From IMG/VR virus record IMGVR_UViG_3300032290_001212, positions 1 to 61,480 of that record: DNA of 61,480 bases. One strand, 5' to 3'. The notes below the pieces were generated by a model that was given only the letters and a program-made list of their open reading frames with translations, had not been told where the DNA came from and searched no databases. The DNA is from a virus (taxonomy: Duplodnaviria; Caudoviricetes). Every line of letters starts with the position of its first letter. Within the stretch, counting starts at the first letter, position 1. The position numbers were made by a program, and so were the translations under genes. Below are positions 1 to 61,480 of this stretch, piece by piece.

Positions 1-123
1 TACCAGACACCTTGCATTGAGGCTCAACGCATTCCGGGGCTTCCCAATTGGCAGGGTCTTGGCATTCATAACGGTAACCACCGTCATAACCACACCCCGC
101 CAATACGAGAAACAGCGCGAAAA
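1..123. repeat. Terminal direct repeat (copy 1), circular-assembly overlap
   Basis: 1-123 is identical to 61358-61480, and a reading frame continues across the junction. Confidence 0.95.
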
Positions 124-136
124 GCGTTTTTCGCAT
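1..136 (-). CDS. Small Cys-rich lipoprotein, 5' part; continues across the junction to stop at 61287 (68 aa)
   Basis: Manual translation MRKTLFALFLVLAGCGYDGGYRYECQDPANWEAPECVEPQCKVSGTCTSD...; lipobox LAGC; TGA overlaps the ATG of 61009..61290. Confidence 0.8.
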   Translation of the reverse strand, partial: MRKTLFALFLVLAGCGYDGGYRYECQDPANWEAPECVEPQCKVSG

Positions 137-139
137 TAG

Positions 140-427
140 TTACTTAGCTGCCTTTTTTGCAGGAGCTTTCTTAGCAACAGCTTTTTTTGCTGGTGCTTTA
201 GCGACTACAGGAGCAGCTTCAAGAGCCTTATTCGCTACCTGAAGCAACAGGGCTGTGTTCTTGTCACCGATTTTGGTGGACAGAACCGACAATCCTGCGG
301 CTACTGCTGGTAACAGAACTGCGATCAGTTCCGGGGCAAGATCCACTTTGGCTGCCACGTAGGTGACAATACCTAGAGCAAGACCTTTAATAGCGGCATC
401 TGCGTGACTAGCTTCCAATTTATTCAT
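140..427 (-). CDS. Small membrane protein with Ala/Lys/Pro-rich (histone H1-like) tail; holin-like candidate
   Basis: Two hydrophobic segments, C-terminal AKAPAKKAVAKKAPAKK; likely start MNKLE at 427. Confidence 0.65.
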   Translation of the reverse strand: MNKLEASHADAAIKGLALGIVTYVAAKVDLAPELIAVLLPAVAAGLSVLSTKIGDKNTALLLQVANKALEAAPVVAKAPAKKAVAKKAPAKKAAK

Positions 428-590
428 TTTCATCCTTCTTAAGAACGGCACCAACGAGATGAATCGCTGTACCTATGAGTGTTATCCATATTCCCCAAGT
501 ACGGGTACTACCTGAAAGGGTGATTAGGACTAGCCCAGTTCCACAGGTCGTCAACACAAGTCCGTGTATCTCACCTAGAAACTTTTGCAC
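420..590 (-). CDS. Small 2-TM membrane protein (56 aa, not in ORF track)
   Basis: GTG start, MQKFLGEIHGLVLTTCGTGLVLITLSGSTRTWGIWITLIGTAIHLVGAVLKKDENE; stop overlaps the next start. Confidence 0.7.
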   Translation of the reverse strand: MQKFLGEIHGLVLTTCGTGLVLITLSGSTRTWGIWITLIGTAIHLVGAVLKKDENE

Positions 591-664
591 TATTACTCCT
601 AAACCGATCCTGAGTTAGGAGCCATGATAAACGGCCCTAAAGGGCTGATCGCATAGATAAGGGT

Positions 665-2407
665 TTAGACCCTCACCCTCCTAGAAGCCACTACTGGAGC
701 GGAAATAAGCACACCTGTGCCTGCAACAACAACACGGCGCGTACCAACATCAATCATGGAATCCAAAGGGTAATAACCATCAAACACCCCACCAAAAACA
801 TTGATTTCCTCTTGGAACGCATCACGAACCTCAACAGGAGCATCCTGAACCGCTGCGGTAATCTCCTCACCATTCTCAGCTGTTAAAGCCCCCTCATCAA
901 CAGACCCAAACACCTCTGTTGCCTGCTCCCCGGAAACCGACTCCAACACTTTCGCGCTAGAAACCAACTCGACAGCCTGCTCAGAAGCAACACCCCCCTC
1001 CTGCCCAATCACCAAATCCACAACCTGAGCAACCTGATCGTTAGTGATCGCATCAGAACTCAACACATTGACCACCTCAGCAAAGCGTTCCTCAGTCAAA
1101 GGCGTATCCAACACAGCCGAAAAAGTCTCCACCAAAACCTTGTCAGAAATCTGCTCATCAAAGATCGCATCCAATACCGTCTTAAACTCCTCGGTAGATA
1201 ACGGCTGATCCAACACCTGTTGGGCTAACTCAATAGTCGCCTCATCCGAAAGATCCGCGTCAAACACCGAATCCAAAACCGTTGCCAGTTCACGTACAGA
1301 AAGATCAGCCTCCACCAAACTGTCCAAAGCAGCTGACATAACCTCAACAGTCGCATCCTCCGTAAACACAGCATCCACAACACTTTCCAACTGTGCGACC
1401 GTAACATCGCTAGTCAAAATCTCGTCAATAGCTGCCGACACTTCTTCAGCGGAAGCATCCGGGGTAAACGATTCTTCAATGATCGCATCAAGAACCGTGT
1501 CTAAAATCGGTTCATCAACAACTATTTCTGTATCCTGAGGCAATGGCTCAACAACCGTTGTAGGAGGGATTTCAAATGTTGGATCTAATTCAACTGGCAT
1601 TTCTGTGGTTACAGGAGGATCCTCTTGGGGTAGTGGCGTTTCTATCGGTTCTTCGACTATTGTGGTTGTCGTGCCAGTTGGCACCCAAACGGTCGTGGGA
1701 GGCGTAGATGGAATGGTGGGGATGGTTGTTGGTGTCACCGATGTGGTGGTTGTTTCTTCTAATGTTGTGGTCGTTTGTGGCTGAGAAGAAGAGGAAGAGG
1801 AAGAAGTAGATGAGGTTGGCAGGGTTGTTTCTGTTGTTGTTTGTGGTACTCCCGTTGTATTGGGCAGGGAAGTAGTTGTTGTTGTCGTTGTTGATGCTTC
1901 CGTTGTTGTGGTTTCAAGGATGGAAGTTGTCGTTGTTGTTTGAGCTGCAGTCCACAAAGACAGGTTGCTGATCGTCAAGTTTCCCGGCTGACAACAAGAA
2001 TCCGTTGAATACTGCCTGAAAGTAAAAACATCCCCCTCAACAACAGGGATAGATAGCGAGCCAGTCGCATTGTTTTGTTGAGTTAACAAAACATAGTTGC
2101 CATTAACCGCGTACTGTGGTGGGTCATACACCCAACCGTCAAAGGTTTGATAAGCCCAAGTGAAATCTACGGTGTCCACCCCTTCCGGGATAACAGTCTC
2201 AATCTTCACCCAATTAGACCCCTGACAACCACCACCATCAGGGCCATACAGAACAATGCTGTTGTCCACCACATCAACCGAACCAGTAATACAAGACTGT
2301 GATGCAGTCCAATTACCCAACGCATCAGCTTTCACCCTGCTAACAGGGATAAACAAAGCCAACAACAGAACAGGAACAAACGTAAACCATCGAGAAAAAC
2401 GCATCAC
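665..2407 (-). CDS. Secreted/surface protein: signal peptide, beta-rich domain, Thr/Pro linker, acidic repeats, hydrophobic C-terminal end
   Basis: N-terminal signal peptide, poly-Thr tract, repeated LDAVF/LDSVF acidic helices. Confidence 0.75.
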   Translation of the reverse strand: MMRFSRWFTFVPVLLLALFIPVSRVKADALGNWTASQSCITGSVDVVDNSIVLYGPDGGGCQGSNWVKIETVIPEGVDTVDFTWAYQTFDGWVYDPPQYAVNGNYVLLTQQNNATGSLSIPVVEGDVFTFRQYSTDSCCQPGNLTISNLSLWTAAQTTTTTSILETTTTEASTTTTTTTSLPNTTGVPQTTTETTLPTSSTSSSSSSSQPQTTTTLEETTTTSVTPTTIPTIPSTPPTTVWVPTGTTTTIVEEPIETPLPQEDPPVTTEMPVELDPTFEIPPTTVVEPLPQDTEIVVDEPILDTVLDAIIEESFTPDASAEEVSAAIDEILTSDVTVAQLESVVDAVFTEDATVEVMSAALDSLVEADLSVRELATVLDSVFDADLSDEATIELAQQVLDQPLSTEEFKTVLDAIFDEQISDKVLVETFSAVLDTPLTEERFAEVVNVLSSDAITNDQVAQVVDLVIGQEGGVASEQAVELVSSAKVLESVSGEQATEVFGSVDEGALTAENGEEITAAVQDAPVEVRDAFQEEINVFGGVFDGYYPLDSMIDVGTRRVVVAGTGVLISAPVVASRRVRV

Positions 2408-2493
2408 AATGCGTTATTTCTAGCCTAAATCTAGGTTGCTTGTTTCTTGAGTGGGTTTAGCGAATAGCGCAAACCGTATTACGAAAATGAAGA

Positions 2494-2835
2494 TCAGACA
2501 ACTGGTATTTCAACCCATGCCAATGTTTCTTCATCCCACATATAGTCGCCTTCAGGTTTTGGTGTCGGTGCCTGCCAATCATAATTTTCATCTAGCGACC
2601 AAGATGGAAATGGTTGTGGCGCAACAAACACATCAGCATCAGCATCATAAGTAAAACCAATACCTGCATATTGTTTGCGGATGTTGTTGTTGTATGAAGT
2701 GCGAACACAGACTTGCCCTCGAAAGTTGCCGTACCACTCTTCCGGGTTCAAACCATCAAGCAATTCATTTTCGTCTTTACCAACAATTACTTCTGTCACA
2801 ATGTTGTTGTTATCAAGAAAAGCGTAATGTGCCAT
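2494..2835 (-). CDS. Small protein associated with Gly-rich tail fibre (chaperone-like)
   Basis: MAHYAFLD..IVTEVIV, RTSYN, YAGIG, PQPFPSW motifs; coupled to the upstream Gly-rich gene. Confidence 0.75.
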   Translation of the reverse strand: MAHYAFLDNNNIVTEVIVGKDENELLDGLNPEEWYGNFRGQVCVRTSYNNNIRKQYAGIGFTYDADADVFVAPQPFPSWSLDENYDWQAPTPKPEGDYMWDEETLAWVEIPVV

Positions 2836-3758
2836 CAGAAAGTCACCGAACCTGTACCAGCAGTAAACGTGTAAACACGATAACCGCTACGACTTGAAGT
2901 GCTAACCGAATAAGTTAAACCTGCACCGATTGTTGTTATAGCAGGATATGTGCTTTCGTAGGCAATAATAACTACACCAGAACCACCGTTTCCACCTATT
3001 GTTGTTCCACCAGCACTAGCGGCTCCACCACCACCGCCACCCGTGTTGCCAGTTCCTGCCCCACCATTTCCTGATCCAGAACCATTGCCGCCACCACCTG
3101 AACCACCTGATGTTGCTCCAACATAATGACCTGCACCGCAACCACCACCACCAGCACGTGTTGTTGCAACTCCATCTATTGATGACGATGAACCAGTACC
3201 ACCATTACCTCCTGTTGTTCCTGCAGCACCTGCACCACCGCCTGAACCTCCGTAATAAGGATTTGCGTTATACCCTGCACCACCATCGTTTCCTTGTGAT
3301 GGGCTAGTTGAAGGGGTATTACCCAAACCAGCAGCCGCGTCAGTATTTCCACCGCCACCGCCACCAGAACCACCATCTCGTTGAGTATTCAACGTACCGC
3401 TACCACTAGAAGCACCACCACCACCAGTCGAAGTGATGCTTGAAAGAATACTGCTGTTACCCCTAGTGGAGTTAGAATATGTTGAACCAGTACCACCTGC
3501 ACCAACTGTTACGGTAAATGATCCAGTTGGGGTTGTGAAGCTTGCTGAAGTTCTGTACCCACCAGCACCGCCACCACCACCTGCGCGTGAAAGACCTCCA
3601 TCTGAACCACGACCACCACCGCCACCAGCAATTACAAGATATTCAAATGTTGGTGCAATATAAATCGGAGCTACAGATGTAGCTGTAGTTGTACCACTCG
3701 CATAACCAAAAAGGTTTTGCGCGGAAGAACTACTCACATAACCAAGAGGCCTAGACAT
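2835..3758 (-). CDS. Glycine-rich tail fibre/virion protein
   Basis: YLVIAGGGGG...GGSGVVII signature; likely start MSRPLGYVSS at 3758. Confidence 0.8.
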   Translation of the reverse strand: MSRPLGYVSSSSAQNLFGYASGTTTATSVAPIYIAPTFEYLVIAGGGGGRGSDGGLSRAGGGGGAGGYRTSASFTTPTGSFTVTVGAGGTGSTYSNSTRGNSSILSSITSTGGGGASSGSGTLNTQRDGGSGGGGGGNTDAAAGLGNTPSTSPSQGNDGGAGYNANPYYGGSGGGAGAAGTTGGNGGTGSSSSIDGVATTRAGGGGCGAGHYVGATSGGSGGGGNGSGSGNGGAGTGNTGGGGGGAASAGGTTIGGNGGSGVVIIAYESTYPAITTIGAGLTYSVSTSSRSGYRVYTFTAGTGSVTF

Positions 3759-4419
3759 TGACCACTCCAACCTTTTTACGAACGTCGTGCATACCATCCA
3801 AACCGTACACAGAATCATTTTCTTGGTTCACATTGACAACATTATCAAAATCATGTTCAAAAAATGGCAGGCCCAAAAACTCGTAAATCCGGGTTAATTC
3901 TTGATTCGGGTGAGAAACCAAATCATCGTAATCAACAAAAAGAAACATATCCGAATCATTTTCTAGCATCGCATGGTTCAAACCAATAGCAGCGATTTGT
4001 AATTCCTCAGCAAAAACGGAAGAAAAAAAATCATCACGGCCGTTATCAGCGAATAAACGGACAAAAGATGTTTCAATATCTTCAAGTTTTCTTGTGCAAC
4101 ACACAATTTTTGGGTCTTCAGAAATATATTTTTTAATCAGACCGATATTCAACGGCAATGTCCATGCTCGACACTTATCAATAACGACAGGTCTTTCAAC
4201 ATCAGAGTAATAAATACTAGGAATCTCTTTAACAAGCTCCGAAACATCGCGGCTATTTCCGCTTAATTTATTTGTTCGTTCAACAGACTGGCTTACATTC
4301 CACATTAAATCGCATAAACCTGACACACCTTCAGTATGAATATCCGGGTTTTGATACAAAATACTTGTTAATAAGGTGCTACCACTTCGCGGTAGTCCTG
4401 AAATGAAATGAAGTTTCAT
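3751..4419 (-). CDS. Sulfotransferase family protein
   Basis: 5'-PSB motif FISGLPRSGSTLL; YDDLV..P...L.RIYEFLG. Confidence 0.85.
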   Translation of the reverse strand: MKLHFISGLPRSGSTLLTSILYQNPDIHTEGVSGLCDLMWNVSQSVERTNKLSGNSRDVSELVKEIPSIYYSDVERPVVIDKCRAWTLPLNIGLIKKYISEDPKIVCCTRKLEDIETSFVRLFADNGRDDFFSSVFAEELQIAAIGLNHAMLENDSDMFLFVDYDDLVSHPNQELTRIYEFLGLPFFEHDFDNVVNVNQENDSVYGLDGMHDVRKKVGVVNV

Positions 4420-4421
4420 TT

Positions 4422-4760
4422 TTATTGTTCAATCCACTCGCCATTTTCTTCATCCCAAATCCAACGTTCAACCTCATAAGGCGTACCATCAAGCCAATTT
4501 TTCGTCAAGATTTCTTCACTCGGTTTCGGAACTGGTGGATTCCATTTGCGTTGCTCTTGGCTAAAAGTCCAAGAGTCAAATGGTTGAGCCAATGAAAATG
4601 TGTTGGTATCTGAAAAATAAAAACCACCAATATGTGCGACATTATTCATATCGGTTGCCACATATGTAAATCCATCTTGTGCAACTTCTGATATTTTATT
4701 TTCTTCAGCAACAATGACGTTTACAACTTTGTTGTCGTTATTTATTTGCGCCCAATTCAT
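4422..4760 (-). CDS. Small protein associated with Gly-rich fibre (paralog of 2494..2835)
   Basis: VVNVIVA, QPFDSW, WNPPVPKP, WDEE motifs. Confidence 0.7.
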   Translation of the reverse strand: MNWAQINNDNKVVNVIVAEENKISEVAQDGFTYVATDMNNVAHIGGFYFSDTNTFSLAQPFDSWTFSQEQRKWNPPVPKPSEEILTKNWLDGTPYEVERWIWDEENGEWIEQ

Positions 4761-5719
4761 TAGAGTGCATACCTCACAATAACTATTCCACCAGTTGCAG
4801 AACCGTAGTATCCATATGTTCCTGTTCCGCTACAGGCACCACTTCCATATCCTTTTGCCCCAACAACAGGTGTATTGTATGTTGAACCAAATCCTCCTGT
4901 GTAGTTTCCAACAACACCTTGACCAACCCCCCATACACCTTGGTAGCCTGCGTAACCATAGCCCATCCCCCCCCAAGCAATAGCCACATTTTCAATTATT
5001 GTGTTTGTATATTGACTAGATGCAGAAGGTGCGCGAAGAAGGTCAAAAAAACTAAAATTAGTTAAATCATTTGGTAAAGCAAACCCTGTGCCAACACGTC
5101 CTGAAACATCCCTGTTTCCACCCCCGTATGGTGCGCCTTGAGCTCCAGCAAGTGCGGCAGATGTTGCTCCGCCTCCAGAACCAGAAGACCCTCCTTCACT
5201 ATTTCTCCCTGTCGCTCCAGCATAACCTTCAACGGGTGTGTATGAACCAGCGTTACCTGCGGCACCAGAGTTTGTTGAATATGCACCGCCACCAGAACCA
5301 CCTGATGCAGCAGCCTGACTTGCTGTTCCACCACGACCACCACCTGTAGCAGAAATAGTTGTTGATGAAGTAACAATAGAACTATTCCCGCCATTGGTCG
5401 GTGTTGTGTTGTGGGATGTTCCTGCTGCTCCAACTGTAACTGCATAAGAGTTCCCGACAACAAATGTTGCCGCAATTAAGTTACGAACTCCACCTGCACC
5501 TCCACCACCACCACCAGCACCAGCACCGCCACCACCAGCAACGACAATTACATCTGCCGATGTTGTTGAGGCCACAAAGGTTCCAGAAGCAGTAAAAATT
5601 GCGTAACGGTAAGAGCTACCTGTGTAGTAGTAAGGCGAAGATCCATAACCCATCGCATAGGCAGGAACTGCCGTGCTTACCGTCGAACTGACGTAACCTA
5701 ACTGCCTACGATCAGCCAT
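4760..5719 (-). CDS. Glycine-rich tail fibre/virion protein
   Basis: VIVVAGGGG...GGIVIVRY signature; N-terminal RQLGYVSS. Confidence 0.8.
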   Translation of the reverse strand: MADRRQLGYVSSTVSTAVPAYAMGYGSSPYYYTGSSYRYAIFTASGTFVASTTSADVIVVAGGGGAGAGGGGGGAGGVRNLIAATFVVGNSYAVTVGAAGTSHNTTPTNGGNSSIVTSSTTISATGGGRGGTASQAAASGGSGGGAYSTNSGAAGNAGSYTPVEGYAGATGRNSEGGSSGSGGGATSAALAGAQGAPYGGGNRDVSGRVGTGFALPNDLTNFSFFDLLRAPSASSQYTNTIIENVAIAWGGMGYGYAGYQGVWGVGQGVVGNYTGGFGSTYNTPVVGAKGYGSGACSGTGTYGYYGSATGGIVIVRYAL

Positions 5720-5722
5720 AGG

Positions 5723-6097
5723 TTATGCCGAGATTCTATTAACAAACCCGTGAAGAACAATCACATCGGCTGTAGCAGCAAATGCTTTAACAATTTTTGC
5801 AGTCGCATTTCCTTGCAACAAAAGACCCGGAATGATCGTCACTAAACCAGCCTCAGGCAAAACGGTCACCTCAATGTTTCCATCAGGCGCGGTTGTTGAA
5901 CCCCACTCAATCGTCAACTTGACCGAAGATGTAGAAGTGTTAATCGCATACAACCAGATTTCATCAATATCTGTGGTCGTAGTTGAAGCCGTATGAATTG
6001 TTGTACCAGCCGTAGCCGTAGCAGCAACCTTGATGCCCAAGCCAGTACCCGTAGTACCGCCTGTAGGTTCTAATGTTTTCTTTGTATATGTTGCCAC
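5723..6097 (-). CDS. Conserved minor tail/virion protein
   Basis: DEIWLYA..., G.VNRI C-terminus; RBS AGGAG; tail module context. Confidence 0.7.
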   Translation of the reverse strand: MATYTKKTLEPTGGTTGTGLGIKVAATATAGTTIHTASTTTTDIDEIWLYAINTSTSSVKLTIEWGSTTAPDGNIEVTVLPEAGLVTIIPGLLLQGNATAKIVKAFAATADVIVLHGFVNRISA

Positions 6098-6105
6098 AAT
6101 GACTC

Positions 6106-6372
6106 CTAACTAAAGACTTGAACTTGCAGAATGTCTGCACCACCACCAACAGAAACCCACGCGGAGCCGTTATATACGGACACCGTGTTTGAATCCATCA
6201 AATAACTCATCATCCCCTCGGCCAAAGTTGCCTCGCCAGCACCGCCAAAAGCGGCCGTACGTGCAGCTTCGTCAGCGAAACGCATGACGGTTTGATCCAT
6301 TAGGTAGGTATTAACCTGTGCGGCGGTCAATACGTCGCCCGCCACGAAAAGCTTAGATCCTGCTCCTGCCAT
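6106..6372 (-). CDS. Small minor tail protein
   Basis: F.AGDVLTAAQVNTYLM motif typical of actinophage tail proteins. Confidence 0.75.
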   Translation of the reverse strand: MAGAGSKLFVAGDVLTAAQVNTYLMDQTVMRFADEAARTAAFGGAGEATLAEGMMSYLMDSNTVSVYNGSAWVSVGGGADILQVQVFS

Positions 6373-6422
6373 AGTGCGCCTATCTTATGTAACGGAGATA
6401 AAGCATTTATATATAGTGGCGA

Positions 6423-8132
6423 TTAGTTATCAAGGGTATTTGTGTCCAATAAGCCCTTGGTTACGCTGTCCAAAATGACCACCGAACTATTCAAACCTGT
6501 AGCGGTCGATGCCCCAACCCCTGACCCTATGGCTGTTCTAACCTTGTCACTAATCCAAGTTGCCGTATCTCCAGCAGTTGCCCCACCACCCCCGGAAGCG
6601 GTCACGAAACGATAGTTGTACTCACCCAACGCATTTGTGTCCAACAAACCAGTCGTAGCATCGTCTAAGCGCAAAAGAGCAATAATTTGCCAATCACCTG
6701 TTCCTGTTGATGTGCCAGAACCTGTTGCTGTTCTTAGTACAGTTCTCAAACCATCACTTGAAGAAGATCCAGTACCGTCACCTGTCGCATCACGCGGAGC
6801 AATATGCAAGCCCGTAGCCGAATCCCCGGCAGTAGCCGACCCAGAACCGACAGCGGTGCGGTCAGCGATATGCAAACCAACAGCCGTACCCCCTGATGTG
6901 CCTGACCCGGTAGCTGTTCTAGTGAATGTCTCAAACGAAGCAGGAGCAAGCTTGTAGGAGACAGTATGGCTTTGGGCCGTAATCACATGCTCAATATGTT
7001 CAATAGTGACGTTCTGATAGATGGTGGAAGGGCTGCCAATAGCATAAGTTTTAAGCACTCGAATATCAGAACCGATATCAAGATCAATGATCTGTTGCTG
7101 TTCAGCAGGAGACACCAAAGCCCCGGCAAACTGGACTTCCAAACCGTCAAAACGGTAACTAGGAATACTGTAAAGAGACAGCAAATAATCCGCTAAATCT
7201 TGTGCATCCGAGTCAGAACACAACAAATTGTTTACCGAAAGAGCTGCGATACCAAAAGTAGATTGGCTAGTCGCATCGTCAGCCACTCCGGGGTTGATTG
7301 AGTCAATTGGCGTACAGATAACACGGTTGTAGAGGTTTTCTTGCCCATAAACAATGGACAATCGGTTGTATTCGCTTCCAACCCCATCATCGCTGAAATA
7401 GTGGTCAATCGTTGGTGATCCTGTGACGCGACTGCCAAAGAAAAGTGTTCCATCACCCTTGACAACCAAAACGCCACGTTCTGTGGCCGCTACAGCTTGC
7501 AACGCATCTAAAGCCCTTGTGCCAAAGGCAATAGGGTCATCAAGACAGGTAATAGTTCCTGACTCAATATCTGTCGTACCTGAAAACCCGATTTCCGGGA
7601 GATCCAAAATCGCTGAAACTCTTGCGCCGCTTAACTGGCTAGTTGGCAAATACTCATCCAAATACGCATTCGCCAACAACACGAAATCATCGGCCACATC
7701 AATAGTCACCGTTGACCGCGTTATCGGTGAACTTGTTGGATCATAAGAAATATCAATATCGGTAATTCGACCTGTAAAAATCGCTGTGCTGCCATAATAA
7801 ACGGTCACTTTGCGGCGAATCGTGACACCAGAAGTATCGGTTACTGGGTCGTAATAGCGAGATTGAGTGTTTTTAGGGTCTAATTCACGGTCATTATTGG
7901 TCAAAACCAAGGTCATAATCCCGGCTTGAAAATCCTGAAACTGGTCATGGCGACCGCGAGAAATGCGTATTTCCTGAACTCGATCAGTAATGTCATCTGT
8001 CGTTCTGCCATCCAAATAGCAGTTTCCACCCAAAACACCTAACGATGAGTCATCTAGGGTGAACTCGTTTGAGGGTAAAGCGAGATCTGCCAAAACACTA
8101 TAAGTACCGCCCCAAGGCATTAACTGTGGCAT
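6423..8132 (-). CDS. Minor tail (distal tail/baseplate-hub-like) protein with Gly/Ser/Thr repeat C-terminus
   Basis: Directly after tape measure; I.RGR..FQAG...L.N.DR..DP; IFTG.ITD. Confidence 0.75.
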   Translation of the reverse strand: MPQLMPWGGTYSVLADLALPSNEFTLDDSSLGVLGGNCYLDGRTTDDITDRVQEIRISRGRHDQFQDFQAGIMTLVLTNNDRELDPKNTQSRYYDPVTDTSGVTIRRKVTVYYGSTAIFTGRITDIDISYDPTSSPITRSTVTIDVADDFVLLANAYLDEYLPTSQLSGARVSAILDLPEIGFSGTTDIESGTITCLDDPIAFGTRALDALQAVAATERGVLVVKGDGTLFFGSRVTGSPTIDHYFSDDGVGSEYNRLSIVYGQENLYNRVICTPIDSINPGVADDATSQSTFGIAALSVNNLLCSDSDAQDLADYLLSLYSIPSYRFDGLEVQFAGALVSPAEQQQIIDLDIGSDIRVLKTYAIGSPSTIYQNVTIEHIEHVITAQSHTVSYKLAPASFETFTRTATGSGTSGGTAVGLHIADRTAVGSGSATAGDSATGLHIAPRDATGDGTGSSSSDGLRTVLRTATGSGTSTGTGDWQIIALLRLDDATTGLLDTNALGEYNYRFVTASGGGGATAGDTATWISDKVRTAIGSGVGASTATGLNSSVVILDSVTKGLLDTNTLDN

Positions 8133-8133
8133 G

Positions 8134-11100
8134 TTACTGAGTCTTTACAGGTATTTTGCCGTTACGTCGTTGGTAGCGAATCAGCTCATTAACAATCGCA
8201 TCACCAATAGAAGCACCATCAGCCCCCATCCCGGCGTTCACCGTGATATTGATTGGTTGGCCACCGCCCATCATCCGCTCCAAACGATCCATAGGGATAA
8301 TAGCTTCTGGACCCTTTTCGCCAATCATGCCGATCTGCGGCGAAGTGATCAGGCCGCCTTTCGCATGGGTCAAACCTTGAGCCTTGAAAGCCGCGTAAAG
8401 GTTCGGGAAAGCAATCTTTGCTGAAGCAACAGGCGTACTTGACTTCAATGCCCCTGCTTCCGGGTGAAGATCTCGGACAGCAGAAATGAAAGAACCGTAC
8501 TTGCCAGAAGCTGCAACGGCTTTAGCGGCTGAAATCTTATCAGCAACCGTTTTTGGCGGTGCGCCTGTAGTTGCGTCTTTTCCAGCCAAATCAGTCAACT
8601 CAGGGATAGTTAAGTCAGGCATGGAATCTTGCAACGCTTCCAATCTTGCTTCCAAACCATCAACAAGTTTCTGAGCCAAAGCAATACCAGCATCATAGAA
8701 AGTTGAACCAAGCAAAGTCTTGAGATTTTCAGCCGTTTCAAGCAACGAGTTTTCAATCTTTGTTGACGTTGCAACAGCCTCAGAACCGCCATCCAACAAG
8801 GCTTGCGCGATCTCTGAACCAGCCTCAACACCAGCATTAAGAACCTGCTGGATAGCACCCGGAGAGAAACCAGCAGCAATCAGTTGCTTAATCTTCTCGG
8901 CAAAAGCAGTCGCATTCTGAGCCTGTGCAGCCAACGCCGCAATGAAATCAGCACCAACTCGATCACCAACCTTGAAATACTGGTCAGCAACCTTCAAACC
9001 AGCCTTCTCTGAAACCTCGCCAATCTCCGTAAACAGTCTGTTTGTCTCAGCAACAGCAGCCGAACCACCAGCAATCAGTTCATCTGCCATCAAACCGCCC
9101 GTAACAGCACCAGCCTGAATAATCTGATCCATACCATCTTTAGACAAGCCCATCGTCAACAACTGTTGAATCTTGCCTGCAAAACCCTTTGCCTGCTCAA
9201 CCTGAGCGCGTAACTGATCCAAGAACGAAATCTGTTTCGCCTGAGCAGCCGAAGCCTTATCAGTCGCATCAGCCAAAGCTTCTTGCGCCGGGATCAGGTC
9301 AATAGCAGCCTTTTGGATTTCCTCAAAAGCCTCACGGCGAGCCTTTCGACCAGAAGCGTTTGAATACTTATCAATCGCATCATTGAACTTTTGGTTGGCA
9401 GTATCGGCCATGTCCTGTGCTTTAGCAAGGTTCTCGTTAGCCGTAACAAGATCCTGTGCGGCTGACTGTTGCTTAGAAATAGCGTCAGACATGCTCAAAA
9501 TAGACGAAATTGAATCCCCAACAGACTTGGCATAATCATCATGGATTTGCCTTGCTTCCTCAATCTTTTCGTTGTATTCGTCAGCCTTTTGTTTAGCGAC
9601 AGACATAGCATTGCCGAAATCAAAAGCACCCATAATCGCGTCATCAGTAGCCGATCGAAGAGCATCCAGCTTGGCTTTCAACTCTTCCAACTTCTTAGAA
9701 GCCGCCTCAATAGCAACGTTGTATTTCTTGGTGATCTGCTCAATCAACTTCTCTTTTTGCTTCTGCAACGCTTTATCAGCATCCCCGGCTTTCTTAGACG
9801 CATCGCTTACTCGCGTCAAACTTCCAGCAACAGAGTCATAAGCCTTAGATTCCTTCTCCAAAACAGCCAAAGTCGCATTCAACTGAGCCAAATAGCGAGC
9901 TTGAGTATCGTCACGCGACTTAGCAGGGTTCATCAACTCCAAAGCCTTGACAACAGCAGCGATCTTTTCCTTCACCCCGGTGATATCGGCATCAATCATC
10001 ACCTTTGTGCGAAGACCTGACAGGAGGTTCATTGACTCCAAAATCGCGTTAATCTGCTCATCGGTAGCCTTACCAGCCTTTGCTGACCTGATAAAGCCTT
10101 CAATCATCACCGAACTAGCAGCGGCAATCTCTTCCTTACCCTTGCCCATGTTATACATGGCCGCTGAGTTCTTGTTGATCTGCTCAAACAGGTCAAAACC
10201 AGCACTCGTTAACGAATCAAAGTCTCCACGTGCAGCTTTAGCAGCATCTTGCACACCAGTCATCGCCTCGCGCATCTCATACCAAGTCTTCGCATTGGCA
10301 ACAGCGTCATAGTTCTCGATACCAAACATGGCTTTAGCCATTTCCTCAGCCGTAGCCTTGCCATCCTCGGCGGCAGCCTTAAACTCCTTCAAACGGTCAA
10401 TCATCGTGGAAACAGCCATCTCAGCCTTTTCAGTTTCCTTAGCAACCTTCTTCTCTGCATCAGAAGTCTTATTTAGTTCTTTACCGACCGCATTCAAAAT
10501 ATCCAAATATGTTTGGTCTGTTGCCACTTTCCCAGCAGCTTTCAACTCAGCTTCCGTTGTGGCCTGAATGTTTCTGACAATCTGTGCTTCTTCCTTACCT
10601 AAAGCAACAACCGCGTCTAAGTGACCCTGAACGAAATCTTTGATACTGGTTTTCTCTGCCTGATCATCAAGTTCTTCAATCTGTGCAGCAAGATCTTTAT
10701 ATTGAGCTGATACTTCACCGATAACAGTACCGTTGTCGTCATATGCACTAACAGCACTTGCAATATCTTTTGCTCCCGCAACACTTGCACCAGCCATAAT
10801 TGCCATCGCATAAGCAGCGTCATAAGAGCTCTTATTGAAAGCCATCAAAGTAGGAATAGCGTCTTCTTGGCTGGCGTTCACATAGTTCAAAGCAGAAGAT
10901 AGTTTTTCTCCATCTTCCCCGGTTTTAAGAATCGTTTTTCCAAGTTGCTCCGTAGAAGACAAATACTGAGACAATGCTTCTTTATTTTTCTTCAAACTAG
11001 CGACTTGTGTATCAATAGCCTCAGTTAATGCTTTAGTACGTTCCTCAACCTGTTTATTACGGTTAGAGAATGCAGTAAATATCTTGAAAACAGCGTAAAG

Positions 11101-12717
11101 GGCAATTGCGATCAACAACATCGGAAGCACCGAAGCCATAAAGTTGAGAGCCGCAGTTTTCATAGCCATAAAGCCCTGAACGGTCATAGCCGTGAAAGCC
11201 TGCATCCCGGTAGCACCAAATCGACTAGCGGTAGCAAAATACTCCACCATCCCGGAAGCAAACATCGTGGCTTTACCAAACAACATTTGTGCGGTAGTCG
11301 CCGTACCTGTAGCAATCGCACTCTGGGCTGCAGCAACCTTCTGCATTACCAAAGCGGCAACAAACTTGACACCAATGAGGATAATTAAAGGCTCAAGCAA
11401 AGGCCCCATCATCTCAAGCACAGAAGCAAACGCATAGAACGCGCCAGAAACAACTGTAATAACCCCTGCAAGTGGCCCAGCCAACACCTCAACAATGCTT
11501 GAAATGCCTTCCAAAATCGCTTCTGCAGCCCGACCAATAGCCTTGCTGAACTTAAGGAAAGCAGGAACTAATGGAACTGCAGCCTTCGCTACGCGAGAAA
11601 AACTGTCTCGAAGTTTAGGGTTCAAAGCAACAAGCACACCGATACCAGCAACTACCGGGTTCAAACCGCCTGCCAAGCCCTTCAAAGGTGTCATTAGCAA
11701 AAGACTCTTACCAGCCATCGTTGTTATAGCGGTTGCGGCAGCCATCAACATTGGCGTGAACTTGCTAATGGACTCTCCTAATCCATCAACATCAAGTTTC
11801 GCATCTTTGAAGTTTTTAATCATTGCGGCTAACTTCTCAATACCAGCCGTAAATGGGGCAAACAGCATCGTCATAGCGGTTGTCAACTCGCTAACAACTG
11901 GATATAAAGCCCCGCCTTCACGAAGTAACTTTGAAAACCCGGAGAACAAGTCATATGAGGCTTTAATCATTGGGCCGAAACCAGCAAGCAACGCATTACC
12001 CATCGCCACCTGCATATCGTTCACAATTCGAGGGAACGAACGTAGAACCTTTCCGGGTTCTTGCATGGCCGCCGTGTAAACACCAGCAACCTTTGCACCT
12101 TCATCCATGATCAGGTTGATAATTGCCTGTTGACGCTCTTGAGCGTTCAAAGTGTTTGAGGTTTTACCGATTTCTAATGCGTAACGGGCATAACCTGCTG
12201 AAGCTTGCTCTGAAACACCAGCAGATTTGAGCAACATACTGTTACCCGTTTTGATAGCACGGGTCAGAATCATTGCCGTATCGGTTGAGTTCTTTTGCGA
12301 AATAACCGCCAAGTCCTGTGCTACACGCGCAACTTTGGAGGCTTCAGCCATATCAAGGTTGCCTTGAGCAAACTCAATAGCCATCTGCTGTGCGGCAGCC
12401 ATCTCAATACCGTTGTCACGGATGGCGTTAGCAGCCGATTTAATGTTTTTTGCACCGATCCCGGTGGACTTACCAATCGCATCAATAGCGACGTTCAACT
12501 CCGAAACACGGGCGGCAGCTTGGAATGATGCTTTGCCCCATTTGACAAGGGCAAAAGCAGCACCACCAATAACAGCCCCGGCAGCGACTAAGCCTTTATT
12601 TACGCCACCAACGGTTTGATTTAACTGATTTGCAGAGGATGAGGCTTGTTGAAAAGCCTTGGTGAAGCCATCGTCAATCGCACGTAAGTGCGCTATAACT
12701 TGGATATCTTCGGCCAT
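8134..12717 (-). CDS. Tape measure protein
   Basis: 1527 aa, Ala-rich helical, central hydrophobic region, C-terminal AKGG...GEKGPEAIIP; follows tail assembly chaperone. Confidence 0.93.
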   Translation of the reverse strand: MAEDIQVIAHLRAIDDGFTKAFQQASSSANQLNQTVGGVNKGLVAAGAVIGGAAFALVKWGKASFQAAARVSELNVAIDAIGKSTGIGAKNIKSAANAIRDNGIEMAAAQQMAIEFAQGNLDMAEASKVARVAQDLAVISQKNSTDTAMILTRAIKTGNSMLLKSAGVSEQASAGYARYALEIGKTSNTLNAQERQQAIINLIMDEGAKVAGVYTAAMQEPGKVLRSFPRIVNDMQVAMGNALLAGFGPMIKASYDLFSGFSKLLREGGALYPVVSELTTAMTMLFAPFTAGIEKLAAMIKNFKDAKLDVDGLGESISKFTPMLMAAATAITTMAGKSLLLMTPLKGLAGGLNPVVAGIGVLVALNPKLRDSFSRVAKAAVPLVPAFLKFSKAIGRAAEAILEGISSIVEVLAGPLAGVITVVSGAFYAFASVLEMMGPLLEPLIILIGVKFVAALVMQKVAAAQSAIATGTATTAQMLFGKATMFASGMVEYFATASRFGATGMQAFTAMTVQGFMAMKTAALNFMASVLPMLLIAIALYAVFKIFTAFSNRNKQVEERTKALTEAIDTQVASLKKNKEALSQYLSSTEQLGKTILKTGEDGEKLSSALNYVNASQEDAIPTLMAFNKSSYDAAYAMAIMAGASVAGAKDIASAVSAYDDNGTVIGEVSAQYKDLAAQIEELDDQAEKTSIKDFVQGHLDAVVALGKEEAQIVRNIQATTEAELKAAGKVATDQTYLDILNAVGKELNKTSDAEKKVAKETEKAEMAVSTMIDRLKEFKAAAEDGKATAEEMAKAMFGIENYDAVANAKTWYEMREAMTGVQDAAKAARGDFDSLTSAGFDLFEQINKNSAAMYNMGKGKEEIAAASSVMIEGFIRSAKAGKATDEQINAILESMNLLSGLRTKVMIDADITGVKEKIAAVVKALELMNPAKSRDDTQARYLAQLNATLAVLEKESKAYDSVAGSLTRVSDASKKAGDADKALQKQKEKLIEQITKKYNVAIEAASKKLEELKAKLDALRSATDDAIMGAFDFGNAMSVAKQKADEYNEKIEEARQIHDDYAKSVGDSISSILSMSDAISKQQSAAQDLVTANENLAKAQDMADTANQKFNDAIDKYSNASGRKARREAFEEIQKAAIDLIPAQEALADATDKASAAQAKQISFLDQLRAQVEQAKGFAGKIQQLLTMGLSKDGMDQIIQAGAVTGGLMADELIAGGSAAVAETNRLFTEIGEVSEKAGLKVADQYFKVGDRVGADFIAALAAQAQNATAFAEKIKQLIAAGFSPGAIQQVLNAGVEAGSEIAQALLDGGSEAVATSTKIENSLLETAENLKTLLGSTFYDAGIALAQKLVDGLEARLEALQDSMPDLTIPELTDLAGKDATTGAPPKTVADKISAAKAVAASGKYGSFISAVRDLHPEAGALKSSTPVASAKIAFPNLYAAFKAQGLTHAKGGLITSPQIGMIGEKGPEAIIPMDRLERMMGGGQPINITVNAGMGADGASIGDAIVNELIRYQRRNGKIPVKTQ

Positions 12718-12721
12718 TTAA

Positions 12722-12916
12722 TCACCTCCTGCGTTTGCTTGCTTGTTCAGCCTCGTAAGCCCTTAACTTGTATAGGGCGGCCCACTCGACTATTTCGGCA
12801 GAGGTGATTGGGAGATGGGCAGGTGAGCCGTACAAAAGTTCAGCCACCGTGCGCCCCAACTTCTCCGCTAGTTCGAAGAGGAACCGCCGTTCTGTGTTGA
12901 TGAGGAGTCTTTTCCC
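12722..12916 (-). other. Programmed -1 frameshift site GGGAAAA (12910-12916) and C-terminal extension of tail chaperone (gpGT-like)
   Basis: G GGA AAA in the chaperone frame; -1 frame reads RLLINTERRFLFELAEKLGRTVAELL...SAEIVEWAALYKL to stop at 12722. Confidence 0.85.
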
Positions 12917-13251
12917 GCTACATCAATGGCATCAGCACCAAAACCCGACAATCGCATAGCGACCGTGTTGATCTTCTCCAACGCCGCGCCATTCTTGGAC
13001 ATGATGGTGTCCTTGTCAGCGTGGGTAAACACAGGTTCGCCCGTTTCCGGGTCGTAAACGCATGTGACAACGACTTCTGGCATCATCTTCGCAAAGTTGA
13101 CATTGCCATTGTTGTCGGCTGCATCCTGAACAATCGCTGCGCGAGCAGCTCCGCTCATACCTCTAACTTCTACTTCGACACCCCATTGGTCAATCTTGAC
13201 GATTTCTCGTTGAAGGTCATCTACTGCAATAATGCGGTCACGTAAGGACAC
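12868..13251 (-). CDS. Tail assembly chaperone (gpG-like)
   Basis: Between tail tube and tape measure genes; ends near a slippery site. Confidence 0.85.
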   Translation of the reverse strand: MSLRDRIIAVDDLQREIVKIDQWGVEVEVRGMSGAARAAIVQDAADNNGNVNFAKMMPEVVVTCVYDPETGEPVFTHADKDTIMSKNGAALEKINTVAMRLSGFGADAIDVAGKDSSSTQNGGSSSN

Positions 13252-13305
13252 GATATTTCTCCTGTGTTTGTTGGTTTTTGGGTTTATGATTTGCCTATTG
13301 GCTTA

Positions 13306-13725
13306 TCACGACCAAGTGGTGCGAGTGATTTGACCCGTCACTTGGAAATCTGCTGTTGCCTGAACTGCGTCACCAACGGAAGCCGAGGTGTTGTATGAGG
13401 TCATAATGCACTCGCCTGTGTACTTCACAGCACCTGAAGCCGAACCTGCTGGGCCGTATTCAAAGGAAAGAGTTGCTGATTGACCGAGAACTGCTGCAAG
13501 GGTTGTGTCTGCTGTTGCATCAAACAAACCTGACGCGCTGAAAGTCGCATCCGACAAGCCAACGATGTAGGTCTTTGCTGAACCAGCAACACCGAAAGTC
13601 GTGGTTTCCGCTGTCTCAATTGAGCGAGATAGCGAAACGTCGTTTAGATATGGGGAATAGTCAACGAGCGAACCCGAAGCGTTGTCCAACTTGAATACTG
13701 CTGATTTGCCATGTACGAATGCCAC
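13306..13725 (-). CDS. Major tail (tube) protein
   Basis: ETAETTTFG...KTYIVGL.D.T; YTGECIMTSY; position upstream of chaperone. Confidence 0.85.
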   Translation of the reverse strand: MAFVHGKSAVFKLDNASGSLVDYSPYLNDVSLSRSIETAETTTFGVAGSAKTYIVGLSDATFSASGLFDATADTTLAAVLGQSATLSFEYGPAGSASGAVKYTGECIMTSYNTSASVGDAVQATADFQVTGQITRTTWS

Positions 13726-13728
13726 GAT

Positions 13729-14460
13729 TTACCTCCGGGCGAATGAAACTTGATATGTGATTGAGCCTGTACCTGCGGAAAGCGTGTTTTGCGCCCTCAG
13801 GTATCGGTTTACGGTGGTGCCAGCCGCAACTGCGACCCGTTCCGAAGTTGTAACCGTTGTTGCTACAACGGTAAATGTTGCCAAGTCAGCCCAAGTTGAG
13901 TTGTCTGACGAGTGTTGAACCTTGATAGTCGCATTAGCAGATCGGCTGTTTACAGTCACATGAAGTTGTGCCAAACCACCATTTGCGGTCGAAGCCGAGT
14001 TATCTACCGAAGTGCTGTTTGTGGTTGACGAAATAGAGGCAAGGGAAGCAAGGGAAACGCCATGATCAATGCCACCATCAGCTTGAGCGTCATAGGAAAC
14101 CGAAACAACATCGCCAACAGGTGCGGAAACCGAATATGAGGTTGTCTTTGCCAAAAGCAATTTGACCTTGTTCCCAATGGTTGAACCTTCCGGGAAGAAA
14201 GAAACAGGGGCATTGGTATCAGAACCGACAGAAGCTGTAATGACTTCATCAACAGCGTTCGCATCACCGTCAAACATCCCGGAAGCCGACACAGTACCGT
14301 CTTTCAAGCCTGTGATATAGGTTTTCGCTGAACCAGCGACACCAAACGTGGTGGTTTCAGCTGTTTCTACGGAGTTTGAAATTGAGCCATCGTTCAGAAA
14401 GGCACTTAGATCATAAGCACCGTGCAGAATTGAAGCACCTTTTCCATGAATAAAGGCCAT
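13729..14460 (-). CDS. Second tail tube-like protein with C-terminal extension
   Basis: N-terminal ~125 aa paralogous to 13306..13725 (MAF.HGK, ETAETTTFGVAGSAKTYI). Confidence 0.8.
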   Translation of the reverse strand: MAFIHGKGASILHGAYDLSAFLNDGSISNSVETAETTTFGVAGSAKTYITGLKDGTVSASGMFDGDANAVDEVITASVGSDTNAPVSFFPEGSTIGNKVKLLLAKTTSYSVSAPVGDVVSVSYDAQADGGIDHGVSLASLASISSTTNSTSVDNSASTANGGLAQLHVTVNSRSANATIKVQHSSDNSTWADLATFTVVATTVTTSERVAVAAGTTVNRYLRAQNTLSAGTGSITYQVSFARR

Positions 14461-14693
14461 TACTTTTCCTCCGAATCAATCGCATCAGCAACAATTGGGG
14501 CAGCCTCTTCAACGACTGGAGCAGGCTCTGGTTTAACTTCGACTTTTGCCTTGGTAGAACCATCAGCAAGTTCAATAATTCCTTGTTCTTTAAGCCAAGA
14601 AATAGACTTTGATGGAATGTCGTCAACGATCTCGCCTGCTTCAACGCGGCGATCTAGGTAATCTAACCCTTGTTTTACGAGGTATTTCGGCAT
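14460..14693 (-). CDS. Small hypothetical virion-associated protein
   Basis: MPKY.V..GLDY..RRVEAGEIVDDIP.KSI.WL; RBS AGGAG before 14693. Confidence 0.65.
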   Translation of the reverse strand: MPKYLVKQGLDYLDRRVEAGEIVDDIPSKSISWLKEQGIIELADGSTKAKVEVKPEPAPVVEEAAPIVADAIDSEEK

Positions 14694-14699
14694 CTGTAC

Positions 14700-14798
14700 T
14701 CCTGATAGTGGCACGTGGCTCTACCCCGGATACCGACCTGACCACAAGGGTACGAACGGGCGATGCCGAGGTCACGAGGACACGAAGAACTATCAGGA
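14700..14798 (-). promoter_or_regulatory. Structured leader: 10-bp inverted repeat sequestering the RBS of the tail operon
   Basis: TCCTGATAGT (14700-14709) pairs with ACTATCAGGA (14789-14798); internal GTGnCC-like repeats. Confidence 0.5.
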
Positions 14799-14838
14799 CT
14801 TTACATCGCATCAGCCATAAGGCCGACTGTATATGGCT

Positions 14839-15375
14839 TTAGTTCACACTCCAAGGTTTCCAACCTGCAACATCAAACAGCAATCTGCCTGCCTTCAAGT
14901 TAGTAAACGCATCCAACAACGGTTCTTGAGTGCAGATCTTCATTTGCTTACACACCAACCCTGCATATTGGGCGTGGTCTTTCTTCCAATGAACTCCGTT
15001 GATCTGTAGAAGTCCACTATCTGAAGGGTGGCTCATGGTCAGCATTTTTACGATGTTGCAGTTTTTGTCAACTGCCGAACCACCAATCCGGGCAGGGCAA
15101 CAACCTGACTCGCGAGCAATAATGTGCATCAAGCGAGGGATCTGCTTCTCCTGCCACCCGGCAGCCAAAGCCACAGGGGGAATCCAAGAACAATCACCGT
15201 GCTGATAAACCTCAGGCAAAACATATGCCGGGTTTTTGGCTTCCAAAGCTGAAAGCGAAACATGGGGGGCTGGGTTAGCAATCTCTGGGGCTGAAGCCGC
15301 CTGAACTGCTGAAATCAAGCCAATAACAGTACTTAATATGGTTACCGCTGTTGCGGTTAAAAACATTTTCTTCAT
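14839..15375 (-). CDS. Secreted lytic transglycosylase (SLT/lysozyme-like)
   Basis: Signal peptide; ARES catalytic Glu, DSGLLQIN, N...G..L...GWKPW. Confidence 0.85.
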   Translation of the reverse strand: MKKMFLTATAVTILSTVIGLISAVQAASAPEIANPAPHVSLSALEAKNPAYVLPEVYQHGDCSWIPPVALAAGWQEKQIPRLMHIIARESGCCPARIGGSAVDKNCNIVKMLTMSHPSDSGLLQINGVHWKKDHAQYAGLVCKQMKICTQEPLLDAFTNLKAGRLLFDVAGWKPWSVN

Positions 15376-15589
15376 CGGTTACCTCCGAGAATCGAGTAAT
15401 AAGGGCAGGCTAAACGCATTAGGTAATGCGAAGCCATCAATCTTTTTGTTTTACCTCCTGATGGAGTTCTACGTATGGGATTGGCACCTCGCAAGGTGCG
15501 CTGTCACTTTCAACCTGTCTAACGACCCTCCCAAGTCGCTCAAACCGCTTGGTAGATCTTACAGACCTAAATCACCCAAGGCAAGCACT

Positions 15590-15754
15590 TCAGGCCCCGT
15601 TTTTGGCTTTGCAGCGATGGCAAACAATAACCCAAGGTCTAGTAACCGAGACTGCAAGCATCTTTTTACACCTCCAGCAACGCGGTTCTGAATCTCCTGT
15701 AACCCCTTTGCCATAAGCATTTACAGGGATTTCCGGGTTATCTACCCCAGCCAT
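15590..15754 (-). CDS. Com-family zinc-ribbon protein (54 aa, not in ORF track)
   Basis: MAGVDNPEIPVNAYGKGVTGDSEPRCWRCKKMLAVSVTRPWVIVCHRCKAKNGA; RCxxCxKxLA...CxRCKxxN pattern of Mu Com-like proteins. Confidence 0.7.
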   Translation of the reverse strand: MAGVDNPEIPVNAYGKGVTGDSEPRCWRCKKMLAVSVTRPWVIVCHRCKAKNGA

Positions 15755-16137
15755 ACGGTGAAATCGCATCCGATAAGAGCTCGGTCGTCACCGTCTCGAC
15801 TCAATGGATAAACCTCAGAAGTCGCCAACATCGTCAAAATACCCACCCCAGAAAGGGTTGTATTCCTTATAGCCCCAAGAACATTGCGAACAGCAACTGC
15901 CTTGGCGCGAGCCGTTGGATAATCGTTTCGTGCAGCTCGACAGATCACCCGGATACGTTGATGATCAATCGCATACACCCCAGATCCGAACGTGTGATCA
16001 GGGCCGCCACCATCCGATTCATAAAGGGTTACACAAGCATCAGGGGCATCCGGGGCGCGAGACAAGAAAATGTCTGTAGCCAAAGTACCTTGCCCCTGAG
16101 CAGCAAGATATGTACCCAACGCATCCAAAATAGCCAT
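15742..16137 (-). CDS. Tail terminator / minor capsid-type head-tail protein
   Basis: IF....PD.PD.CVTLYE..G; neck module position. Confidence 0.8.
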   Translation of the reverse strand: MAILDALGTYLAAQGQGTLATDIFLSRAPDAPDACVTLYESDGGGPDHTFGSGVYAIDHQRIRVICRAARNDYPTARAKAVAVRNVLGAIRNTTLSGVGILTMLATSEVYPLSRDGDDRALIGCDFTVWLG

Positions 16138-16568
16138 CAGTTAGGTCCCTCGGTAGAAGCCCTGTCAATTAGAGCCTGTATTCGTTGAGCCAAACGAGCC
16201 GATAAACCAACAGAAGCAGCCAACATTGGATCTTCCAAATAGTGCGATTTGCGACCCGGAGCATGTTTGAAGTCTTCGTTTTCGTGCTGGATAATCGCAT
16301 AGTTCACTAACTGACCGCCGCCTGCAACCCCACCATAAGTGATTTCGACTGAAGTGGTTTTGCCAACCATAAATGGCTCATGCACTCGACCAGAGGAAGC
16401 CAAAGCCCCACGATCATAAGGAACTTGCTTGCGCGATTCAGCCAAAACAGCTTGTGCCTCAGCATAAATAGCTTCTTTGATGTTCCCGGAATAGCCAGTG
16501 ACGACACGGCGGCCAAGAGAAATAACCGACGTAAGACCATCCACCGCAACCACCTGTTTACGCGCCAT
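16137..16568 (-). CDS. HK97 gp10-like neck protein
   Basis: VP.DRGAL..SG, YAIIQHE, K.HYLE.P; likely start MARKQ at 16568. Confidence 0.8.
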   Translation of the reverse strand: MARKQVVAVDGLTSVISLGRRVVTGYSGNIKEAIYAEAQAVLAESRKQVPYDRGALASSGRVHEPFMVGKTTSVEITYGGVAGGGQLVNYAIIQHENEDFKHAPGRKSHYLEDPMLAASVGLSARLAQRIQALIDRASTEGPN

Positions 16569-16569
16569 G

Positions 16570-16896
16570 TCAGTTACCAAACGACACAGTTGTGTGGTGC
16601 GCTCCCGTATCGTCATTATGAACCTGAACCGAAAGGATCAGAGGCGAACTACCGTCAGGTAACAAAATCTTGGAATCCGTTGTAATTGTTGGGTTTCCGT
16701 AGAAAATGATCGTTCCAACTTCGTAAACATCACGCCCGTCAGCCGATTTAACCACTCGACCAGTTTCCATAACTCGGCAATTAGTTGCAGTTCCAGTAGC
16801 AGAGAAAGTGAACTTTCCATACGCATCCATAGATGATTTCGGGTAAACGGTTACCTCGGAAGGCATCATTTCAAGGAAAGCGGCCTCAATGGTCAT
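16570..16896 (-). CDS. Head closure/stopper protein
   Basis: D.YG motif, 108 aa, between adaptor and neck. Confidence 0.7.
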   Translation of the reverse strand: MTIEAAFLEMMPSEVTVYPKSSMDAYGKFTFSATGTATNCRVMETGRVVKSADGRDVYEVGTIIFYGNPTITTDSKILLPDGSSPLILSVQVHNDDTGAHHTTVSFGN

Positions 16897-17651
16897 TCTG
16901 GGAAGTCCTGAATAGGTGGAATATAAGCCATTCCAGAACCTGTATTACGCCCCATACCAATTGAGAACTCTGAAGTGACCGGGAATCCAGTCGCATCCCA
17001 ATTAGGAGAAGGAGGTGCGGCCCTCATAGCAGTAGTTCTCAAACGTGAAGCGCGATCCAAAAAGGTCTTTGCTGTAGCACCAAATTGAGTGGAAATTGAA
17101 AGATCACCAACGCTCCGTGAATAATCACTTTTCGCGCTGTACTTACCAGCAATAGCTTCACAAGCAAATGCGGCCGACAAATACGCATCATTGTTCCATT
17201 CTGAAAGCAAAAATGAGATCTCTTCATCGGCAATCTGCTGGTTTGCGGAATCAGTATCCCCGCACAAGAATCTCACCTTGTCCAATGTCCGGGCTGAAGG
17301 ATTACCTGAATACGACCATTGAGAGGCTGTTTGAGCCACAATTTGCACCGTAATCATGCCGATGTTCGGTGCTGTAAGCCTCCTAGGGCCGCTAAAAGTT
17401 GCCGTAAATGAAGCTACATAGAATCCGTCATCCAAAGTCGCATCGGTAGCAGTCCAAGGGTATTCGACCTCTCCAGTAGCAGCCGTAACAACCGTACAAA
17501 CACCGTCAGTAATCACCTGAGTATCAGTAGCCACATTCCACATATTGAAAGTGACAGTTGCACCTGTTAAATCTGTGCCTGCACCATCGGTCAGGAACTG
17601 GCGCGACAACTTAGGAAGACGGTCGCCTTTTTTGATGGTTACTTCAGCCAT
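16893..17651 (-). CDS. Fusion of BppU-like beta domain and head-tail adaptor
   Basis: N-term IK.GD.LP..DLTGATV.F..G.VEY.W; C-term WSYSGNP..DKVRFL.GDTD...DEEI. Confidence 0.75.
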   Translation of the reverse strand: MAEVTIKKGDRLPKLSRQFLTDGAGTDLTGATVTFNMWNVATDTQVITDGVCTVVTAATGEVEYPWTATDATLDDGFYVASFTATFSGPRRLTAPNIGMITVQIVAQTASQWSYSGNPSARTLDKVRFLCGDTDSANQQIADEEISFLLSEWNNDAYLSAAFACEAIAGKYSAKSDYSRSVGDLSISTQFGATAKTFLDRASRLRTTAMRAAPPSPNWDATGFPVTSEFSIGMGRNTGSGMAYIPPIQDFPE

Positions 17652-18865
17652 TATTGCCCTAACGTTACGGTTCCAGTTTTACCTACAGATGTGACGCTGA
17701 GTTTATTACCAGTCGTCACAATGCCTTGCGATACCGAGGTTGTGGTGACAGAAGAGATATTCCCGGTTACATCCGTTGATCCCTCTGTAAATGAAACTGG
17801 CACATCTATTAGCCCTTCAGACAAAGCTGCCCCCAAACCAGTTCCAGAAGCAGACCTAATTGCCGTTACAAAAGCAACAACCGTTGCGCTCCCAGAAGCC
17901 AAATCCGTTACCGCTCTAAGAACTGTCCTCAAACGCATCGCTGTCGAGCCGCTTGTTCCATCACCTGCGGCCGAACGAGGACTGATATGCAAACCGTCAG
18001 AACTTCCATCACCCAAAGCAACATCTGAGCCAACACCTAAAACTGTGCGAAGTTTCTCTGCCGAAGAATCACCCAAACCAGATCCACTAGCAGTCCTTGA
18101 CCTTGTTATAAGACCATTCGCATCACCACTTCCAGCCCCGGAAGCCGAAACTGCTCGAATATGGGTAGTTTTTTTGGCCGCCGACTCTGAACTAGAGCCT
18201 GTATTTGCACCTGTTCTAACGCGAATGTAATTACCAGAAGCAGAGTCACTAGCGGTAGAGCCACCATCACCATAGGCAGAACGATAAGCCTCATAAGCAA
18301 TAGCAATAAACGAGTCACTAGACCCTGAACCATTCGCATCAATAAACGTGGATCGAAGAACTGTGACTGAACTATCAGAAGAACCAGAACCCGAAGCCGT
18401 GCGAATTGCCCCAACAAAACCATTAGCCGAACTGTTGCCAATCGCATCAGCAGAAGCTGTACGCCCAACAACCCTTACACCAACTGATGTTTCTGCCCCC
18501 TGCCCACTATTAGAACCAGCCGCAAACGTGGTTCGTACAACAATCGCATCAGATGTTCCTTGACCGCTCCCGGAAGCAGCAATTGACTGTATGCCGTTAA
18601 GAACGCCACCGCCATCTAATTTGCCTAATAACGGATTATCAAGGGTAAACCCGTCAACAAGTTTGAAGGTAGCAGTCGCTAATTCGCTACCAGAACCCGA
18701 ACCTGTAGCAGAACGGCTAGATGTACTATTCCGACAAACAGCAGAAGAACCACTTGTGCCAGAACCTGAAGCGGTTTCCTGAAACTGTCCATTAAGAACA
18801 CCTGACGTGCCATCTAAAATCCCGTAAACCGGGTCATTTAGAAGGAACGCGTTGACGATAGCCAC
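17651..18865 (-). CDS. Ser/Gly/Ala-rich repetitive virion (head fibre-like) protein
   Basis: ~22-aa R.A.GSG repeats; F.L..P..G.LDG motifs. Confidence 0.7.
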   Translation of the reverse strand: MAIVNAFLLNDPVYGILDGTSGVLNGQFQETASGSGTSGSSAVCRNSTSSRSATGSGSGSELATATFKLVDGFTLDNPLLGKLDGGGVLNGIQSIAASGSGQGTSDAIVVRTTFAAGSNSGQGAETSVGVRVVGRTASADAIGNSSANGFVGAIRTASGSGSSDSSVTVLRSTFIDANGSGSSDSFIAIAYEAYRSAYGDGGSTASDSASGNYIRVRTGANTGSSSESAAKKTTHIRAVSASGAGSGDANGLITRSRTASGSGLGDSSAEKLRTVLGVGSDVALGDGSSDGLHISPRSAAGDGTSGSTAMRLRTVLRAVTDLASGSATVVAFVTAIRSASGTGLGAALSEGLIDVPVSFTEGSTDVTGNISSVTTTSVSQGIVTTGNKLSVTSVGKTGTVTLGQ

Positions 18866-18879
18866 AAGGGGCTACGCGA

Positions 18880-19242
18880 TCAGTCGAGGGTCAGAGTCAG
18901 CGAAGTGATCTGAAAAGTGTCGCCAGCGGTTACAGCAGCTGAAGATGAAAAAGCACCAGACCACAAGCAGTTACCCGAAGTTGACGCATCCCACAACGAC
19001 CAATGGCTATAAGTCTCAGTTGTCGAAACGTTAGTCCAAGTCACAGTTGCAGAAGAAGCAATTGCCCCGGCTGAAGCAGCCGAAAACGAAATTGACTTAC
19101 GAGTGGTTTCAGCAGCAGGATTACTTGTGCCATTTTCACCCGGATCACCTAAATGCAACTTGACATAAGGGCTTGCAACAGCAAAAGAAACGTTGCGAAG
19201 AGTGTCCAAGAACGCGAGTTCGCCGTAGTTAGAGATCGTCAT
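18880..19242 (-). CDS. Conserved virion structural protein
   Basis: YVKLH.GDPG; WDASTSGNCL; AGDTF.I. Confidence 0.75.
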   Translation of the reverse strand: MTISNYGELAFLDTLRNVSFAVASPYVKLHLGDPGENGTSNPAAETTRKSISFSAASAGAIASSATVTWTNVSTTETYSHWSLWDASTSGNCLWSGAFSSSAAVTAGDTFQITSLTLTLD

Positions 19243-19472
19243 TAGTTACCTTCTTCTTGAATCTTGGTCTTCTTGGCCTTCGGCTTAGGGGCTTCAACAA
19301 CCTCTTCCGGGGCTGAAGGTTCAACAGAAATAGTCTTTTCCATTACCTCAGCCAAAAAACGACCGTTAACCAACTGGCGAACATTACGCCAACCCTCAGC
19401 ATCCACAAGGGTGCCAGTAGGGATAGTTGATCCATCGCTTGCCGAAATTGGTTTGAGAACTCTGTATGCCAT
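19242..19472 (-). CDS. Small head-associated hypothetical protein
   Basis: G.LVD..GWRN...L...RFL; downstream of capsid gene. Confidence 0.65.
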   Translation of the reverse strand: MAYRVLKPISASDGSTIPTGTLVDAEGWRNVRQLVNGRFLAEVMEKTISVEPSAPEEVVEAPKPKAKKTKIQEEGN

Positions 19473-19516
19473 AAAAGCCTTTCAGGTAGGTCTGATCAAG
19501 TCAGAATACTTGAAGG

Positions 19517-19933
19517 TTACTTGCGATAGAACACAACTGCGCTTGATGAAGCCACACGAACCAAGAACGTACCGCTAGAAGCAGCTGAAACAGCAGCCGA
19601 ACCAACGATGGTCGTTCCAGTATTCACCGTGAGCGTCAACGCATGAGTTGAAGCCGCAAGGTTAATGATCGTGACTTCAAAAGTGTCACCAACCGCATAA
19701 CCACCAAGCAATGCAACGATCGAAGCGGCAGTAGGTGCTTGGATGTTCCGGGCTTGCGTAGGTGTTGCTGACACAATTCCGTCAGTAACAGCCTGAGCAG
19801 CCGAAATAACCATTGAACCACCATCTGCAACCGTGTTAGCAGCCTTCGTAACCGAAAGCGACTTAGCACGGACAGGGCCGTTTGAACGCACAGCACCAAA
19901 AAGTGCTTTGCCTTTAGTAAGTCTGTTTGCCAT
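19517..19933 (-). CDS. Head decoration/virion protein
   Basis: PTAA.IVA...GDTFE..IIN motif; directly after MCP. Confidence 0.65.
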   Translation of the reverse strand: MANRLTKGKALFGAVRSNGPVRAKSLSVTKAANTVADGGSMVISAAQAVTDGIVSATPTQARNIQAPTAASIVALLGGYAVGDTFEVTIINLAASTHALTLTVNTGTTIVGSAAVSAASSGTFLVRVASSSAVVFYRK

Positions 19934-19946
19934 TATCGGCTCCTAA

Positions 19947-20897
19947 CTAAGCTACGCAAGCTGAGAAGAAGTAACCGAGGTCTGAACCGATCACCTTCAT
20001 GTCGAATGCAACTTCGGCTTCAATACGGTCAGCCTTGTACTGTTCCATACGCATACGCGATACACCAACAGTCTGGTTCAAGCCACCTGAAACACCAGTC
20101 CACGACATGATGTAACCGCCTGAAGGCTGGAGGAGTCCTGCCGATGGAGCGGAGTAGGTCAAAAGGGCGTTCTTGCCGTAGTTGAACGCATAAGCAGCGG
20201 TGCCGCCTTCGTTGTTCGTGGCCTTGACGCTCTTAGCGACCATAACGCGTGGCACACCGAACAAGCTTGCCATCACATCTTCGGTGAGGACATTGCTTGA
20301 GGTGTACTTGATACGGTCAACGAGATCTGGGTGGTTCTTCAATTGGATGAACACGTCGTAACCAAGCACCAAGGTGTTTGGCTCGTACCCGGTCACGCTC
20401 AAAATTGCGCGCTTACCTGATTCAATGTCACCGATTGGGTCTGACGAGGTGTAGTCGCTCCAAAGGTTGCTTGGAGTGGTGTCTGTTCCCCATACGCCAG
20501 TTGTGAAGTAGTTGGAAACGAACTGGGTTTCCATCTTCAGAAGAAGGCGTGAGGTTACGAACTCAGCTGCTTCACGATCTACGTTGATTGGAGCGTCAGC
20601 GTTTGCACGGGTCTGGTCACCAATGTCCTTGTGGAACGCATAAACATCAGCCTGATAGCTGTCTGTCGAGAGGTTGTAACCGCCACCTGCTGACTCGGTT
20701 GCGTCTGCACGGCGTTGAGCCTCGTCACGGAACCAGTCGTTCTTGGTGTAGGTGAAGAACTTGTCGCTCTGCTTTGATACAGGAACTACAGGGAATACCC
20801 GTGTTGCGATGAAGTTTTGGTTCTGTTGAAAGTAGGCGACCGAGATATTGGTCAAGATCGCATCTACGTGAACCTGATTTTGGGTTGGCTGTGGCAT
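19947..20897 (-). CDS. Major capsid protein
   Basis: VHVDAILTNIS.AY, FP.VPV.KQSD, PN.LVLG.DV...L.NHP; HK97-fold MCP pattern and context. Confidence 0.9.
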   Translation of the reverse strand: MPQPTQNQVHVDAILTNISVAYFQQNQNFIATRVFPVVPVSKQSDKFFTYTKNDWFRDEAQRRADATESAGGGYNLSTDSYQADVYAFHKDIGDQTRANADAPINVDREAAEFVTSRLLLKMETQFVSNYFTTGVWGTDTTPSNLWSDYTSSDPIGDIESGKRAILSVTGYEPNTLVLGYDVFIQLKNHPDLVDRIKYTSSNVLTEDVMASLFGVPRVMVAKSVKATNNEGGTAAYAFNYGKNALLTYSAPSAGLLQPSGGYIMSWTGVSGGLNQTVGVSRMRMEQYKADRIEAEVAFDMKVIGSDLGYFFSACVA

Positions 20898-20915
20898 GTC
20901 TATTTGCTCCTGTGA

Positions 20916-21308
20916 TTATGCTGCGCGAGTTGGGCTTGCACAGTTGATTACTGCTGTGAGGATTTCGCCGTCTGCACCTGCACCAAGGATTACTTGGCCA
21001 ACTGCATATTCGGTGGTGTCGGTTCCTGCTGTCTTCGCATCAGCCTTACCAGCGTTGTTGGTGCCGATTACAGCACCTGCGCTAATGCTTGCTGAGGAAA
21101 CGAGTTTCGTGCCACCAGCAACCGTGATGGAAGCTTCCTGACCCGAAGTTGGGCTGTTCTGAAGAACACCAACTGGAACGTCGGTTGCAGCTGAACAAAC
21201 AACTGCTTTACCGCTTGAGATTTTCACAAACTTGTACTGTGCAGCACTAAGGTCTGCGCCAGCCTCAAGGCTGATTTTGAGGGTGTAATTGGAGATTTCG
21301 TATGCCAT
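20916..21308 (-). CDS. Capsid cement/decoration protein (DUF2190-like)
   Basis: A.ADL...QYKFV..., GVLQN.P; directly upstream of MCP. Confidence 0.8.
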   Translation of the reverse strand: MAYEISNYTLKISLEAGADLSAAQYKFVKISSGKAVVCSAATDVPVGVLQNSPTSGQEASITVAGGTKLVSSASISAGAVIGTNNAGKADAKTAGTDTTEYAVGQVILGAGADGEILTAVINCASPTRAA

Positions 21309-21329
21309 TGTTCTATTTCCTCCGGGGAA

Positions 21330-22070
21330 TTAGCGTTGCTCGGCGCGGTATGCCGCGTAGAGATCAGGGTTCTTGGTAACGATTGAAGCAACTGCTTGTT
21401 CCATCGTGCTGTATTCACCGCTGTTTACAGCGGCCTTTGCCATTGATTCAACCTTCGCATAAGCCGAACCGTCATCCGGGCGGCTTCCACGACCGATTTC
21501 ATCAAAGATTGAGGCTGATTCTGCCTGTGCATTAGCAGCCGACAAAGCCTTTTCGACCTGACCTGCGAGGTTCGCATCAATGTCAGTCAAACGGCGTAGT
21601 GCTGGGCCAAGATCCTTGGCATCAACGGTCAAATGTGACCAACCAGCGGCCTTCTGAACAAACTCTTCATCGCGGCGAGACTCACGCTCTTTGCGGAGTT
21701 CTTCCTTCGCATAAGCAGCCTCATCAGCAGCTTTTGCAAGCATTTCGCGAACTGGCTGTGGGAGAGACTTCATAATCTCTTCCTCTTCATCCATTTCTTC
21801 TTCATCGTCTTCAACTTCGACTTCAACAGCAGCTTTTTGCAACTGTTCAATTTGAGCGTGGGAGGCTTCAAGAGCCTTCTCAAGTTCAACTACACGCTCA
21901 ATATAAGCCTCTTCCAGACTTGGATCCATCAAAACTTCTTCGCTCACGTTGGCCTCTTTCGTAGCACTCTTCATAACGATCCAGCCTTCTTCAAGGTGGG
22001 CGGGGTGATCCACTCCGCTAGTTTCCAGTACTTTCAAGGCAACCATTTTGCGTTTTTTAGAACTGCTCAT
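21330..22070 (-). CDS. Scaffolding protein
   Basis: N-term ETSGVDHPAH, acidic coiled coil, C-term NPDLY..Y; many [VLIM]xK[AS] sites; likely start 22070. Confidence 0.8.
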   Translation of the reverse strand: MSSSKKRKMVALKVLETSGVDHPAHLEEGWIVMKSATKEANVSEEVLMDPSLEEAYIERVVELEKALEASHAQIEQLQKAAVEVEVEDDEEEMDEEEEIMKSLPQPVREMLAKAADEAAYAKEELRKERESRRDEEFVQKAAGWSHLTVDAKDLGPALRRLTDIDANLAGQVEKALSAANAQAESASIFDEIGRGSRPDDGSAYAKVESMAKAAVNSGEYSTMEQAVASIVTKNPDLYAAYRAEQR

Positions 22071-22181
22071 AATCACCTTGAAATCTTGCTGATCTGCCAC
22101 ATGAAGGTGTGACCTCATCCGCAAATACTGGACAGAGGCGAGTGTAGAGAGGTACTACAAACTACGAAAGTTAATAGGGGT

Positions 22182-22490
22182 TTAGTTCAAGATATTTCCT
22201 GAATGACGAACACATCCCTCGCCATAAGCAAGAGCAATCAGAACCATGTCCTGTTTCAAATCATTCAATGAATCCTGATCAATTCGCTTCAAACGATCAA
22301 CGCGACCATCAATGGCTTCCATCAATATCTGATTCAATTCCATCTTCGCCAAATCTGATGGCATGTTCACCCAATCAGGAAAATCATCTGCTTCTTCCGG
22401 GGCGATCCAAGATGGCTGCGTAACTTTCAAAGCCAAAACAGCAATACCTAAGCCGATAACACCATATGTCAACGTGGATAACAGTTCCAT
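22182..22490 (-). CDS. Hypothetical membrane-anchored protein
   Basis: N-terminal TM helix; RBS GGGAGGG. Confidence 0.6.
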   Translation of the reverse strand: MELLSTLTYGVIGLGIAVLALKVTQPSWIAPEEADDFPDWVNMPSDLAKMELNQILMEAIDGRVDRLKRIDQDSLNDLKQDMVLIALAYGEGCVRHSGNILN

Positions 22491-22540
22491 AAGTTCCCTC
22501 CCTTGGGTTGGGATAAACCTACGGTATCCAACGCATCAAA

Positions 22541-22705
22541 TCAAGCATTCTCCAAAGATTCAATAACCATCTCAACACGGCGCGAAGAATGAGCATCAGG
22601 CTTCTGACACCACGCCTCGGTTACAACCACTTGAGATTTGACCTCTTGCCCACATTCCGGGCATCGCATAACCGTCTTCGTGCGATGAACTATCTGCTTA
22701 TCCAT
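22541..22705 (-). CDS. Small zinc-finger protein (54 aa, not in ORF track)
   Basis: MDKQ...RCPECG...WC...H; TAAAGT-6nt-ATG leaderless start. Confidence 0.55.
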   Translation of the reverse strand: MDKQIVHRTKTVMRCPECGQEVKSQVVVTEAWCQKPDAHSSRRVEMVIESLENA

Positions 22706-22714
22706 ACCAACACT

Positions 22715-22912
22715 TTAGTTCAGGTCAATAAGTTCTTGTTGGCCGCCATTAAGAACGATCTGTGGCAGTCGAGCAACCTTGCCCTTAGAAGCTGACAAAC
22801 GAATATCCACTCGGTCATACGGTTGCAAACGCATCATTGCTACAAACGTGGGATCAAGCAACTGCTTTACCCAAGCCTCAATGAAGGCTGGAACGGGCTG
22901 TTCCTCGGCCAT
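22715..22912 (-). CDS. Hypothetical protein
   Basis: 65 aa, translationally coupled to the upstream gene. Confidence 0.55.
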   Translation of the reverse strand: MAEEQPVPAFIEAWVKQLLDPTFVAMMRLQPYDRVDIRLSASKGKVARLPQIVLNGGQQELIDLN

Positions 22913-24006
22913 CAGTCGTCTAATTGAACTGTGCCGTAATAGTCAACATCAAAATAGTCAGTCATAATGTCGCTGTTATCACGGTTGTACGCATTCACGA
23001 TGGAATCAACCTTGTCGTAAACGGCTTTTGATTCACCCGTCAAACGACCATAATCATCTCTAGTTTTTGGCAAACCTGAAACCCGTACACGGACAGCGTT
23101 AGTACCACGATTATCGCTCTTAACGCTGAACTTCAAGCCTTGTGGCAATTCACCGTTAGCAACAGCGTCTTTTAGATCGCGGCGAACATCTATGGCAACT
23201 TGTTTTACTGGTCGATAACCCTGATACTTAGGACCCTTGAAGCCACTACGAGAATCAAAAGTTGGTCCCGGAGTACCTGCCTTTGGTGCTACTGGTTCAT
23301 CTCGCTCAGAAACAGCATCAGCGATATCAGCTGCTTTAGCACCTAACGCCTGATCACGCTTGGCTTCATAAGCCAACTGTTCCTTCATCTTTGGGCTATC
23401 AAAACCTGTGCCTTCTTGTTCAGGCTTTTCGGCTACTTTCCCTTGCATTCGTGCTTTTAGTTCTGCTTTTATGGCGCGAGCAACAGGACCCTTGTATGAA
23501 GCTAGATTACTCAACGCATAAGCAACAACAGATTTACCTGAATCCGCACCGTACATCTCATTGATATCGCTCATGCGACTCATAGCATCAAGATAAGGTT
23601 TTGCGCCAAAAGGAATGTCCTTGCCTTGCGCTCGAAGATCACGCCGAATCATGTTTGCCAAGATTTCTATGTTTCCGCTCTTGATTTTTTTGGCTGTTTC
23701 AGGGTCAATGTCGGCTGCATCTGCTTTACGTTGTTTTATTTTTTCGTCTGCTTGTTTTGCTCCTCTTGCAGCATCACCCTGACCTTTCCATCGCATATTG
23801 GCTGCGTAGCGGCCTGCTTCTGAACGGCTAGAAAACTTCGCTTTCTCAACACCTTCAAGAATGATCGTGCGAGCATAACCAGTCACATCCCGGATATCAC
23901 CAGCATCATCAACCGCTTTCACAACAAGATCCCAATGATCTTGTGGTACATCAACGCATACACTCTTGCGAAGACCGTCTAAAAATGCTTTATCTGCTGG
24001 TTTCAT
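22912..24006 (-). CDS. Tagged polyvalent protein with C-terminal LPD29-like domain
   Basis: Tag EKAKFSSRSEAGRYAANMRW; middle FGAKPYLDAM..YGADS domain; C-term VRRDLK..KFSVKS...NSDIMTDYFDV; likely start 24006. Confidence 0.7.
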   Translation of the reverse strand: MKPADKAFLDGLRKSVCVDVPQDHWDLVVKAVDDAGDIRDVTGYARTIILEGVEKAKFSSRSEAGRYAANMRWKGQGDAARGAKQADEKIKQRKADAADIDPETAKKIKSGNIEILANMIRRDLRAQGKDIPFGAKPYLDAMSRMSDINEMYGADSGKSVVAYALSNLASYKGPVARAIKAELKARMQGKVAEKPEQEGTGFDSPKMKEQLAYEAKRDQALGAKAADIADAVSERDEPVAPKAGTPGPTFDSRSGFKGPKYQGYRPVKQVAIDVRRDLKDAVANGELPQGLKFSVKSDNRGTNAVRVRVSGLPKTRDDYGRLTGESKAVYDKVDSIVNAYNRDNSDIMTDYFDVDYYGTVQLDD

Positions 24007-24052
24007 AACGTTTGATACTACTTTCCTGTTGAGATCTCTATGGTGACTACGG

Positions 24053-25048
24053 TTATGCCGACTTTGGTTCAATGCCCATCACCGAAGTGAAAGCATTAGC
24101 CTCAGTCAACACCTGTTTGATCGGCATGTTGATCACTCGAACCTTGATCGGTGTTCCACCAAGTTTTCCATCCTTCGCATCCAAACCAACCAAAGCAGCC
24201 CAACGATGGTGACCGTCAATCACATAACCATCTGAGGAAACAAAGATTGAGTTCTCCTGCAACTTGACCGCTTTCTGTCCTTCTGGACTCATCATAAAAG
24301 CCAAGTTCGCGCCCTTCAATTCGCTTTGAGAAGCCTTCAATTGGGCCGCTGGAACAGAACCCTCACGGGTTTCAATGCCCTTCTCTGCAAGGTGCTTAAC
24401 GAACGCATCGCCAACATTGACTTCCCCGGCTTCGTCAACAGGGAACTTGTCAGGGTTATCAACAGGTGAACCTTTCTTTGGTTTACCAGCGAGTTGCGGC
24501 ATCTTGTCACGCGGGATAGGTTGCCCATCCTCGCCCTTAAGCGAAGACCCACAAAACAGGTTCGTTCCCGGAACAGAAACCTGACACAAGTTCAACTTGA
24601 CCTTCTCACCCTTCTTCTTCGCCTCTTGAGCGAAAGCATGAATGTCAGCGATCAAAGTATTGACCTCATCAACAGACCCCATAGACACCGTTTTGCCTTG
24701 ACGTAACGCATCCAAAGCTTCCTTAGGGTCATCTGTGACCACATCAGCCTTAACAGGTGCGCCACCCTGAGGTTGACCGGGTTGGGCTTTCTGATGGTTC
24801 TTCCAACGCTGTTGAGCAGCATAACGACCTGCCTCAGACCTGTTACCACCGAAACCTTGAGCCTTCTGAATCGCATCCACAAGCACTCGACCAGCAGTAC
24901 CGCCAGTTGCCTGAATACTGCCTGCCTTCTCAACCTCGGCCACAATCTGATCCCACACAGAATCAGGCAACTGCCTCAACTCTGTAGCGCGAACCATATC
25001 TAGCACGGCTTTCTGAGCCGGGCTTAAACCACCACAATTACAACTCAT
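24053..25048 (-). CDS. Tagged protein with ParB/Srx-like domain
   Basis: Tag QKAQGFGGNRSEAGRYAAQQRW; IPRDKMPQL, LKASQSE, DGYVIDGHHRWAA; likely start MSCNC at 25048. Confidence 0.75.
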   Translation of the reverse strand: MSCNCGGLSPAQKAVLDMVRATELRQLPDSVWDQIVAEVEKAGSIQATGGTAGRVLVDAIQKAQGFGGNRSEAGRYAAQQRWKNHQKAQPGQPQGGAPVKADVVTDDPKEALDALRQGKTVSMGSVDEVNTLIADIHAFAQEAKKKGEKVKLNLCQVSVPGTNLFCGSSLKGEDGQPIPRDKMPQLAGKPKKGSPVDNPDKFPVDEAGEVNVGDAFVKHLAEKGIETREGSVPAAQLKASQSELKGANLAFMMSPEGQKAVKLQENSIFVSSDGYVIDGHHRWAALVGLDAKDGKLGGTPIKVRVINMPIKQVLTEANAFTSVMGIEPKSA

Positions 25049-25265
25049 TAGGGAGATACTTCGCTTTCCACTCGGCAAAGAAACTAGGAATCCATGCTCC
25101 AGCAGTTTCGTTCACGTAACCATATTTTGTCGGCTCTTTAGCAACCTCGATCCAACCAGCCTCTTCCTCAGGGGTCGTAACGACACCATCAGTCTTGGCT
25201 GCATCCAAAGACACCCCACCGAGGATCATCCGGGCAAACGCATGTTGCTTCTCTGTATCAATCAT
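25038..25265 (-). CDS. Small hypothetical protein (antitoxin/immunity candidate)
   Basis: 75 aa, coupled to the end of the zeta-toxin-like domain gene. Confidence 0.55.
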   Translation of the reverse strand: MIDTEKQHAFARMILGGVSLDAAKTDGVVTTPEEEAGWIEVAKEPTKYGYVNETAGAWIPSFFAEWKAKYLPNEL

Positions 25266-27415
25266 TTCTGTTCTCCATAGTTCACCTTATCCAAAAAGGC
25301 TTGGTACAGGGCTGGTTCAATGATAGACGATTTACCTGCCACAGATTCAAACATTTTGACAGCGCGAGGCCGCCCATTCGCATCTTGACTGTTCGTGTCA
25401 TAAACGGCTATGGAGTCAAACTTGCCGCTCTTCACATACTCCGGGAAGTTCCGTGAAACACCCTTATGGTTAGAAATCAAGGTTTCATCTTTAACCTCTC
25501 GACCAGTTTTCAAAGAACGCGACTTGGCTCGCTGTAAAGCGTTCTCAATTGATGCCGAATAAAACACACCAACAACCTTGTCTGCCCCAGCCTCACGATA
25601 CGAGTCAACCTTGCGTAACTGTTTAGCCACACCGTTATTGGCAACACCGTCAATAACCACGTTCCTACCTGAAGCGATAGCCGTACCAGTCACCATTTGT
25701 GCGATCATCGCTGACTCCTCATGGACAAAGTTCGCCGCTTCCTTCCAAACATCATTTTTGCCACCGCCATCAATCGCATCATCCTGAGCTGCCGACGTGC
25801 GCGACTCTTCAGTACCAATCAACTGTTGGTATTCAGGCAACAAAACCTTTATCTCATCTGGGTTCACCAAAACAGCCTCATATTCGCCCTTAGAAGGATC
25901 AGCGGCAGGTGTTTTGATATCCGGGGAAGGCGTAGATTTACCTGAAGCAGCACCGCCACCCTTCACATAAACGGTCAACTGACCCGGAGCGGCCTTCGGT
26001 ATCTGAGGAGCAACGAAAATCGCTGTCGTGTCCTGCCACAACTGTTGACGCTCCGGGGTCAAATACTTGTAAACGATCTCCGAAACCTTCGTTCCATCCT
26101 TGGTTTCAAAATCGTCAATACCAACACCATTAGCCTTCAACTCTTTAGCCAAACCATCAAAGTCACAATGCGACGCGAGAGAAGGAGCCAACATTGCGGC
26201 TCGCTTACCACCAGTCGTCACAGGCGGTCGAGCGTCACCCAACAGGTTAGAAATCTCGTTACGAATACGCTCATTTCTCCATCGCATCTCAGCTGCATAT
26301 CTCCCGGCAGCTGAACGATCACCACCGAAGGACTTGCCCTTCTTGAAATCAGCCAGTCGTGCGGCCACGCGCATCTCAGCCTTCAACGCATCAACGCTCT
26401 TACCCATTGTTTTAGCCTGAATTAGACGGCCACCCTGCAAAAACACATCACCCTTAGGCGTAGAAATAGCCTGAATATCGCCACCGCGCTGTCGAGAAAT
26501 ACGTTTCGCATCAGCCTCACGACGTTCAGCTTCGACCTGATGAAGCGGTTTCGGGTTCGTGTATTCCTCGCTGAAGTAATACTTTAGGCGTTCAATCAAG
26601 CCCGGAGTTTTCTCCCCGCGTTGCTCTCGATCAAACTTACGCGATCGAGCCGCATTCAGTCGAGCTGCAAAATTAAGCCCGGCATAGCCCATAGCGGAAG
26701 CAACACGGTCTGAAACCCTTTGCTGTGCTGGACTATTCTGCCATCTCATATTTGCGGCGTAACGACCAGCTGCACTTCTATCCCCGGCGAACGATGCTTT
26801 TGCAATCGCATCAGGCATAGACATGTCAATACGTGCGGCAGCTCCACCGATAGAAAAGCCTTGAATCTTGCCTGCTTTAACCAGTTCCCAAGCCCAAGGC
26901 TTCCATTGAACGCCCAAAAAGACAGTTCCAGCCGGGTACTCGACCTGTTTGCTGTTCGCATCCTTGGTCATACCAATCGTTACTGGCACAGGGAACGACA
27001 TGGCTTCCACCCACTCACCAGCCACAATGTCCTTATTGTGTTGCAAGCGGATGCCACGATCCCCAGATTTCACATACTCCCAAAGGGATTTCTGAAGTTC
27101 ATCAGCATCAGTCCACTCCCCGTGCGCGTCATAACGATTAGGGATATACCAAGGGCCGAGCGTGAAACGGTGTTCGCTGTCAGCCTTATGGAGAAGCTCC
27201 ACATTCGCACTGGAGAGCTGCTCAGGGGCCGCCTTGACCAATTCATCATCGAAAGGCTCTTCGACCGTTTCAGAGGCTGCATCATCTTCCCCGGCTTCGT
27301 CAACATAGGCGACCATCGCCTCATCAATGGCTTCCTGAACCTGAACTGGCAAATCAACCCAATTGATCAGGCCGTTCATCCAGTCTTCGACAAGCTTCAT
27401 TTCATCCATTCGCAT
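25262..27415 (-). CDS. XkdF-like prohead protease fused via two tags to a zeta-toxin-like P-loop kinase
   Basis: DAHGEW...LQH...WELVKAGKIQGFSIGG (XkdF); tags at 26741-26800 and 26279-26337; GGAASGKST, VNPDEIK.LLPEY, HEES, NVVIDG. Confidence 0.8.
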   Translation of the reverse strand: MRMDEMKLVEDWMNGLINWVDLPVQVQEAIDEAMVAYVDEAGEDDAASETVEEPFDDELVKAAPEQLSSANVELLHKADSEHRFTLGPWYIPNRYDAHGEWTDADELQKSLWEYVKSGDRGIRLQHNKDIVAGEWVEAMSFPVPVTIGMTKDANSKQVEYPAGTVFLGVQWKPWAWELVKAGKIQGFSIGGAAARIDMSMPDAIAKASFAGDRSAAGRYAANMRWQNSPAQQRVSDRVASAMGYAGLNFAARLNAARSRKFDREQRGEKTPGLIERLKYYFSEEYTNPKPLHQVEAERREADAKRISRQRGGDIQAISTPKGDVFLQGGRLIQAKTMGKSVDALKAEMRVAARLADFKKGKSFGGDRSAAGRYAAEMRWRNERIRNEISNLLGDARPPVTTGGKRAAMLAPSLASHCDFDGLAKELKANGVGIDDFETKDGTKVSEIVYKYLTPERQQLWQDTTAIFVAPQIPKAAPGQLTVYVKGGGAASGKSTPSPDIKTPAADPSKGEYEAVLVNPDEIKVLLPEYQQLIGTEESRTSAAQDDAIDGGGKNDVWKEAANFVHEESAMIAQMVTGTAIASGRNVVIDGVANNGVAKQLRKVDSYREAGADKVVGVFYSASIENALQRAKSRSLKTGREVKDETLISNHKGVSRNFPEYVKSGKFDSIAVYDTNSQDANGRPRAVKMFESVAGKSSIIEPALYQAFLDKVNYGEQK

Positions 27416-28211
27416 TTTCCTTTTCGTGTCGAGCTGCCGCTAAATCAGCCATCTTGTAAACCAACGCCATTTTCGCCACGTTTGGGTCAGTCGGGTTATT
27501 TTGCCCTAATTCAAGCCCTTTGATGCCCGTAGCGGCGTTCCATGCTCGCGTAACATCAATTGCTTCCTTATGGCTCATACCAATCCGAATCACATTCGCT
27601 TTCGTAGAACTGCCTTTGAACTCTCTAGCCAGATATGCGGCCCAACGGTGATGCCCGTCAATCACATAATTGTCATCAGAAATGACGATGGCAGACTTAT
27701 CAAAATCGGTTGAAAACTTGTCTTCCCCGGATTCCATCCTTCGCATGATCTGCCCAGAGTTTGAACCAGAAATCTCAGACTGAATTGGCTTCAACGAGGA
27801 GGCGGTAACGGTTTCACGCGTAACTTTCACGCCACGCGACTCAAGCAAATCAATGAACTCCTGTCGGCGGCTAGACGGGATCTGAGGCATATCACGGCGA
27901 GCAATACCCAAATTGTCGTCACTCATCAAGCGTGTACCAATAATCGAAAGCTTTGTGATATCTGGGTTGTCGGTTCGATCAGCCATCGCATCCAAAACCT
28001 TTGCAAAATCCTCTGTAGTAACCCGGCTTCTCCTGCCTGCAACCGTGCGATCAACTAGCCCCTTGATATCAGAACTAGAACCAGCCGAAGTATGCCCCTG
28101 CCATCTCTGCAAAGCCGCATAACGACCTGCCTCAGAACGTGAAGCAAAAGACCGTTTCAATACCTCAAGACGAATCTGTGCTGGTGTTGAAAGACGGTTG
28201 GCCACCGCCAA
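27402..28211 (-). CDS. Tagged protein with ParB/Srx-like domain (paralog of 24053..25048)
   Basis: Tag KRSFASRSEAGRYAALQRW; IARRDMPQI, LKPIQSE, DNYVIDGHHRWAA. Confidence 0.75.
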   Translation of the reverse strand: MAVANRLSTPAQIRLEVLKRSFASRSEAGRYAALQRWQGHTSAGSSSDIKGLVDRTVAGRRSRVTTEDFAKVLDAMADRTDNPDITKLSIIGTRLMSDDNLGIARRDMPQIPSSRRQEFIDLLESRGVKVTRETVTASSLKPIQSEISGSNSGQIMRRMESGEDKFSTDFDKSAIVISDDNYVIDGHHRWAAYLAREFKGSSTKANVIRIGMSHKEAIDVTRAWNAATGIKGLELGQNNPTDPNVAKMALVYKMADLAAARHEKENANG

Positions 28212-28258
28212 AGGGTAGTGCTAAACCCTACACCTATAAGGCTTTACAATGGTTGAGG

Positions 28259-28561
28259 TTAAAGGATCGCATCCTCTGGAATGTCCTCTTCAGGTGCTTC
28301 CGGGGCATCATAAGTTTCCCACTCAATCTGCCCTTCCTCACTCCAAAGAATCCATTGCTCAATCAGGTGATAGGCAGACTGGAATTGGGTAAACGCATCA
28401 GTCGAATACAAGTCATAATTCAACACCAACGTTCCAAGACTGAACTGATCCATCTCATAACCCTCAGCGAACACGGCGAGCGCGGAAGGGCGCAAAGCAA
28501 GGCCGCCATCAAGCATCAACGCCTCACCCTTCTTGCCGTTCAATTCCCCAATGATCTGCAT
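28259..28561 (-). CDS. Small acidic hypothetical protein (immunity candidate)
   Basis: 100 aa, acidic, starts 2 nt after the metallopeptidase gene. Confidence 0.6.
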   Translation of the reverse strand: MQIIGELNGKKGEALMLDGGLALRPSALAVFAEGYEMDQFSLGTLVLNYDLYSTDAFTQFQSAYHLIEQWILWSEEGQIEWETYDAPEAPEEDIPEDAIL

Positions 28562-28562
28562 A

Positions 28563-30527
28563 TCAGTCCTTTACCTGTGTTGAAAGTGCCAACAACCCTA
28601 GCGTGAACGCACGGTGTTCAGGGTCAAGGTTCTTTGAACCAAAGAACACGCCCTCAATGCCCATCGTGAAAATCTCAAAAGAACTGTCTCGACTTTGGTT
28701 GTAAACCTTTCCAGCATAAGGCTCACCCCACTTATCTTTCGCCGCCATCTCGTTAGCACGATAACCACGATTACCAGTAATTTTGCTCAACTTTTGAAGT
28801 GGCTCTCCAGCCCGGCGACTTGTCCAATACGCATACTGCATCTGTTTCAGCCATTGATTACCGTTCTCAGCTGCATGACCCATTTCATGCAAAGCGACAC
28901 TACGCCAACTTTGTGATGGCTCGTCACCTAGTTTTACGGCTTCAAGTTTAAGTTTTGTGGTCACCTCAACACCAAGATTTGTCCGAATCTTCTGGGCGTG
29001 AGCGCGACCGTTCTTGATATCCAACTCAATGTTCGTGGCCATTTTCGTTCCAGCAACCTTTGCAAAAGGCGACTCCGAACCCTCCCAAAGTTTTCCGGGA
29101 AGCAACTGAACAGCCTCATCAATCAACCCCTGAAACTTCCTGCCTCTCGGTGTTTCATCAGCCTTCCTAGAAGTGGTCACCTTGCCATAACCGCCAACAC
29201 GCTGAGTTTTACCCTGCAAAGCAACAGGAACTTGCCCGGCTTTACCGAACTCGACACCAACATCAGCCAAAGCTTTCTTCACGATGGCTTGACGTTGAGC
29301 AGTTGTTATCACCAAAGGTTTTAGTTCAGCCCTAGCAGCATCCAACGCATTCCTATCCTTCTCAGCCTGCTTAGGGTCAAGCAATTTAGGGGCCTCAGAC
29401 CGCAGAGTTTCACCTAATTTCCCATCAATTCTTTGTCGCATCAAAGCCAAAAATGCCTGATTCTTTTGCTCTCTCGTATAAGGAGGATTATCTGTTAAGT
29501 CTTGGGGTGCATGAAGCGCACTATCTCCAAAAGCCCTCATGTTCTCCTCGTATTTCACCCCTGTGCCGTAAGCAGCAACTGAGGTTTTCCGAGAAACTAA
29601 ATCAAGTAATGCCTCGTCTGACATGTTTGATAGTTCAGCAACATCAATTTCCCCCTTACGAACTCGCTCCCCTAAGTTTCTCTGACCTTGTAAAACCGCG
29701 TATTGAACGGTATCAACGGCAGCCATAGCTCGTAGTTCGGACCCCGTATATTCCGCATTTGGTCGCCCCATCACAGCCATCGCCTCATCCGATGTAGGTG
29801 CTTCTACAACATCGTAAAGAGCTCTGTTATACACATCCGCTTTTTCTTGTGCTTGCCTTCGTTTTTCATCAAGATCGTTAATTCTGTTTTTAATTTCGGC
29901 AATTTTTGGATCTAACTCGTTCTGAAGTTTTGCTAACTCTGCAGCAACCACTTGATCAATCAACTTCCCAGCAGCCTCAACCTGATCAGCCAAACGCATC
30001 TCTCTGTCTGTTGGTGGATATTGAGTATTAACAACCGACTCAACTACACCTGTGTTTTCGCCCGGAATACCTGTTCCAGCATCACGTAAGGCAGATATCG
30101 CATCACCCTTAAACGCTGACTCCAAAATCTTTTTAGCCTCAACAAGCCTTGGATCAACAGGTGGTGTGCCATCATCCTCAGGCTTCTTGTCCTTCTTCTG
30201 GTGGTTCTTCCAGCGTTGTTGGGCCGCGTACCTGCCTGCGGCACTACGGTCACCAGCAAACGAAGCCTTAATCAAATCAACAAGCGACATTTTCTTAAAC
30301 GCATCACCAAACAACAGATCATAAATTGGCTGTGGGGTGGCTTGCGCCCAAGGATATGTCCTCAACTTGGCAAGGCGTTCCGATCGAGCAGGCTCAACCA
30401 AAGGAACATCAAACTGGCGTTCAAAGTCCTCAACCGTGACAACTCCGGGGAAATCAAACGCATTGGCTTTAACCCAATCCGAATTATCCATGTTGTCATC
30501 AACCATCAAAACATTTTTAGGTATCAC
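28563..30527 (-). CDS. Tagged protein with C-terminal zincin metallopeptidase (MPTase-like)
   Basis: Tag IKASFAGDRSAAGRYAAQQRW; ALHEMGHAAE...YAGKVY...FEIFTMGIE. Confidence 0.75.
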   Translation of the reverse strand: MIPKNVLMVDDNMDNSDWVKANAFDFPGVVTVEDFERQFDVPLVEPARSERLAKLRTYPWAQATPQPIYDLLFGDAFKKMSLVDLIKASFAGDRSAAGRYAAQQRWKNHQKKDKKPEDDGTPPVDPRLVEAKKILESAFKGDAISALRDAGTGIPGENTGVVESVVNTQYPPTDREMRLADQVEAAGKLIDQVVAAELAKLQNELDPKIAEIKNRINDLDEKRRQAQEKADVYNRALYDVVEAPTSDEAMAVMGRPNAEYTGSELRAMAAVDTVQYAVLQGQRNLGERVRKGEIDVAELSNMSDEALLDLVSRKTSVAAYGTGVKYEENMRAFGDSALHAPQDLTDNPPYTREQKNQAFLALMRQRIDGKLGETLRSEAPKLLDPKQAEKDRNALDAARAELKPLVITTAQRQAIVKKALADVGVEFGKAGQVPVALQGKTQRVGGYGKVTTSRKADETPRGRKFQGLIDEAVQLLPGKLWEGSESPFAKVAGTKMATNIELDIKNGRAHAQKIRTNLGVEVTTKLKLEAVKLGDEPSQSWRSVALHEMGHAAENGNQWLKQMQYAYWTSRRAGEPLQKLSKITGNRGYRANEMAAKDKWGEPYAGKVYNQSRDSSFEIFTMGIEGVFFGSKNLDPEHRAFTLGLLALSTQVKD

Positions 30528-33500
30528 GGTGCTTCTCCAGTTTCATCCTCGTAAGCCCACTCTGTAACTTGGCTTTCGTAATCTCTTCTTTCATCACTAT
30601 TGAGGAATCCAGACTTGTATCCAGCGCGGAATGAGCCTTGAACGGGGCGACCAATAACAACCACCTCGGCTTCCTCCCAGCATCCAACACCTGTATATGG
30701 GATTGACAGAATATCTTTAGTTTTGATACGTGCCTTCACAATTGTGCCAAACGGCTGACCGTGAGAAGATTTAGCAAAAAAAGCTGCATCATCAAGTCTT
30801 GTAGCCCACGAAGAAAGTGGTCGCATCAGAATCTCTGCCTTTTCAGGTGGCTGTAAAGGAGAAATAAACTCTCGGTTAGTTCCCCTATCCGGGTCGCTTG
30901 GTTTCCGCTTCATTCCTCGGAAAAGCGTAATTTCTTTGATCCCTTTAGCATCAAAATACTGTTGTGTAGCAGCATATTGGGCAAGCAAAAAAGACGATAA
31001 CACCTTTGTTCGTGCATCTGAAATTGTTGAAGAAGGCTTATATGTATCTTTATTGGAATACTCTGCCGAACCACCATCCCAATCTCCAGCATCCGTTGTT
31101 CCACTATTCCAACTCAAAGCATCAACCTTGAAAACCTTTTGAGCGGCATCTTGAATCGCTAGAGACAATTCGTGAGCATCGTTCGCTGTGGTGGCCCAAG
31201 CATCAACTAAAGGCTTCACGGCCGCTTGTTTTAGTGCTATTTGACCTTCCGGGGTGTCAGCATCAAAAATCTGACCTTCAGCAGCCATCTGATCCCAATG
31301 CTTTGAGGCAAAATCAATGCGCGATCTCATAATGGTTGAACCATCTATCGCTGGATCTAATTTAGGGTTATTTGATTCCCTTGCAACATAATCCTCTTTA
31401 GACGCATCAATCACAGTTCCATCTTTTGCCAAAATAAACCTTTTAACTGTTCCATCCAAGATTTCCTTAATATGACGCGAAGCAGTTGGCTTTATTACGC
31501 TGTGATTGTTGTCGTCACCACCGAAACCATCAATAACATCCATAATTTCTGTTGTTGAAACATCGGTCATATTCGTTGCAAGATTCTTACAAACCAAAGC
31601 CTTCCATTTTCCCGGCTCTGTGGACTGGTGATACCCAGAACTACCATCAGGGTGTTCAGCAAGCATCTCTTCAAGCAAAGCCTTAGGGTGAATCGAGCCA
31701 TCCGCGCCCAACTTGTAAACACCTTTGCCCACGAACCCGGCAACCTTACGTTGACCCTGCCATCGCATGTTCGCTGCATAGCGACCAGCAGCTGACCTGT
31801 CACCGCCGAAAGAAGCCTTGATCATGCCAACCAACAACTGTTGCCTGAACGCATCCACATCAAACGGCTGACCCCGGAAAGCAAACAAGAAAACAGGGTG
31901 ATCAGGCGGCCAATTCAAAAGGTTGTCCACAATACGATCCTGCTTCAAAACTTCAAGAGCAGCACCAACAGCAACAAAACCACCACGATTAGCAAGATCT
32001 GATTTCAACTGGTTTGGGACCATCGCATTAACTCTTGTCATCGTGAACCACGCGGTGAAGTTTTCGGCAAACCGCTCAACAATGTTCGTGTTTGAGTATT
32101 CAGTTCCTCTTGGCGAAAAACCGCTTTCAAGAAATGTGCTAAACCTTTTCTCGTCATCCGTAGCAGATGAAGGATCTTTTTGTGCTTTTTCTTGAATACT
32201 TTGTGACCTGTACTGTTGAAACCCTTTATCAGTAACACCCAACGAGTAGTCAATCCAATGACCCATTTCGTGAACCGTAAAACCGTAAGCAATACGTGCG
32301 GCAACCGAATCATTACGACCAAGGGAACTACTTTGAATCGCATCGGCAGCCACCTGTACGACTGTTGAGGGAATGTAGGGTCTGCCATCCTTATATGACT
32401 TATCAATCATTTGTGCCACCCTCATAAACAAAGCCACATCATTACGTTGGCTATCAAAATAGCCTCCAGTTCCATCACCAGAGTTTTGGTAGTAGTCGCC
32501 AATAGTCACTTCAGGCAATAAACCGTTCTTGGCATCAGGTATTAACTTCGTAGTATCAACTTGATCAAGAACATCATCCAAAGCCTGCAACATAGCGAAA
32601 TACTCAGGTGACTCTGTATCTAATCTTGGTGACCCATCGCTATTTTGAGCAAAAACATTCAGCTGTACGCCTCGACCAGCAAAATAGGCTGTCTGCATCG
32701 TCACATTTTCACCAAACCGTACCTTTGCTTCAGCCGGGGTCAAAATCTTTGGAAAACCTAGACTGTCAAAACCGCTTTTTAGTATTGGGCCTTCCTGAAA
32801 CTTCTCAGCCATTCTGCGTTCCCTAACAGCAGGCTTAGTCTCACCCTTCTTGTGATTCTTCCAGCGTTGCTGGGCCGCATAACGACCAGCAGCTGAACGA
32901 TCACCGCCAAACGAAGCCTTTTCTAACGCATCCCTCTCCAACCGCTCCAACCAAGATTTCCACTCAATACCAGCCCATGAATTATCGCCAGTCTGATAAA
33001 CCTCTTTGCCAGTTACAGCCGACATGAAACCAGCCCCGGAAACTGTGTAATCATCGGCTTTCATATCAACACCGCCATTACGCTTTTTAGCCTCGCTATA
33101 TAAAAACGATCCAATGCCCTTCCTTCGATAATCTTTAGCGACATAGATTTTTGCTATAAAATTGGCATCAAACTTCAAGGCACCGACAACCTTGCCTGTT
33201 GCATTATCGGTCGCCCAAACAGTTCCACTATCTTTGCCATCTGATTCAAAGTCAACTGTTACTTGATCAAGAAGGCCATCCTTCGCATTACCCTTCCATC
33301 TTTGTTCTGCTGCGTAACGACCAGCAGCTGAACGATCACCGCCAAACGAAGCCTTTTCAATATCGGTATCTTCCGCAAAAGCAGCCCCAGCAGAAGTCAA
33401 AACCGTTGAATGATAAATCGTTTCAGAACCAATGTTGTAGCGTTTTCCCAATCGCATCAGAGCCGTAGCCACACCCTTGCGACGTTCATTGGCGACCACA

Positions 33501-33994
33501 TCAACCTGACCGATAGCGATTTTGCCTTTCTGCCCATACTTTCCGTCATGGTCTGTTTCAGCCCACAAATACCCAATTTGCTTTTTACCGCGTTTAGCCT
33601 CAACTTCAATGAACTGGCTACCCTTGACACCCTTAGCGGTAACATCAACCCACATCTCTTTACCTTCATCATCCAAAACGGTAAATGTTGCTCGTCGAGT
33701 AAAAGTGCCATCTTTGTATGGCCCAAAAGTTTCGTTTCCCCGGATTTCAACGATTTTCAAATCACCGGGGGCAGTCGCATCCGCTTTCTCTTTCGGTGTA
33801 TGGTTTTTCCAGCGTTGATTAGCCGCGTACCGTGCAGCTTCCGTACGTGAAGCGAACTGTGCTTTCTCAAGTGAATACAGCACCTTCAACTGTGCGGTCG
33901 CCTTCTTACGATCCTTATGACGGCCAACAACCTTCTGGTCACGGTCACGAACAACCAACACCTGATCGCCCTCGGTCTTCAAATGCCAAGGCAT
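30524..33994 (-). CDS. Four-module polyvalent protein: tag-GNAT, tag-GNAT, tag-metallopeptidase, tag-ADP-ribosyltransferase
   Basis: V..RRKGVATAL and V..YRRKGIGS acetyl-CoA motifs; HEMGH...EYS.TN..ERFAE.F; LFRG...PLSSW...EEAEVVV (R-S-E). Confidence 0.8.
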   Translation of the reverse strand: MPWHLKTEGDQVLVVRDRDQKVVGRHKDRKKATAQLKVLYSLEKAQFASRTEAARYAANQRWKNHTPKEKADATAPGDLKIVEIRGNETFGPYKDGTFTRRATFTVLDDEGKEMWVDVTAKGVKGSQFIEVEAKRGKKQIGYLWAETDHDGKYGQKGKIAIGQVDVVANERRKGVATALMRLGKRYNIGSETIYHSTVLTSAGAAFAEDTDIEKASFGGDRSAAGRYAAEQRWKGNAKDGLLDQVTVDFESDGKDSGTVWATDNATGKVVGALKFDANFIAKIYVAKDYRRKGIGSFLYSEAKKRNGGVDMKADDYTVSGAGFMSAVTGKEVYQTGDNSWAGIEWKSWLERLERDALEKASFGGDRSAAGRYAAQQRWKNHKKGETKPAVRERRMAEKFQEGPILKSGFDSLGFPKILTPAEAKVRFGENVTMQTAYFAGRGVQLNVFAQNSDGSPRLDTESPEYFAMLQALDDVLDQVDTTKLIPDAKNGLLPEVTIGDYYQNSGDGTGGYFDSQRNDVALFMRVAQMIDKSYKDGRPYIPSTVVQVAADAIQSSSLGRNDSVAARIAYGFTVHEMGHWIDYSLGVTDKGFQQYRSQSIQEKAQKDPSSATDDEKRFSTFLESGFSPRGTEYSNTNIVERFAENFTAWFTMTRVNAMVPNQLKSDLANRGGFVAVGAALEVLKQDRIVDNLLNWPPDHPVFLFAFRGQPFDVDAFRQQLLVGMIKASFGGDRSAAGRYAANMRWQGQRKVAGFVGKGVYKLGADGSIHPKALLEEMLAEHPDGSSGYHQSTEPGKWKALVCKNLATNMTDVSTTEIMDVIDGFGGDDNNHSVIKPTASRHIKEILDGTVKRFILAKDGTVIDASKEDYVARESNNPKLDPAIDGSTIMRSRIDFASKHWDQMAAEGQIFDADTPEGQIALKQAAVKPLVDAWATTANDAHELSLAIQDAAQKVFKVDALSWNSGTTDAGDWDGGSAEYSNKDTYKPSSTISDARTKVLSSFLLAQYAATQQYFDAKGIKEITLFRGMKRKPSDPDRGTNREFISPLQPPEKAEILMRPLSSWATRLDDAAFFAKSSHGQPFGTIVKARIKTKDILSIPYTGVGCWEEAEVVVIGRPVQGSFRAGYKSGFLNSDERRDYESQVTEWAYEDETGEAP

Positions 33995-35004
33995 CAGTCC
34001 ACCTCATCCTCAGCGGTCAACGCATCAACCTGATCACCAACACCAACCAAAGCAATCAGATTCAATGTACAACGGCAAGAAGGGTGCGCCGGGGGGCAAA
34101 TCTCACCATTCGTGAACACGCTCGTCACAGGCACACGCGAACCAGCCAAATCCAAACACACAGGACACACATTGACACCACGCCAACCATCAGGCCCAAT
34201 AACCCACTCTTTCTCCGCTGTAGCCAAATCCAAATAACCCTGATCAGCAGCCTGATACCACGACAACACCTGACCGATGTTCTGTGCAGCCAAAATCTCT
34301 GTACGAGCGATATTCAACGCCCTAGCACGAACCAACTGATCCCGGTACTGCAAAGCCAACTCCTGTGCTTGGATCATCGCATTCTCCAAACCAGTAGTGC
34401 GCGACAGTCGAGCCACCTCTTTGTTGTAATAGTTATTCACCGCTGTCTGCCAACGATCATGTAAGCCGATCACACGCGAGATATCTCTTGCAGCTCGCTG
34501 AATACCACCACCACCTGACAAAACCCTTGAAATAGCCCCACGAACAGCCTGAAGGGTGTCTGCCTCAATCTGCTTGATCATCGCTCCAGCGCGTTGCTCT
34601 GCCCACCTGATAGCGCGGGGATCCTTGTTATCAAATCGCATAACCCCAGCCACCCCGGAAGGAAGTCGAGTGATAGCGGCCTTAATCTCAGCCATCACCT
34701 GCTCCTCGGTAGCAAGACTTACCTCACCAAGCGACCGACGTAAATCCTCAATTGCTTGAGCAGCAAAGGTTTCCTGAAACAAACGAAGATCGTTACCGCG
34801 CCCCTGACGAACCAAAGCATCACGAACACGATCAACAGTCGCGCCCATCCCGCTCATCGCATTCTGGTAAAGCTGCTGCAAAGCCTCAATATCGGCCAAC
34901 ATCGCCGGGTCTATCGTGTCATCAAAAGCCTTAAATACGGCTTCCACGCCATCATCGCATAACTCATGGTCATGTCGAGCTATCCGCTTCTGTACGAACG
35001 GCAC
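33994..35004 (-). CDS. MuF / SPP1 gp7-like head morphogenesis protein
   Basis: RA..IARTE, KEW, CPVC, PPAHPSCRC; directly after portal. Confidence 0.88.
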   Translation of the reverse strand: MPFVQKRIARHDHELCDDGVEAVFKAFDDTIDPAMLADIEALQQLYQNAMSGMGATVDRVRDALVRQGRGNDLRLFQETFAAQAIEDLRRSLGEVSLATEEQVMAEIKAAITRLPSGVAGVMRFDNKDPRAIRWAEQRAGAMIKQIEADTLQAVRGAISRVLSGGGGIQRAARDISRVIGLHDRWQTAVNNYYNKEVARLSRTTGLENAMIQAQELALQYRDQLVRARALNIARTEILAAQNIGQVLSWYQAADQGYLDLATAEKEWVIGPDGWRGVNVCPVCLDLAGSRVPVTSVFTNGEICPPAHPSCRCTLNLIALVGVGDQVDALTAEDEVD

Positions 35005-35006
35005 GA

Positions 35007-36476
35007 CTATTCCTTAGCGTCAGCGGTTGTTGCTCCTGTGGCTTCGGCTTGGCCGCCTTGCCCAACCTGATCAAACACATTCACTTCAGGTGCTGGGGCT
35101 GGGGCTTGTCCGGGTGCTGGAGGCATACCCATACCTTGATCTGGTGGCATACCCATTCCCGGTTGAGGAACACCCTCTTCTTCGCTTCGCTTCGGCAAGT
35201 TAGCCAAACCGCGCAAGAAGTTGTCCAACTCAATGTCAGGTTGCATAGCACCTGCGGCAGCCATCTTGGAGATGAAGTCGCCAAGAACACCAAGGTCAAC
35301 ATGGGTGATTTCGCCCGGCTTGATCTTTGGCATACGAGTCGTGTCCATGCCGTTCAGTTTCATCAAACGAGGAATCGCATGTTGGTTGAAAGTGTCAGCA
35401 ATAGAGTTGGCGATCTGCTGGATAGCCGACGTGAACAAGTCAATCTTGGAAGCACCCAAAGCAAAAGAGCCAACTTTTTCATGGCCCAAAAGGATGAAGT
35501 CAGCCAAAATAATCATCGAAATACGTTGGTCATAGCGAGCAATGATCGCATCAGTATTAAAGTTGCGTGTTCCACCAGAACTCAACAAAGTCAACTTGTA
35601 CTGTTCACGCCCTTGCTCGTCATAGGCAAGAGGGAACAAAATGCCCTCGTTCTCGTTGCGCTTAATGCCCCGGATCAGATCCTGCATAGCGTTACGAGCT
35701 GAAACCTCAGCTGCGGTGGCGTTAGAAGACAACATTGACGGTGGCACATAAGCAACAGGCAAACCAGCCAAGTCACGCTCAATACCTACAGCCTCAATTT
35801 CCTCAATAGTCTTCTTGAAGAACCAAGGGCGATACGCATTACGGAGAATCGAGCGACCTTCCGGGTTGTTGCGCGGAGTAGCGGTGCGGAACAGCAAAGC
35901 CTTCTCAATAGGGATAGAAACTACGCCCTTTGGAACTGAAGGATCTGACTGTCGCATCGCCCGGATAGAGCCGTTCTCATCAAACTCCCAATCCCACAAT
36001 GTTTCCTGTGAGCGGAGAGCGATCTTGCGCCAACCAACCTTGCTATCGCTGTGTTTGGACTTGCGGCGACTGTCCTTCTGATCTGGACCCTGACGCTTCT
36101 TATAGACAATCTCACAATAAGCAAAACCGAACGGCAAAAACGACAGAATCTGCGACAACATGGCAGGCCACGACTCGCTCATATCATCCATGCACTCTTT
36201 GATGAAGTCAGCCTGAACCTGATCCTTGCGTTTCACCGAATCAGTCTTCTTTTCCGTGTAAGGCTCAACATCCCACTCAATAGCCAAAATCAAACGCTCG
36301 ATCGCATAGAGCATCGCCCCAACAACAGGGTCATTGTCCGACATTTCGCGCCATACGCGCATACCTTGAACACCACGTAAGTTCGTGATGAAGTCGTCAA
36401 TAACGAACCCTGAGGTGCGTTGAAGCCCGGAAGAACCAATTTCCTGAAAATCGGGTTGAGCTGCCATTTTCGCCAT
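35007..36476 (-). CDS. Portal protein (DUF935/Mu gp29-like)
   Basis: EM..NDP, FGF...EIVYK, NPEGRSILR.AY, GIERDLAGLP, GSFAL. Confidence 0.9.
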   Translation of the reverse strand: MAKMAAQPDFQEIGSSGLQRTSGFVIDDFITNLRGVQGMRVWREMSDNDPVVGAMLYAIERLILAIEWDVEPYTEKKTDSVKRKDQVQADFIKECMDDMSESWPAMLSQILSFLPFGFAYCEIVYKKRQGPDQKDSRRKSKHSDSKVGWRKIALRSQETLWDWEFDENGSIRAMRQSDPSVPKGVVSIPIEKALLFRTATPRNNPEGRSILRNAYRPWFFKKTIEEIEAVGIERDLAGLPVAYVPPSMLSSNATAAEVSARNAMQDLIRGIKRNENEGILFPLAYDEQGREQYKLTLLSSGGTRNFNTDAIIARYDQRISMIILADFILLGHEKVGSFALGASKIDLFTSAIQQIANSIADTFNQHAIPRLMKLNGMDTTRMPKIKPGEITHVDLGVLGDFISKMAAAGAMQPDIELDNFLRGLANLPKRSEEEGVPQPGMGMPPDQGMGMPPAPGQAPAPAPEVNVFDQVGQGGQAEATGATTADAKE

Positions 36477-36515
36477 TCTAAAGTAAAGGGCTATTTAGAA
36501 GCCCTGTATAGGGTT

Positions 36516-36677
36516 TTAGTCTTCGTTCTCTGAAAGAGTCATGTCTTCAATGAGGAAGGCAACAAGCCTCAAAGCTTGCAACTCCGTGAACCCAGACTCC
36601 ACCATTGTCGTAAACATCTCATTCAAAGCGATTGACGCTTCTTTCAACGGCGAATCAGGTTGCTCAGAAAACGACAT
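36516..36677 (-). CDS. Small conserved actinophage protein (53 aa, not in ORF track)
   Basis: MSFSEQPDSPLKEASIALNEMFTTMVESGFTELQALRLVAFLIEDM; TATGGT-6nt-ATG. Confidence 0.65.
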   Translation of the reverse strand: MSFSEQPDSPLKEASIALNEMFTTMVESGFTELQALRLVAFLIEDMTLSENED

Positions 36678-36730
36678 ACCCCCACCATATAGGCAGGGGT
36701 ATGCGCTCTCGGACAGAAACAGGGGGTTAG

Positions 36731-36922
36731 TTATCTGTCCAAATTAACCTTACAAATCAAACAGCCTTTGCTTTCGTTAACGCATGAAGGACAGTAAGCC
36801 TCGTTAGAAAACTTCCAACCTTCGTTTGATTTCTCATATTTCAGATCACTTGAATAAGCGAACTTATCCTGATCAACGCGGCCACAACCATCGCATACGA
36901 CAGAGAACTCTCGGATAATCAT
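36731..36922 (-). CDS. Small zinc-binding protein
   Basis: CDGC...GW......CPSC. Confidence 0.6.
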   Translation of the reverse strand: MIIREFSVVCDGCGRVDQDKFAYSSDLKYEKSNEGWKFSNEAYCPSCVNESKGCLICKVNLDR

Positions 36923-37028
36923 TCGTCATCATCCTCAGGTTTATCGCCACATACCGGGTTGTTTATACGCCCTGCTAACTGTGGGGTCAGACAACCACAC
37001 TTGCGATAGTCCTCCCCCACAGCAATCA

Positions 37029-37313
37029 TCAGTTTTGCCCTTTCACGACAACAGACCAAAAATCTTTGGCATCCCAATCCAGCTGCGGATTATGGAAATC
37101 CCAACGTTCTCGAATTATGTCTGTCCTTCTCAAAGGCATGATTCCAACGCTGTCATGGGCTGTAAAACCCTGACCATTGATCCATGCGCGAGCATAGGTT
37201 TCGCTTTCAAACGGCCCATAGAACCGATCTTTACCGTTCGGCCCAATAAGCACCGCTAAACACCAACCGAACTCGGCGTTTTCGCCCATATCAGGAACTG
37301 GCTCGTTAGACAT
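37029..37313 (-). CDS. Hypothetical protein
   Basis: YGPF.S...A..W motif; likely start MSNEP at 37313. Confidence 0.55.
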   Translation of the reverse strand: MSNEPVPDMGENAEFGWCLAVLIGPNGKDRFYGPFESETYARAWINGQGFTAHDSVGIMPLRRTDIIRERWDFHNPQLDWDAKDFWSVVVKGQN

Positions 37314-37476
37314 TGGACACCAACTGTACTTCTGCACGGCGAATATCTAAAACATCCAAATATGCGCCTTGCTCAAGTAGGTAGCCAACGAACTTCGCCG
37401 CCTCTGCCTCGGTTTTTGGGTATTCGCAGTCGCTTCTTTTGGCAACTGTAACCATGAATGTGTATGCCTCAGCCAT
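37306..37476 (-). CDS. Hypothetical protein (56 aa, not in ORF track)
   Basis: AAGGAG RBS; MAEAYTFMVTVAKRSDCEYPKTEAEAAKFVGYLLEQG...; overlaps the next start. Confidence 0.55.
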   Translation of the reverse strand: MAEAYTFMVTVAKRSDCEYPKTEAEAAKFVGYLLEQGAYLDVLDIRRAEVQLVSNV

Positions 37477-37572
37477 TATCTTTCTCCTTATCCCGGTGTT
37501 GCATTGTTACATGAAAGAACCACCACCAACGGAGGTTTTTCTTCCATTTAGCGAGTGGATTGAACTTACGCA

Positions 37573-37800
37573 TCAGCCAAGCAACTTTGCAGGCTTCAAA
37601 CGGAAAGCATCACCCAAACGAACAAGTGTGTCAATTGATGGACTGAAATGACCGCATTCAATGCGGTTCACGGTTTTACGGTCGATGCCTGCAATGTCGG
37701 CTAACGCCTGCTGACTCAACCCTTGCTTGGCACGTAACTGAAAGATCTTTTCAGCCAACGCATCTCGCTGCTCTTGGATTTGCTTATCTAACTTTGCCAT
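37573..37800 (-). CDS. XRE/Cro-family HTH transcriptional regulator
   Basis: LR...GLSQQALADIAGIDRKTVNRIECG...PSIDTL. Confidence 0.92.
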   Translation of the reverse strand: MAKLDKQIQEQRDALAEKIFQLRAKQGLSQQALADIAGIDRKTVNRIECGHFSPSIDTLVRLGDAFRLKPAKLLG

Positions 37801-37926
37801 GATTTCTCCTTGGTTTCATTGTTGTTTGTTTCTTTCCCATATGCCAACAAGACGGTGAACTCTGTTTGTTCACCGTCAGGTTGACGCACATGGGCAGATT
37901 TTTCGTCTGCCATATGTCTCCTTTGA

Positions 37927-38373
37927 CTAGATGGCTTGTGCGTTGATGAACTTGATCATCGCATCAGCGAAGATGAAGGTTTTTTTGCTTTCCTGCTCAA
38001 CTGCGAGGATCTTGTTTTTCCCACGCGAACGAACGCCTGCGAAAGCGTAGGTTTTGCCACCGCTCACGAACTTCGTGCCGATTGGGGCTGTGAGTTGAAC
38101 CATGTCCTGAAGGGAAACTCCGAGGTAAGCCGTGTAACCGAAACGGTTGTAGTAGATCACATCAGGGCTTGCCAAGTTGATTCCATCCTCGGAGATCATT
38201 AGGGCTTCAGCAACGATTTTGAACTCGTAGTTGTCGCCATACTTTGAGGCTCGCTTGGTGACCTTCAGGTTGTGCTTGGCAAAAATGTCCGCAATCGCCG
38301 CGTCAATTTCGCGAGATACCTCGGTGCATTTTTCTTTGCTGACCATGTTTTCGGTCATTGTTGATGTTGCCAT
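37927..38373 (-). CDS. Hypothetical early protein
   Basis: First gene after promoter P1; G.KF...GKTY.F.G. Confidence 0.6.
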   Translation of the reverse strand: MATSTMTENMVSKEKCTEVSREIDAAIADIFAKHNLKVTKRASKYGDNYEFKIVAEALMISEDGINLASPDVIYYNRFGYTAYLGVSLQDMVQLTAPIGTKFVSGGKTYAFAGVRSRGKNKILAVEQESKKTFIFADAMIKFINAQAI

Positions 38374-38414
38374 TTTTTGCTCCTGTTCTGTCAAGCTCCC
38401 TGCCTGACAAGATC

Positions 38415-38444
38415 AGTATAAGGGGCAGAGTAGCCCCTTGTCAA
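38415..38444 (-). promoter_or_regulatory. Sigma70/SigA-type promoter P1 with palindromic spacer
   Basis: TTGACA-18-TATACT; AAGGGGC-N6-GCCCCTT inverted repeat across the spacer. Confidence 0.85.
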
Positions 38445-38462
38445 GTACCTGAAATGGCTAAA

Positions 38463-38936
38463 TCAGGATTTCTTTTTGTTCTCATTCCGGGCAGAAATCG
38501 CCGCTGCCTTCTTACGTGCGTCAGCCTTAGAACTAGCCCCCCAAGCCTGCAAACTCAACAACAACCGTGTCGGCTCACCATTGGCATCACGCTCTGGTCC
38601 CGGCATATTGCCCATCCGAGCAAGGAACGAAGCCCTACGAGGATTATCCCCACGCTTCACAGGTGGCTTCAAAGTACCGCCAGTTTCACGCTTATATGAG
38701 GCTCGACCCTTCGCATTCAGGCCGCCCTTAGGGTTCTTGCCCTCTTTAGTCTGCCAAGCAGGGCTTTCAGCCTTTTCAAGCGACTCAATAGCCTCAACAA
38801 GACCCTTCTTTTTGCGTTTCTTCTTGCGGCCACTTGTAGTCACATTTCCCATAATTGTGTCCACATGCACAGCAGACGACGTAGGGCTTTCTTTAGCCAA
38901 TGCCACACGCATCCGAACACGGTTGCGATTATTCAT
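38463..38936 (-). CDS. Basic conserved phage protein (DUF6321-like)
   Basis: AWQTKEGKNPKGGLNAKGRASY...RRASFLARM. Confidence 0.75.
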   Translation of the reverse strand: MNNRNRVRMRVALAKESPTSSAVHVDTIMGNVTTSGRKKKRKKKGLVEAIESLEKAESPAWQTKEGKNPKGGLNAKGRASYKRETGGTLKPPVKRGDNPRRASFLARMGNMPGPERDANGEPTRLLLSLQAWGASSKADARKKAAAISARNENKKKS

Positions 38937-41296
38937 TAAGACCAAGCCACCACCGGGTCATAGTTCCACTGGTTTTCTTTCGCTTTTGCTTTCAAGTTCG
39001 CTTGGAACTTGGCAACAACTCGACCCTCTAAACCTTCCTCATATTCCTGCCCATCCTCATCAGCAACCGATTGAATCGCCTGTTGCTCCCAACCATTACG
39101 GGTCATCTTTTCAATGACCACATCAGTTGTTGAAGTTGAATGAATTGCAACACGATAAAGAGGCTTGCCCGGATGGTCAATTGGCGGCTCATAGCCATTT
39201 TCTTGATCCAAACGCGATATCAACCCAATTTCGTCATTAACAATTCTTGCCATATCTTCTTCTGTTTCCGCTCTTGAAGCCCCTCGAATTACTGATTCAT
39301 TAGGACTCCATTTAGGTTCAACTGATAGACCTACATGGGTGGCAGGAGAACCATCGCTATTTTTTTGAATTGCGGTCGGCAGGTAAAACTCGGCTTTATG
39401 AGAAGGCAAATCAATTGTGTAATAGCCTTCTTTTCCGGGAACGGCAGTAACCGTTACCTTTCGCTTTGAACTAAGAGTTATGAATCCTTGATCAATTACT
39501 TTTCCAATTGCCGGGGTAATTTTATATTTACCAGTCGCCGACAAACGCTCTTTGGCTTGGGCTGTTTTCTTTCCTTGCCCTTTCCACCGTTGGTTGGCTG
39601 CATAACGAGCTGCTTCAGATCGTGACGCGAATTGTGCCTTTTCTAGTTGCTCATCATAGAGTGCTTCAAAAACCATTTCAGCACCAGCCTGTTGATCAGA
39701 GTCGCGATACATCTGTGCGTAAGCAGTACGAGCCTGATCCTTGAACCGAGGAGCATCAGGGCCTCCTAGCGTAGCTTTATATTCAGCTTGTCTTGCCCTT
39801 TGCATATATTTTGTTGAACTCTTATCCAGCTCGGCAATGATGCCCAAAGCCCTTTGCCTTGAACCTGCTTCCAAAACTTGCCGACCACCATTGACTTTTT
39901 CAATATATGAGATCTGATCTCGGCTTTGAGGCTCGGTAATCCGTGTACCAGCGCGACCCAAAGACTGTATTTGTTCGTCATACTGTTGCAAAATGGCTTC
40001 AGCCCTCATTCGATCCCTAGGGGTAAAATCAATCTTGCTTGCAGCTTCAGAGATCTTCTCTTGCAGAACTTTTGCCCTATCTAGCGAGCCTTTTGGACTA
40101 AACCTTTGAGGAGACTCATAACGACCTTCACGCAAACGGTCTTTAATGCTGTCAATTTCTTTACCGAACTGTATGCCAAAACTCTTCTCGCCCAAAATGT
40201 CTGTGCCAACTTGCTTCAATTCATCAAGGTAACGCTCAACCTTCATTTCGTCTTCCTCATACGAACCTTCGCTGATCGCATCAGAACTAGCGTTTATAGT
40301 TGGGCTTTTCACTTGTCCTACAAGGGTGACGTTTGCGCTTTGAGGTGTTCCAGACAATTGCCCACCAGCCGAAGAAGCTTGCCCTTGGCCTTTCCATCGC
40401 ATGTTCGCTGCATAACGGCCAGCCTCCGAACGACTAGCGAAAGACTTGCCTTTGCTCATGCGCGACTGAAGACCCTTATCAATCGCTTTTTCCTGATCCA
40501 AAACAAAACCCACATCCCTAGAAGCCATCTCAAAAATCATTGTTCGGGTACGGGAAACCATTGTCCGAACCGTGTTCTCCTCTAAAGCATTCGCATAGTT
40601 ACCTGACGCTTTAGCATCTTTCTCAGATTTCCGGGCAAGAGCAGCGAACTTCGTTTTCACCCTCTGCAACGACTTCAAATTGGTTGCTCGATCACCCTCA
40701 TTAGCGTCTAGTTTGCCTAACACATCACGAACCTCTTGCTCTAAAGGAGCAATCGCTGATTCAAGTTCGTCTTTTACTTGGGCGGCGAAAGCAACATCAT
40801 CTTTCGTAGCCAAAGGCGCACCATACTTCTCGTTCAAGCCTTTCCCGGCTTTCATAATCATCGCCTCAGAGAAAGCTTTATCTCGACCCTGTTTGTTTGT
40901 GAAACGGTATTCCAAATATGAGGCTCTGTGCGTTGATTTCGGGGCTTCAGCTTTCGCTTGTTCTTCTTCCATACGTCGCAGATCGCGTCGAGCGAGCGTA
41001 ATAAGCCCTTTTTGCTGTTTCAATTCAGCCTTGGAAGCACCATTGTCACGCATCGCCTCTAACAAACCTTCTTGCTCGTCAATGTGGGCGCGTAACTCGC
41101 TTGCAGCCATTTTCGCTGGGGTCATACCCCGGATACTCAAATCATCAAGAGGAGTTTTACCCTTCTTCCCCTGACCCTTCCACCTCTGATTAGCAGCATA
41201 ACGACCAGCCTCAGACCTTGAAGCGAACTGTGCCTTACGCATCTCCGACTTAATACGAACAACAGTTTGCGCGATCTCTTTCGCCAAATCAGACAT
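38936..41296 (-). CDS. Three-module tagged polyprotein of unknown domains
   Basis: Tags at 41180-41237, 40394-40452, 39584-39643; TATGTT-6nt-ATG leaderless start. Confidence 0.75.
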   Translation of the reverse strand: MSDLAKEIAQTVVRIKSEMRKAQFASRSEAGRYAANQRWKGQGKKGKTPLDDLSIRGMTPAKMAASELRAHIDEQEGLLEAMRDNGASKAELKQQKGLITLARRDLRRMEEEQAKAEAPKSTHRASYLEYRFTNKQGRDKAFSEAMIMKAGKGLNEKYGAPLATKDDVAFAAQVKDELESAIAPLEQEVRDVLGKLDANEGDRATNLKSLQRVKTKFAALARKSEKDAKASGNYANALEENTVRTMVSRTRTMIFEMASRDVGFVLDQEKAIDKGLQSRMSKGKSFASRSEAGRYAANMRWKGQGQASSAGGQLSGTPQSANVTLVGQVKSPTINASSDAISEGSYEEDEMKVERYLDELKQVGTDILGEKSFGIQFGKEIDSIKDRLREGRYESPQRFSPKGSLDRAKVLQEKISEAASKIDFTPRDRMRAEAILQQYDEQIQSLGRAGTRITEPQSRDQISYIEKVNGGRQVLEAGSRQRALGIIAELDKSSTKYMQRARQAEYKATLGGPDAPRFKDQARTAYAQMYRDSDQQAGAEMVFEALYDEQLEKAQFASRSEAARYAANQRWKGQGKKTAQAKERLSATGKYKITPAIGKVIDQGFITLSSKRKVTVTAVPGKEGYYTIDLPSHKAEFYLPTAIQKNSDGSPATHVGLSVEPKWSPNESVIRGASRAETEEDMARIVNDEIGLISRLDQENGYEPPIDHPGKPLYRVAIHSTSTTDVVIEKMTRNGWEQQAIQSVADEDGQEYEEGLEGRVVAKFQANLKAKAKENQWNYDPVVAWS

Positions 41297-41403
41297 TCCG
41301 ACAACATACCAACAACACCATCACCCCACTACACAACCCCCCTATTCGGCGAAGCCGAAAAAACTTTTACAAAAAAACGGCGGGGCCACAAACAAGCCCC
41401 CAC

Positions 41404-43317
41404 CTACATAGCCCAAACATTCCTCTGACCAATCGCAATAGGCGCAACCAAAGGAACCTCCCTACGCCGATCAGGTTCATACAACGCCAACAACACAGCC
41501 TCAGCCCGGTCAGGAGAAACACCACCACGCTTCTTCAACACCGCCTTCGACACCACCTGAATACGACCAGACGAATCCGAAACAAAATCAGGCAAACCAA
41601 GCTGCCCAACAACACGCCTATCAACATCCAAACGCACCACCTGAAAACCATCCTGATCAGGCTGCAACAACTGCCGACCATTCCACCACATCTCCGCACG
41701 TTGGTTCTTAAACTTACCCGGATCCAACGCCCTCTCAGCAACATTCACACCAACAATCCTCGCACCATGCAAACCCTCACGACCCCACGCCTCCAACAAC
41801 CCCACTACACCCCAACCCAAACCAATAGCATCAATTTTCACGGTAACTATGTGGGGTAAGCCCCCCGGTGATATATCATTCTTAGACCCCCCACCCCCTC
41901 CGAACGTGTGTTCGCCTCGCAAACCCATATGGGGTAAGGGTTTCGCGGCCTCTTTTTCGTTTTTCGTGTTTTCGACTGTTTTTAGCGTTTTTTGGTTGTT
42001 TGAGCCATATTCTGTAAGGGTTTCCGGGGCGAACAGGTGTTCGTTTTCGGTTTGCCCATAACACCTATTATGTAAAGCTGACTTATCTGCTGGTATTTCA
42101 GAAAACCCTTTATTTGCAAGGGTTTGAGCGTCATATTCGGCTTGTTGGATGTGTCGAAGGCACACATTGGCTACATCTACGGCGTTGGCGTTCTCTGATC
42201 CACTACTTGAGTGAATGATTTTGACTGTCCATCCATCGGCTCTAGCGATCACAAACTCGTCACCACCATCAGCTGCTATGTCTATACCGAGTCTTATTTG
42301 TGTTCCGGGTGCAGGATTAAGGTTGTTTGTTGCGTCATCTATCCATGTTGAAGGAATAACACGATTACCTGTGACTTTAGGGAACTCTGCATGAACACGC
42401 GCTTTTACGAAGGCTGAGTTCTCTCCTAGTTCACTAATAACATCGTTTACCCACGTTTCATCAACTAAATGGCTTGATAGGGGGTGTGTACCTACTGAGG
42501 GTGGGCAGGTTTTGCAGTTGCCAACATCTTCCCCGGTGAAGTTCGGTGTATCAAAAGCCGATATAGGGATCGTGTTGTAGAGAGGGCTGTTGCAGGCTCT
42601 TTCAAACCAACTATTTTCGTTGTCTGTAGGGGGGTTACCTAGAAGAAGTAGTTTTGTGTTACCACCAGTCATAAGGGCTTCTAAGGCTGTTCCTATGGTG
42701 TCCTGCACACCACCTGCCTCATCGACTACTACCAGTAGGTTCGGTGCATGGATACCTTGTAGGGCGGTTTCGTTGTATTGGGCAGGGGCAAAACCGAAAG
42801 CTGCTTGAATACCGTCTATTTTCCATTCCACAGTAAGGGCTTCCCCGGCGAGGTTATGTACTGCATGGAGTTTGCGTATATGTGACCAAAGGATATTTCG
42901 CACTTGCCTAAACGACGTTGCAGTAGTAACTACCTGAGAAGTGCCTTTTGGCTGGCTCATAACCCACCATGCGACCATACGAGCTGCTAAATGGCTTTTC
43001 CCCGGAGCGTGACAAGCTGGAACGGCGGTTCTTTTGTTATCCCTTACAGATTCAAGGATTTCGCGCTGTTTTGACCAAATCTGCTCACCAAGGCCTTTTT
43101 CGATGAAGCCAACTGGATCATTCGCATATTGCGCCCAAGGGTTAGCTTTCAGCTGCTCCAAAACCGCTAAAACGGTCTGTTTCTCTTTACTGGTAAGGGT
43201 TGCGAGCCAAATCTTGCGGTCGGCAGGTTTCGCATCCCTGAGGAACTCGACTAGATCTTGACTTGTTCGACCTTTAGGGCTTGTCGAGGAGGTTTGCAAT
43301 TCGGCTCTCCAATTCAT
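41404..43317 (-). CDS. terL: Terminase large subunit with ~90-aa insertion in the nuclease domain
   Basis: Walker A HAPGKS, Walker B VVVDEA, LLGNP, nuclease GIDIA...D, IDAIGLG, SPDRAEA. Confidence 0.92.
   Translation of the reverse strand: MNWRAELQTSSTSPKGRTSQDLVEFLRDAKPADRKIWLATLTSKEKQTVLAVLEQLKANPWAQYANDPVGFIEKGLGEQIWSKQREILESVRDNKRTAVPACHAPGKSHLAARMVAWWVMSQPKGTSQVVTTATSFRQVRNILWSHIRKLHAVHNLAGEALTVEWKIDGIQAAFGFAPAQYNETALQGIHAPNLLVVVDEAGGVQDTIGTALEALMTGGNTKLLLLGNPPTDNENSWFERACNSPLYNTIPISAFDTPNFTGEDVGNCKTCPPSVGTHPLSSHLVDETWVNDVISELGENSAFVKARVHAEFPKVTGNRVIPSTWIDDATNNLNPAPGTQIRLGIDIAADGGDEFVIARADGWTVKIIHSSSGSENANAVDVANVCLRHIQQAEYDAQTLANKGFSEIPADKSALHNRCYGQTENEHLFAPETLTEYGSNNQKTLKTVENTKNEKEAAKPLPHMGLRGEHTFGGGGGSKNDISPGGLPHIVTVKIDAIGLGWGVVGLLEAWGREGLHGARIVGVNVAERALDPGKFKNQRAEMWWNGRQLLQPDQDGFQVVRLDVDRRVVGQLGLPDFVSDSSGRIQVVSKAVLKKRGGVSPDRAEAVLLALYEPDRRREVPLVAPIAIGQRNVWAM
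41901..41914. promoter_or_regulatory. LexA (SOS) box, Actinobacteria/Firmicutes type
   Basis: CGAACGTGTGTTCG = CGAAC-N4-GTTCG. Confidence 0.75.
42030..42043. promoter_or_regulatory. LexA (SOS) box, second copy
   Basis: CGAACAGGTGTTCG = CGAAC-N4-GTTCG. Confidence 0.75.
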
Positions 43318-43687
43318 CTACCGAAACTTCCAATCGCACAGCACCCGATTCTGCCCCGGTGAGTTCAACACGATTCTGTTTCCCATATTTTGCTTGCTGT
43401 GTACGCTCCAAATACCATGATGCAGCTTGCCATGAGCCATCATTAGCGGCCCTCTGGATCACCATAACCATCCTTGCCTCTGCTTCAGCCTTCGCACCAA
43501 GGACTGCCTCTCTAAACTCCTTATATGGGCTTCTAGCCTTCTCCCCTTCACCCTTGCTCATCCATGTGTAAAAGGTTGAAATACCAACGTTTGCGACAGT
43601 TGCTGCAGTCTCCGCATAGTTACCTGCGCGTACCAGTTCAACGATCTTGTCAGCTTTGTCTTTGGTGAGTTTTGTTGGTCTTGCCAT
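43274..43687 (-). CDS. terS: Terminase small subunit
   Basis: MARPTKLT, GNY.ETAA, WQAA.WYLER; overlaps terL. Confidence 0.88.
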   Translation of the reverse strand: MARPTKLTKDKADKIVELVRAGNYAETAATVANVGISTFYTWMSKGEGEKARSPYKEFREAVLGAKAEAEARMVMVIQRAANDGSWQAASWYLERTQQAKYGKQNRVELTGAESGAVRLEVSVDELESRIANLLDKP

Positions 43688-43822
43688 GATTGAACGAGAA
43701 TAGACGATGGTTTTGTACCGGGCAACCACTAAAACTGAAACATTTTTTGCTGACCGTTGATACGTGCGCTGACGCGCTTTTTTGGTGTTTTGTGTGTGTG
43801 TTATTGGTGTATTGAGTGGGGT

Positions 43823-44119
43823 TTAGTTGTTGGTGGATAAGGGTTTTGTGGTGTTGGGTGTGAAGTCGATGAGGTGGAGATACTTGTTTTGTGGTGTGTT
43901 GTTTTGGTGTTGTTTTTGTCTAAACCATCTGATTCCGTGTGTCATATTGACTGTTCCGTAGGCTATTGCAGCGATAATGAAGCCGTATTGTTTGGTGGTG
44001 TAACCGTAAACGATCCATAAGCATTCGTTGGTGAAAGCCATAAACCATCCATACCATTTCTTTTGTCCAATAGTGAATAAAGCGATAACACCTAGCGTTC
44101 CAAGAATGTATGACCACAT
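43823..44119 (-). CDS. Small PnuC-like membrane protein
   Basis: WSYIL...G.KKWYGW.....LW..Y...TKQYGFI; 3 TM segments. Confidence 0.65.
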   Translation of the reverse strand: MWSYILGTLGVIALFTIGQKKWYGWFMAFTNECLWIVYGYTTKQYGFIIAAIAYGTVNMTHGIRWFRQKQHQNNTPQNKYLHLIDFTPNTTKPLSTNN

Positions 44120-44188
44120 AAGGTTGTTTACTCTACACCTAGAGGATTTTGGCACTATGCCCTGAAACGGTTTCCCCCGCCACAAAAA

Positions 44189-44827
44189 TTAGGGGCGTTC
44201 CTCAACCCGGTAATGGAAATTGTTGGAATCCTCGGTAAGCCATTTTGAGGTGTTCTCTACACCGAACTTGTGGGTGTTGATCTGCCTGTTAATCAGGTTT
44301 TGGTCAATTTTGGTGGTGAACGAAGGGTCAAATACGGTGATCCTGTTATTGGGTTGGATCGCATAGTTGCCATCTTCACGTTGTATGAAATGACCACATT
44401 TGTGTTGACCGGGGTTTTCGCTATATCCGAAGTTCAGGTAATTCGTTTCCGGGCTGTGCCAATCCAAGGTGAAAAGATAGTTTCCGTAAACCTGTTCGTT
44501 ATGACGGTTTAGGTATCGCATTCTCATATCTGTCAACTGGCTGAAAACTGTGACTGTGATATTGGGTGAAAATGAGTTCCAAAGCACCAAGTCATAGATA
44601 TTGGCTTCCGGGGTGTTTTCGGCTGCACAGAACGCATTGATCGGCATTCTCCACCAAATACCACCATCTTCCATCGTGAAATGGAATACAGGGGCGCGGT
44701 CAGGGATACTTGCTACCCCAAATATGACACAAGGGAAGTAACGGTCGTGTGAGTCCTGCTGATTGCGTAAAAAGTTCCCCCGCACAAAACACTCGATTGG
44801 GGGGATGTTCGCATTCAGTTCAGGCAA
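44189..44827 (-). CDS. Conserved phage hypothetical protein
   Basis: LNANIP..., FGVAS, RMPI.AF, YLFTLDW, HKCGH, GNYAIQPNNR; likely TTG start at 44827. Confidence 0.75.
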   Translation of the reverse strand: MPELNANIPPIECFVRGNFLRNQQDSHDRYFPCVIFGVASIPDRAPVFHFTMEDGGIWWRMPINAFCAAENTPEANIYDLVLWNSFSPNITVTVFSQLTDMRMRYLNRHNEQVYGNYLFTLDWHSPETNYLNFGYSENPGQHKCGHFIQREDGNYAIQPNNRITVFDPSFTTKIDQNLINRQINTHKFGVENTSKWLTEDSNNFHYRVEERP

Positions 44828-44992
44828 GACGGTTTTCCAGTTCCCGGATACGAAGAGCAATATCTTTCATCACACCAGAAGACAAATAAATGCCAACATC
44901 CACACCTTCTGGGGCCGAATCTTTCACCGCAATAGCCATCAGCATGTCCTCCAAGGTTTCAGGCATAAACGATCCACCATTGATCGGTTTGC

Positions 44993-45247
44993 TCATCGGC
45001 TTTTCGCATCCTCAAACCAAACAGGATTCACCGCGGCCATATAAGCCAAACTAGACAACGACACGTCGGCTTGGTTGAAAGTAATGATTTTAGTGAAATC
45101 CACCCTCAAATCGTTGTAGGCGATTGCATCCATCACATCTGCCACCTGCAAATAGTCACCATCAAGGATTTCGTTCAGATATTCACAGATCTGACCTGCC
45201 ATCTTGATCTGTTCCTCTACCTCGGTGATGAGTTCGCCTTTCGTCAC
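44993..45247 (-). CDS. Hypothetical protein
   Basis: Coupled small ORF in the early operon. Confidence 0.55.
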   Translation of the reverse strand: MTKGELITEVEEQIKMAGQICEYLNEILDGDYLQVADVMDAIAYNDLRVDFTKIITFNQADVSLSSLAYMAAVNPVWFEDAKSR

Positions 45248-45462
45248 TTGTCCAACCTCGGCTTAATCATGTCTTCCAAGGCTTCAATGATGTTTGTGAT
45301 CCGAAGTTCGAGTGCTTCAATTCTTTTCTCTATCGCCTCTAACTGGAGTGCCGGGTTGGGGAAAAACATTCTCCGCGTATCCTCACTCATTGTCTCTATA
45401 TACAGTTCTTCTTCCATTGCTGTCCTTTCAAGGTGTATTTTCTCTTTCATATTAAACATCAA
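45244..45462 (-). CDS. Hypothetical coiled-coil protein
   Basis: LEAIEKRIEALELRI heptads. Confidence 0.55.
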   Translation of the reverse strand: MMFNMKEKIHLERTAMEEELYIETMSEDTRRMFFPNPALQLEAIEKRIEALELRITNIIEALEDMIKPRLDK

Positions 45463-45688
45463 ACCAATCTGTCCAGATTTCGCTTGGATGTAAACCTAAC
45501 TTGATCGCATACTTGTCAGCTGCCCATTCGCTGATTTGCACATCGTTCTGTATCCACTTGTAAAGGGTGTAACGGCAAGTGTTCAAGTTTTCTGCCATTA
45601 AAGCGATTTCATAGTTTGGGCCGAAAAAGGTGATCAGGTCTTTCGCCATGAAATACCTTGTGACCCTACGATTCTTCGTTCTCGTCAT
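45452..45688 (-). CDS. HTH DNA-binding protein (Ner-like C-terminus)
   Basis: TLYKW...ADKYAIKLGLHPSEIW; likely start MTRTK. Confidence 0.65.
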   Translation of the reverse strand: MTRTKNRRVTRYFMAKDLITFFGPNYEIALMAENLNTCRYTLYKWIQNDVQISEWAADKYAIKLGLHPSEIWTDWFDV

Positions 45689-45851
45689 CTTCAGCCTTTT
45701 CTTCTTCCCACTCACAGAAAGCACACACACCGTCATCGTTGTTCCAAGCTCGGCATGAACAATGTTTGTGAGGATTTTCCCCCGCCAAAATACCGTCAGC
45801 AATGTCCTGTTCCACCACCGACATATCTTCGTAAGATCTCCCAAATCTCAT
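45666..45851 (-). CDS. Small Cys-containing acidic protein
   Basis: HCSC...CAFC; fills the gap in the operon. Confidence 0.5.
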   Translation of the reverse strand: MRFGRSYEDMSVVEQDIADGILAGENPHKHCSCRAWNNDDGVCAFCEWEEEKAEDDENEES

Positions 45852-46028
45852 AAAAACCCCTTTTTATTTGCTGTTTGTTGCTGGAACTTTCACTTTTTTG
45901 TTGATTTCGTTCTTTAACGCGGCAATTGTTTTCATTAGTCGTTCCTCATCCCCTCGACCAACGTACACCTTGCTCAAGAATGATAGGGCGTTCTGTAGGT
46001 CGTTGACAGTCATAAAAACCTTCCTTGG

Positions 46029-46448
46029 TCATGTTGGGGGAGGTGACTCTACCTTTTTCTTTCTGCCCCTCGGTTTCAACGATGGTAACGAAGGACTAAT
46101 CCACTCTTCACCCCAAATAAGTACCGGGTGCAAACCTAAACGAATCGCATAACGGTCAGCTGCGGTGAAATGGATGTTTCGCTCATTCTTGAGGTACTTA
46201 TACACAGTTGGCACAGAGCAACCTAAAGTTTCTGCGATTACCTGTGGATCTGGATTGTGTTTCCACCGTTCCATCAAAGGTTTTGGTGAAAGAAAGACTG
46301 AGAACTCTGAAACCCTTTTAGTCATTGGTTTTCGTTGGCCGATAGTAAGCCACTCGAACTTGTTTTGAACCTTCGCATGGCTCAAGCCTCCATTCGGTGC
46401 GTTTAATCGGTTTTCCTTTCTCATCAACTTCTTGAATGTAATGCTCAT
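46029..46448 (-). CDS. HTH DNA-binding protein, paralog of 45452..45688
   Basis: IAETLGCSVPTVYKY...ADRYAIRLGLHPVLIW; true start may be downstream. Confidence 0.7.
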   Translation of the reverse strand: MSITFKKLMRKENRLNAPNGGLSHAKVQNKFEWLTIGQRKPMTKRVSEFSVFLSPKPLMERWKHNPDPQVIAETLGCSVPTVYKYLKNERNIHFTAADRYAIRLGLHPVLIWGEEWISPSLPSLKPRGRKKKVESPPPT

Positions 46449-46469
46449 ACATCCATGTCATAACGCGCT

Positions 46470-46694
46470 TCATCCGTCTAAATGGTTGATATGGTGCGGA
46501 ACAGGATCAGTTTCCCCCGGCACAGCCGACTCATAGCGAACAAGCAACTCTTCAGCCATCTCCAACTCCTCTTGTGTCGCCTTACGAAGACTGCGTTCCT
46601 GATCTAGTTCGGCTTTCAGGATCGCATACCTCTCAGCAAGCAGCTCGTACTGCCTAAGCAGGGCTTGAGGAAGGGTGGATGTGGCAACTGACAT
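46470..46694 (-). CDS. Hypothetical coiled-coil protein
   Basis: Preceded by TTGACC-17-TACTGT (46732-46704). Confidence 0.55.
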   Translation of the reverse strand: MSVATSTLPQALLRQYELLAERYAILKAELDQERSLRKATQEELEMAEELLVRYESAVPGETDPVPHHINHLDG

Positions 46695-46738
46695 AGTGGG
46701 TAAACAGTAGATCACCCTTTAGCGAAGGTCAAGCACCC

Positions 46739-47314
46739 TCAATCTCGGTACAAGTATTCGTAAAGTTTCACCGCTGACTTGTCGAGGTGGAGTTCCGATA
46801 CCGATTTCGTGTAACCCAGCCCGGAACAGAACACTTCCCACCAATGCCATCGCATACGCCCAAACAGGGCTTGTGGTATCCCCATTGACTCATACCAAGC
46901 CGAAGGCAAACCTGCCGCCTTCAACAGCCCTTTGGGTACAGGGCCGAGAGTCACGGAAATGTGAGTCAGAACGACTGGAACGTGGGGAGCGCGTTCAGCT
47001 GCGATCATCAACTGCTCCCAAGGGCAACCGAACGCATCAAGGTCAATAATGTCAAACACCGTTAAATCCATCCCTTTCATGGCTTTACGGTTATCGCCCA
47101 TAATCACATTCGGGTTCACATATTTGCGTTTCTCAATGCCGACCGTAGTTATCTCAAGGTCTGGTCTTTGGCGTTGGATTTCTTTCCAAACCAAGCCTTG
47201 CCCGGCGAAAGCATCCAACACATGCAGTTTCTTTTTGCCTAACTGGTCAATGAGTTCTAAGCGCAACCTAACTTTGGTGCGTAAATGGCTGTTTTCGGTG
47301 AAAACCTGTCGCAT
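46739..47314 (-). CDS. SAM-dependent methyltransferase-like protein
   Basis: VLDAFAGQG motif I; FDIIDLDAFGCP. Confidence 0.7.
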   Translation of the reverse strand: MRQVFTENSHLRTKVRLRLELIDQLGKKKLHVLDAFAGQGLVWKEIQRQRPDLEITTVGIEKRKYVNPNVIMGDNRKAMKGMDLTVFDIIDLDAFGCPWEQLMIAAERAPHVPVVLTHISVTLGPVPKGLLKAAGLPSAWYESMGIPQALFGRMRWHWWEVFCSGLGYTKSVSELHLDKSAVKLYEYLYRD

Positions 47315-47877
47315 TAGTTGTTTGCTGAAACGATTTCAACACCCTCGACACCTGCACACGCCTTCTCAATGGCCGCTGTGATTTTGCCTTGGTGTGATGT
47401 TGGGGCTTTTACAAGCCAATAGCAGTATTGGAATGGGTCAAGGTTTCGTTTCCGTTTATCGTTCGGTGAGTCCGTTACATCAGCGATGAGTTTGTCTAAA
47501 TCGTTCGCATCAAACCCTGTGCCAGCAAGGGTGTCGTCAGATATCACATCGCGTAGCAAGCGTGTGAGTTCATCGCTGTCATACACAGCAAAGTCTGATG
47601 TGCGGTTGTCTGCCAACAAAATCTTTTTTGCTTGCAAATCGTCAACATCAACGACCATCGCCGGGATCGTGGTCATACCAACTTGTTTGGCCGCCTGCCA
47701 ACGATGGTTTCCAGCAAGAATCATCATCGTGGACTTCTGAACCACAATTGAGCCATAGAAACCGTTGGTTTTGATTGACTCAGCGATCTTGGCTACGTTG
47801 CCCTTACGAGGGTTTGATGGGTGAGGTTTTACGCTTTCAATCGAGAGATCGCATAATTGCCCATGCTGATAGTCCAT
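47314..47877 (-). CDS. ParB N-terminal (ParB/Srx) domain protein
   Basis: PHPSNPR, SIK.NGF, ILAGNHRW.AA, LADNR. Confidence 0.9.
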   Translation of the reverse strand: MDYQHGQLCDLSIESVKPHPSNPRKGNVAKIAESIKTNGFYGSIVVQKSTMMILAGNHRWQAAKQVGMTTIPAMVVDVDDLQAKKILLADNRTSDFAVYDSDELTRLLRDVISDDTLAGTGFDANDLDKLIADVTDSPNDKRKRNLDPFQYCYWLVKAPTSHQGKITAAIEKACAGVEGVEIVSANN

Positions 47878-47966
47878 GTTTGCTCCTTAGTTGGTGGCTC
47901 CCTGTGGGTGCGGAAAGGAGAAAACGCGACCCGACAGGGAGAGGGAGTCCACCTGCCATATGACGA

Positions 47967-48410
47967 TCAGGAGTGTATCAGAGAGCCGTATCGTGCGTAA
48001 GTGTCGTCAAGGTTGTGGGAAATGTAGATAATCTCTTGATTTTTCACTACAGCCCACTCAACTCCGTGCCAAGTTTTTTCGGTTTCACGCTGCCAAATCT
48101 GACAGCCCCCTTCACCATCAATAACCACCCAAGGATTCTCTCCCGGAGTTGTCATCTCAACCATTGGGCGAGAAAGCTTGCGCCTTCGATGCCTACCAGA
48201 ACGTTCCGCTTCCGTTAGTCCACCCCAAATACCTTCTTCACCTTCTCCAGCTGCGAGACAAGGCTCAATTACAGAACAGGTTTCGCATATGGCTTTTGCG
48301 CGAAGTTCCCGGATCTTGCGATCCATATGTTTCTCTTCTTCTGATGGGAAAAACACCTGCGTGTCCTTGCCTCGGCAGGCGGCCTGTTCCATCCATCTCA
48401 CGCAACGCAT
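47967..48410 (-). CDS. whiB: WhiB-family transcription factor with C-terminal extension
   Basis: W...AACRG.D..FFP, AKAIC..C.V...C, GIWGGLTE.ER. Confidence 0.93.
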   Translation of the reverse strand: MRCVRWMEQAACRGKDTQVFFPSEEEKHMDRKIRELRAKAICETCSVIEPCLAAGEGEEGIWGGLTEAERSGRHRRRKLSRPMVEMTTPGENPWVVIDGEGGCQIWQRETEKTWHGVEWAVVKNQEIIYISHNLDDTYARYGSLIHS

Positions 48411-48457
48411 GGTACTACTAGCCGTTATTGGGTGCGGAACATGGTACTTTTTTGGCT

Positions 48458-48745
48458 ATGGCCGTAAGACACTACACATATAACCTCACCGCAACGCCAC
48501 AAGAACTGACTGGCTTGATTTCAACTGATCGCAAGCGACGTATCAGCCTTGTTTTTAACACCGATAAAAACAGCAACGACACAACAATGATCGGTGCATC
48601 CACCGTTACGGCAACCGATTTCGGTTTTCACCTTGATGCCGATGAACAATTTGTTCTTGAAGGCTGGTTTACCTCAACTGATCGGTTCTATGCTCGCGCA
48701 AAAACCACTACAGCCATTCTGCATGTTTTGGTAGCCGGGGCTTAA
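48458..48745 (+). CDS. Small beta-rich protein; the only convincing plus-strand gene
   Basis: TACTTT-7nt-ATG; fills the gap between whiB and the GATase. Confidence 0.65.
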   Translation: MAVRHYTYNLTATPQELTGLISTDRKRRISLVFNTDKNSNDTTMIGASTVTATDFGFHLDADEQFVLEGWFTSTDRFYARAKTTTAILHVLVAGA

Positions 48746-49548
48746 AAACCGTAAGCACGATCCATACGATCAACCAAGGACAGAGGGCGATGAGGAGCAG
48801 GGGATTCCCATTCCCACACCAATTCTTCTTCCTCACCATCAAGGGCAAGCATTCGTTTCTCAACGATCTCACCCTTGACAACCTTGAGATACATGCCCTC
48901 AGGCACTTCCCACACATCAACTAAACCAACATAGGCTTCACGACACGCATCACTCAAGATCTGTTTCGTTGAAGCGAACACCAAAGAACCGTTCCTTGTG
49001 TGACCGACCCACAATGGTGAACCATCCAAGCGAGCAAGGTGCATCGTTTTTGGATCATTGGCTTCATACCAACCGATTGCGGCACGACCCCACAGTTCGC
49101 CTAAACGGTTGAGATCATCAATGTTGGCGAGCAGTTGAAAGATGGCTTCTGAGTCCACCTGAGCGATTCTTTCCACGCCAAGTGCCTCGAATATCTCATC
49201 ATCGTTGCTGATGTGGCCGTTGTGAACACCAATGATTCCGGGAACGACAATTGGGTGGTTGTTGTCAGGGTTGGATTTGTCACCTTTGGTCGCATAGCGA
49301 GCGTGTAGCAACGCTGTGCGAGTGTATTTGGGGATCAGGCTGATGTTTCTGTCCACGAAACGATCCGCGTTTACAGGTTCTTTTGCGTAAAACAGTTCCA
49401 CGCCTTCTTCCGTGTTCTCTGACCAAACAGCACCTGTCGCATCACGACCTCGGCTTTGGATTTGACGTAGGAGTTTGTCCGAGAGCAGTCGTGTCCGAAT
49501 GACACGGTGATCCTTGTCGCTGATACTGAATCCTGCGATACCACACAT
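48742..49548 (-). CDS. Class II (Ntn) glutamine amidotransferase
   Basis: MCGIAG, RGRDATG, HARYAT.G, NNHP, HNG.I.N, VDSE. Confidence 0.92.
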   Translation of the reverse strand: MCGIAGFSISDKDHRVIRTRLLSDKLLRQIQSRGRDATGAVWSENTEEGVELFYAKEPVNADRFVDRNISLIPKYTRTALLHARYATKGDKSNPDNNHPIVVPGIIGVHNGHISNDDEIFEALGVERIAQVDSEAIFQLLANIDDLNRLGELWGRAAIGWYEANDPKTMHLARLDGSPLWVGHTRNGSLVFASTKQILSDACREAYVGLVDVWEVPEGMYLKVVKGEIVEKRMLALDGEEEELVWEWESPAPHRPLSLVDRMDRAYGF

Positions 49549-49550
49549 TG

Positions 49551-50645
49551 TTATTGACCTCCTGTAAGGGCTACTGCTCTTGCTTTTAGATATTCCTTGT
49601 CTGCCTCGGTGAAGAGGTTTTGTTTCGTGTCTAGTGGCTTTACGAGTGTGTCAAGCACACCGAACATTTCGCCACTTTCGTTCTCCAATTCTTTTTCAGC
49701 TGCGGTGAAGTCCACGAATGCGATCAGGAACTTGACCCAAGCAGAGATTTTCTTGGCGTTCAAAGAACCTTGGTGCAAACGCACTTCGTAAGTGCCTGCC
49801 TTTGGGAATGGCGTGATGTTCAACGATGAGGTTCGGTTGACTTGGGTTCTATCCGGGTCACGACCTGCCAAGATCAGTTGTTGCCATCTTGTTACTTCGG
49901 CAGGAACAACCGTCTTGCAGTAAGCGTTTGTCCAACGGCTACGAGAAACGAAGTGTTTGATCATGGTTTCGTTTGCGTACCATCGACCCACAAGTTCTGC
50001 TCGTTGCTCTTTGGTCATATCGCGAACACCGAGGTGAACATGAAGACCGCAACTTCTGCTAACTCCACCACCTGCCTCTTTGATCGCTTTCATCACCTTT
50101 TTGATTTGAGCGAAACCATCTTCGCCTTGAAGAATTGGTGAGATCACTTCGCCACCTGTGTAAACAGAACCGTCACGCTCAACTTTCCATTCCGTGTAAC
50201 CACTCACTTGTGCGTTGCAGGTTTCGCAAACTCTTCCGTGATACGGAAGCACGTGAATGTGTTGAACACCGAGAGCGAGAGCAACTTTTTCTGCCACGAT
50301 ACGGCGATCCATGTTGACATATTCAATTTCAACACCGAAGGTGCGAAGCGAAGTTTGTTGAACTTGTGGGTTCAAGATTCTTTGTACTGCACTTGGTTGA
50401 ACGTTGAATCGGCGTTGCGCGGCTAAACGACCTGCCTGTGATCTGCGAGGGTTTGGTGCAGTCAATGGTGGCAGGTTGTTTACTCTTGCGTGGCGTGAAG
50501 CCGAGAGGCGAGCGGTTGACTCGTTGTTGAATTGAAGTACTTGGGTGATGAACGCCCAAGATTCTCCTGAAATAACTCTGAGGTGATAAGCCTCTCTGTC
50601 ACGATCCACTTGGGTAAGTGGTCTTGCTGGTGAGATTGTCGGCAT
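49551..50645 (-). CDS. Putative amidoligase (COOH-NH2 ligase, Amidoligase_2)
   Basis: TFGVEIE, WKV..DGS, EVISP, CGLHVHLG, T.EVR.HQGSL. Confidence 0.9.
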   Translation of the reverse strand: MPTISPARPLTQVDRDREAYHLRVISGESWAFITQVLQFNNESTARLSASRHARVNNLPPLTAPNPRRSQAGRLAAQRRFNVQPSAVQRILNPQVQQTSLRTFGVEIEYVNMDRRIVAEKVALALGVQHIHVLPYHGRVCETCNAQVSGYTEWKVERDGSVYTGGEVISPILQGEDGFAQIKKVMKAIKEAGGGVSRSCGLHVHLGVRDMTKEQRAELVGRWYANETMIKHFVSRSRWTNAYCKTVVPAEVTRWQQLILAGRDPDRTQVNRTSSLNITPFPKAGTYEVRLHQGSLNAKKISAWVKFLIAFVDFTAAEKELENESGEMFGVLDTLVKPLDTKQNLFTEADKEYLKARAVALTGGQ

Positions 50646-50685
50646 CTCATTCCTTTCTGTAAGACTCCCTTGCCTTACATATAGA

Positions 50686-50715
50686 AGTATAGGGGCGAAA
50701 CTAGCCCTAGGTCAA
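50686..50715 (-). promoter_or_regulatory. Promoter P2
   Basis: TTGACC-18-TATACT; 32 nt identical to P3. Confidence 0.85.
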
Positions 50716-51144
50716 GTCAGCCATTTCTATGTGGAAAATCTTGCCCTCGGCAACCAGCCTCTCAAACGACCTTGGGGCGACCTTGTAATACAAGGAAAGC
50801 GACCAAGCCCTCGCATCAGGTTCTACGTCGGTTTCGCGACCTGAGAAGCCTTTGGCTTTGTTGTGCCGTTGAAGAGCGTGGCGAAACTCATGGATCACGG
50901 TCACCATTGAAGGCTTGCTCATATGAATGGTGTTGCTTGGTAAATGGTAATAACCGCTTCCAGCTGCGACTCCCTCAATGATCACAGGCATTGGAATGTC
51001 ATATTCGAGCGAGGCTTTCTGTACCCATTCCTGCATTTTGATCCACTTCCGGGAATCATTGCACCTGCCCCAATCTTTCATCATCACCTTCGTGATGGCG
51101 AGTGTGTTGGGCTTAAAGTTGTTGAACTTTTTGTGATATCTCAT
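50707..51144 (-). CDS. Zincin-like metallopeptidase
   Basis: GYY...NTI...TVIHEFRHALQ...E.DA..WS. Confidence 0.7.
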   Translation of the reverse strand: MRYHKKFNNFKPNTLAITKVMMKDWGRCNDSRKWIKMQEWVQKASLEYDIPMPVIIEGVAAGSGYYHLPSNTIHMSKPSMVTVIHEFRHALQRHNKAKGFSGRETDVEPDARAWSLSLYYKVAPRSFERLVAEGKIFHIEMADLT

Positions 51145-51244
51145 TGGTGATCATCACAGTTGCAGTCAGGTTCACACACATTTTGCGCGAACTCTTCCAA
51201 TACGGACATTAAAAGCATTTGTTGCTCTTGTTCTTCTTCAGTCA

Positions 51245-51430
51245 TTATTTCACTCCGATCACTTTTGAATTGATTATGACACCTTCGTGCATCACAAGGT
51301 TGGCGTAATAGGTTTTCTTACCATTTGGCCGCTTCACCGAGGCGCAATGAGTCCAACCGTTTCGTTGGTGCATCCAATCTGCTTCAACTAATTGAAGCAA
51401 CTCCCAATCTTGACCGTCTTCGTTAAACAT
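51245..51430 (-). CDS. Hypothetical protein
   Basis: Coupled to the upstream gene; start MFNED. Confidence 0.5.
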   Translation of the reverse strand: MFNEDGQDWELLQLVEADWMHQRNGWTHCASVKRPNGKKTYYANLVMHEGVIINSKVIGVK

Positions 51431-51699
51431 TATTTTTTCCCCTCCATTTCCAATGCTTCCGCATATTCTTCTTCTGTCGTGGTAATAGTTCCACAAAGGA
51501 TCAGAATGGCTCTTTCAAATTGCAATTCGCCATCTCGCACTAAACATTGATGTGCAGGTCTAAAACTTTTGATACCGCGGCCACTTTCACCAACTACTTC
51601 AACCGCTTCATCGTAAGTGAGATACCACTTCCCGGATTTGGATTGTCTCCAAACAAGGTCGTTTCTGCCACACCTTTTGCAAGTGACCGATTTTGCCAT
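51430..51699 (-). CDS. Zinc-ribbon early protein
   Basis: CKRCG...W...KSGKWYL...H.C; RBS GAGGAGG. Confidence 0.65.
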   Translation of the reverse strand: MAKSVTCKRCGRNDLVWRQSKSGKWYLTYDEAVEVVGESGRGIKSFRPAHQCLVRDGELQFERAILILCGTITTTEEEYAEALEMEGKK

Positions 51700-51735
51700 T
51701 TTCCTCCTCTGTCAGACTCCCTGCCTGACAAGACG

Positions 51736-51765
51736 AGTATAGGGGCGAAACTAGCCCTAGGTCAA
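51736..51765 (-). promoter_or_regulatory. Promoter P3
   Basis: TTGACC-18-TATACT. Confidence 0.85.
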
Positions 51766-51771
51766 GTAGCC

Positions 51772-52107
51772 CTAGATTTGCGCTCGAACATTGGCGTTCA
51801 GGGTTCTCAACGCATCAACCGACGTGCGAAGCGACAACAATTTTTCCCTCTTCGCCTTTACCAAAGCCTCAGCGATCTTGAACTGATACATCGTGTCCGA
51901 CATAGCCAAATCTGCAACTGCTTCCCGGTTACGAATAGAACCCTCAGCCTGAAGATATGCCTTCGCCCACATCGCTTTGTGTGTTGCCTCGGTTTCAGCT
52001 GCTCTTTGAGCAAGAACTTCAAACTCTTCTGTGTCGGCTTCCAAGTTGGAAAGCAGACGCATGATCTCTTCTTCTATCTGTCCTTGTGTGATTGGGCCGT
52101 TTCTCAT
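51772..52107 (-). CDS. Conserved helical protein (UvsY-like)
   Basis: AKAYL.A.G....REA.A...LRS/TL.AN.R pattern. Confidence 0.6.
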   Translation of the reverse strand: MRNGPITQGQIEEEIMRLLSNLEADTEEFEVLAQRAAETEATHKAMWAKAYLQAEGSIRNREAVADLAMSDTMYQFKIAEALVKAKREKLLSLRTSVDALRTLNANVRAQI

Positions 52108-52355
52108 TCTTCCGGGTGCTTTCGTAGATCTGCGAATAATGCTTGATCCGTGACACCACAAGCATCAGCGATCTGACGATAAGGAACTCGTTTCTCGCGC
52201 AAACGCCGAACAACTTTTCGCCGCTGTTTGCCTAGGCGCACAACTGACTGTTGGTGTTCTCGCATCATCTGTGTGAGTAAACGACATTTCTCTAAATCGT
52301 CTTGTTCGCTTTCATGCTTAATGGTGTCATCGTTGATAACAATGTTTGGTTCCAT
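52104..52355 (-). CDS. HTH DNA-binding protein
   Basis: YRQIADACGVT.QAL; upstream TATAAT and GGAGG. Confidence 0.7.
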   Translation of the reverse strand: MEPNIVINDDTIKHESEQDDLEKCRLLTQMMREHQQSVVRLGKQRRKVVRRLREKRVPYRQIADACGVTDQALFADLRKHPEE

Positions 52356-52396
52356 AACCCCTCCGACCGTGTTGGGCCGATTATAGGGGGGTAGTG

Positions 52397-52807
52397 TTAC
52401 GCCTCTAGCGAGCGAAGATATGCGTCACCTTTGGCGGTGATTTTGCAGATTCTTTGCAGTTCACCTGCCGTAGATTTAGCAAAATCTCCTGTTGGAACGA
52501 TAAAGCCCATCGCACGTAGTTCTGAGCAACGCTTCCAGTAACAGCAACGAGGTTTCAGAGCAAGCCCGGTGAACATTCCTACCTCTTCATCGGTGAAGCC
52601 TCGACCGCTACCGAAAGCTTTGAGAATGATTACCTGTTGCGATGGTGAGCGTTTGACCGCACCTTTCGCTGCTTTCTTGCTAGTGACTGGATCAGAGTTT
52701 CTGAAGAGCGGAATGATTGTCGCATTCACTTCTTCTTTCTTTCCCCCTAATCCGTTAGATGGATGGAATAGTTGTCCTTGTTCCCGGTTCATAAAGTTCT
52801 CCTTCAA
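52397..52807 (-). CDS. Winged-HTH hypothetical protein
   Basis: R.SDP.TS..AA, G.TDEE, WKRCSELR..G.I. Confidence 0.7.
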   Translation of the reverse strand: MKENFMNREQGQLFHPSNGLGGKKEEVNATIIPLFRNSDPVTSKKAAKGAVKRSPSQQVIILKAFGSGRGFTDEEVGMFTGLALKPRCCYWKRCSELRAMGFIVPTGDFAKSTAGELQRICKITAKGDAYLRSLEA

Positions 52808-53177
52808 CTTTTATGGTGATTTTGTTTTCCTTTTGTCTTGATGGCGCATGAAATGAGATCGTTGTTACGTGATCTCCTGTGTCATCAGGAAACAAATTAG
52901 CATCAACCATTCCGTCAATCGCTGCTTTTACTGCTGGCATACAGGCTGCGGTGTCCTGTAATCGCCCCTTTAGTTCAAGGGTGACCTCGACTGTTGCATC
53001 TGTAAGGGTGGTGTTTGGGCTGAGGGTGGCGAAATGTTCTCTCCACATTTTTGTGTTCTTGGCTCGTTCCCAACGGTTGCCTGCTCGTTCCGCGTTCACA
53101 GTCCAAGGTCGCATCCACACCTCAAAGGTGAACACCTGCCTGTAACCACTTGTTGAGGCTGTCACCTTGGATTCCAT
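52755..53177 (-). CDS. RusA-like Holliday junction resolvase
   Basis: D......VKAAIDG.VDA..FPDD. Confidence 0.75.
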   Translation of the reverse strand: MESKVTASTSGYRQVFTFEVWMRPWTVNAERAGNRWERAKNTKMWREHFATLSPNTTLTDATVEVTLELKGRLQDTAACMPAVKAAIDGMVDANLFPDDTGDHVTTISFHAPSRQKENKITIKVEGELYEPGTRTTIPSI

Positions 53178-53186
53178 TGACCAAGA

Positions 53187-53567
53187 CTACTTTTCAGGTT
53201 TGCGTAGCAAGCCTTTACTCATCGCCTCTGCCGGGTTCGCATGAACATATTGGTGACATGCCGTGCATAAAGCCAAAAGGTTTGAAGGATCGTGGCCGCC
53301 ACCTTGAGATCGGCGCAACACATGATGCACGGCTTCTGCTTGTCCAGTACACACCTGTAACCGTGCTTCGCATACGCCTTGGCTTCGTTCGGCCACCACT
53401 TTCCGGGATTTAACTAAAGCCCCATCGGTTTTGACACGTCGCTTTATTGGCTTGCGTTTGATCGGTTTCTGTGACCTTTTGAGAGGTGTGCGCTTGAGAG
53501 GCTTTTTAGGCTTCAAGTTCGATGGTGGCTTTCCCTTGCTCCAACGCATCGTTAGCAGTTGCCACAA
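53187..53567 (-). CDS. HNH endonuclease
   Basis: CE...C, HH...RSQGG...SNLLALC..CH..VH; start probably downstream. Confidence 0.88.
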   Translation of the reverse strand: MWQLLTMRWSKGKPPSNLKPKKPLKRTPLKRSQKPIKRKPIKRRVKTDGALVKSRKVVAERSQGVCEARLQVCTGQAEAVHHVLRRSQGGGHDPSNLLALCTACHQYVHANPAEAMSKGLLRKPEK

Positions 53568-54009
53568 GTTCCTTCAACACTTCTCGATCTAACGACTTCG
53601 CCATACTGTCGTACATCCTGAGGAAGTTTGAGCGAAGCACATCAACATTCTCCGACATACAGATATCACGCCAACCAATTGCCTTCACAACAGCCTCTGT
53701 GGTCGCATGAGAGAACTCAGGAACGCCGCTACGGCCCTTCTCGCTTACTTGCCGTAAAACATCCTGCCAAGCCATTGCAGGGGCTGGAGATACCGCCCCG
53801 GATATTCGAGCGACCGCGTTGAGGATCTGTGCAGGGGAAGGGAAGAACTCTGATTCTCGGACTATCTCTTTTGCCGCAACCATCACATCCGGGGCAGGCA
53901 AACCGCTCAGAACATCGTGGAAAACTATCGCCGTTTGTTTCGTAACCTTCGCATTAGGAAAAGCCGCAGCCAAATAACCCAAAACTTCTGCTGTTTCATG
54001 TTTGTTCAC
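53506..54009 (-). CDS. Replicative helicase loader/inhibitor (G39P-like)
   Basis: E...VL.YL.AAFP, FFPSPA.I, AW..V, IGW..IC.SEN. Confidence 0.75.
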   Translation of the reverse strand: MNKHETAEVLGYLAAAFPNAKVTKQTAIVFHDVLSGLPAPDVMVAAKEIVRESEFFPSPAQILNAVARISGAVSPAPAMAWQDVLRQVSEKGRSGVPEFSHATTEAVVKAIGWRDICMSENVDVLRSNFLRMYDSMAKSLDREVLKELVATANDALEQGKATIELEA

Positions 54010-54770
54010 AACTCCTCCAAAAAGTCTCTAATTCCATCAAATCCACGTGGCTCATTCTGCTGTCTTTCGCGTTGAGCCTGCAAACGCATCGTGTCGTACT
54101 TCGCTCTTAGTTTTCCCGGAGACAAAATGTTCGCTTTCCAGAAATCGTTTTGCTGTGACCACCGAATACACGCCTCAACCTGCTGTGATGTTCGCCCATC
54201 AAGGCGCAAGATCTTGTCCATGTCGTGAACCCACTTCTCGGTGATGTTGGGTGACTTGCATCCGTTGAGAACCATCAAGCTTGAGAGCAAATGGCAAAGC
54301 CGTGAGGCTTCTGACATGTTTCCTATGTACGGTTCTTTTACGGTTATGTACGGTTTGGGTGCATCTCCTGCACCCCGTTCTGTCGTCATATGCACCCCGT
54401 TCGGTATGACATGCACCCCGTTAGTGTCGTCAAATGCACCCCGTTCATCAACGACCTGCTCCTCCTGCACCTCGTTACGAAGACCCAAAGCCAAGTTCCA
54501 ACCTTGCGGCCTACGGTCATGTCGAGGGATATGAGCTGCCACTATCCGAGGATCGCATCGGTAAATGACACCAAGTTCTTCCAATTCATCCAACTTCAGG
54601 CGTATGGCGCGTTCAGACAGCAACGTGTACCGCTGGATCGTGCCAACGGAAGGAAAAGCTGCCGTACCATCAGGGCGAGCATGATTAGCAAGGGCAAGCA
54701 ACACTAACTTTTGGGTGGGCGATTTACAGGGTGCGTGATTTAACGCCCACGAATACGCCTCAACACTCAC
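54006..54770 (-). CDS. Replication initiator protein (N-terminal HTH_36-like)
   Basis: KLVLLALANHA..DG..AFPS; C-term FWKANILSP.KLR.KYD.M; internal iterons. Confidence 0.88.
   Translation of the reverse strand: MSVEAYSWALNHAPCKSPTQKLVLLALANHARPDGTAAFPSVGTIQRYTLLSERAIRLKLDELEELGVIYRCDPRIVAAHIPRHDRRPQGWNLALGLRNEVQEEQVVDERGAFDDTNGVHVIPNGVHMTTERGAGDAPKPYITVKEPYIGNMSEASRLCHLLSSLMVLNGCKSPNITEKWVHDMDKILRLDGRTSQQVEACIRWSQQNDFWKANILSPGKLRAKYDTMRLQAQRERQQNEPRGFDGIRDFLEEL
54369..54476. repeat. Iterons / replication origin within rep
   Basis: TGCACCCCGTT at 54369, 54391, 54412, 54435 plus a variant at 54466 (21-23 bp spacing). Confidence 0.8.
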
Positions 54771-54830
54771 AAAAACCCATATCTAAAGCCTCAGAACGAA
54801 AAAGTAGAGCGAAATCTAGTGCGAAATAAA

Positions 54831-54871
54831 GAGCCGAGACTGGCGAATCCGACAAACACCAGCCCCGGCTC
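54831..54871 (-). terminator. Intergenic hairpin (terminator-like)
   Basis: GAGCCG.G.CTGG / CCAG.C.CGGCTC stem followed by a T-rich tract on the minus strand. Confidence 0.5.
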
Positions 54872-54894
54872 ACTTCCTGAAACTTACCTTCCGA

Positions 54895-55626
54895 TCAAAA
54901 AGGCTCTTCTTCAGGAAGCATCTCAACGATTGGCTGAGGGTTCATCAACGAATCAATGACCTGCGAAGCCTCTCGACTGTTCATATCTTTGGCCGTACTC
55001 AACGCATGACCAACGATCCCTGCACAATAGCCAACCACATCGCTGATCTGGTTATCTTTTGCCAACTTGTTGATCAAGAACACCTGCTTCTCTGAAACAG
55101 GGTTGCCTGCTGATGCCTGCTTTGCCGTAGGGCGAGCTACAGACGCATTAGAAGGCTGCTGAGGCTGAGTTGGGGCATTTACTACCGTGCTTCCCGGAAA
55201 GGACTTCGTAACCGTCTGTACCGTCACTCCACCGCTACCGCTGTCCTGCTTTGACCAGAGATTGAGCGCAATTCCGAAACGCATCGAACCGTTGCGTAAT
55301 AGATCGCCAATGAGCTCCTTCTCATAATCAGCCTTATCTGCCCTTGCAGAACCAACACAGATCATGGATTTGCCAAGCAGGGTTAGTTTCCCCCACATCG
55401 TTGCCATACCGTTTTCAATGTGAATGGCAGGCCGCCCATTGATCCATTCAATCGGTTCCCATGACCATCCGCTGTCCACTTGAATGAGAATGCGTGTGAT
55501 TTCCGAATGTGATACGTAACTGAGATTTACGCCATTCCGGGGGATCGTTCCCACGATCTTTGGATCTGGTGACGCATACTCGTCAAGCACCGCCCTCAAC
55601 AATTGACCATTTAACTCTTCACTCAT
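54895..55626 (-). CDS. Rad52/Sak-like single-strand annealing protein
   Basis: LSYVSH...L..VD..WSWE, KELIGD.LRN..MRFGIAL.LW. Confidence 0.8.
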   Translation of the reverse strand: MSEELNGQLLRAVLDEYASPDPKIVGTIPRNGVNLSYVSHSEITRILIQVDSGWSWEPIEWINGRPAIHIENGMATMWGKLTLLGKSMICVGSARADKADYEKELIGDLLRNGSMRFGIALNLWSKQDSGSGGVTVQTVTKSFPGSTVVNAPTQPQQPSNASVARPTAKQASAGNPVSEKQVFLINKLAKDNQISDVVGYCAGIVGHALSTAKDMNSREASQVIDSLMNPQPIVEMLPEEEPF

Positions 55627-56575
55627 CTTTTCCTCCGTTTAACATCCGCATCGTGCGGAATGGGTTTCCTTGTTTCATGTATTGCTTTACTAAATCAGGG
55701 TGAGCCTCTTTCAAGGCTTTCGTGTCCAAACTTTCACGACCAGCCATTTGTTTCCAAGAAACTACACGCTTGCCGTGCAACAACCCAACCTCGTTGTCCA
55801 ACAACATTCGAGCCAACGCATCCTTCGCCTGCTTTTCCTGAGCCTCGCCTTGAGCCTTCAACTCGCGCCCAACTTCAAGCAACTGCAAAAAGGTTTCAGC
55901 CTCAGCAGGCAACTCAATCGTTGTCTTGGCCGCCGGGAACATTGAAGCAATGTCATCAGCACTCAAATCCTGAATCAACTCATCAGACAGAGGCTCTTTA
56001 TTGTCAATCATTTTGCCAATACGTTCCGCTTCAGCATCAATCGCATCCGCTAAACCATTGTCAAAAGGCATTTCAACGACCGTAAAGTTCTGTCGCTTAT
56101 CAAACACACCGAAGAACACAGGACAGCCAACGATTTTGGACTGCATATGCCCTTGGGCGATCCATTCCTGAGGCAAATCAGAACCAGAGTTGATCGTGTA
56201 CTTGCCTGTCACCTTGATTTCTCCGATGAACTCAGGCTTTTCTACCGAAGCAACTGGAACAGCATCAAGCGAACCAACCCATCGACCACCTGTGTAAACC
56301 ACTTCCGGGGTCACCAAAGCAGTACCAAGCCTCAACCCCATCTCCTCAACAAGCAAAGGCTCCATCAGGTTGCCTTTACGCATCGCCCAACTTTCCTCAA
56401 CCACAACAGGTGAAGTCAGTTTCTCCATATACAACTGTGCGCGACTCTTGTAAGGACTTACGCCCATCAAAGCTGACGCATCAGAGTAACCAAAAACGGC
56501 TTCCCCTTCCTCGTTTCTGAACCTATCCCACAGCCATTCGGCTGAACCATGTTTATGTTTCGGTTTTGTTTTCAT
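55619..56575 (-). CDS. YqaJ-like (lambda exo/RecE-type) exonuclease
   Basis: G.SDA.ALMG.SPYKS, G..ME, SLD, EIK, Q...Q. Confidence 0.88.
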   Translation of the reverse strand: MKTKPKHKHGSAEWLWDRFRNEEGEAVFGYSDASALMGVSPYKSRAQLYMEKLTSPVVVEESWAMRKGNLMEPLLVEEMGLRLGTALVTPEVVYTGGRWVGSLDAVPVASVEKPEFIGEIKVTGKYTINSGSDLPQEWIAQGHMQSKIVGCPVFFGVFDKRQNFTVVEMPFDNGLADAIDAEAERIGKMIDNKEPLSDELIQDLSADDIASMFPAAKTTIELPAEAETFLQLLEVGRELKAQGEAQEKQAKDALARMLLDNEVGLLHGKRVVSWKQMAGRESLDTKALKEAHPDLVKQYMKQGNPFRTMRMLNGGKDE

Positions 56576-56608
56576 ATCTCCCTATTCTCCTCTAGGGGTG
56601 TCACAGAG

Positions 56609-58540
56609 TTAAAGCTGCTCCACCTGCCATATTTGTTTTGCGATCCACTTTGCCACCGGGGTAGCAACTCCATTTCCACACATTTTGTATCTGTGGGTAT
56701 CCGACATTGGCGAACCATCAGCCTTGAAAGCCGTATGGTGCAACGGCCATCCCATCAGTAACTCGCATTCTGAAGGCGTAAGGCGACGTACCGCCATCTG
56801 TGGCTCACCATCATGTAACTGAATATGAGGCTCGTTATCTCCACGCTTAGATTCCGCTCGAAGAGTAGGAACTGTTCCTTCCCAAACACCGCCACCTAAA
56901 CGCACCATCGTTCCGGGTTGAAACACCGTTGGCTCATCAACGGGCTGTGCCACGAAATCGCTGCTATCACGACCAACCCTTAACGAGCGATGAATCCCGG
57001 AATCATCAAGTTTCTGGTTATATCCGTCATACACCACAGGCTCAGTAATGAACATTTGGGCATGGTGCGACTGTGGGCTTGGCCGTAAACCAGTCAACGC
57101 ATTAGCCGTATCTAATTCTGTAGCCGAGAAAGTGTTTGCCTTAGCGTCTTCACGAACCGAATAAGCGACTGAAGGTGACTGTTGGCTTGCTTTCAATGTT
57201 GGTGAGCAGTCCTCGGTGACGTTCGCATTAGAACCAAACTGTGTATCAAAAGCCAAAGGAACAGCAACCATCGGCGTGTTACCGCCACCTGTACCCATCT
57301 TCGCTGACAAGGTTTGAGTAACCCCATCTTTTGAAATCCGCGCACCATCACGATAAGAGTTTTCAAACAGGACAGTCGCATCCTCAACAATGGCAATGCC
57401 ACCTTGATTCAGACTTGGATCAGGCTTCCAAGTATCCAAAGTTTTAGCCACATCAACCTCGTTTACGCCGCTATCCGGGTTAGAGGATTTCATTGAGTTA
57501 GACGACAAAGAATCAAACGCATAGACAGTTTGCTCAACAATTACATGAGCCGAATCTGTTGTCTCTGTTCCCCTCGGCCCAGAACCACTCTTTGCGGTCA
57601 AAGGGCCGACAGTATCCGAATAAATAACAGCGGTTGTTGTCCGAGTGTCTCCCACATCAAACGCATTCAATGTCGGAGAAACCTCACCTTCAATCCAAGT
57701 CTCATCGTCAGTAGCTGACTGCGCTCGGCGCGACTTCACAAACAGCGATGGATTTTCTTCAATGACCGCTTGAAGACGTTGCTTATCAGGCATTCTTTGT
57801 AGATCCGATGTGGTGGTCAGCGAATCCGCTACTTGTCCACCGTTCCACCATTCACTTGATCCCTCTCTTCCGGGGGCAACAATTCCACTCTCATCTCCAA
57901 CGCCTTCTGTAAGCGTTCTGGCAGAACCTTTCCTCTTCGGTTTGCCCTTCTCAAAATGCCTTGGCAAGCTTTCGGAGACAGGTAATAACGGGTCGGGACA
58001 CTTTGCGGCGGTTGCAGGATCGAACTGAGAGATGAGCCAAATGCGTCTTCTGCGTTGGGGGATTCCGAAAAAGCGCGCATCCAACATAGCGTATTCTTGG
58101 AGAACCGCCCCTGCTTCTGCCATTTCATTGATGACTGTTGCAAAATCTCTTCCATTGTTAGAAGTGATTGCTCCTGCGACGTTTTCCCAAACTGTCCATC
58201 GGGGAAAAGCTCCATTTGTGACATAACGCATCTCCTTGATAATTCGTACTGCTTCGTGAAATAAACCTGATCGTGAACCTTCCAACCCGGCGCGCTTTCC
58301 AGCAACTGAGAGGTCTTGGCACGGGCTGCCAAAAATTATGATATCTACAGGCGGTAAAAACTTTCCGTCAACAGCAGAAATGTCACCCCACTTTTGAACA
58401 TCAGGCCAATGCCTATCTAACACGCTTCGACAGTTCTTATCCCACTCCACTTGGAACTTGCATTCCGCGTAAGGGTCAAAACCCATATCAAAACCGCCCA
58501 CCCCGGAAAAGAGGCTGCCGTACGTTAGTTGTTTCATCAT
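56609..58540 (-). CDS. DNA (cytosine-5)-methyltransferase with long repetitive variable region
   Basis: SLFSGVGG, GSPCQDLS, WENV, PQRR.RI, RRLTP.ECE.LMG.P, YKMCGNGV. Confidence 0.95.
   Translation of the reverse strand: MMKQLTYGSLFSGVGGFDMGFDPYAECKFQVEWDKNCRSVLDRHWPDVQKWGDISAVDGKFLPPVDIIIFGSPCQDLSVAGKRAGLEGSRSGLFHEAVRIIKEMRYVTNGAFPRWTVWENVAGAITSNNGRDFATVINEMAEAGAVLQEYAMLDARFFGIPQRRRRIWLISQFDPATAAKCPDPLLPVSESLPRHFEKGKPKRKGSARTLTEGVGDESGIVAPGREGSSEWWNGGQVADSLTTTSDLQRMPDKQRLQAVIEENPSLFVKSRRAQSATDDETWIEGEVSPTLNAFDVGDTRTTTAVIYSDTVGPLTAKSGSGPRGTETTDSAHVIVEQTVYAFDSLSSNSMKSSNPDSGVNEVDVAKTLDTWKPDPSLNQGGIAIVEDATVLFENSYRDGARISKDGVTQTLSAKMGTGGGNTPMVAVPLAFDTQFGSNANVTEDCSPTLKASQQSPSVAYSVREDAKANTFSATELDTANALTGLRPSPQSHHAQMFITEPVVYDGYNQKLDDSGIHRSLRVGRDSSDFVAQPVDEPTVFQPGTMVRLGGGVWEGTVPTLRAESKRGDNEPHIQLHDGEPQMAVRRLTPSECELLMGWPLHHTAFKADGSPMSDTHRYKMCGNGVATPVAKWIAKQIWQVEQL
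57829..58224 (-). CDS. Out-of-frame nested ORF in the methyltransferase (putative second subunit)
   Basis: AAGGAG RBS 7 nt before ATG 58224; SSLSSIL...VP.RYYLSPKAC.GILRRA.RRGK.LP. Confidence 0.65.
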   Translation of the reverse strand: MSQMELFPDGQFGKTSQEQSLLTMEEILQQSSMKWQKQGRFSKNTLCWMRAFSESPNAEDAFGSSLSSILQPPQSVPTRYYLSPKACQGILRRANRRGKVLPERLQKALEMRVELLPPEERDQVNGGTVDK

Positions 58541-58561
58541 TTCCTCCCAAAAGGTTCCCTC

Positions 58562-58590
58562 ACACTAATGAAGCACTCAACCCAAGTCAA
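58562..58590 (-). promoter_or_regulatory. Putative promoter for the MTase/recombination operon
   Basis: TTGACT-17-TAGTGT upstream of GGGAGG RBS. Confidence 0.55.
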
Positions 58591-58826
58591 GGATTACTTA
58601 AAAGTTTTGTTTCCTTGATCATTGCAACCGGGATCGCCAACAGGTGATCATACGCATCGTCATCGTTAAACGACTGTGCAAGAACCACATGATCTGGTTT
58701 CCCACCTTCAAGCATCCAACCAACCGAACTAACTACACACGGCTCTTCCGCTATCGGCAGCGAAATCCACGATTCAGAGATCGCATGAGCATCATGCCAC
58801 GTAACCATAACAATTGGGTGTTTCAT
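58587..58826 (-). CDS. Conserved hypothetical protein
   Basis: V.W.DA....W, SVGW, V.LAQS, IP..MI. Confidence 0.75.
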   Translation of the reverse strand: MKHPIVMVTWHDAHAISESWISLPIAEEPCVVSSVGWMLEGGKPDHVVLAQSFNDDDAYDHLLAIPVAMIKETKLLSNP

Positions 58827-60037
58827 AGAACCGCCATATCCGACCAGCCTTTAGGGTCATGTTTTCCGACCAAGAAAGTCAAAGTACCCGGCGTACTCCA
58901 ATTTCCTGTCATATCTGTGTACCACTTAGAACCACCGTCATTGGAAGGGCATTGAAATCTGTACCAAGGCCCAAAATCCTGTACCTGAAGGTGATGCCTG
59001 TGAGCAGTCACCCAAATATCAGGTTCACGACCTTCCTCACGCAAAATCCTGATGGATTGACCGCGCAACCATTCGACCTCTTTGCCGCTGATCTTATGAC
59101 CGTGTGTAAAAGCGACTTTCACCCCGGATAGCTCTGAGGTGGTTACAAACTCATCGTGAGGGATAGTCCAACGCATGTTCTCTACCTCAGGCCGCCCATC
59201 CAACACTCGTTGCAGGGCATCAGTAAGGAAACCACCAGCATTGTCGGAATCCGAGGTAACAGATTTACCGTTCCTTCGCATCCACTCACCGTGATTACAA
59301 AGCACCGAAATGAACTCCGACCGTTCGGCAAGGGGGGCTAACTGACGTACGCCTTGCGCCCAAAGGTCAAGAGCCAAAAGCAACTGTTGGCGTTGAGTGA
59401 GTTCAACCGTAAACAACTGACTGGCATAGTTACCATCACAGCCCTCCACCGGGTCACCCATATTGACAATGGCAATGTTTTCAATGTTGCGACCAAGCTT
59501 GCGAAGTTCCTTAATCCGGGCAACAGTCGCATTCACTCCATCCAAAATCCGCTCAACTGCACCTTCCGTGCCGCCACCAGCAGACTTACCGATCTGCTGA
59601 TCAGCCCAACAAACCACCAAAGTAGAACCAACAGCAGGGCTTTCCACAACAGTCCGTGCAATCGGCTTCCATTTAGCCACATACTTCCTGATCTCCTCAA
59701 TCTCCGCGTCAGGCAACGCATCAACGCTCTTCCTACGAAACTTCGCTCGATACGAATACAGCCAAATCAGGTCACGATCACCGTTCTCAAGGCGTTTAGA
59801 CGACTGCCATTTAGACATACGAACCGTGTCATCAGCGACCTCAAATACATCAGGATCAAGCCCAAAAGACCGCAAAACACTATTCCAGTCACCCGTCAGC
59901 TGCGTAGGCATAGCCCCGGTAGAAAGTTCACCACCGTCTAATTCAACGGTCGCCCAAGCTTTCGCATCAGGGTTTGGTGACTCTGCTTCTAACTCGTCAA
60001 GAAACTTTGACACTATGTTTCCACCTTGAAATACCAC
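58823..60037 (-). CDS. Calcineurin-like metallophosphoesterase (actinophage Mre11-like)
   Basis: ADQQIGK, MGDPVEG, CNHGE, THGH, AHRHH. Confidence 0.88.
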   Translation of the reverse strand: MVFQGGNIVSKFLDELEAESPNPDAKAWATVELDGGELSTGAMPTQLTGDWNSVLRSFGLDPDVFEVADDTVRMSKWQSSKRLENGDRDLIWLYSYRAKFRRKSVDALPDAEIEEIRKYVAKWKPIARTVVESPAVGSTLVVCWADQQIGKSAGGGTEGAVERILDGVNATVARIKELRKLGRNIENIAIVNMGDPVEGCDGNYASQLFTVELTQRQQLLLALDLWAQGVRQLAPLAERSEFISVLCNHGEWMRRNGKSVTSDSDNAGGFLTDALQRVLDGRPEVENMRWTIPHDEFVTTSELSGVKVAFTHGHKISGKEVEWLRGQSIRILREEGREPDIWVTAHRHHLQVQDFGPWYRFQCPSNDGGSKWYTDMTGNWSTPGTLTFLVGKHDPKGWSDMAVL

Positions 60038-60224
60038 TACGCGACACTTCGTAACCCATCTTCCTCAACGCCCTTTCAATAGCACCAGCAGAAACCTTGG
60101 GATCATGTATCGCATCAACTAGATCCTGAAATGACTCAGGCTCCATTAACTGTCTAAGCCGATCTTCCGTACTCAAAGAACCGTTGTTCTCTAGAGCATC
60201 CTTAAAACGCATCATTTCAGCCAT
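59997..60224 (-). CDS. Small HTH-like protein
   Basis: I.RALR..GY.VS...I.RW; overlaps the phosphoesterase start. Confidence 0.65.
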   Translation of the reverse strand: MAEMMRFKDALENNGSLSTEDRLRQLMEPESFQDLVDAIHDPKVSAGAIERALRKMGYEVSRSGISRWKHSVKVS

Positions 60225-60255
60225 AAATCTCTCCCCAAGATTGGTTGAGAAAACT

Positions 60256-60456
60256 CTACATCACACCTTTAGCGTGATCGGTGATATGGCTATCAATCTT
60301 GTGTTCCACACGTTCCATACCATCAGCAAGGCGATCCAACGAACTTATGACCATCGCATGATCATCCTTGTTTTCACCCCGGAGCATTACAAGAAGCGTA
60401 GTAAGCACCCCGCCAACGACAGTAACGAGTGCGGCGATAACCGCTCCCCAATCCAC
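60256..60456 (-). CDS. Holin-like 1-TM coiled-coil protein
   Basis: GTG start right after the endolysin; TM helix then R.EN..DH...KID.HI.DH. Confidence 0.7.
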   Translation of the reverse strand: MDWGAVIAALVTVVGGVLTTLLVMLRGENKDDHAMVISSLDRLADGMERVEHKIDSHITDHAKGVM

Positions 60457-60457
60457 A

Positions 60458-61012
60458 TCACGCCCCAGCCTGCTTGGAAGCCACAAAAGCGGCCACATCA
60501 GGCGTAGGAGTAGCAACAACCATACGAATATGCCAAGGCTCCTCAGGGAGAACTTCCCAAGAGAAACCGAATCGAGCAATGTTCGCTTTCATCCAGTTCA
60601 AGATCTTCCCGTTCGCATTAGCCACATCAACAGCGATGCCGAGCATATGGCGACTGCACTTCGTTGGATCGTCTTCCGGGGCTGCCAAAGGAGCCATTCC
60701 GGGCTTCAAAAACCATTTCTTACCCTGATAGGTACGCGTCTTGCCAGTACCAGTATCGGTTTGGCTGTAGCGTTGCAAAAATCCTTTGAGTTGCTGGTCA
60801 ATACTGCGGAATGTGTCGCCTGCTGACGTCGGTTTGAGAACAATTCCTTCAGCCTTAGCTGCAGCGACCATCGCATCCCAAGCGTCTGCACAACACTTCT
60901 CCAGCATTCCACCGCCATCTACCTTGCGGAGCATATCTTTGGTGATCTGGGAAGGCTTTTTGCCCTTCACATGGGCGCAAAACTTGATCGGGGTGACAAA
61001 CATTTCGCTCAT
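60458..61012 (-). CDS. Endolysin, M15 (VanY-like) zinc peptidase
   Basis: FRS...Q, SRH.LG.AVD, EPWH. Confidence 0.88.
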   Translation of the reverse strand: MSEMFVTPIKFCAHVKGKKPSQITKDMLRKVDGGGMLEKCCADAWDAMVAAAKAEGIVLKPTSAGDTFRSIDQQLKGFLQRYSQTDTGTGKTRTYQGKKWFLKPGMAPLAAPEDDPTKCSRHMLGIAVDVANANGKILNWMKANIARFGFSWEVLPEEPWHIRMVVATPTPDVAAFVASKQAGA

Positions 61013-61290
61013 TCTGTTTCCTCTGCTTCAATCGCATCGTTTTTCTCGCGCTTTCCCCCGGTAGAAATCATCAAACCAGCCAAAGTGCCTGTAATAAAAG
61101 TCGCTACAGACGACAAAACACCAAAAAACATCTTGTCATTTTCGGCCTGAACACCAATCGGCTGCGTCACGAATACGAGTGCATACAAAATAAAGGTGGT
61201 CGTGATCAGCAAAACACCCCCAAGAATGCAACCAACAACGAACTTCAGTCGAGCATCCAACTCTTCAGGGCTTAAACGGGTCTTTTTCAT
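61009..61290 (-). CDS. 2-TM membrane protein (holin candidate)
   Basis: Two TM helices; ELDARLKF...LYAL.FVTQP...END; upstream of the endolysin. Confidence 0.75.
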   Translation of the reverse strand: MKKTRLSPEELDARLKFVVGCILGGVLLITTTFILYALVFVTQPIGVQAENDKMFFGVLSSVATFITGTLAGLMISTGGKREKNDAIEAEETE

Positions 61291-61357
61291 GGCAAAACAA
61301 TCGTTTCTTCAGTAATGGTTTCATTCGGGTCAAAGCCAATAATGTCCGACGTACAAG

Positions 61358-61480
61358 TACCAGACACCTTGCATTGAGGCTCAACGCATTCCGGGGCTTC
61401 CCAATTGGCAGGGTCTTGGCATTCATAACGGTAACCACCGTCATAACCACACCCCGCCAATACGAGAAACAGCGCGAAAA
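61358..61480. repeat. Terminal direct repeat (copy 2)
   Basis: Identical to 1-123. Confidence 0.95.

Follow-up and report, generated by a model that had tools for sequence, protein, structure and literature searches.

A peptide of about 20-22 residues that recurs in the genome of an uncultured phage (Caudoviricetes; IMGVR_UViG_3300032290_001212) appears to be a label used again and again on proteins that would be separated by cutting and travel inside the capsid. The window is the whole record, 61,480 bp. The peptide, named the tag hereafter, has the consensus Φ-x-K-[A/G]-x-F-(GGD/AS)-RS-x-AGRYAA-x-x-RW and is present in 13 copies in 7 minus-strand genes (Table 1). The tagged segments may be portable cargo cassettes, which would be cut out by the XkdF-type prohead protease, would keep the tag helix as an address or retention element within the head, and would be ejected with the genome. 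A probability of about 0.55 is given to this reading.

Tag copies, modules and neighbouring head genes

A six-frame scan of the 61,480 bp gives exactly 13 matches to A[AG]RYAA, on the minus strand only, each within the full motif and at most 30 nt from the coordinate originally proposed. A profile of the tag, searched against the whole genome, recovers the 13 copies with 55.2-70.6 bits (E 5e-16 to 7.6e-21); the sole extra match scores 12.5 bits (E 0.01; 50409-50444). The scan and the profile search both bear out the original observation of 13 copies in 7 genes. The stated location between terL and the scaffold gene holds in this genome, where the terL-portal interval has 3 copies and the interval from MuF to the scaffold gene has the other 10, but divergent relatives also carry tag genes outside the head module.

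All 13 tags are preceded by Φ-x-K; P1' is A in 10 copies, G in 2 and R in 1. The tag has a basic, aromatic composition and its tail is rich in Lys. The fraction of same codons at the 7 invariant residues is near random (0.33, against 0.29 expected) and mean DNA column identity among the 13 copies is 63%. Amino acids are thus conserved where the DNA is not, which argues for selection at the protein level.

The domain types named beforehand stand to differing degrees. Pfam matches exceed the cut-off for Zeta_toxin (1.3e-11), XkdF (2e-11) and the second GNAT (3.9e-10), and fall below it for the first GNAT (8.6e-4), ParBc_2 (0.01), zincin-like ATLF (0.023) and LPD29 (0.073). A PHROG ParB-like match has an E value of 3.3e-4. 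The R-S-E ADP-ribosyltransferase is suggested by an R...S...E-x-E pattern kept in 19 homologues, by weak DRAT matches in two homologues and by weak PARP-like rows in a fold search. Four modules, one in gene 25262-27415 and three in gene 38936-41296, have no known family. The neighbours agree with those predicted: portal, MuF and XkdF by Pfam, the capsid protein by phrog_1005, and terL and scaffold by matching Arthrobacter phages Kovu and Laroye (terminase large subunit; gene adjoining the capsid gene). The capsid protein is of the lambda-gpE type (PF03864 on 2 of 120 among the homologues listed).

Table 1. Tag-bearing genes, tag copies and neighbouring head genes in the window. ↓, proposed cut.
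Feature	Position	Strand	Score or support
Gene with 3 tag+module units, none of known family; terL-portal slot	38936..41296	-	
Its tag copy 1, MRK↓AQFASRSEAGRYAANQRWKGQG	41156..41251	-	61.2 bits
Its tag copy 2	40370..40465	-	55.2 bits
Its tag copy 3	39560..39655	-	60.8 bits
Polyprotein-like gene, 1156 aa, 4 tag+module units; start overlaps MuF stop	30524..33994	-	
Its tag copy 1, before first GNAT-like module	33785..33880	-	profile match
Its tag copy 2, before second GNAT module	33272..33367	-	profile match; module, Pfam
Its tag copy 3, before HEMGH (zincin-like) module	32837..32932	-	profile match
Its tag copy 4, before R-S-ExE ADP-ribosyltransferase-like module	31736..31831	-	profile match
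Single-tag gene, 654 aa	28563..30527	-	
Its tag; long module behind, HEMGH motif at its end	30186..30281	-	70.6 bits
Single-tag gene, 269 aa	27402..28211	-	
Its tag, before ParB/Srx-like module (DGHHRWAA)	28077..28172	-	profile match
Gene with leader, XkdF protease, tag, 125-aa module, tag, zeta toxin-like kinase	25262..27415	-	
Its first tag, directly behind XkdF domain (AIAK↓ASFAGDRS...)	26717..26812	-	
Its second tag, before zeta-toxin-like kinase module	26255..26350	-	profile match; module, Pfam
Single-tag gene, 341 aa, leader of ~80 aa	24053..25078	-	
Its tag, before second ParB/Srx-like module	24779..24874	-	profile match; module, PHROG
Single-tag gene, 386 aa, leader related to that of gene 24053-25078	22912..24072	-	
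Its tag, before module with sub-threshold LPD29 match	23764..23859	-	profile match
Large terminase terL, upstream border of first tag slot	41404..43317	-	matches terL of phages Kovu, Laroye
DUF6321 gene headed by second tag, LAK↓ESPTSSAVHVDTIMGN, then Lys/Arg run	38463..38945	-	
Portal protein, Mu type	35007..36476	-	Pfam PF06074, 7.8e-34
MuF-like head protein, separate 336-aa ORF	33994..35004	-	Pfam PF04233, 1.9e-9
XkdF (Peptidase_S78_2) prohead protease domain	26828..27205	-	Pfam 2e-11, 44.4 bits (cut-off 24)
Scaffold protein, 9 Φ-x-K-[ASN] sites, poly-D/E run; putative protease substrate	21330..22124	-	
Major capsid protein, N-terminus PQPTQNQVHVDAILTN	19947..20897	-	phrog_1005

Cassettes, putative cleavage sites and the second tag

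Cassette structure was described from 150 representatives. Successive tags are at least 92 aa apart, and a median of 245 aa follows the last tag; proteins carry up to 4 tags, and single-module genes with short leaders are tagged too. Cargo includes DUF3626 (21), ADPrib_exo_Tox (14), Acetyltransf_1 (11), XkdF (7), Zeta_toxin (5), DRAT (5), HNH (4) and ART (4). The junctions are the sole conserved parts among otherwise unrelated tagged proteins. Modules are shuffled: at locus L012, the ParB-like module known from the present genome, together with the tag variant that belongs to it, stands behind the protease, where the present genome has the zeta toxin. Tag similarity is 0.70 when only the downstream parts are homologous (601 pairs) and 0.63 when only the upstream parts are (957 pairs), for a baseline of 0.56, which supports inheritance of the tag with the module downstream of it. 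This co-inheritance, and the presence of at least 92 aa behind each tag, support the claim made beforehand that a tag heads each module.

Cutting had been predicted after the Lys of Φ-x-K↓[AS]. With a loose pattern, Φ-x-K lies at most 14 aa from the tag core in 224 of 232 junctions. The scaffold carries 9 Φ-x-K-[ASN] sites, a number attained in 0 of 20,000 shuffles (mean 0.88), and ranks first in their number among 132 frames. Its sites are K-specific: in 13 scaffold homologues, P1 is K 89 times (12.9 expected), E 14 times (24.6) and R 0 times (8.7), P1' is A 61 times (9.9) and S 28 times (3.6), and P3 is L 41 times (4.1); these homologues are related and the counts are non-independent events, a kinship that the controls with other P1 residues offset in part. 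Scaffold sites are alike at P3-P1' only and share nothing beyond, so the helix would be dispensable for the protease. The XkdF domain is itself flanked by LLHK↓AD and AIAK↓ASF, with an invariant L-x-x-K↓[AS] and tag junction in 18 sequences, and the tag follows the prohead protease in 17 of 17 aligned homologues. The predicted fold of protease plus tag is of low confidence. Arthrobacter phage Kovu has 8 K-specific sites in its scaffold and such sites also just before its XkdF domain. The scaffold enrichment, the bracketing of XkdF and the register of the second tag described below are three independent lines of sequence evidence for the predicted cutting at Φ-x-K↓[AS], which would be done by XkdF. 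Within cargo modules, Φ-x-K-[AS] sites are no scarcer than chance predicts (298 observed, 214 expected), and the motif by itself would therefore be unable to specify cutting. A poly-D/E run is present in 11 of 11 scaffolds of the tag clade and absent from two tag-less Arthrobacter phages, a contrast that is effectively one phylogenetic comparison.

The second tag is unrelated to the first, yet stands behind the same cutting site. Its K is exactly 7 residues ahead of a VHVD motif in 14 of 15 contexts. If it is cut after this Lys, its start would match exactly the register of the free capsid-protein N-terminus, assuming that the initiator Met of the capsid protein is removed. Of 21 non-capsid matches to the capsid N-terminus in a short-query BLAST, 16 fall on second-tag sites, and these include the top 14. 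In profile comparison, the first tag has no likeness to the scaffold or capsid protein.

A cassette would comprise a Φ-x-K↓A/S site, a helix of ~20 aa (RS-x-AGRYAA-x-x-RW) with a Lys-rich tail, and an enzyme- or toxin-like module. Cassettes stand singly or in strings of up to 4 per polypeptide in the head-morphogenesis region. The precursors and the tagged XkdF-type protease would go into the procapsid, where the protease would cleave behind the Lys of Φ-x-K, the same site as in the scaffold, freeing the modules with loss of the leaders. Every mature module would then begin with the same helix, retained rather than removed, as an address or retention element within the head. In the preferred version, the helix would sit first on the poly-acidic scaffold tract and later on the packaged DNA, and the modules, an arsenal against the host, would exit together with the genome. 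The presence of modules in virions, the ligand of the helix and module ejection are proposed here from sequence features. A core near invariant across lineages fits DNA or a conserved protease as ligand equally well as a capsid receptor.

Distribution and alternative readings

The tag recurs in 57 IMG/VR loci, with 220 copies when this genome is included, and in 406 clusters (E<=1e-3) among 1.84 billion protein clusters. It has 0 credible matches in 50,697 cultured-phage records and 0 confirmed matches in 185,579 species genomes, and it matches neither Pfam nor PHROG families; only viral and metagenomic sequence carries it. Among 178 tag-bearing frames, 164 occupy the two head-module slots: 136 are found behind MuF and/or ahead of the scaffold gene, and 28 behind terL and/or ahead of the portal gene; the other 14 have no head gene within the fetched stretch. 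Six loci from divergent relatives (L044, L046, L047, L054, L055, L058) have their tag genes away from the head genes, with a metallophosphoesterase gene on one side and replication genes on the other.

The helix could instead work in the host cell, as a peptide that binds DNA, the nucleoid or a host factor and guides every effector to one and the same target, its position behind a protease site being incidental or serving only to free the modules. This is possible but unlikely. It would suit the basic, aromatic composition with a Lys-rich tail, the core near invariant although the scaffold differs by up to 51% between lineages (as expected of a universal ligand), the retention of the tag on the mature module that would follow from an upstream cut, and the tag genes adjoining replication genes in the six divergent loci, whose non-head placement would fit such a role. 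The concentration of tagged frames in the two head-module slots, the tag behind the prohead protease itself and the second tag, which copies a capsid-protein segment, point to assembly over a host target. Roles in host cell and capsid do not exclude each other. The tag may also be a processing or linker element only, giving extended P' side recognition or docking with no part in sorting or retention. That it always stands behind Φ-x-K, also directly behind the protease domain, and that junctions alone are conserved in otherwise unrelated proteins, would agree with this; the tagging of single-module genes with short leaders, the second, unrelated tag behind the same site and the likeness of scaffold sites at P3-P1' only make it rather doubtful, and 20 near-invariant residues far exceed prohead protease motifs such as the I/L-x-E of T4 gp21 (passage in PMC12991175).

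Two further readings concern the junctions themselves. Prohead proteases are classically the enzymes that break down the scaffold, and Kovu, with its K-specific sites in the scaffold and before XkdF, has no annotated metallopeptidase among the products listed in 26 kb of its record. Both points make it improbable that the junctions are cut not by XkdF but by the HExxH metallopeptidase modules of the same genes, although two HEMGH modules, with a weak ATLF match, are present and such cutting was proposed for zincin domains of polyvalent proteins (passages of PMC5512222). Very improbable is a tag that is mainly a recombination junction for cassette swapping, comparable to the pre-toxin motifs known from polymorphic toxins, and functionless as a peptide: cassettes are shuffled with breakpoints at the tag, but codon identity is at random expectation and the 13 copies share only the low DNA identity given above.

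Comparison with known systems

Encapsulin cargo-loading peptides are short, occur on unrelated enzymes and serve as an address into an HK97-fold shell. They resemble the tag in being short peptides on unrelated enzymes; they are terminal, unconnected with proteolysis and different in consensus, and shell binding of the tag is putative. To our knowledge, the propeptides of the ejection proteins of giant phages phiKZ and SPN3US have no long conserved common tag. Here the genome is of 61 kb and the capsid protein of the lambda-gpE type. The likeness to the giant phages lies in processing at a short motif, which their prohead protease cuts in many head-internal proteins (abstracts of PMC7411985 and PMC10052503). 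In MuF polymorphic toxins, toxin domains are linked to the phage MuF head protein (Jamet et al. 2017, PMC5576092, in part), whereas MuF is here a separate 336-aa ORF and the toxin-like modules are tag-marked in neighbouring genes.

Polyvalent proteins of phages and conjugative elements combine GNAT, ART, ParB-like, zincin and LPD domains in one polypeptide, near MuF, portal and other virion genes, with proposed DNA co-delivery and processing (Iyer et al. 2017, PMC5512222, in part). They share with the present proteins unrelated effector domains in one polypeptide beside virion genes. The passages of that paper on cleavage, linkers, repeats and conserved motifs mention no shared inter-domain peptide; autoprocessing by zincins is proposed there, and assemblin-like peptidases are C-terminal. 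[quoted passage not shown] An N-terminal signal thus loads a large enzyme, as proposed here; it is on one protein, needs the helpers Hdf, DarA, DdrA/B and Ulx, and has neither a family-wide repeat nor sequence likeness to the tag.

The capsid targeting sequence (CTS) of T4 is found on internal proteins IPI-III and Alt (passage in PMC9024508). In T4, and as proposed for the tag, the proteins that enter the prohead and are injected afterwards bear a short peptide by a protease motif with hydrophobic P3 and charged P1. The CTS is upstream of the cut and removed, whereas the tag is downstream and would stay as the new N-terminus; P1 is Glu in T4 and Lys here, and the protease is of the gp21 type in T4 and XkdF/S78_2 here. 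The tag is twice as long as the CTS and is repeated within polyproteins, up to 4 times per protein.

The tag and its distribution

The window record (61,480 bp) is complete, with direct terminal repeats. A six-frame scan of the whole record finds 13 matches to the tag core A[AG]RYAA and no others. The full motif around all 13 is Φ-x-K-[A/G/R]-x-F-(GGD/AS)-R-[ST]-[EA]-A-[GA]-RYAA-x-x-RW. The peptide is basic and aromatic in character, and its tail is rich in Lys. Three copies are carried by the single gene between terL and portal, and 10 by six genes between MuF and scaffold. The 13 copies of the original prediction are all recovered, each at most 30 nt from its re-scanned position. The tag profile scores them at 55-71 bits. 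The runner-up site reaches only 12.5 bits (E 0.01); the weakly tag-like stretch there, RSQAGRLAAQRRF, lies within an amidoligase-like ORF (this label comes from PHROG amidoligase matches to its homologue in locus L058). The stretch is not conserved in four homologues and is probably a chance match.

DNA identity among the 13 copies averages 63% per column. At the seven invariant residues with synonymous choices, 0.33 of the pairs of copies agree in their codon (0.29 predicted from the codon usage of these genes). This near-expected codon sharing and the low DNA identity indicate that the amino-acid sequence is the conserved level; a DNA-level repeat is ruled out.

In Pfam, the tag gives noise matches only. 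No PHROG family covers it (the best match, seen for 3 of 125 tags, has E 0.005), and PDB sequences include no similar chain, only one chance 10-residue match. Cultured phages provide no credible match (tblastn of 50,697 records: 5 rows, all with E of at least 5). Searching one genome each of 185,579 prokaryotic species gave 23 pattern matches, none of which was confirmed. IMG/VR includes 57 tag loci; together with the window, they hold 220 copies (169 distinct), in which the core residues R, S, A, RY, AA and RW are 94-100% conserved. Among 1.84 billion cluster representatives, a profile search run without filters retrieves 406 proteins at E≤1e-3, including 211 at E≤1e-10. Kovu and Laroye, two Arthrobacter phages with portals 52-54% identical to that of the window, are the nearest cultured relatives; their backbone is that of the window, without the tag. 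At E≤1e-10, homologues of the window capsid protein make up 5,993 clusters (90% identity), so that the phage clade is very common in metagenomes; the 120 capsid homologues among the matches listed are 83-97% identical. A ~60-kb contig is given as a Verrucomicrobia MAG by one source, a label that is no evidence of the host. No description of the tag peptide was found in the literature within reach of the search, which does not extend to subscription journals and supplementary files, where it may already be published. The sole match to 'AGRYAA' in literature text is a primer paper.

Features of the window and of compared loci a
Feature	Coordinates	Strand	Remarks
terL	41404-43317	-	
Three-tag gene	38936-41296	-	three modules
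DUF6321 gene	38463-38945	-	second tag b
Portal	35007-36476	-	
MuF	33994-35004	-	has a stop codon of its own; overlapped by the ATG of the next gene
Four-tag gene	30524-33994	-	four modules
Tag of the ART-like module	31736-31831		
Protease gene	25262-27415	-	protease and two modules
XkdF domain	26828-27205		aa 71-196 of the protease gene
ParB-like module gene	24053-25078	-	
Small ORF	22182-22490	-	102 aa; between the last tag gene and scaffold c
Scaffold	21330-22124	-	238 aa tested for sites d
Major capsid protein	19947-20897	-	
Amidoligase-like ORF	49554-50711	-	
Kovu gp20 (L001)	14023-15156		annotated RNA ligase
L050, tag genes beside terL	1-4690		8.6-kb contig
a L-numbers: compared loci, generally from IMG/VR; L001 is Arthrobacter phage Kovu. 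P-numbers: tag-bearing cluster representatives. b Second tag elsewhere: L005, L006, L011, L014, L025, L034, L036, L037, L050, L057, P0028, P0046, P0077, P0087. c Hydrophobic N-terminal stretch; found in L012 and L059; Kovu and Laroye show no detectable homologue. d Tag-clade scaffolds with the poly-Asp/Glu run: window, L008, L010, L020, L031, L032, L033, L036, L039, L041, L059.

Proposed cutting site and prohead protease

A Φ-x-K triplet lies shortly ahead of the core in 13 of 13 window tags and in 224 of 232 representative junctions (loose pattern). The spacing from K to the RS core is variable (KASFGGDRS, KAQFASRS, KAMSRS, KQAGGFGGDRS), so that the cutting site and the helix look like two separate elements.

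Scaffolds are what prohead proteases classically cut. The window scaffold contains nine [LIVMF]-x-K-[ASN] sites (shuffle mean, 0.88). This count is reached by none of 20,000 shuffles and ranks first among 132 frames of at least 100 aa. The sites occupy conserved alignment positions, and the tag-less Kovu has such sites too (eight). Over 13 scaffold homologues (observed/expected), P1 is enriched in K (89/12.9) and depleted in E (14/24.6) and R (0/8.7). P1' is enriched in A (61/9.9), S (28/3.6) and N (17/1.9), and P3 in L (41/4.1) and V (26/4.1). Neither the capsid protein nor portal or terL shows an enrichment in such sites as strong as that of the scaffold. Cargo modules do not avoid internal Φ-x-K-[AS] (298 observed, 214 expected).

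The XkdF domain matches PF14550 (44.4 bits; cut-off, 24) and also PHROG head maturation protease families. The H59, H87 and S149 columns are invariant in 18 aligned protease sequences and are read here as the putative catalytic residues. An invariant L-x-x-K↓[AS] (↓, putative cut) stands upstream of the domain in the 18 aligned genes, and the tag junction downstream of it. The AlphaFold2 model of the protease region with its tag is of low confidence (mean pLDDT 48.8) and unusable for relating the junction to the active site. Kovu gp20 is an enzyme fused to a C-terminal XkdF domain, with an L-T-K↓A site just ahead of this domain; its enzyme part carries two H-x-T/S motifs and appears to be 2H-phosphoesterase-like. 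Such fusions explain why the PHROG 'RNA ligase' and 'DNA methyltransferase' families match the window protease domain. The original prediction held that XkdF cuts after the Lys ahead of each tag. This is backed by the site enrichment of the scaffold, the bracketing of XkdF and the register of the second tag (see below); it is well supported at the sequence level and judged likely.

Modules, genomic slots and the second tag

The 150 best representatives carry one tag (70 proteins), two (58), three (16) or four (6). Tags are at least 92 aa apart and the last one is followed by a median of 245 aa, which agrees with the earlier claim that each tag heads a module. The few short tails after the last tag are probably truncated gene calls. 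Pfam domains found in this set are ADPrib_exo_Tox (14 of 150), Acetyltransf_1 (11), XkdF (7), Zeta_toxin (5), DRAT (5), HNH (4) and ART (4). The cargo most often identifiable behind the tag is DUF3626 (21 of 150), which none of the 13 window modules matches.

Among the domains originally assigned in the window, three score above the Pfam cut-offs (Zeta_toxin, XkdF and one GNAT); the other GNAT, the ParB-like, the LPD29 and the zincin calls are sub-threshold. Against PDB sequences, the modules give no match at E<0.1. R-S-E ADP-ribosyltransferases are defined by the ART fold with conserved Arg, Ser-x-Ser and Glu-x-Glu motifs. This call is possible for one module, from three weak lines: an R/S/E-x-E pattern (R121/G122, S156 and E203/E205 invariant or nearly so in 19 homologues), DRAT matches (two homologues, both below cut-off) and weak Foldseek rows, mostly PARP, none at E≤1e-3. 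The best of these rows is a PARP12 catalytic fragment (E 0.022, TM 0.19; predicted fold, pLDDT 62).

The ParB-like module and its particular tag variant form a separate gene in the window. In locus L012, the same module and variant follow the second junction of the protease gene, i.e. the slot of the zeta toxin in the window. Over 324 tag instances, tag identity is 0.70 in the 601 pairs with homology confined to the downstream 100 aa, 0.63 in the 957 pairs with homology confined to the upstream 50 aa and 0.56 in the remainder; the pairs are not independent. By these comparisons, the tag belongs to the module downstream of it.

The head genes of the window, nearly all on the minus strand, are in the order terS, terL, a 786-aa gene, three small genes, portal, MuF, six genes, the small ORF, scaffold, a 130-aa protein and major capsid protein. 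Among 178 tag-bearing frames, 136 are located after MuF and/or before the scaffold gene, 28 after terL and/or before portal, and 14 have no head gene within the fetched stretch. Synteny with virion, MuF or portal genes is found in the window and 51 of 57 loci. Insertions at these two slots are mentioned in passages of a report on cluster AL Arthrobacter phages (PMC5513430). A third slot is found in six divergent loci (L044, L046, L047, L054, L055 and L058, the last on the same contig as L041). Its tag genes (one to three per locus) lie between a metallophosphoesterase gene, itself preceded by a tail-fibre-like gene, and phrog_23738/replication-initiator genes, ~5 kb before an amidoligase gene and not within the head module. 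Their tags are lower-scoring variants (…EKAMSRSEAG[RK][YFV]AA…). In L050, homologues of the three-tag gene of the window are split between converging strands beside terL, through a genuine inversion or an error of assembly.

The second tag reads Φ-x-K↓[EQD]-S-P-T-S-S-[AQ]-VHVD-[TS]-[IV]-M-G, then a Lys/Arg run. Its 15 distinct contexts place it at the head of modules of the DUF6321 or DUF5872 type, of an ART or of the protease. In the tag clade, capsid proteins start M-PQPT[SQ]xQ-VHVD-AILTN; those of the Arthrobacter phages start MPEHIDSLLTN. In a short-query BLAST of the capsid N-terminus (best E 6e-4, set of ~7,600 sequences), 16 of 21 non-capsid matches are second-tag sites, including the top 14. 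The Lys is exactly seven residues ahead of VHVD in 14 of the 15 contexts, which is the distance from the first post-Met residue of the capsid protein to VHVD. A cut after this Lys would thus give a cargo N-terminus aligned with the capsid N-terminal arm. This register is taken as the strongest hint of cutting at K and of exposed N-termini related to assembly.

Possible role of the helix and comparison with known systems

The helix comes after Φ-x-K in all 13 window copies and would therefore be retained by the product. An address or retention role of the helix is plausible, with about even odds. The preferred reading combines cutting with this role; its probability is put at roughly 0.55. A poly-Asp/Glu run of 12-20 residues, flanked by Φ-x-K sites, is found in 11 of 11 tag-clade scaffolds. 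The Kovu and Laroye scaffolds have an Ala/Glu-rich stretch at that place and no Asp/Glu run, a contrast that amounts to a single clade comparison. The acidic run may be the counterpart of the basic tags. In the preferred model, the tag would dock electrostatically on the scaffold while the head assembles. Scaffold breakdown would then release the tagged modules, which would move onto the DNA and leave with the genome. The predicted complex of capsid protein, scaffold and tag scores 0.00, which gives no verdict either way. Mimicry by the first tag of the scaffold C-terminal peptide (…LYAAYRAEQR) or of a capsid segment was dropped (hhalign probability below 1%).

Two rivals of the preferred reading are live. 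The helix could act inside the host cell, and the third genomic slot of the divergent loci speaks for this; it could also be purely a processing element. A tag serving only as a recombination junction is contradicted by the codon data. A more tentative extension of the preferred reading, rated somewhat below even odds, is a two-letter address code: Φ-x-K cuts would expose either the RS-x-AGRYAA-x-x-RW helix or the copy of the capsid arm, docking the cargo in the shell or on DNA. On this view, acquiring the 30-residue head of a cassette would turn any enzyme into an effector that is packaged and injected.

If the preferred reading is true, a mid-sized phage loads a dozen unrelated, partly toxin-like enzymes without a helper dedicated to each. 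New effectors would be recruited through cassette shuffling at one fixed junction. Φ-x-K↓A/S/N would be the first readable specificity of an XkdF-family prohead protease and could be looked for in further phages and in host proteins that sense protease activity. As a short natural peptide, the tag could be tried for carrying proteins of choice into phage capsids; the two-letter code, if true, would amount to a natural system by which the protein load of an HK97-fold capsid can be programmed. As the clade is common in metagenomes, the arsenal may matter ecologically.

The putative site parallels in form (hydrophobic P3, charged P1) that of the T4 prohead protease gp21, given as I/L-x-E in the part of PMC12991175 consulted. 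The T4 capsid targeting sequence is N-terminal to the cut, suffices to bring a foreign protein into proheads and is removed on maturation, whereas the peptide described here is downstream and would be kept. The capsid-targeting or prohead-processing signals of T4 internal proteins and P1 DarB, as presented in sections of PMC9024508, would be functionally alike. In contrast to these signals, the tag is repeated at every module boundary and defines a shuffling cassette, its P1 residue is Lys, and it is paired with a second tag copying the capsid N-arm. Polyvalent proteins of phages and conjugative elements, as defined in excerpts of PMC5512222, combine 2 to 15 unrelated effector domains per polypeptide. 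The cargo is similar here, with multi-domain proteins and linkage to virion, MuF or portal genes. MuF polymorphic toxins have an N-terminal MuF fused to a C-terminal toxin; here MuF is a separate ORF, so that the system is not a MuF-fusion toxin. For comparison, encapsulin-type cargo-loading peptides bind the inner face of the HK97-fold shell protein.
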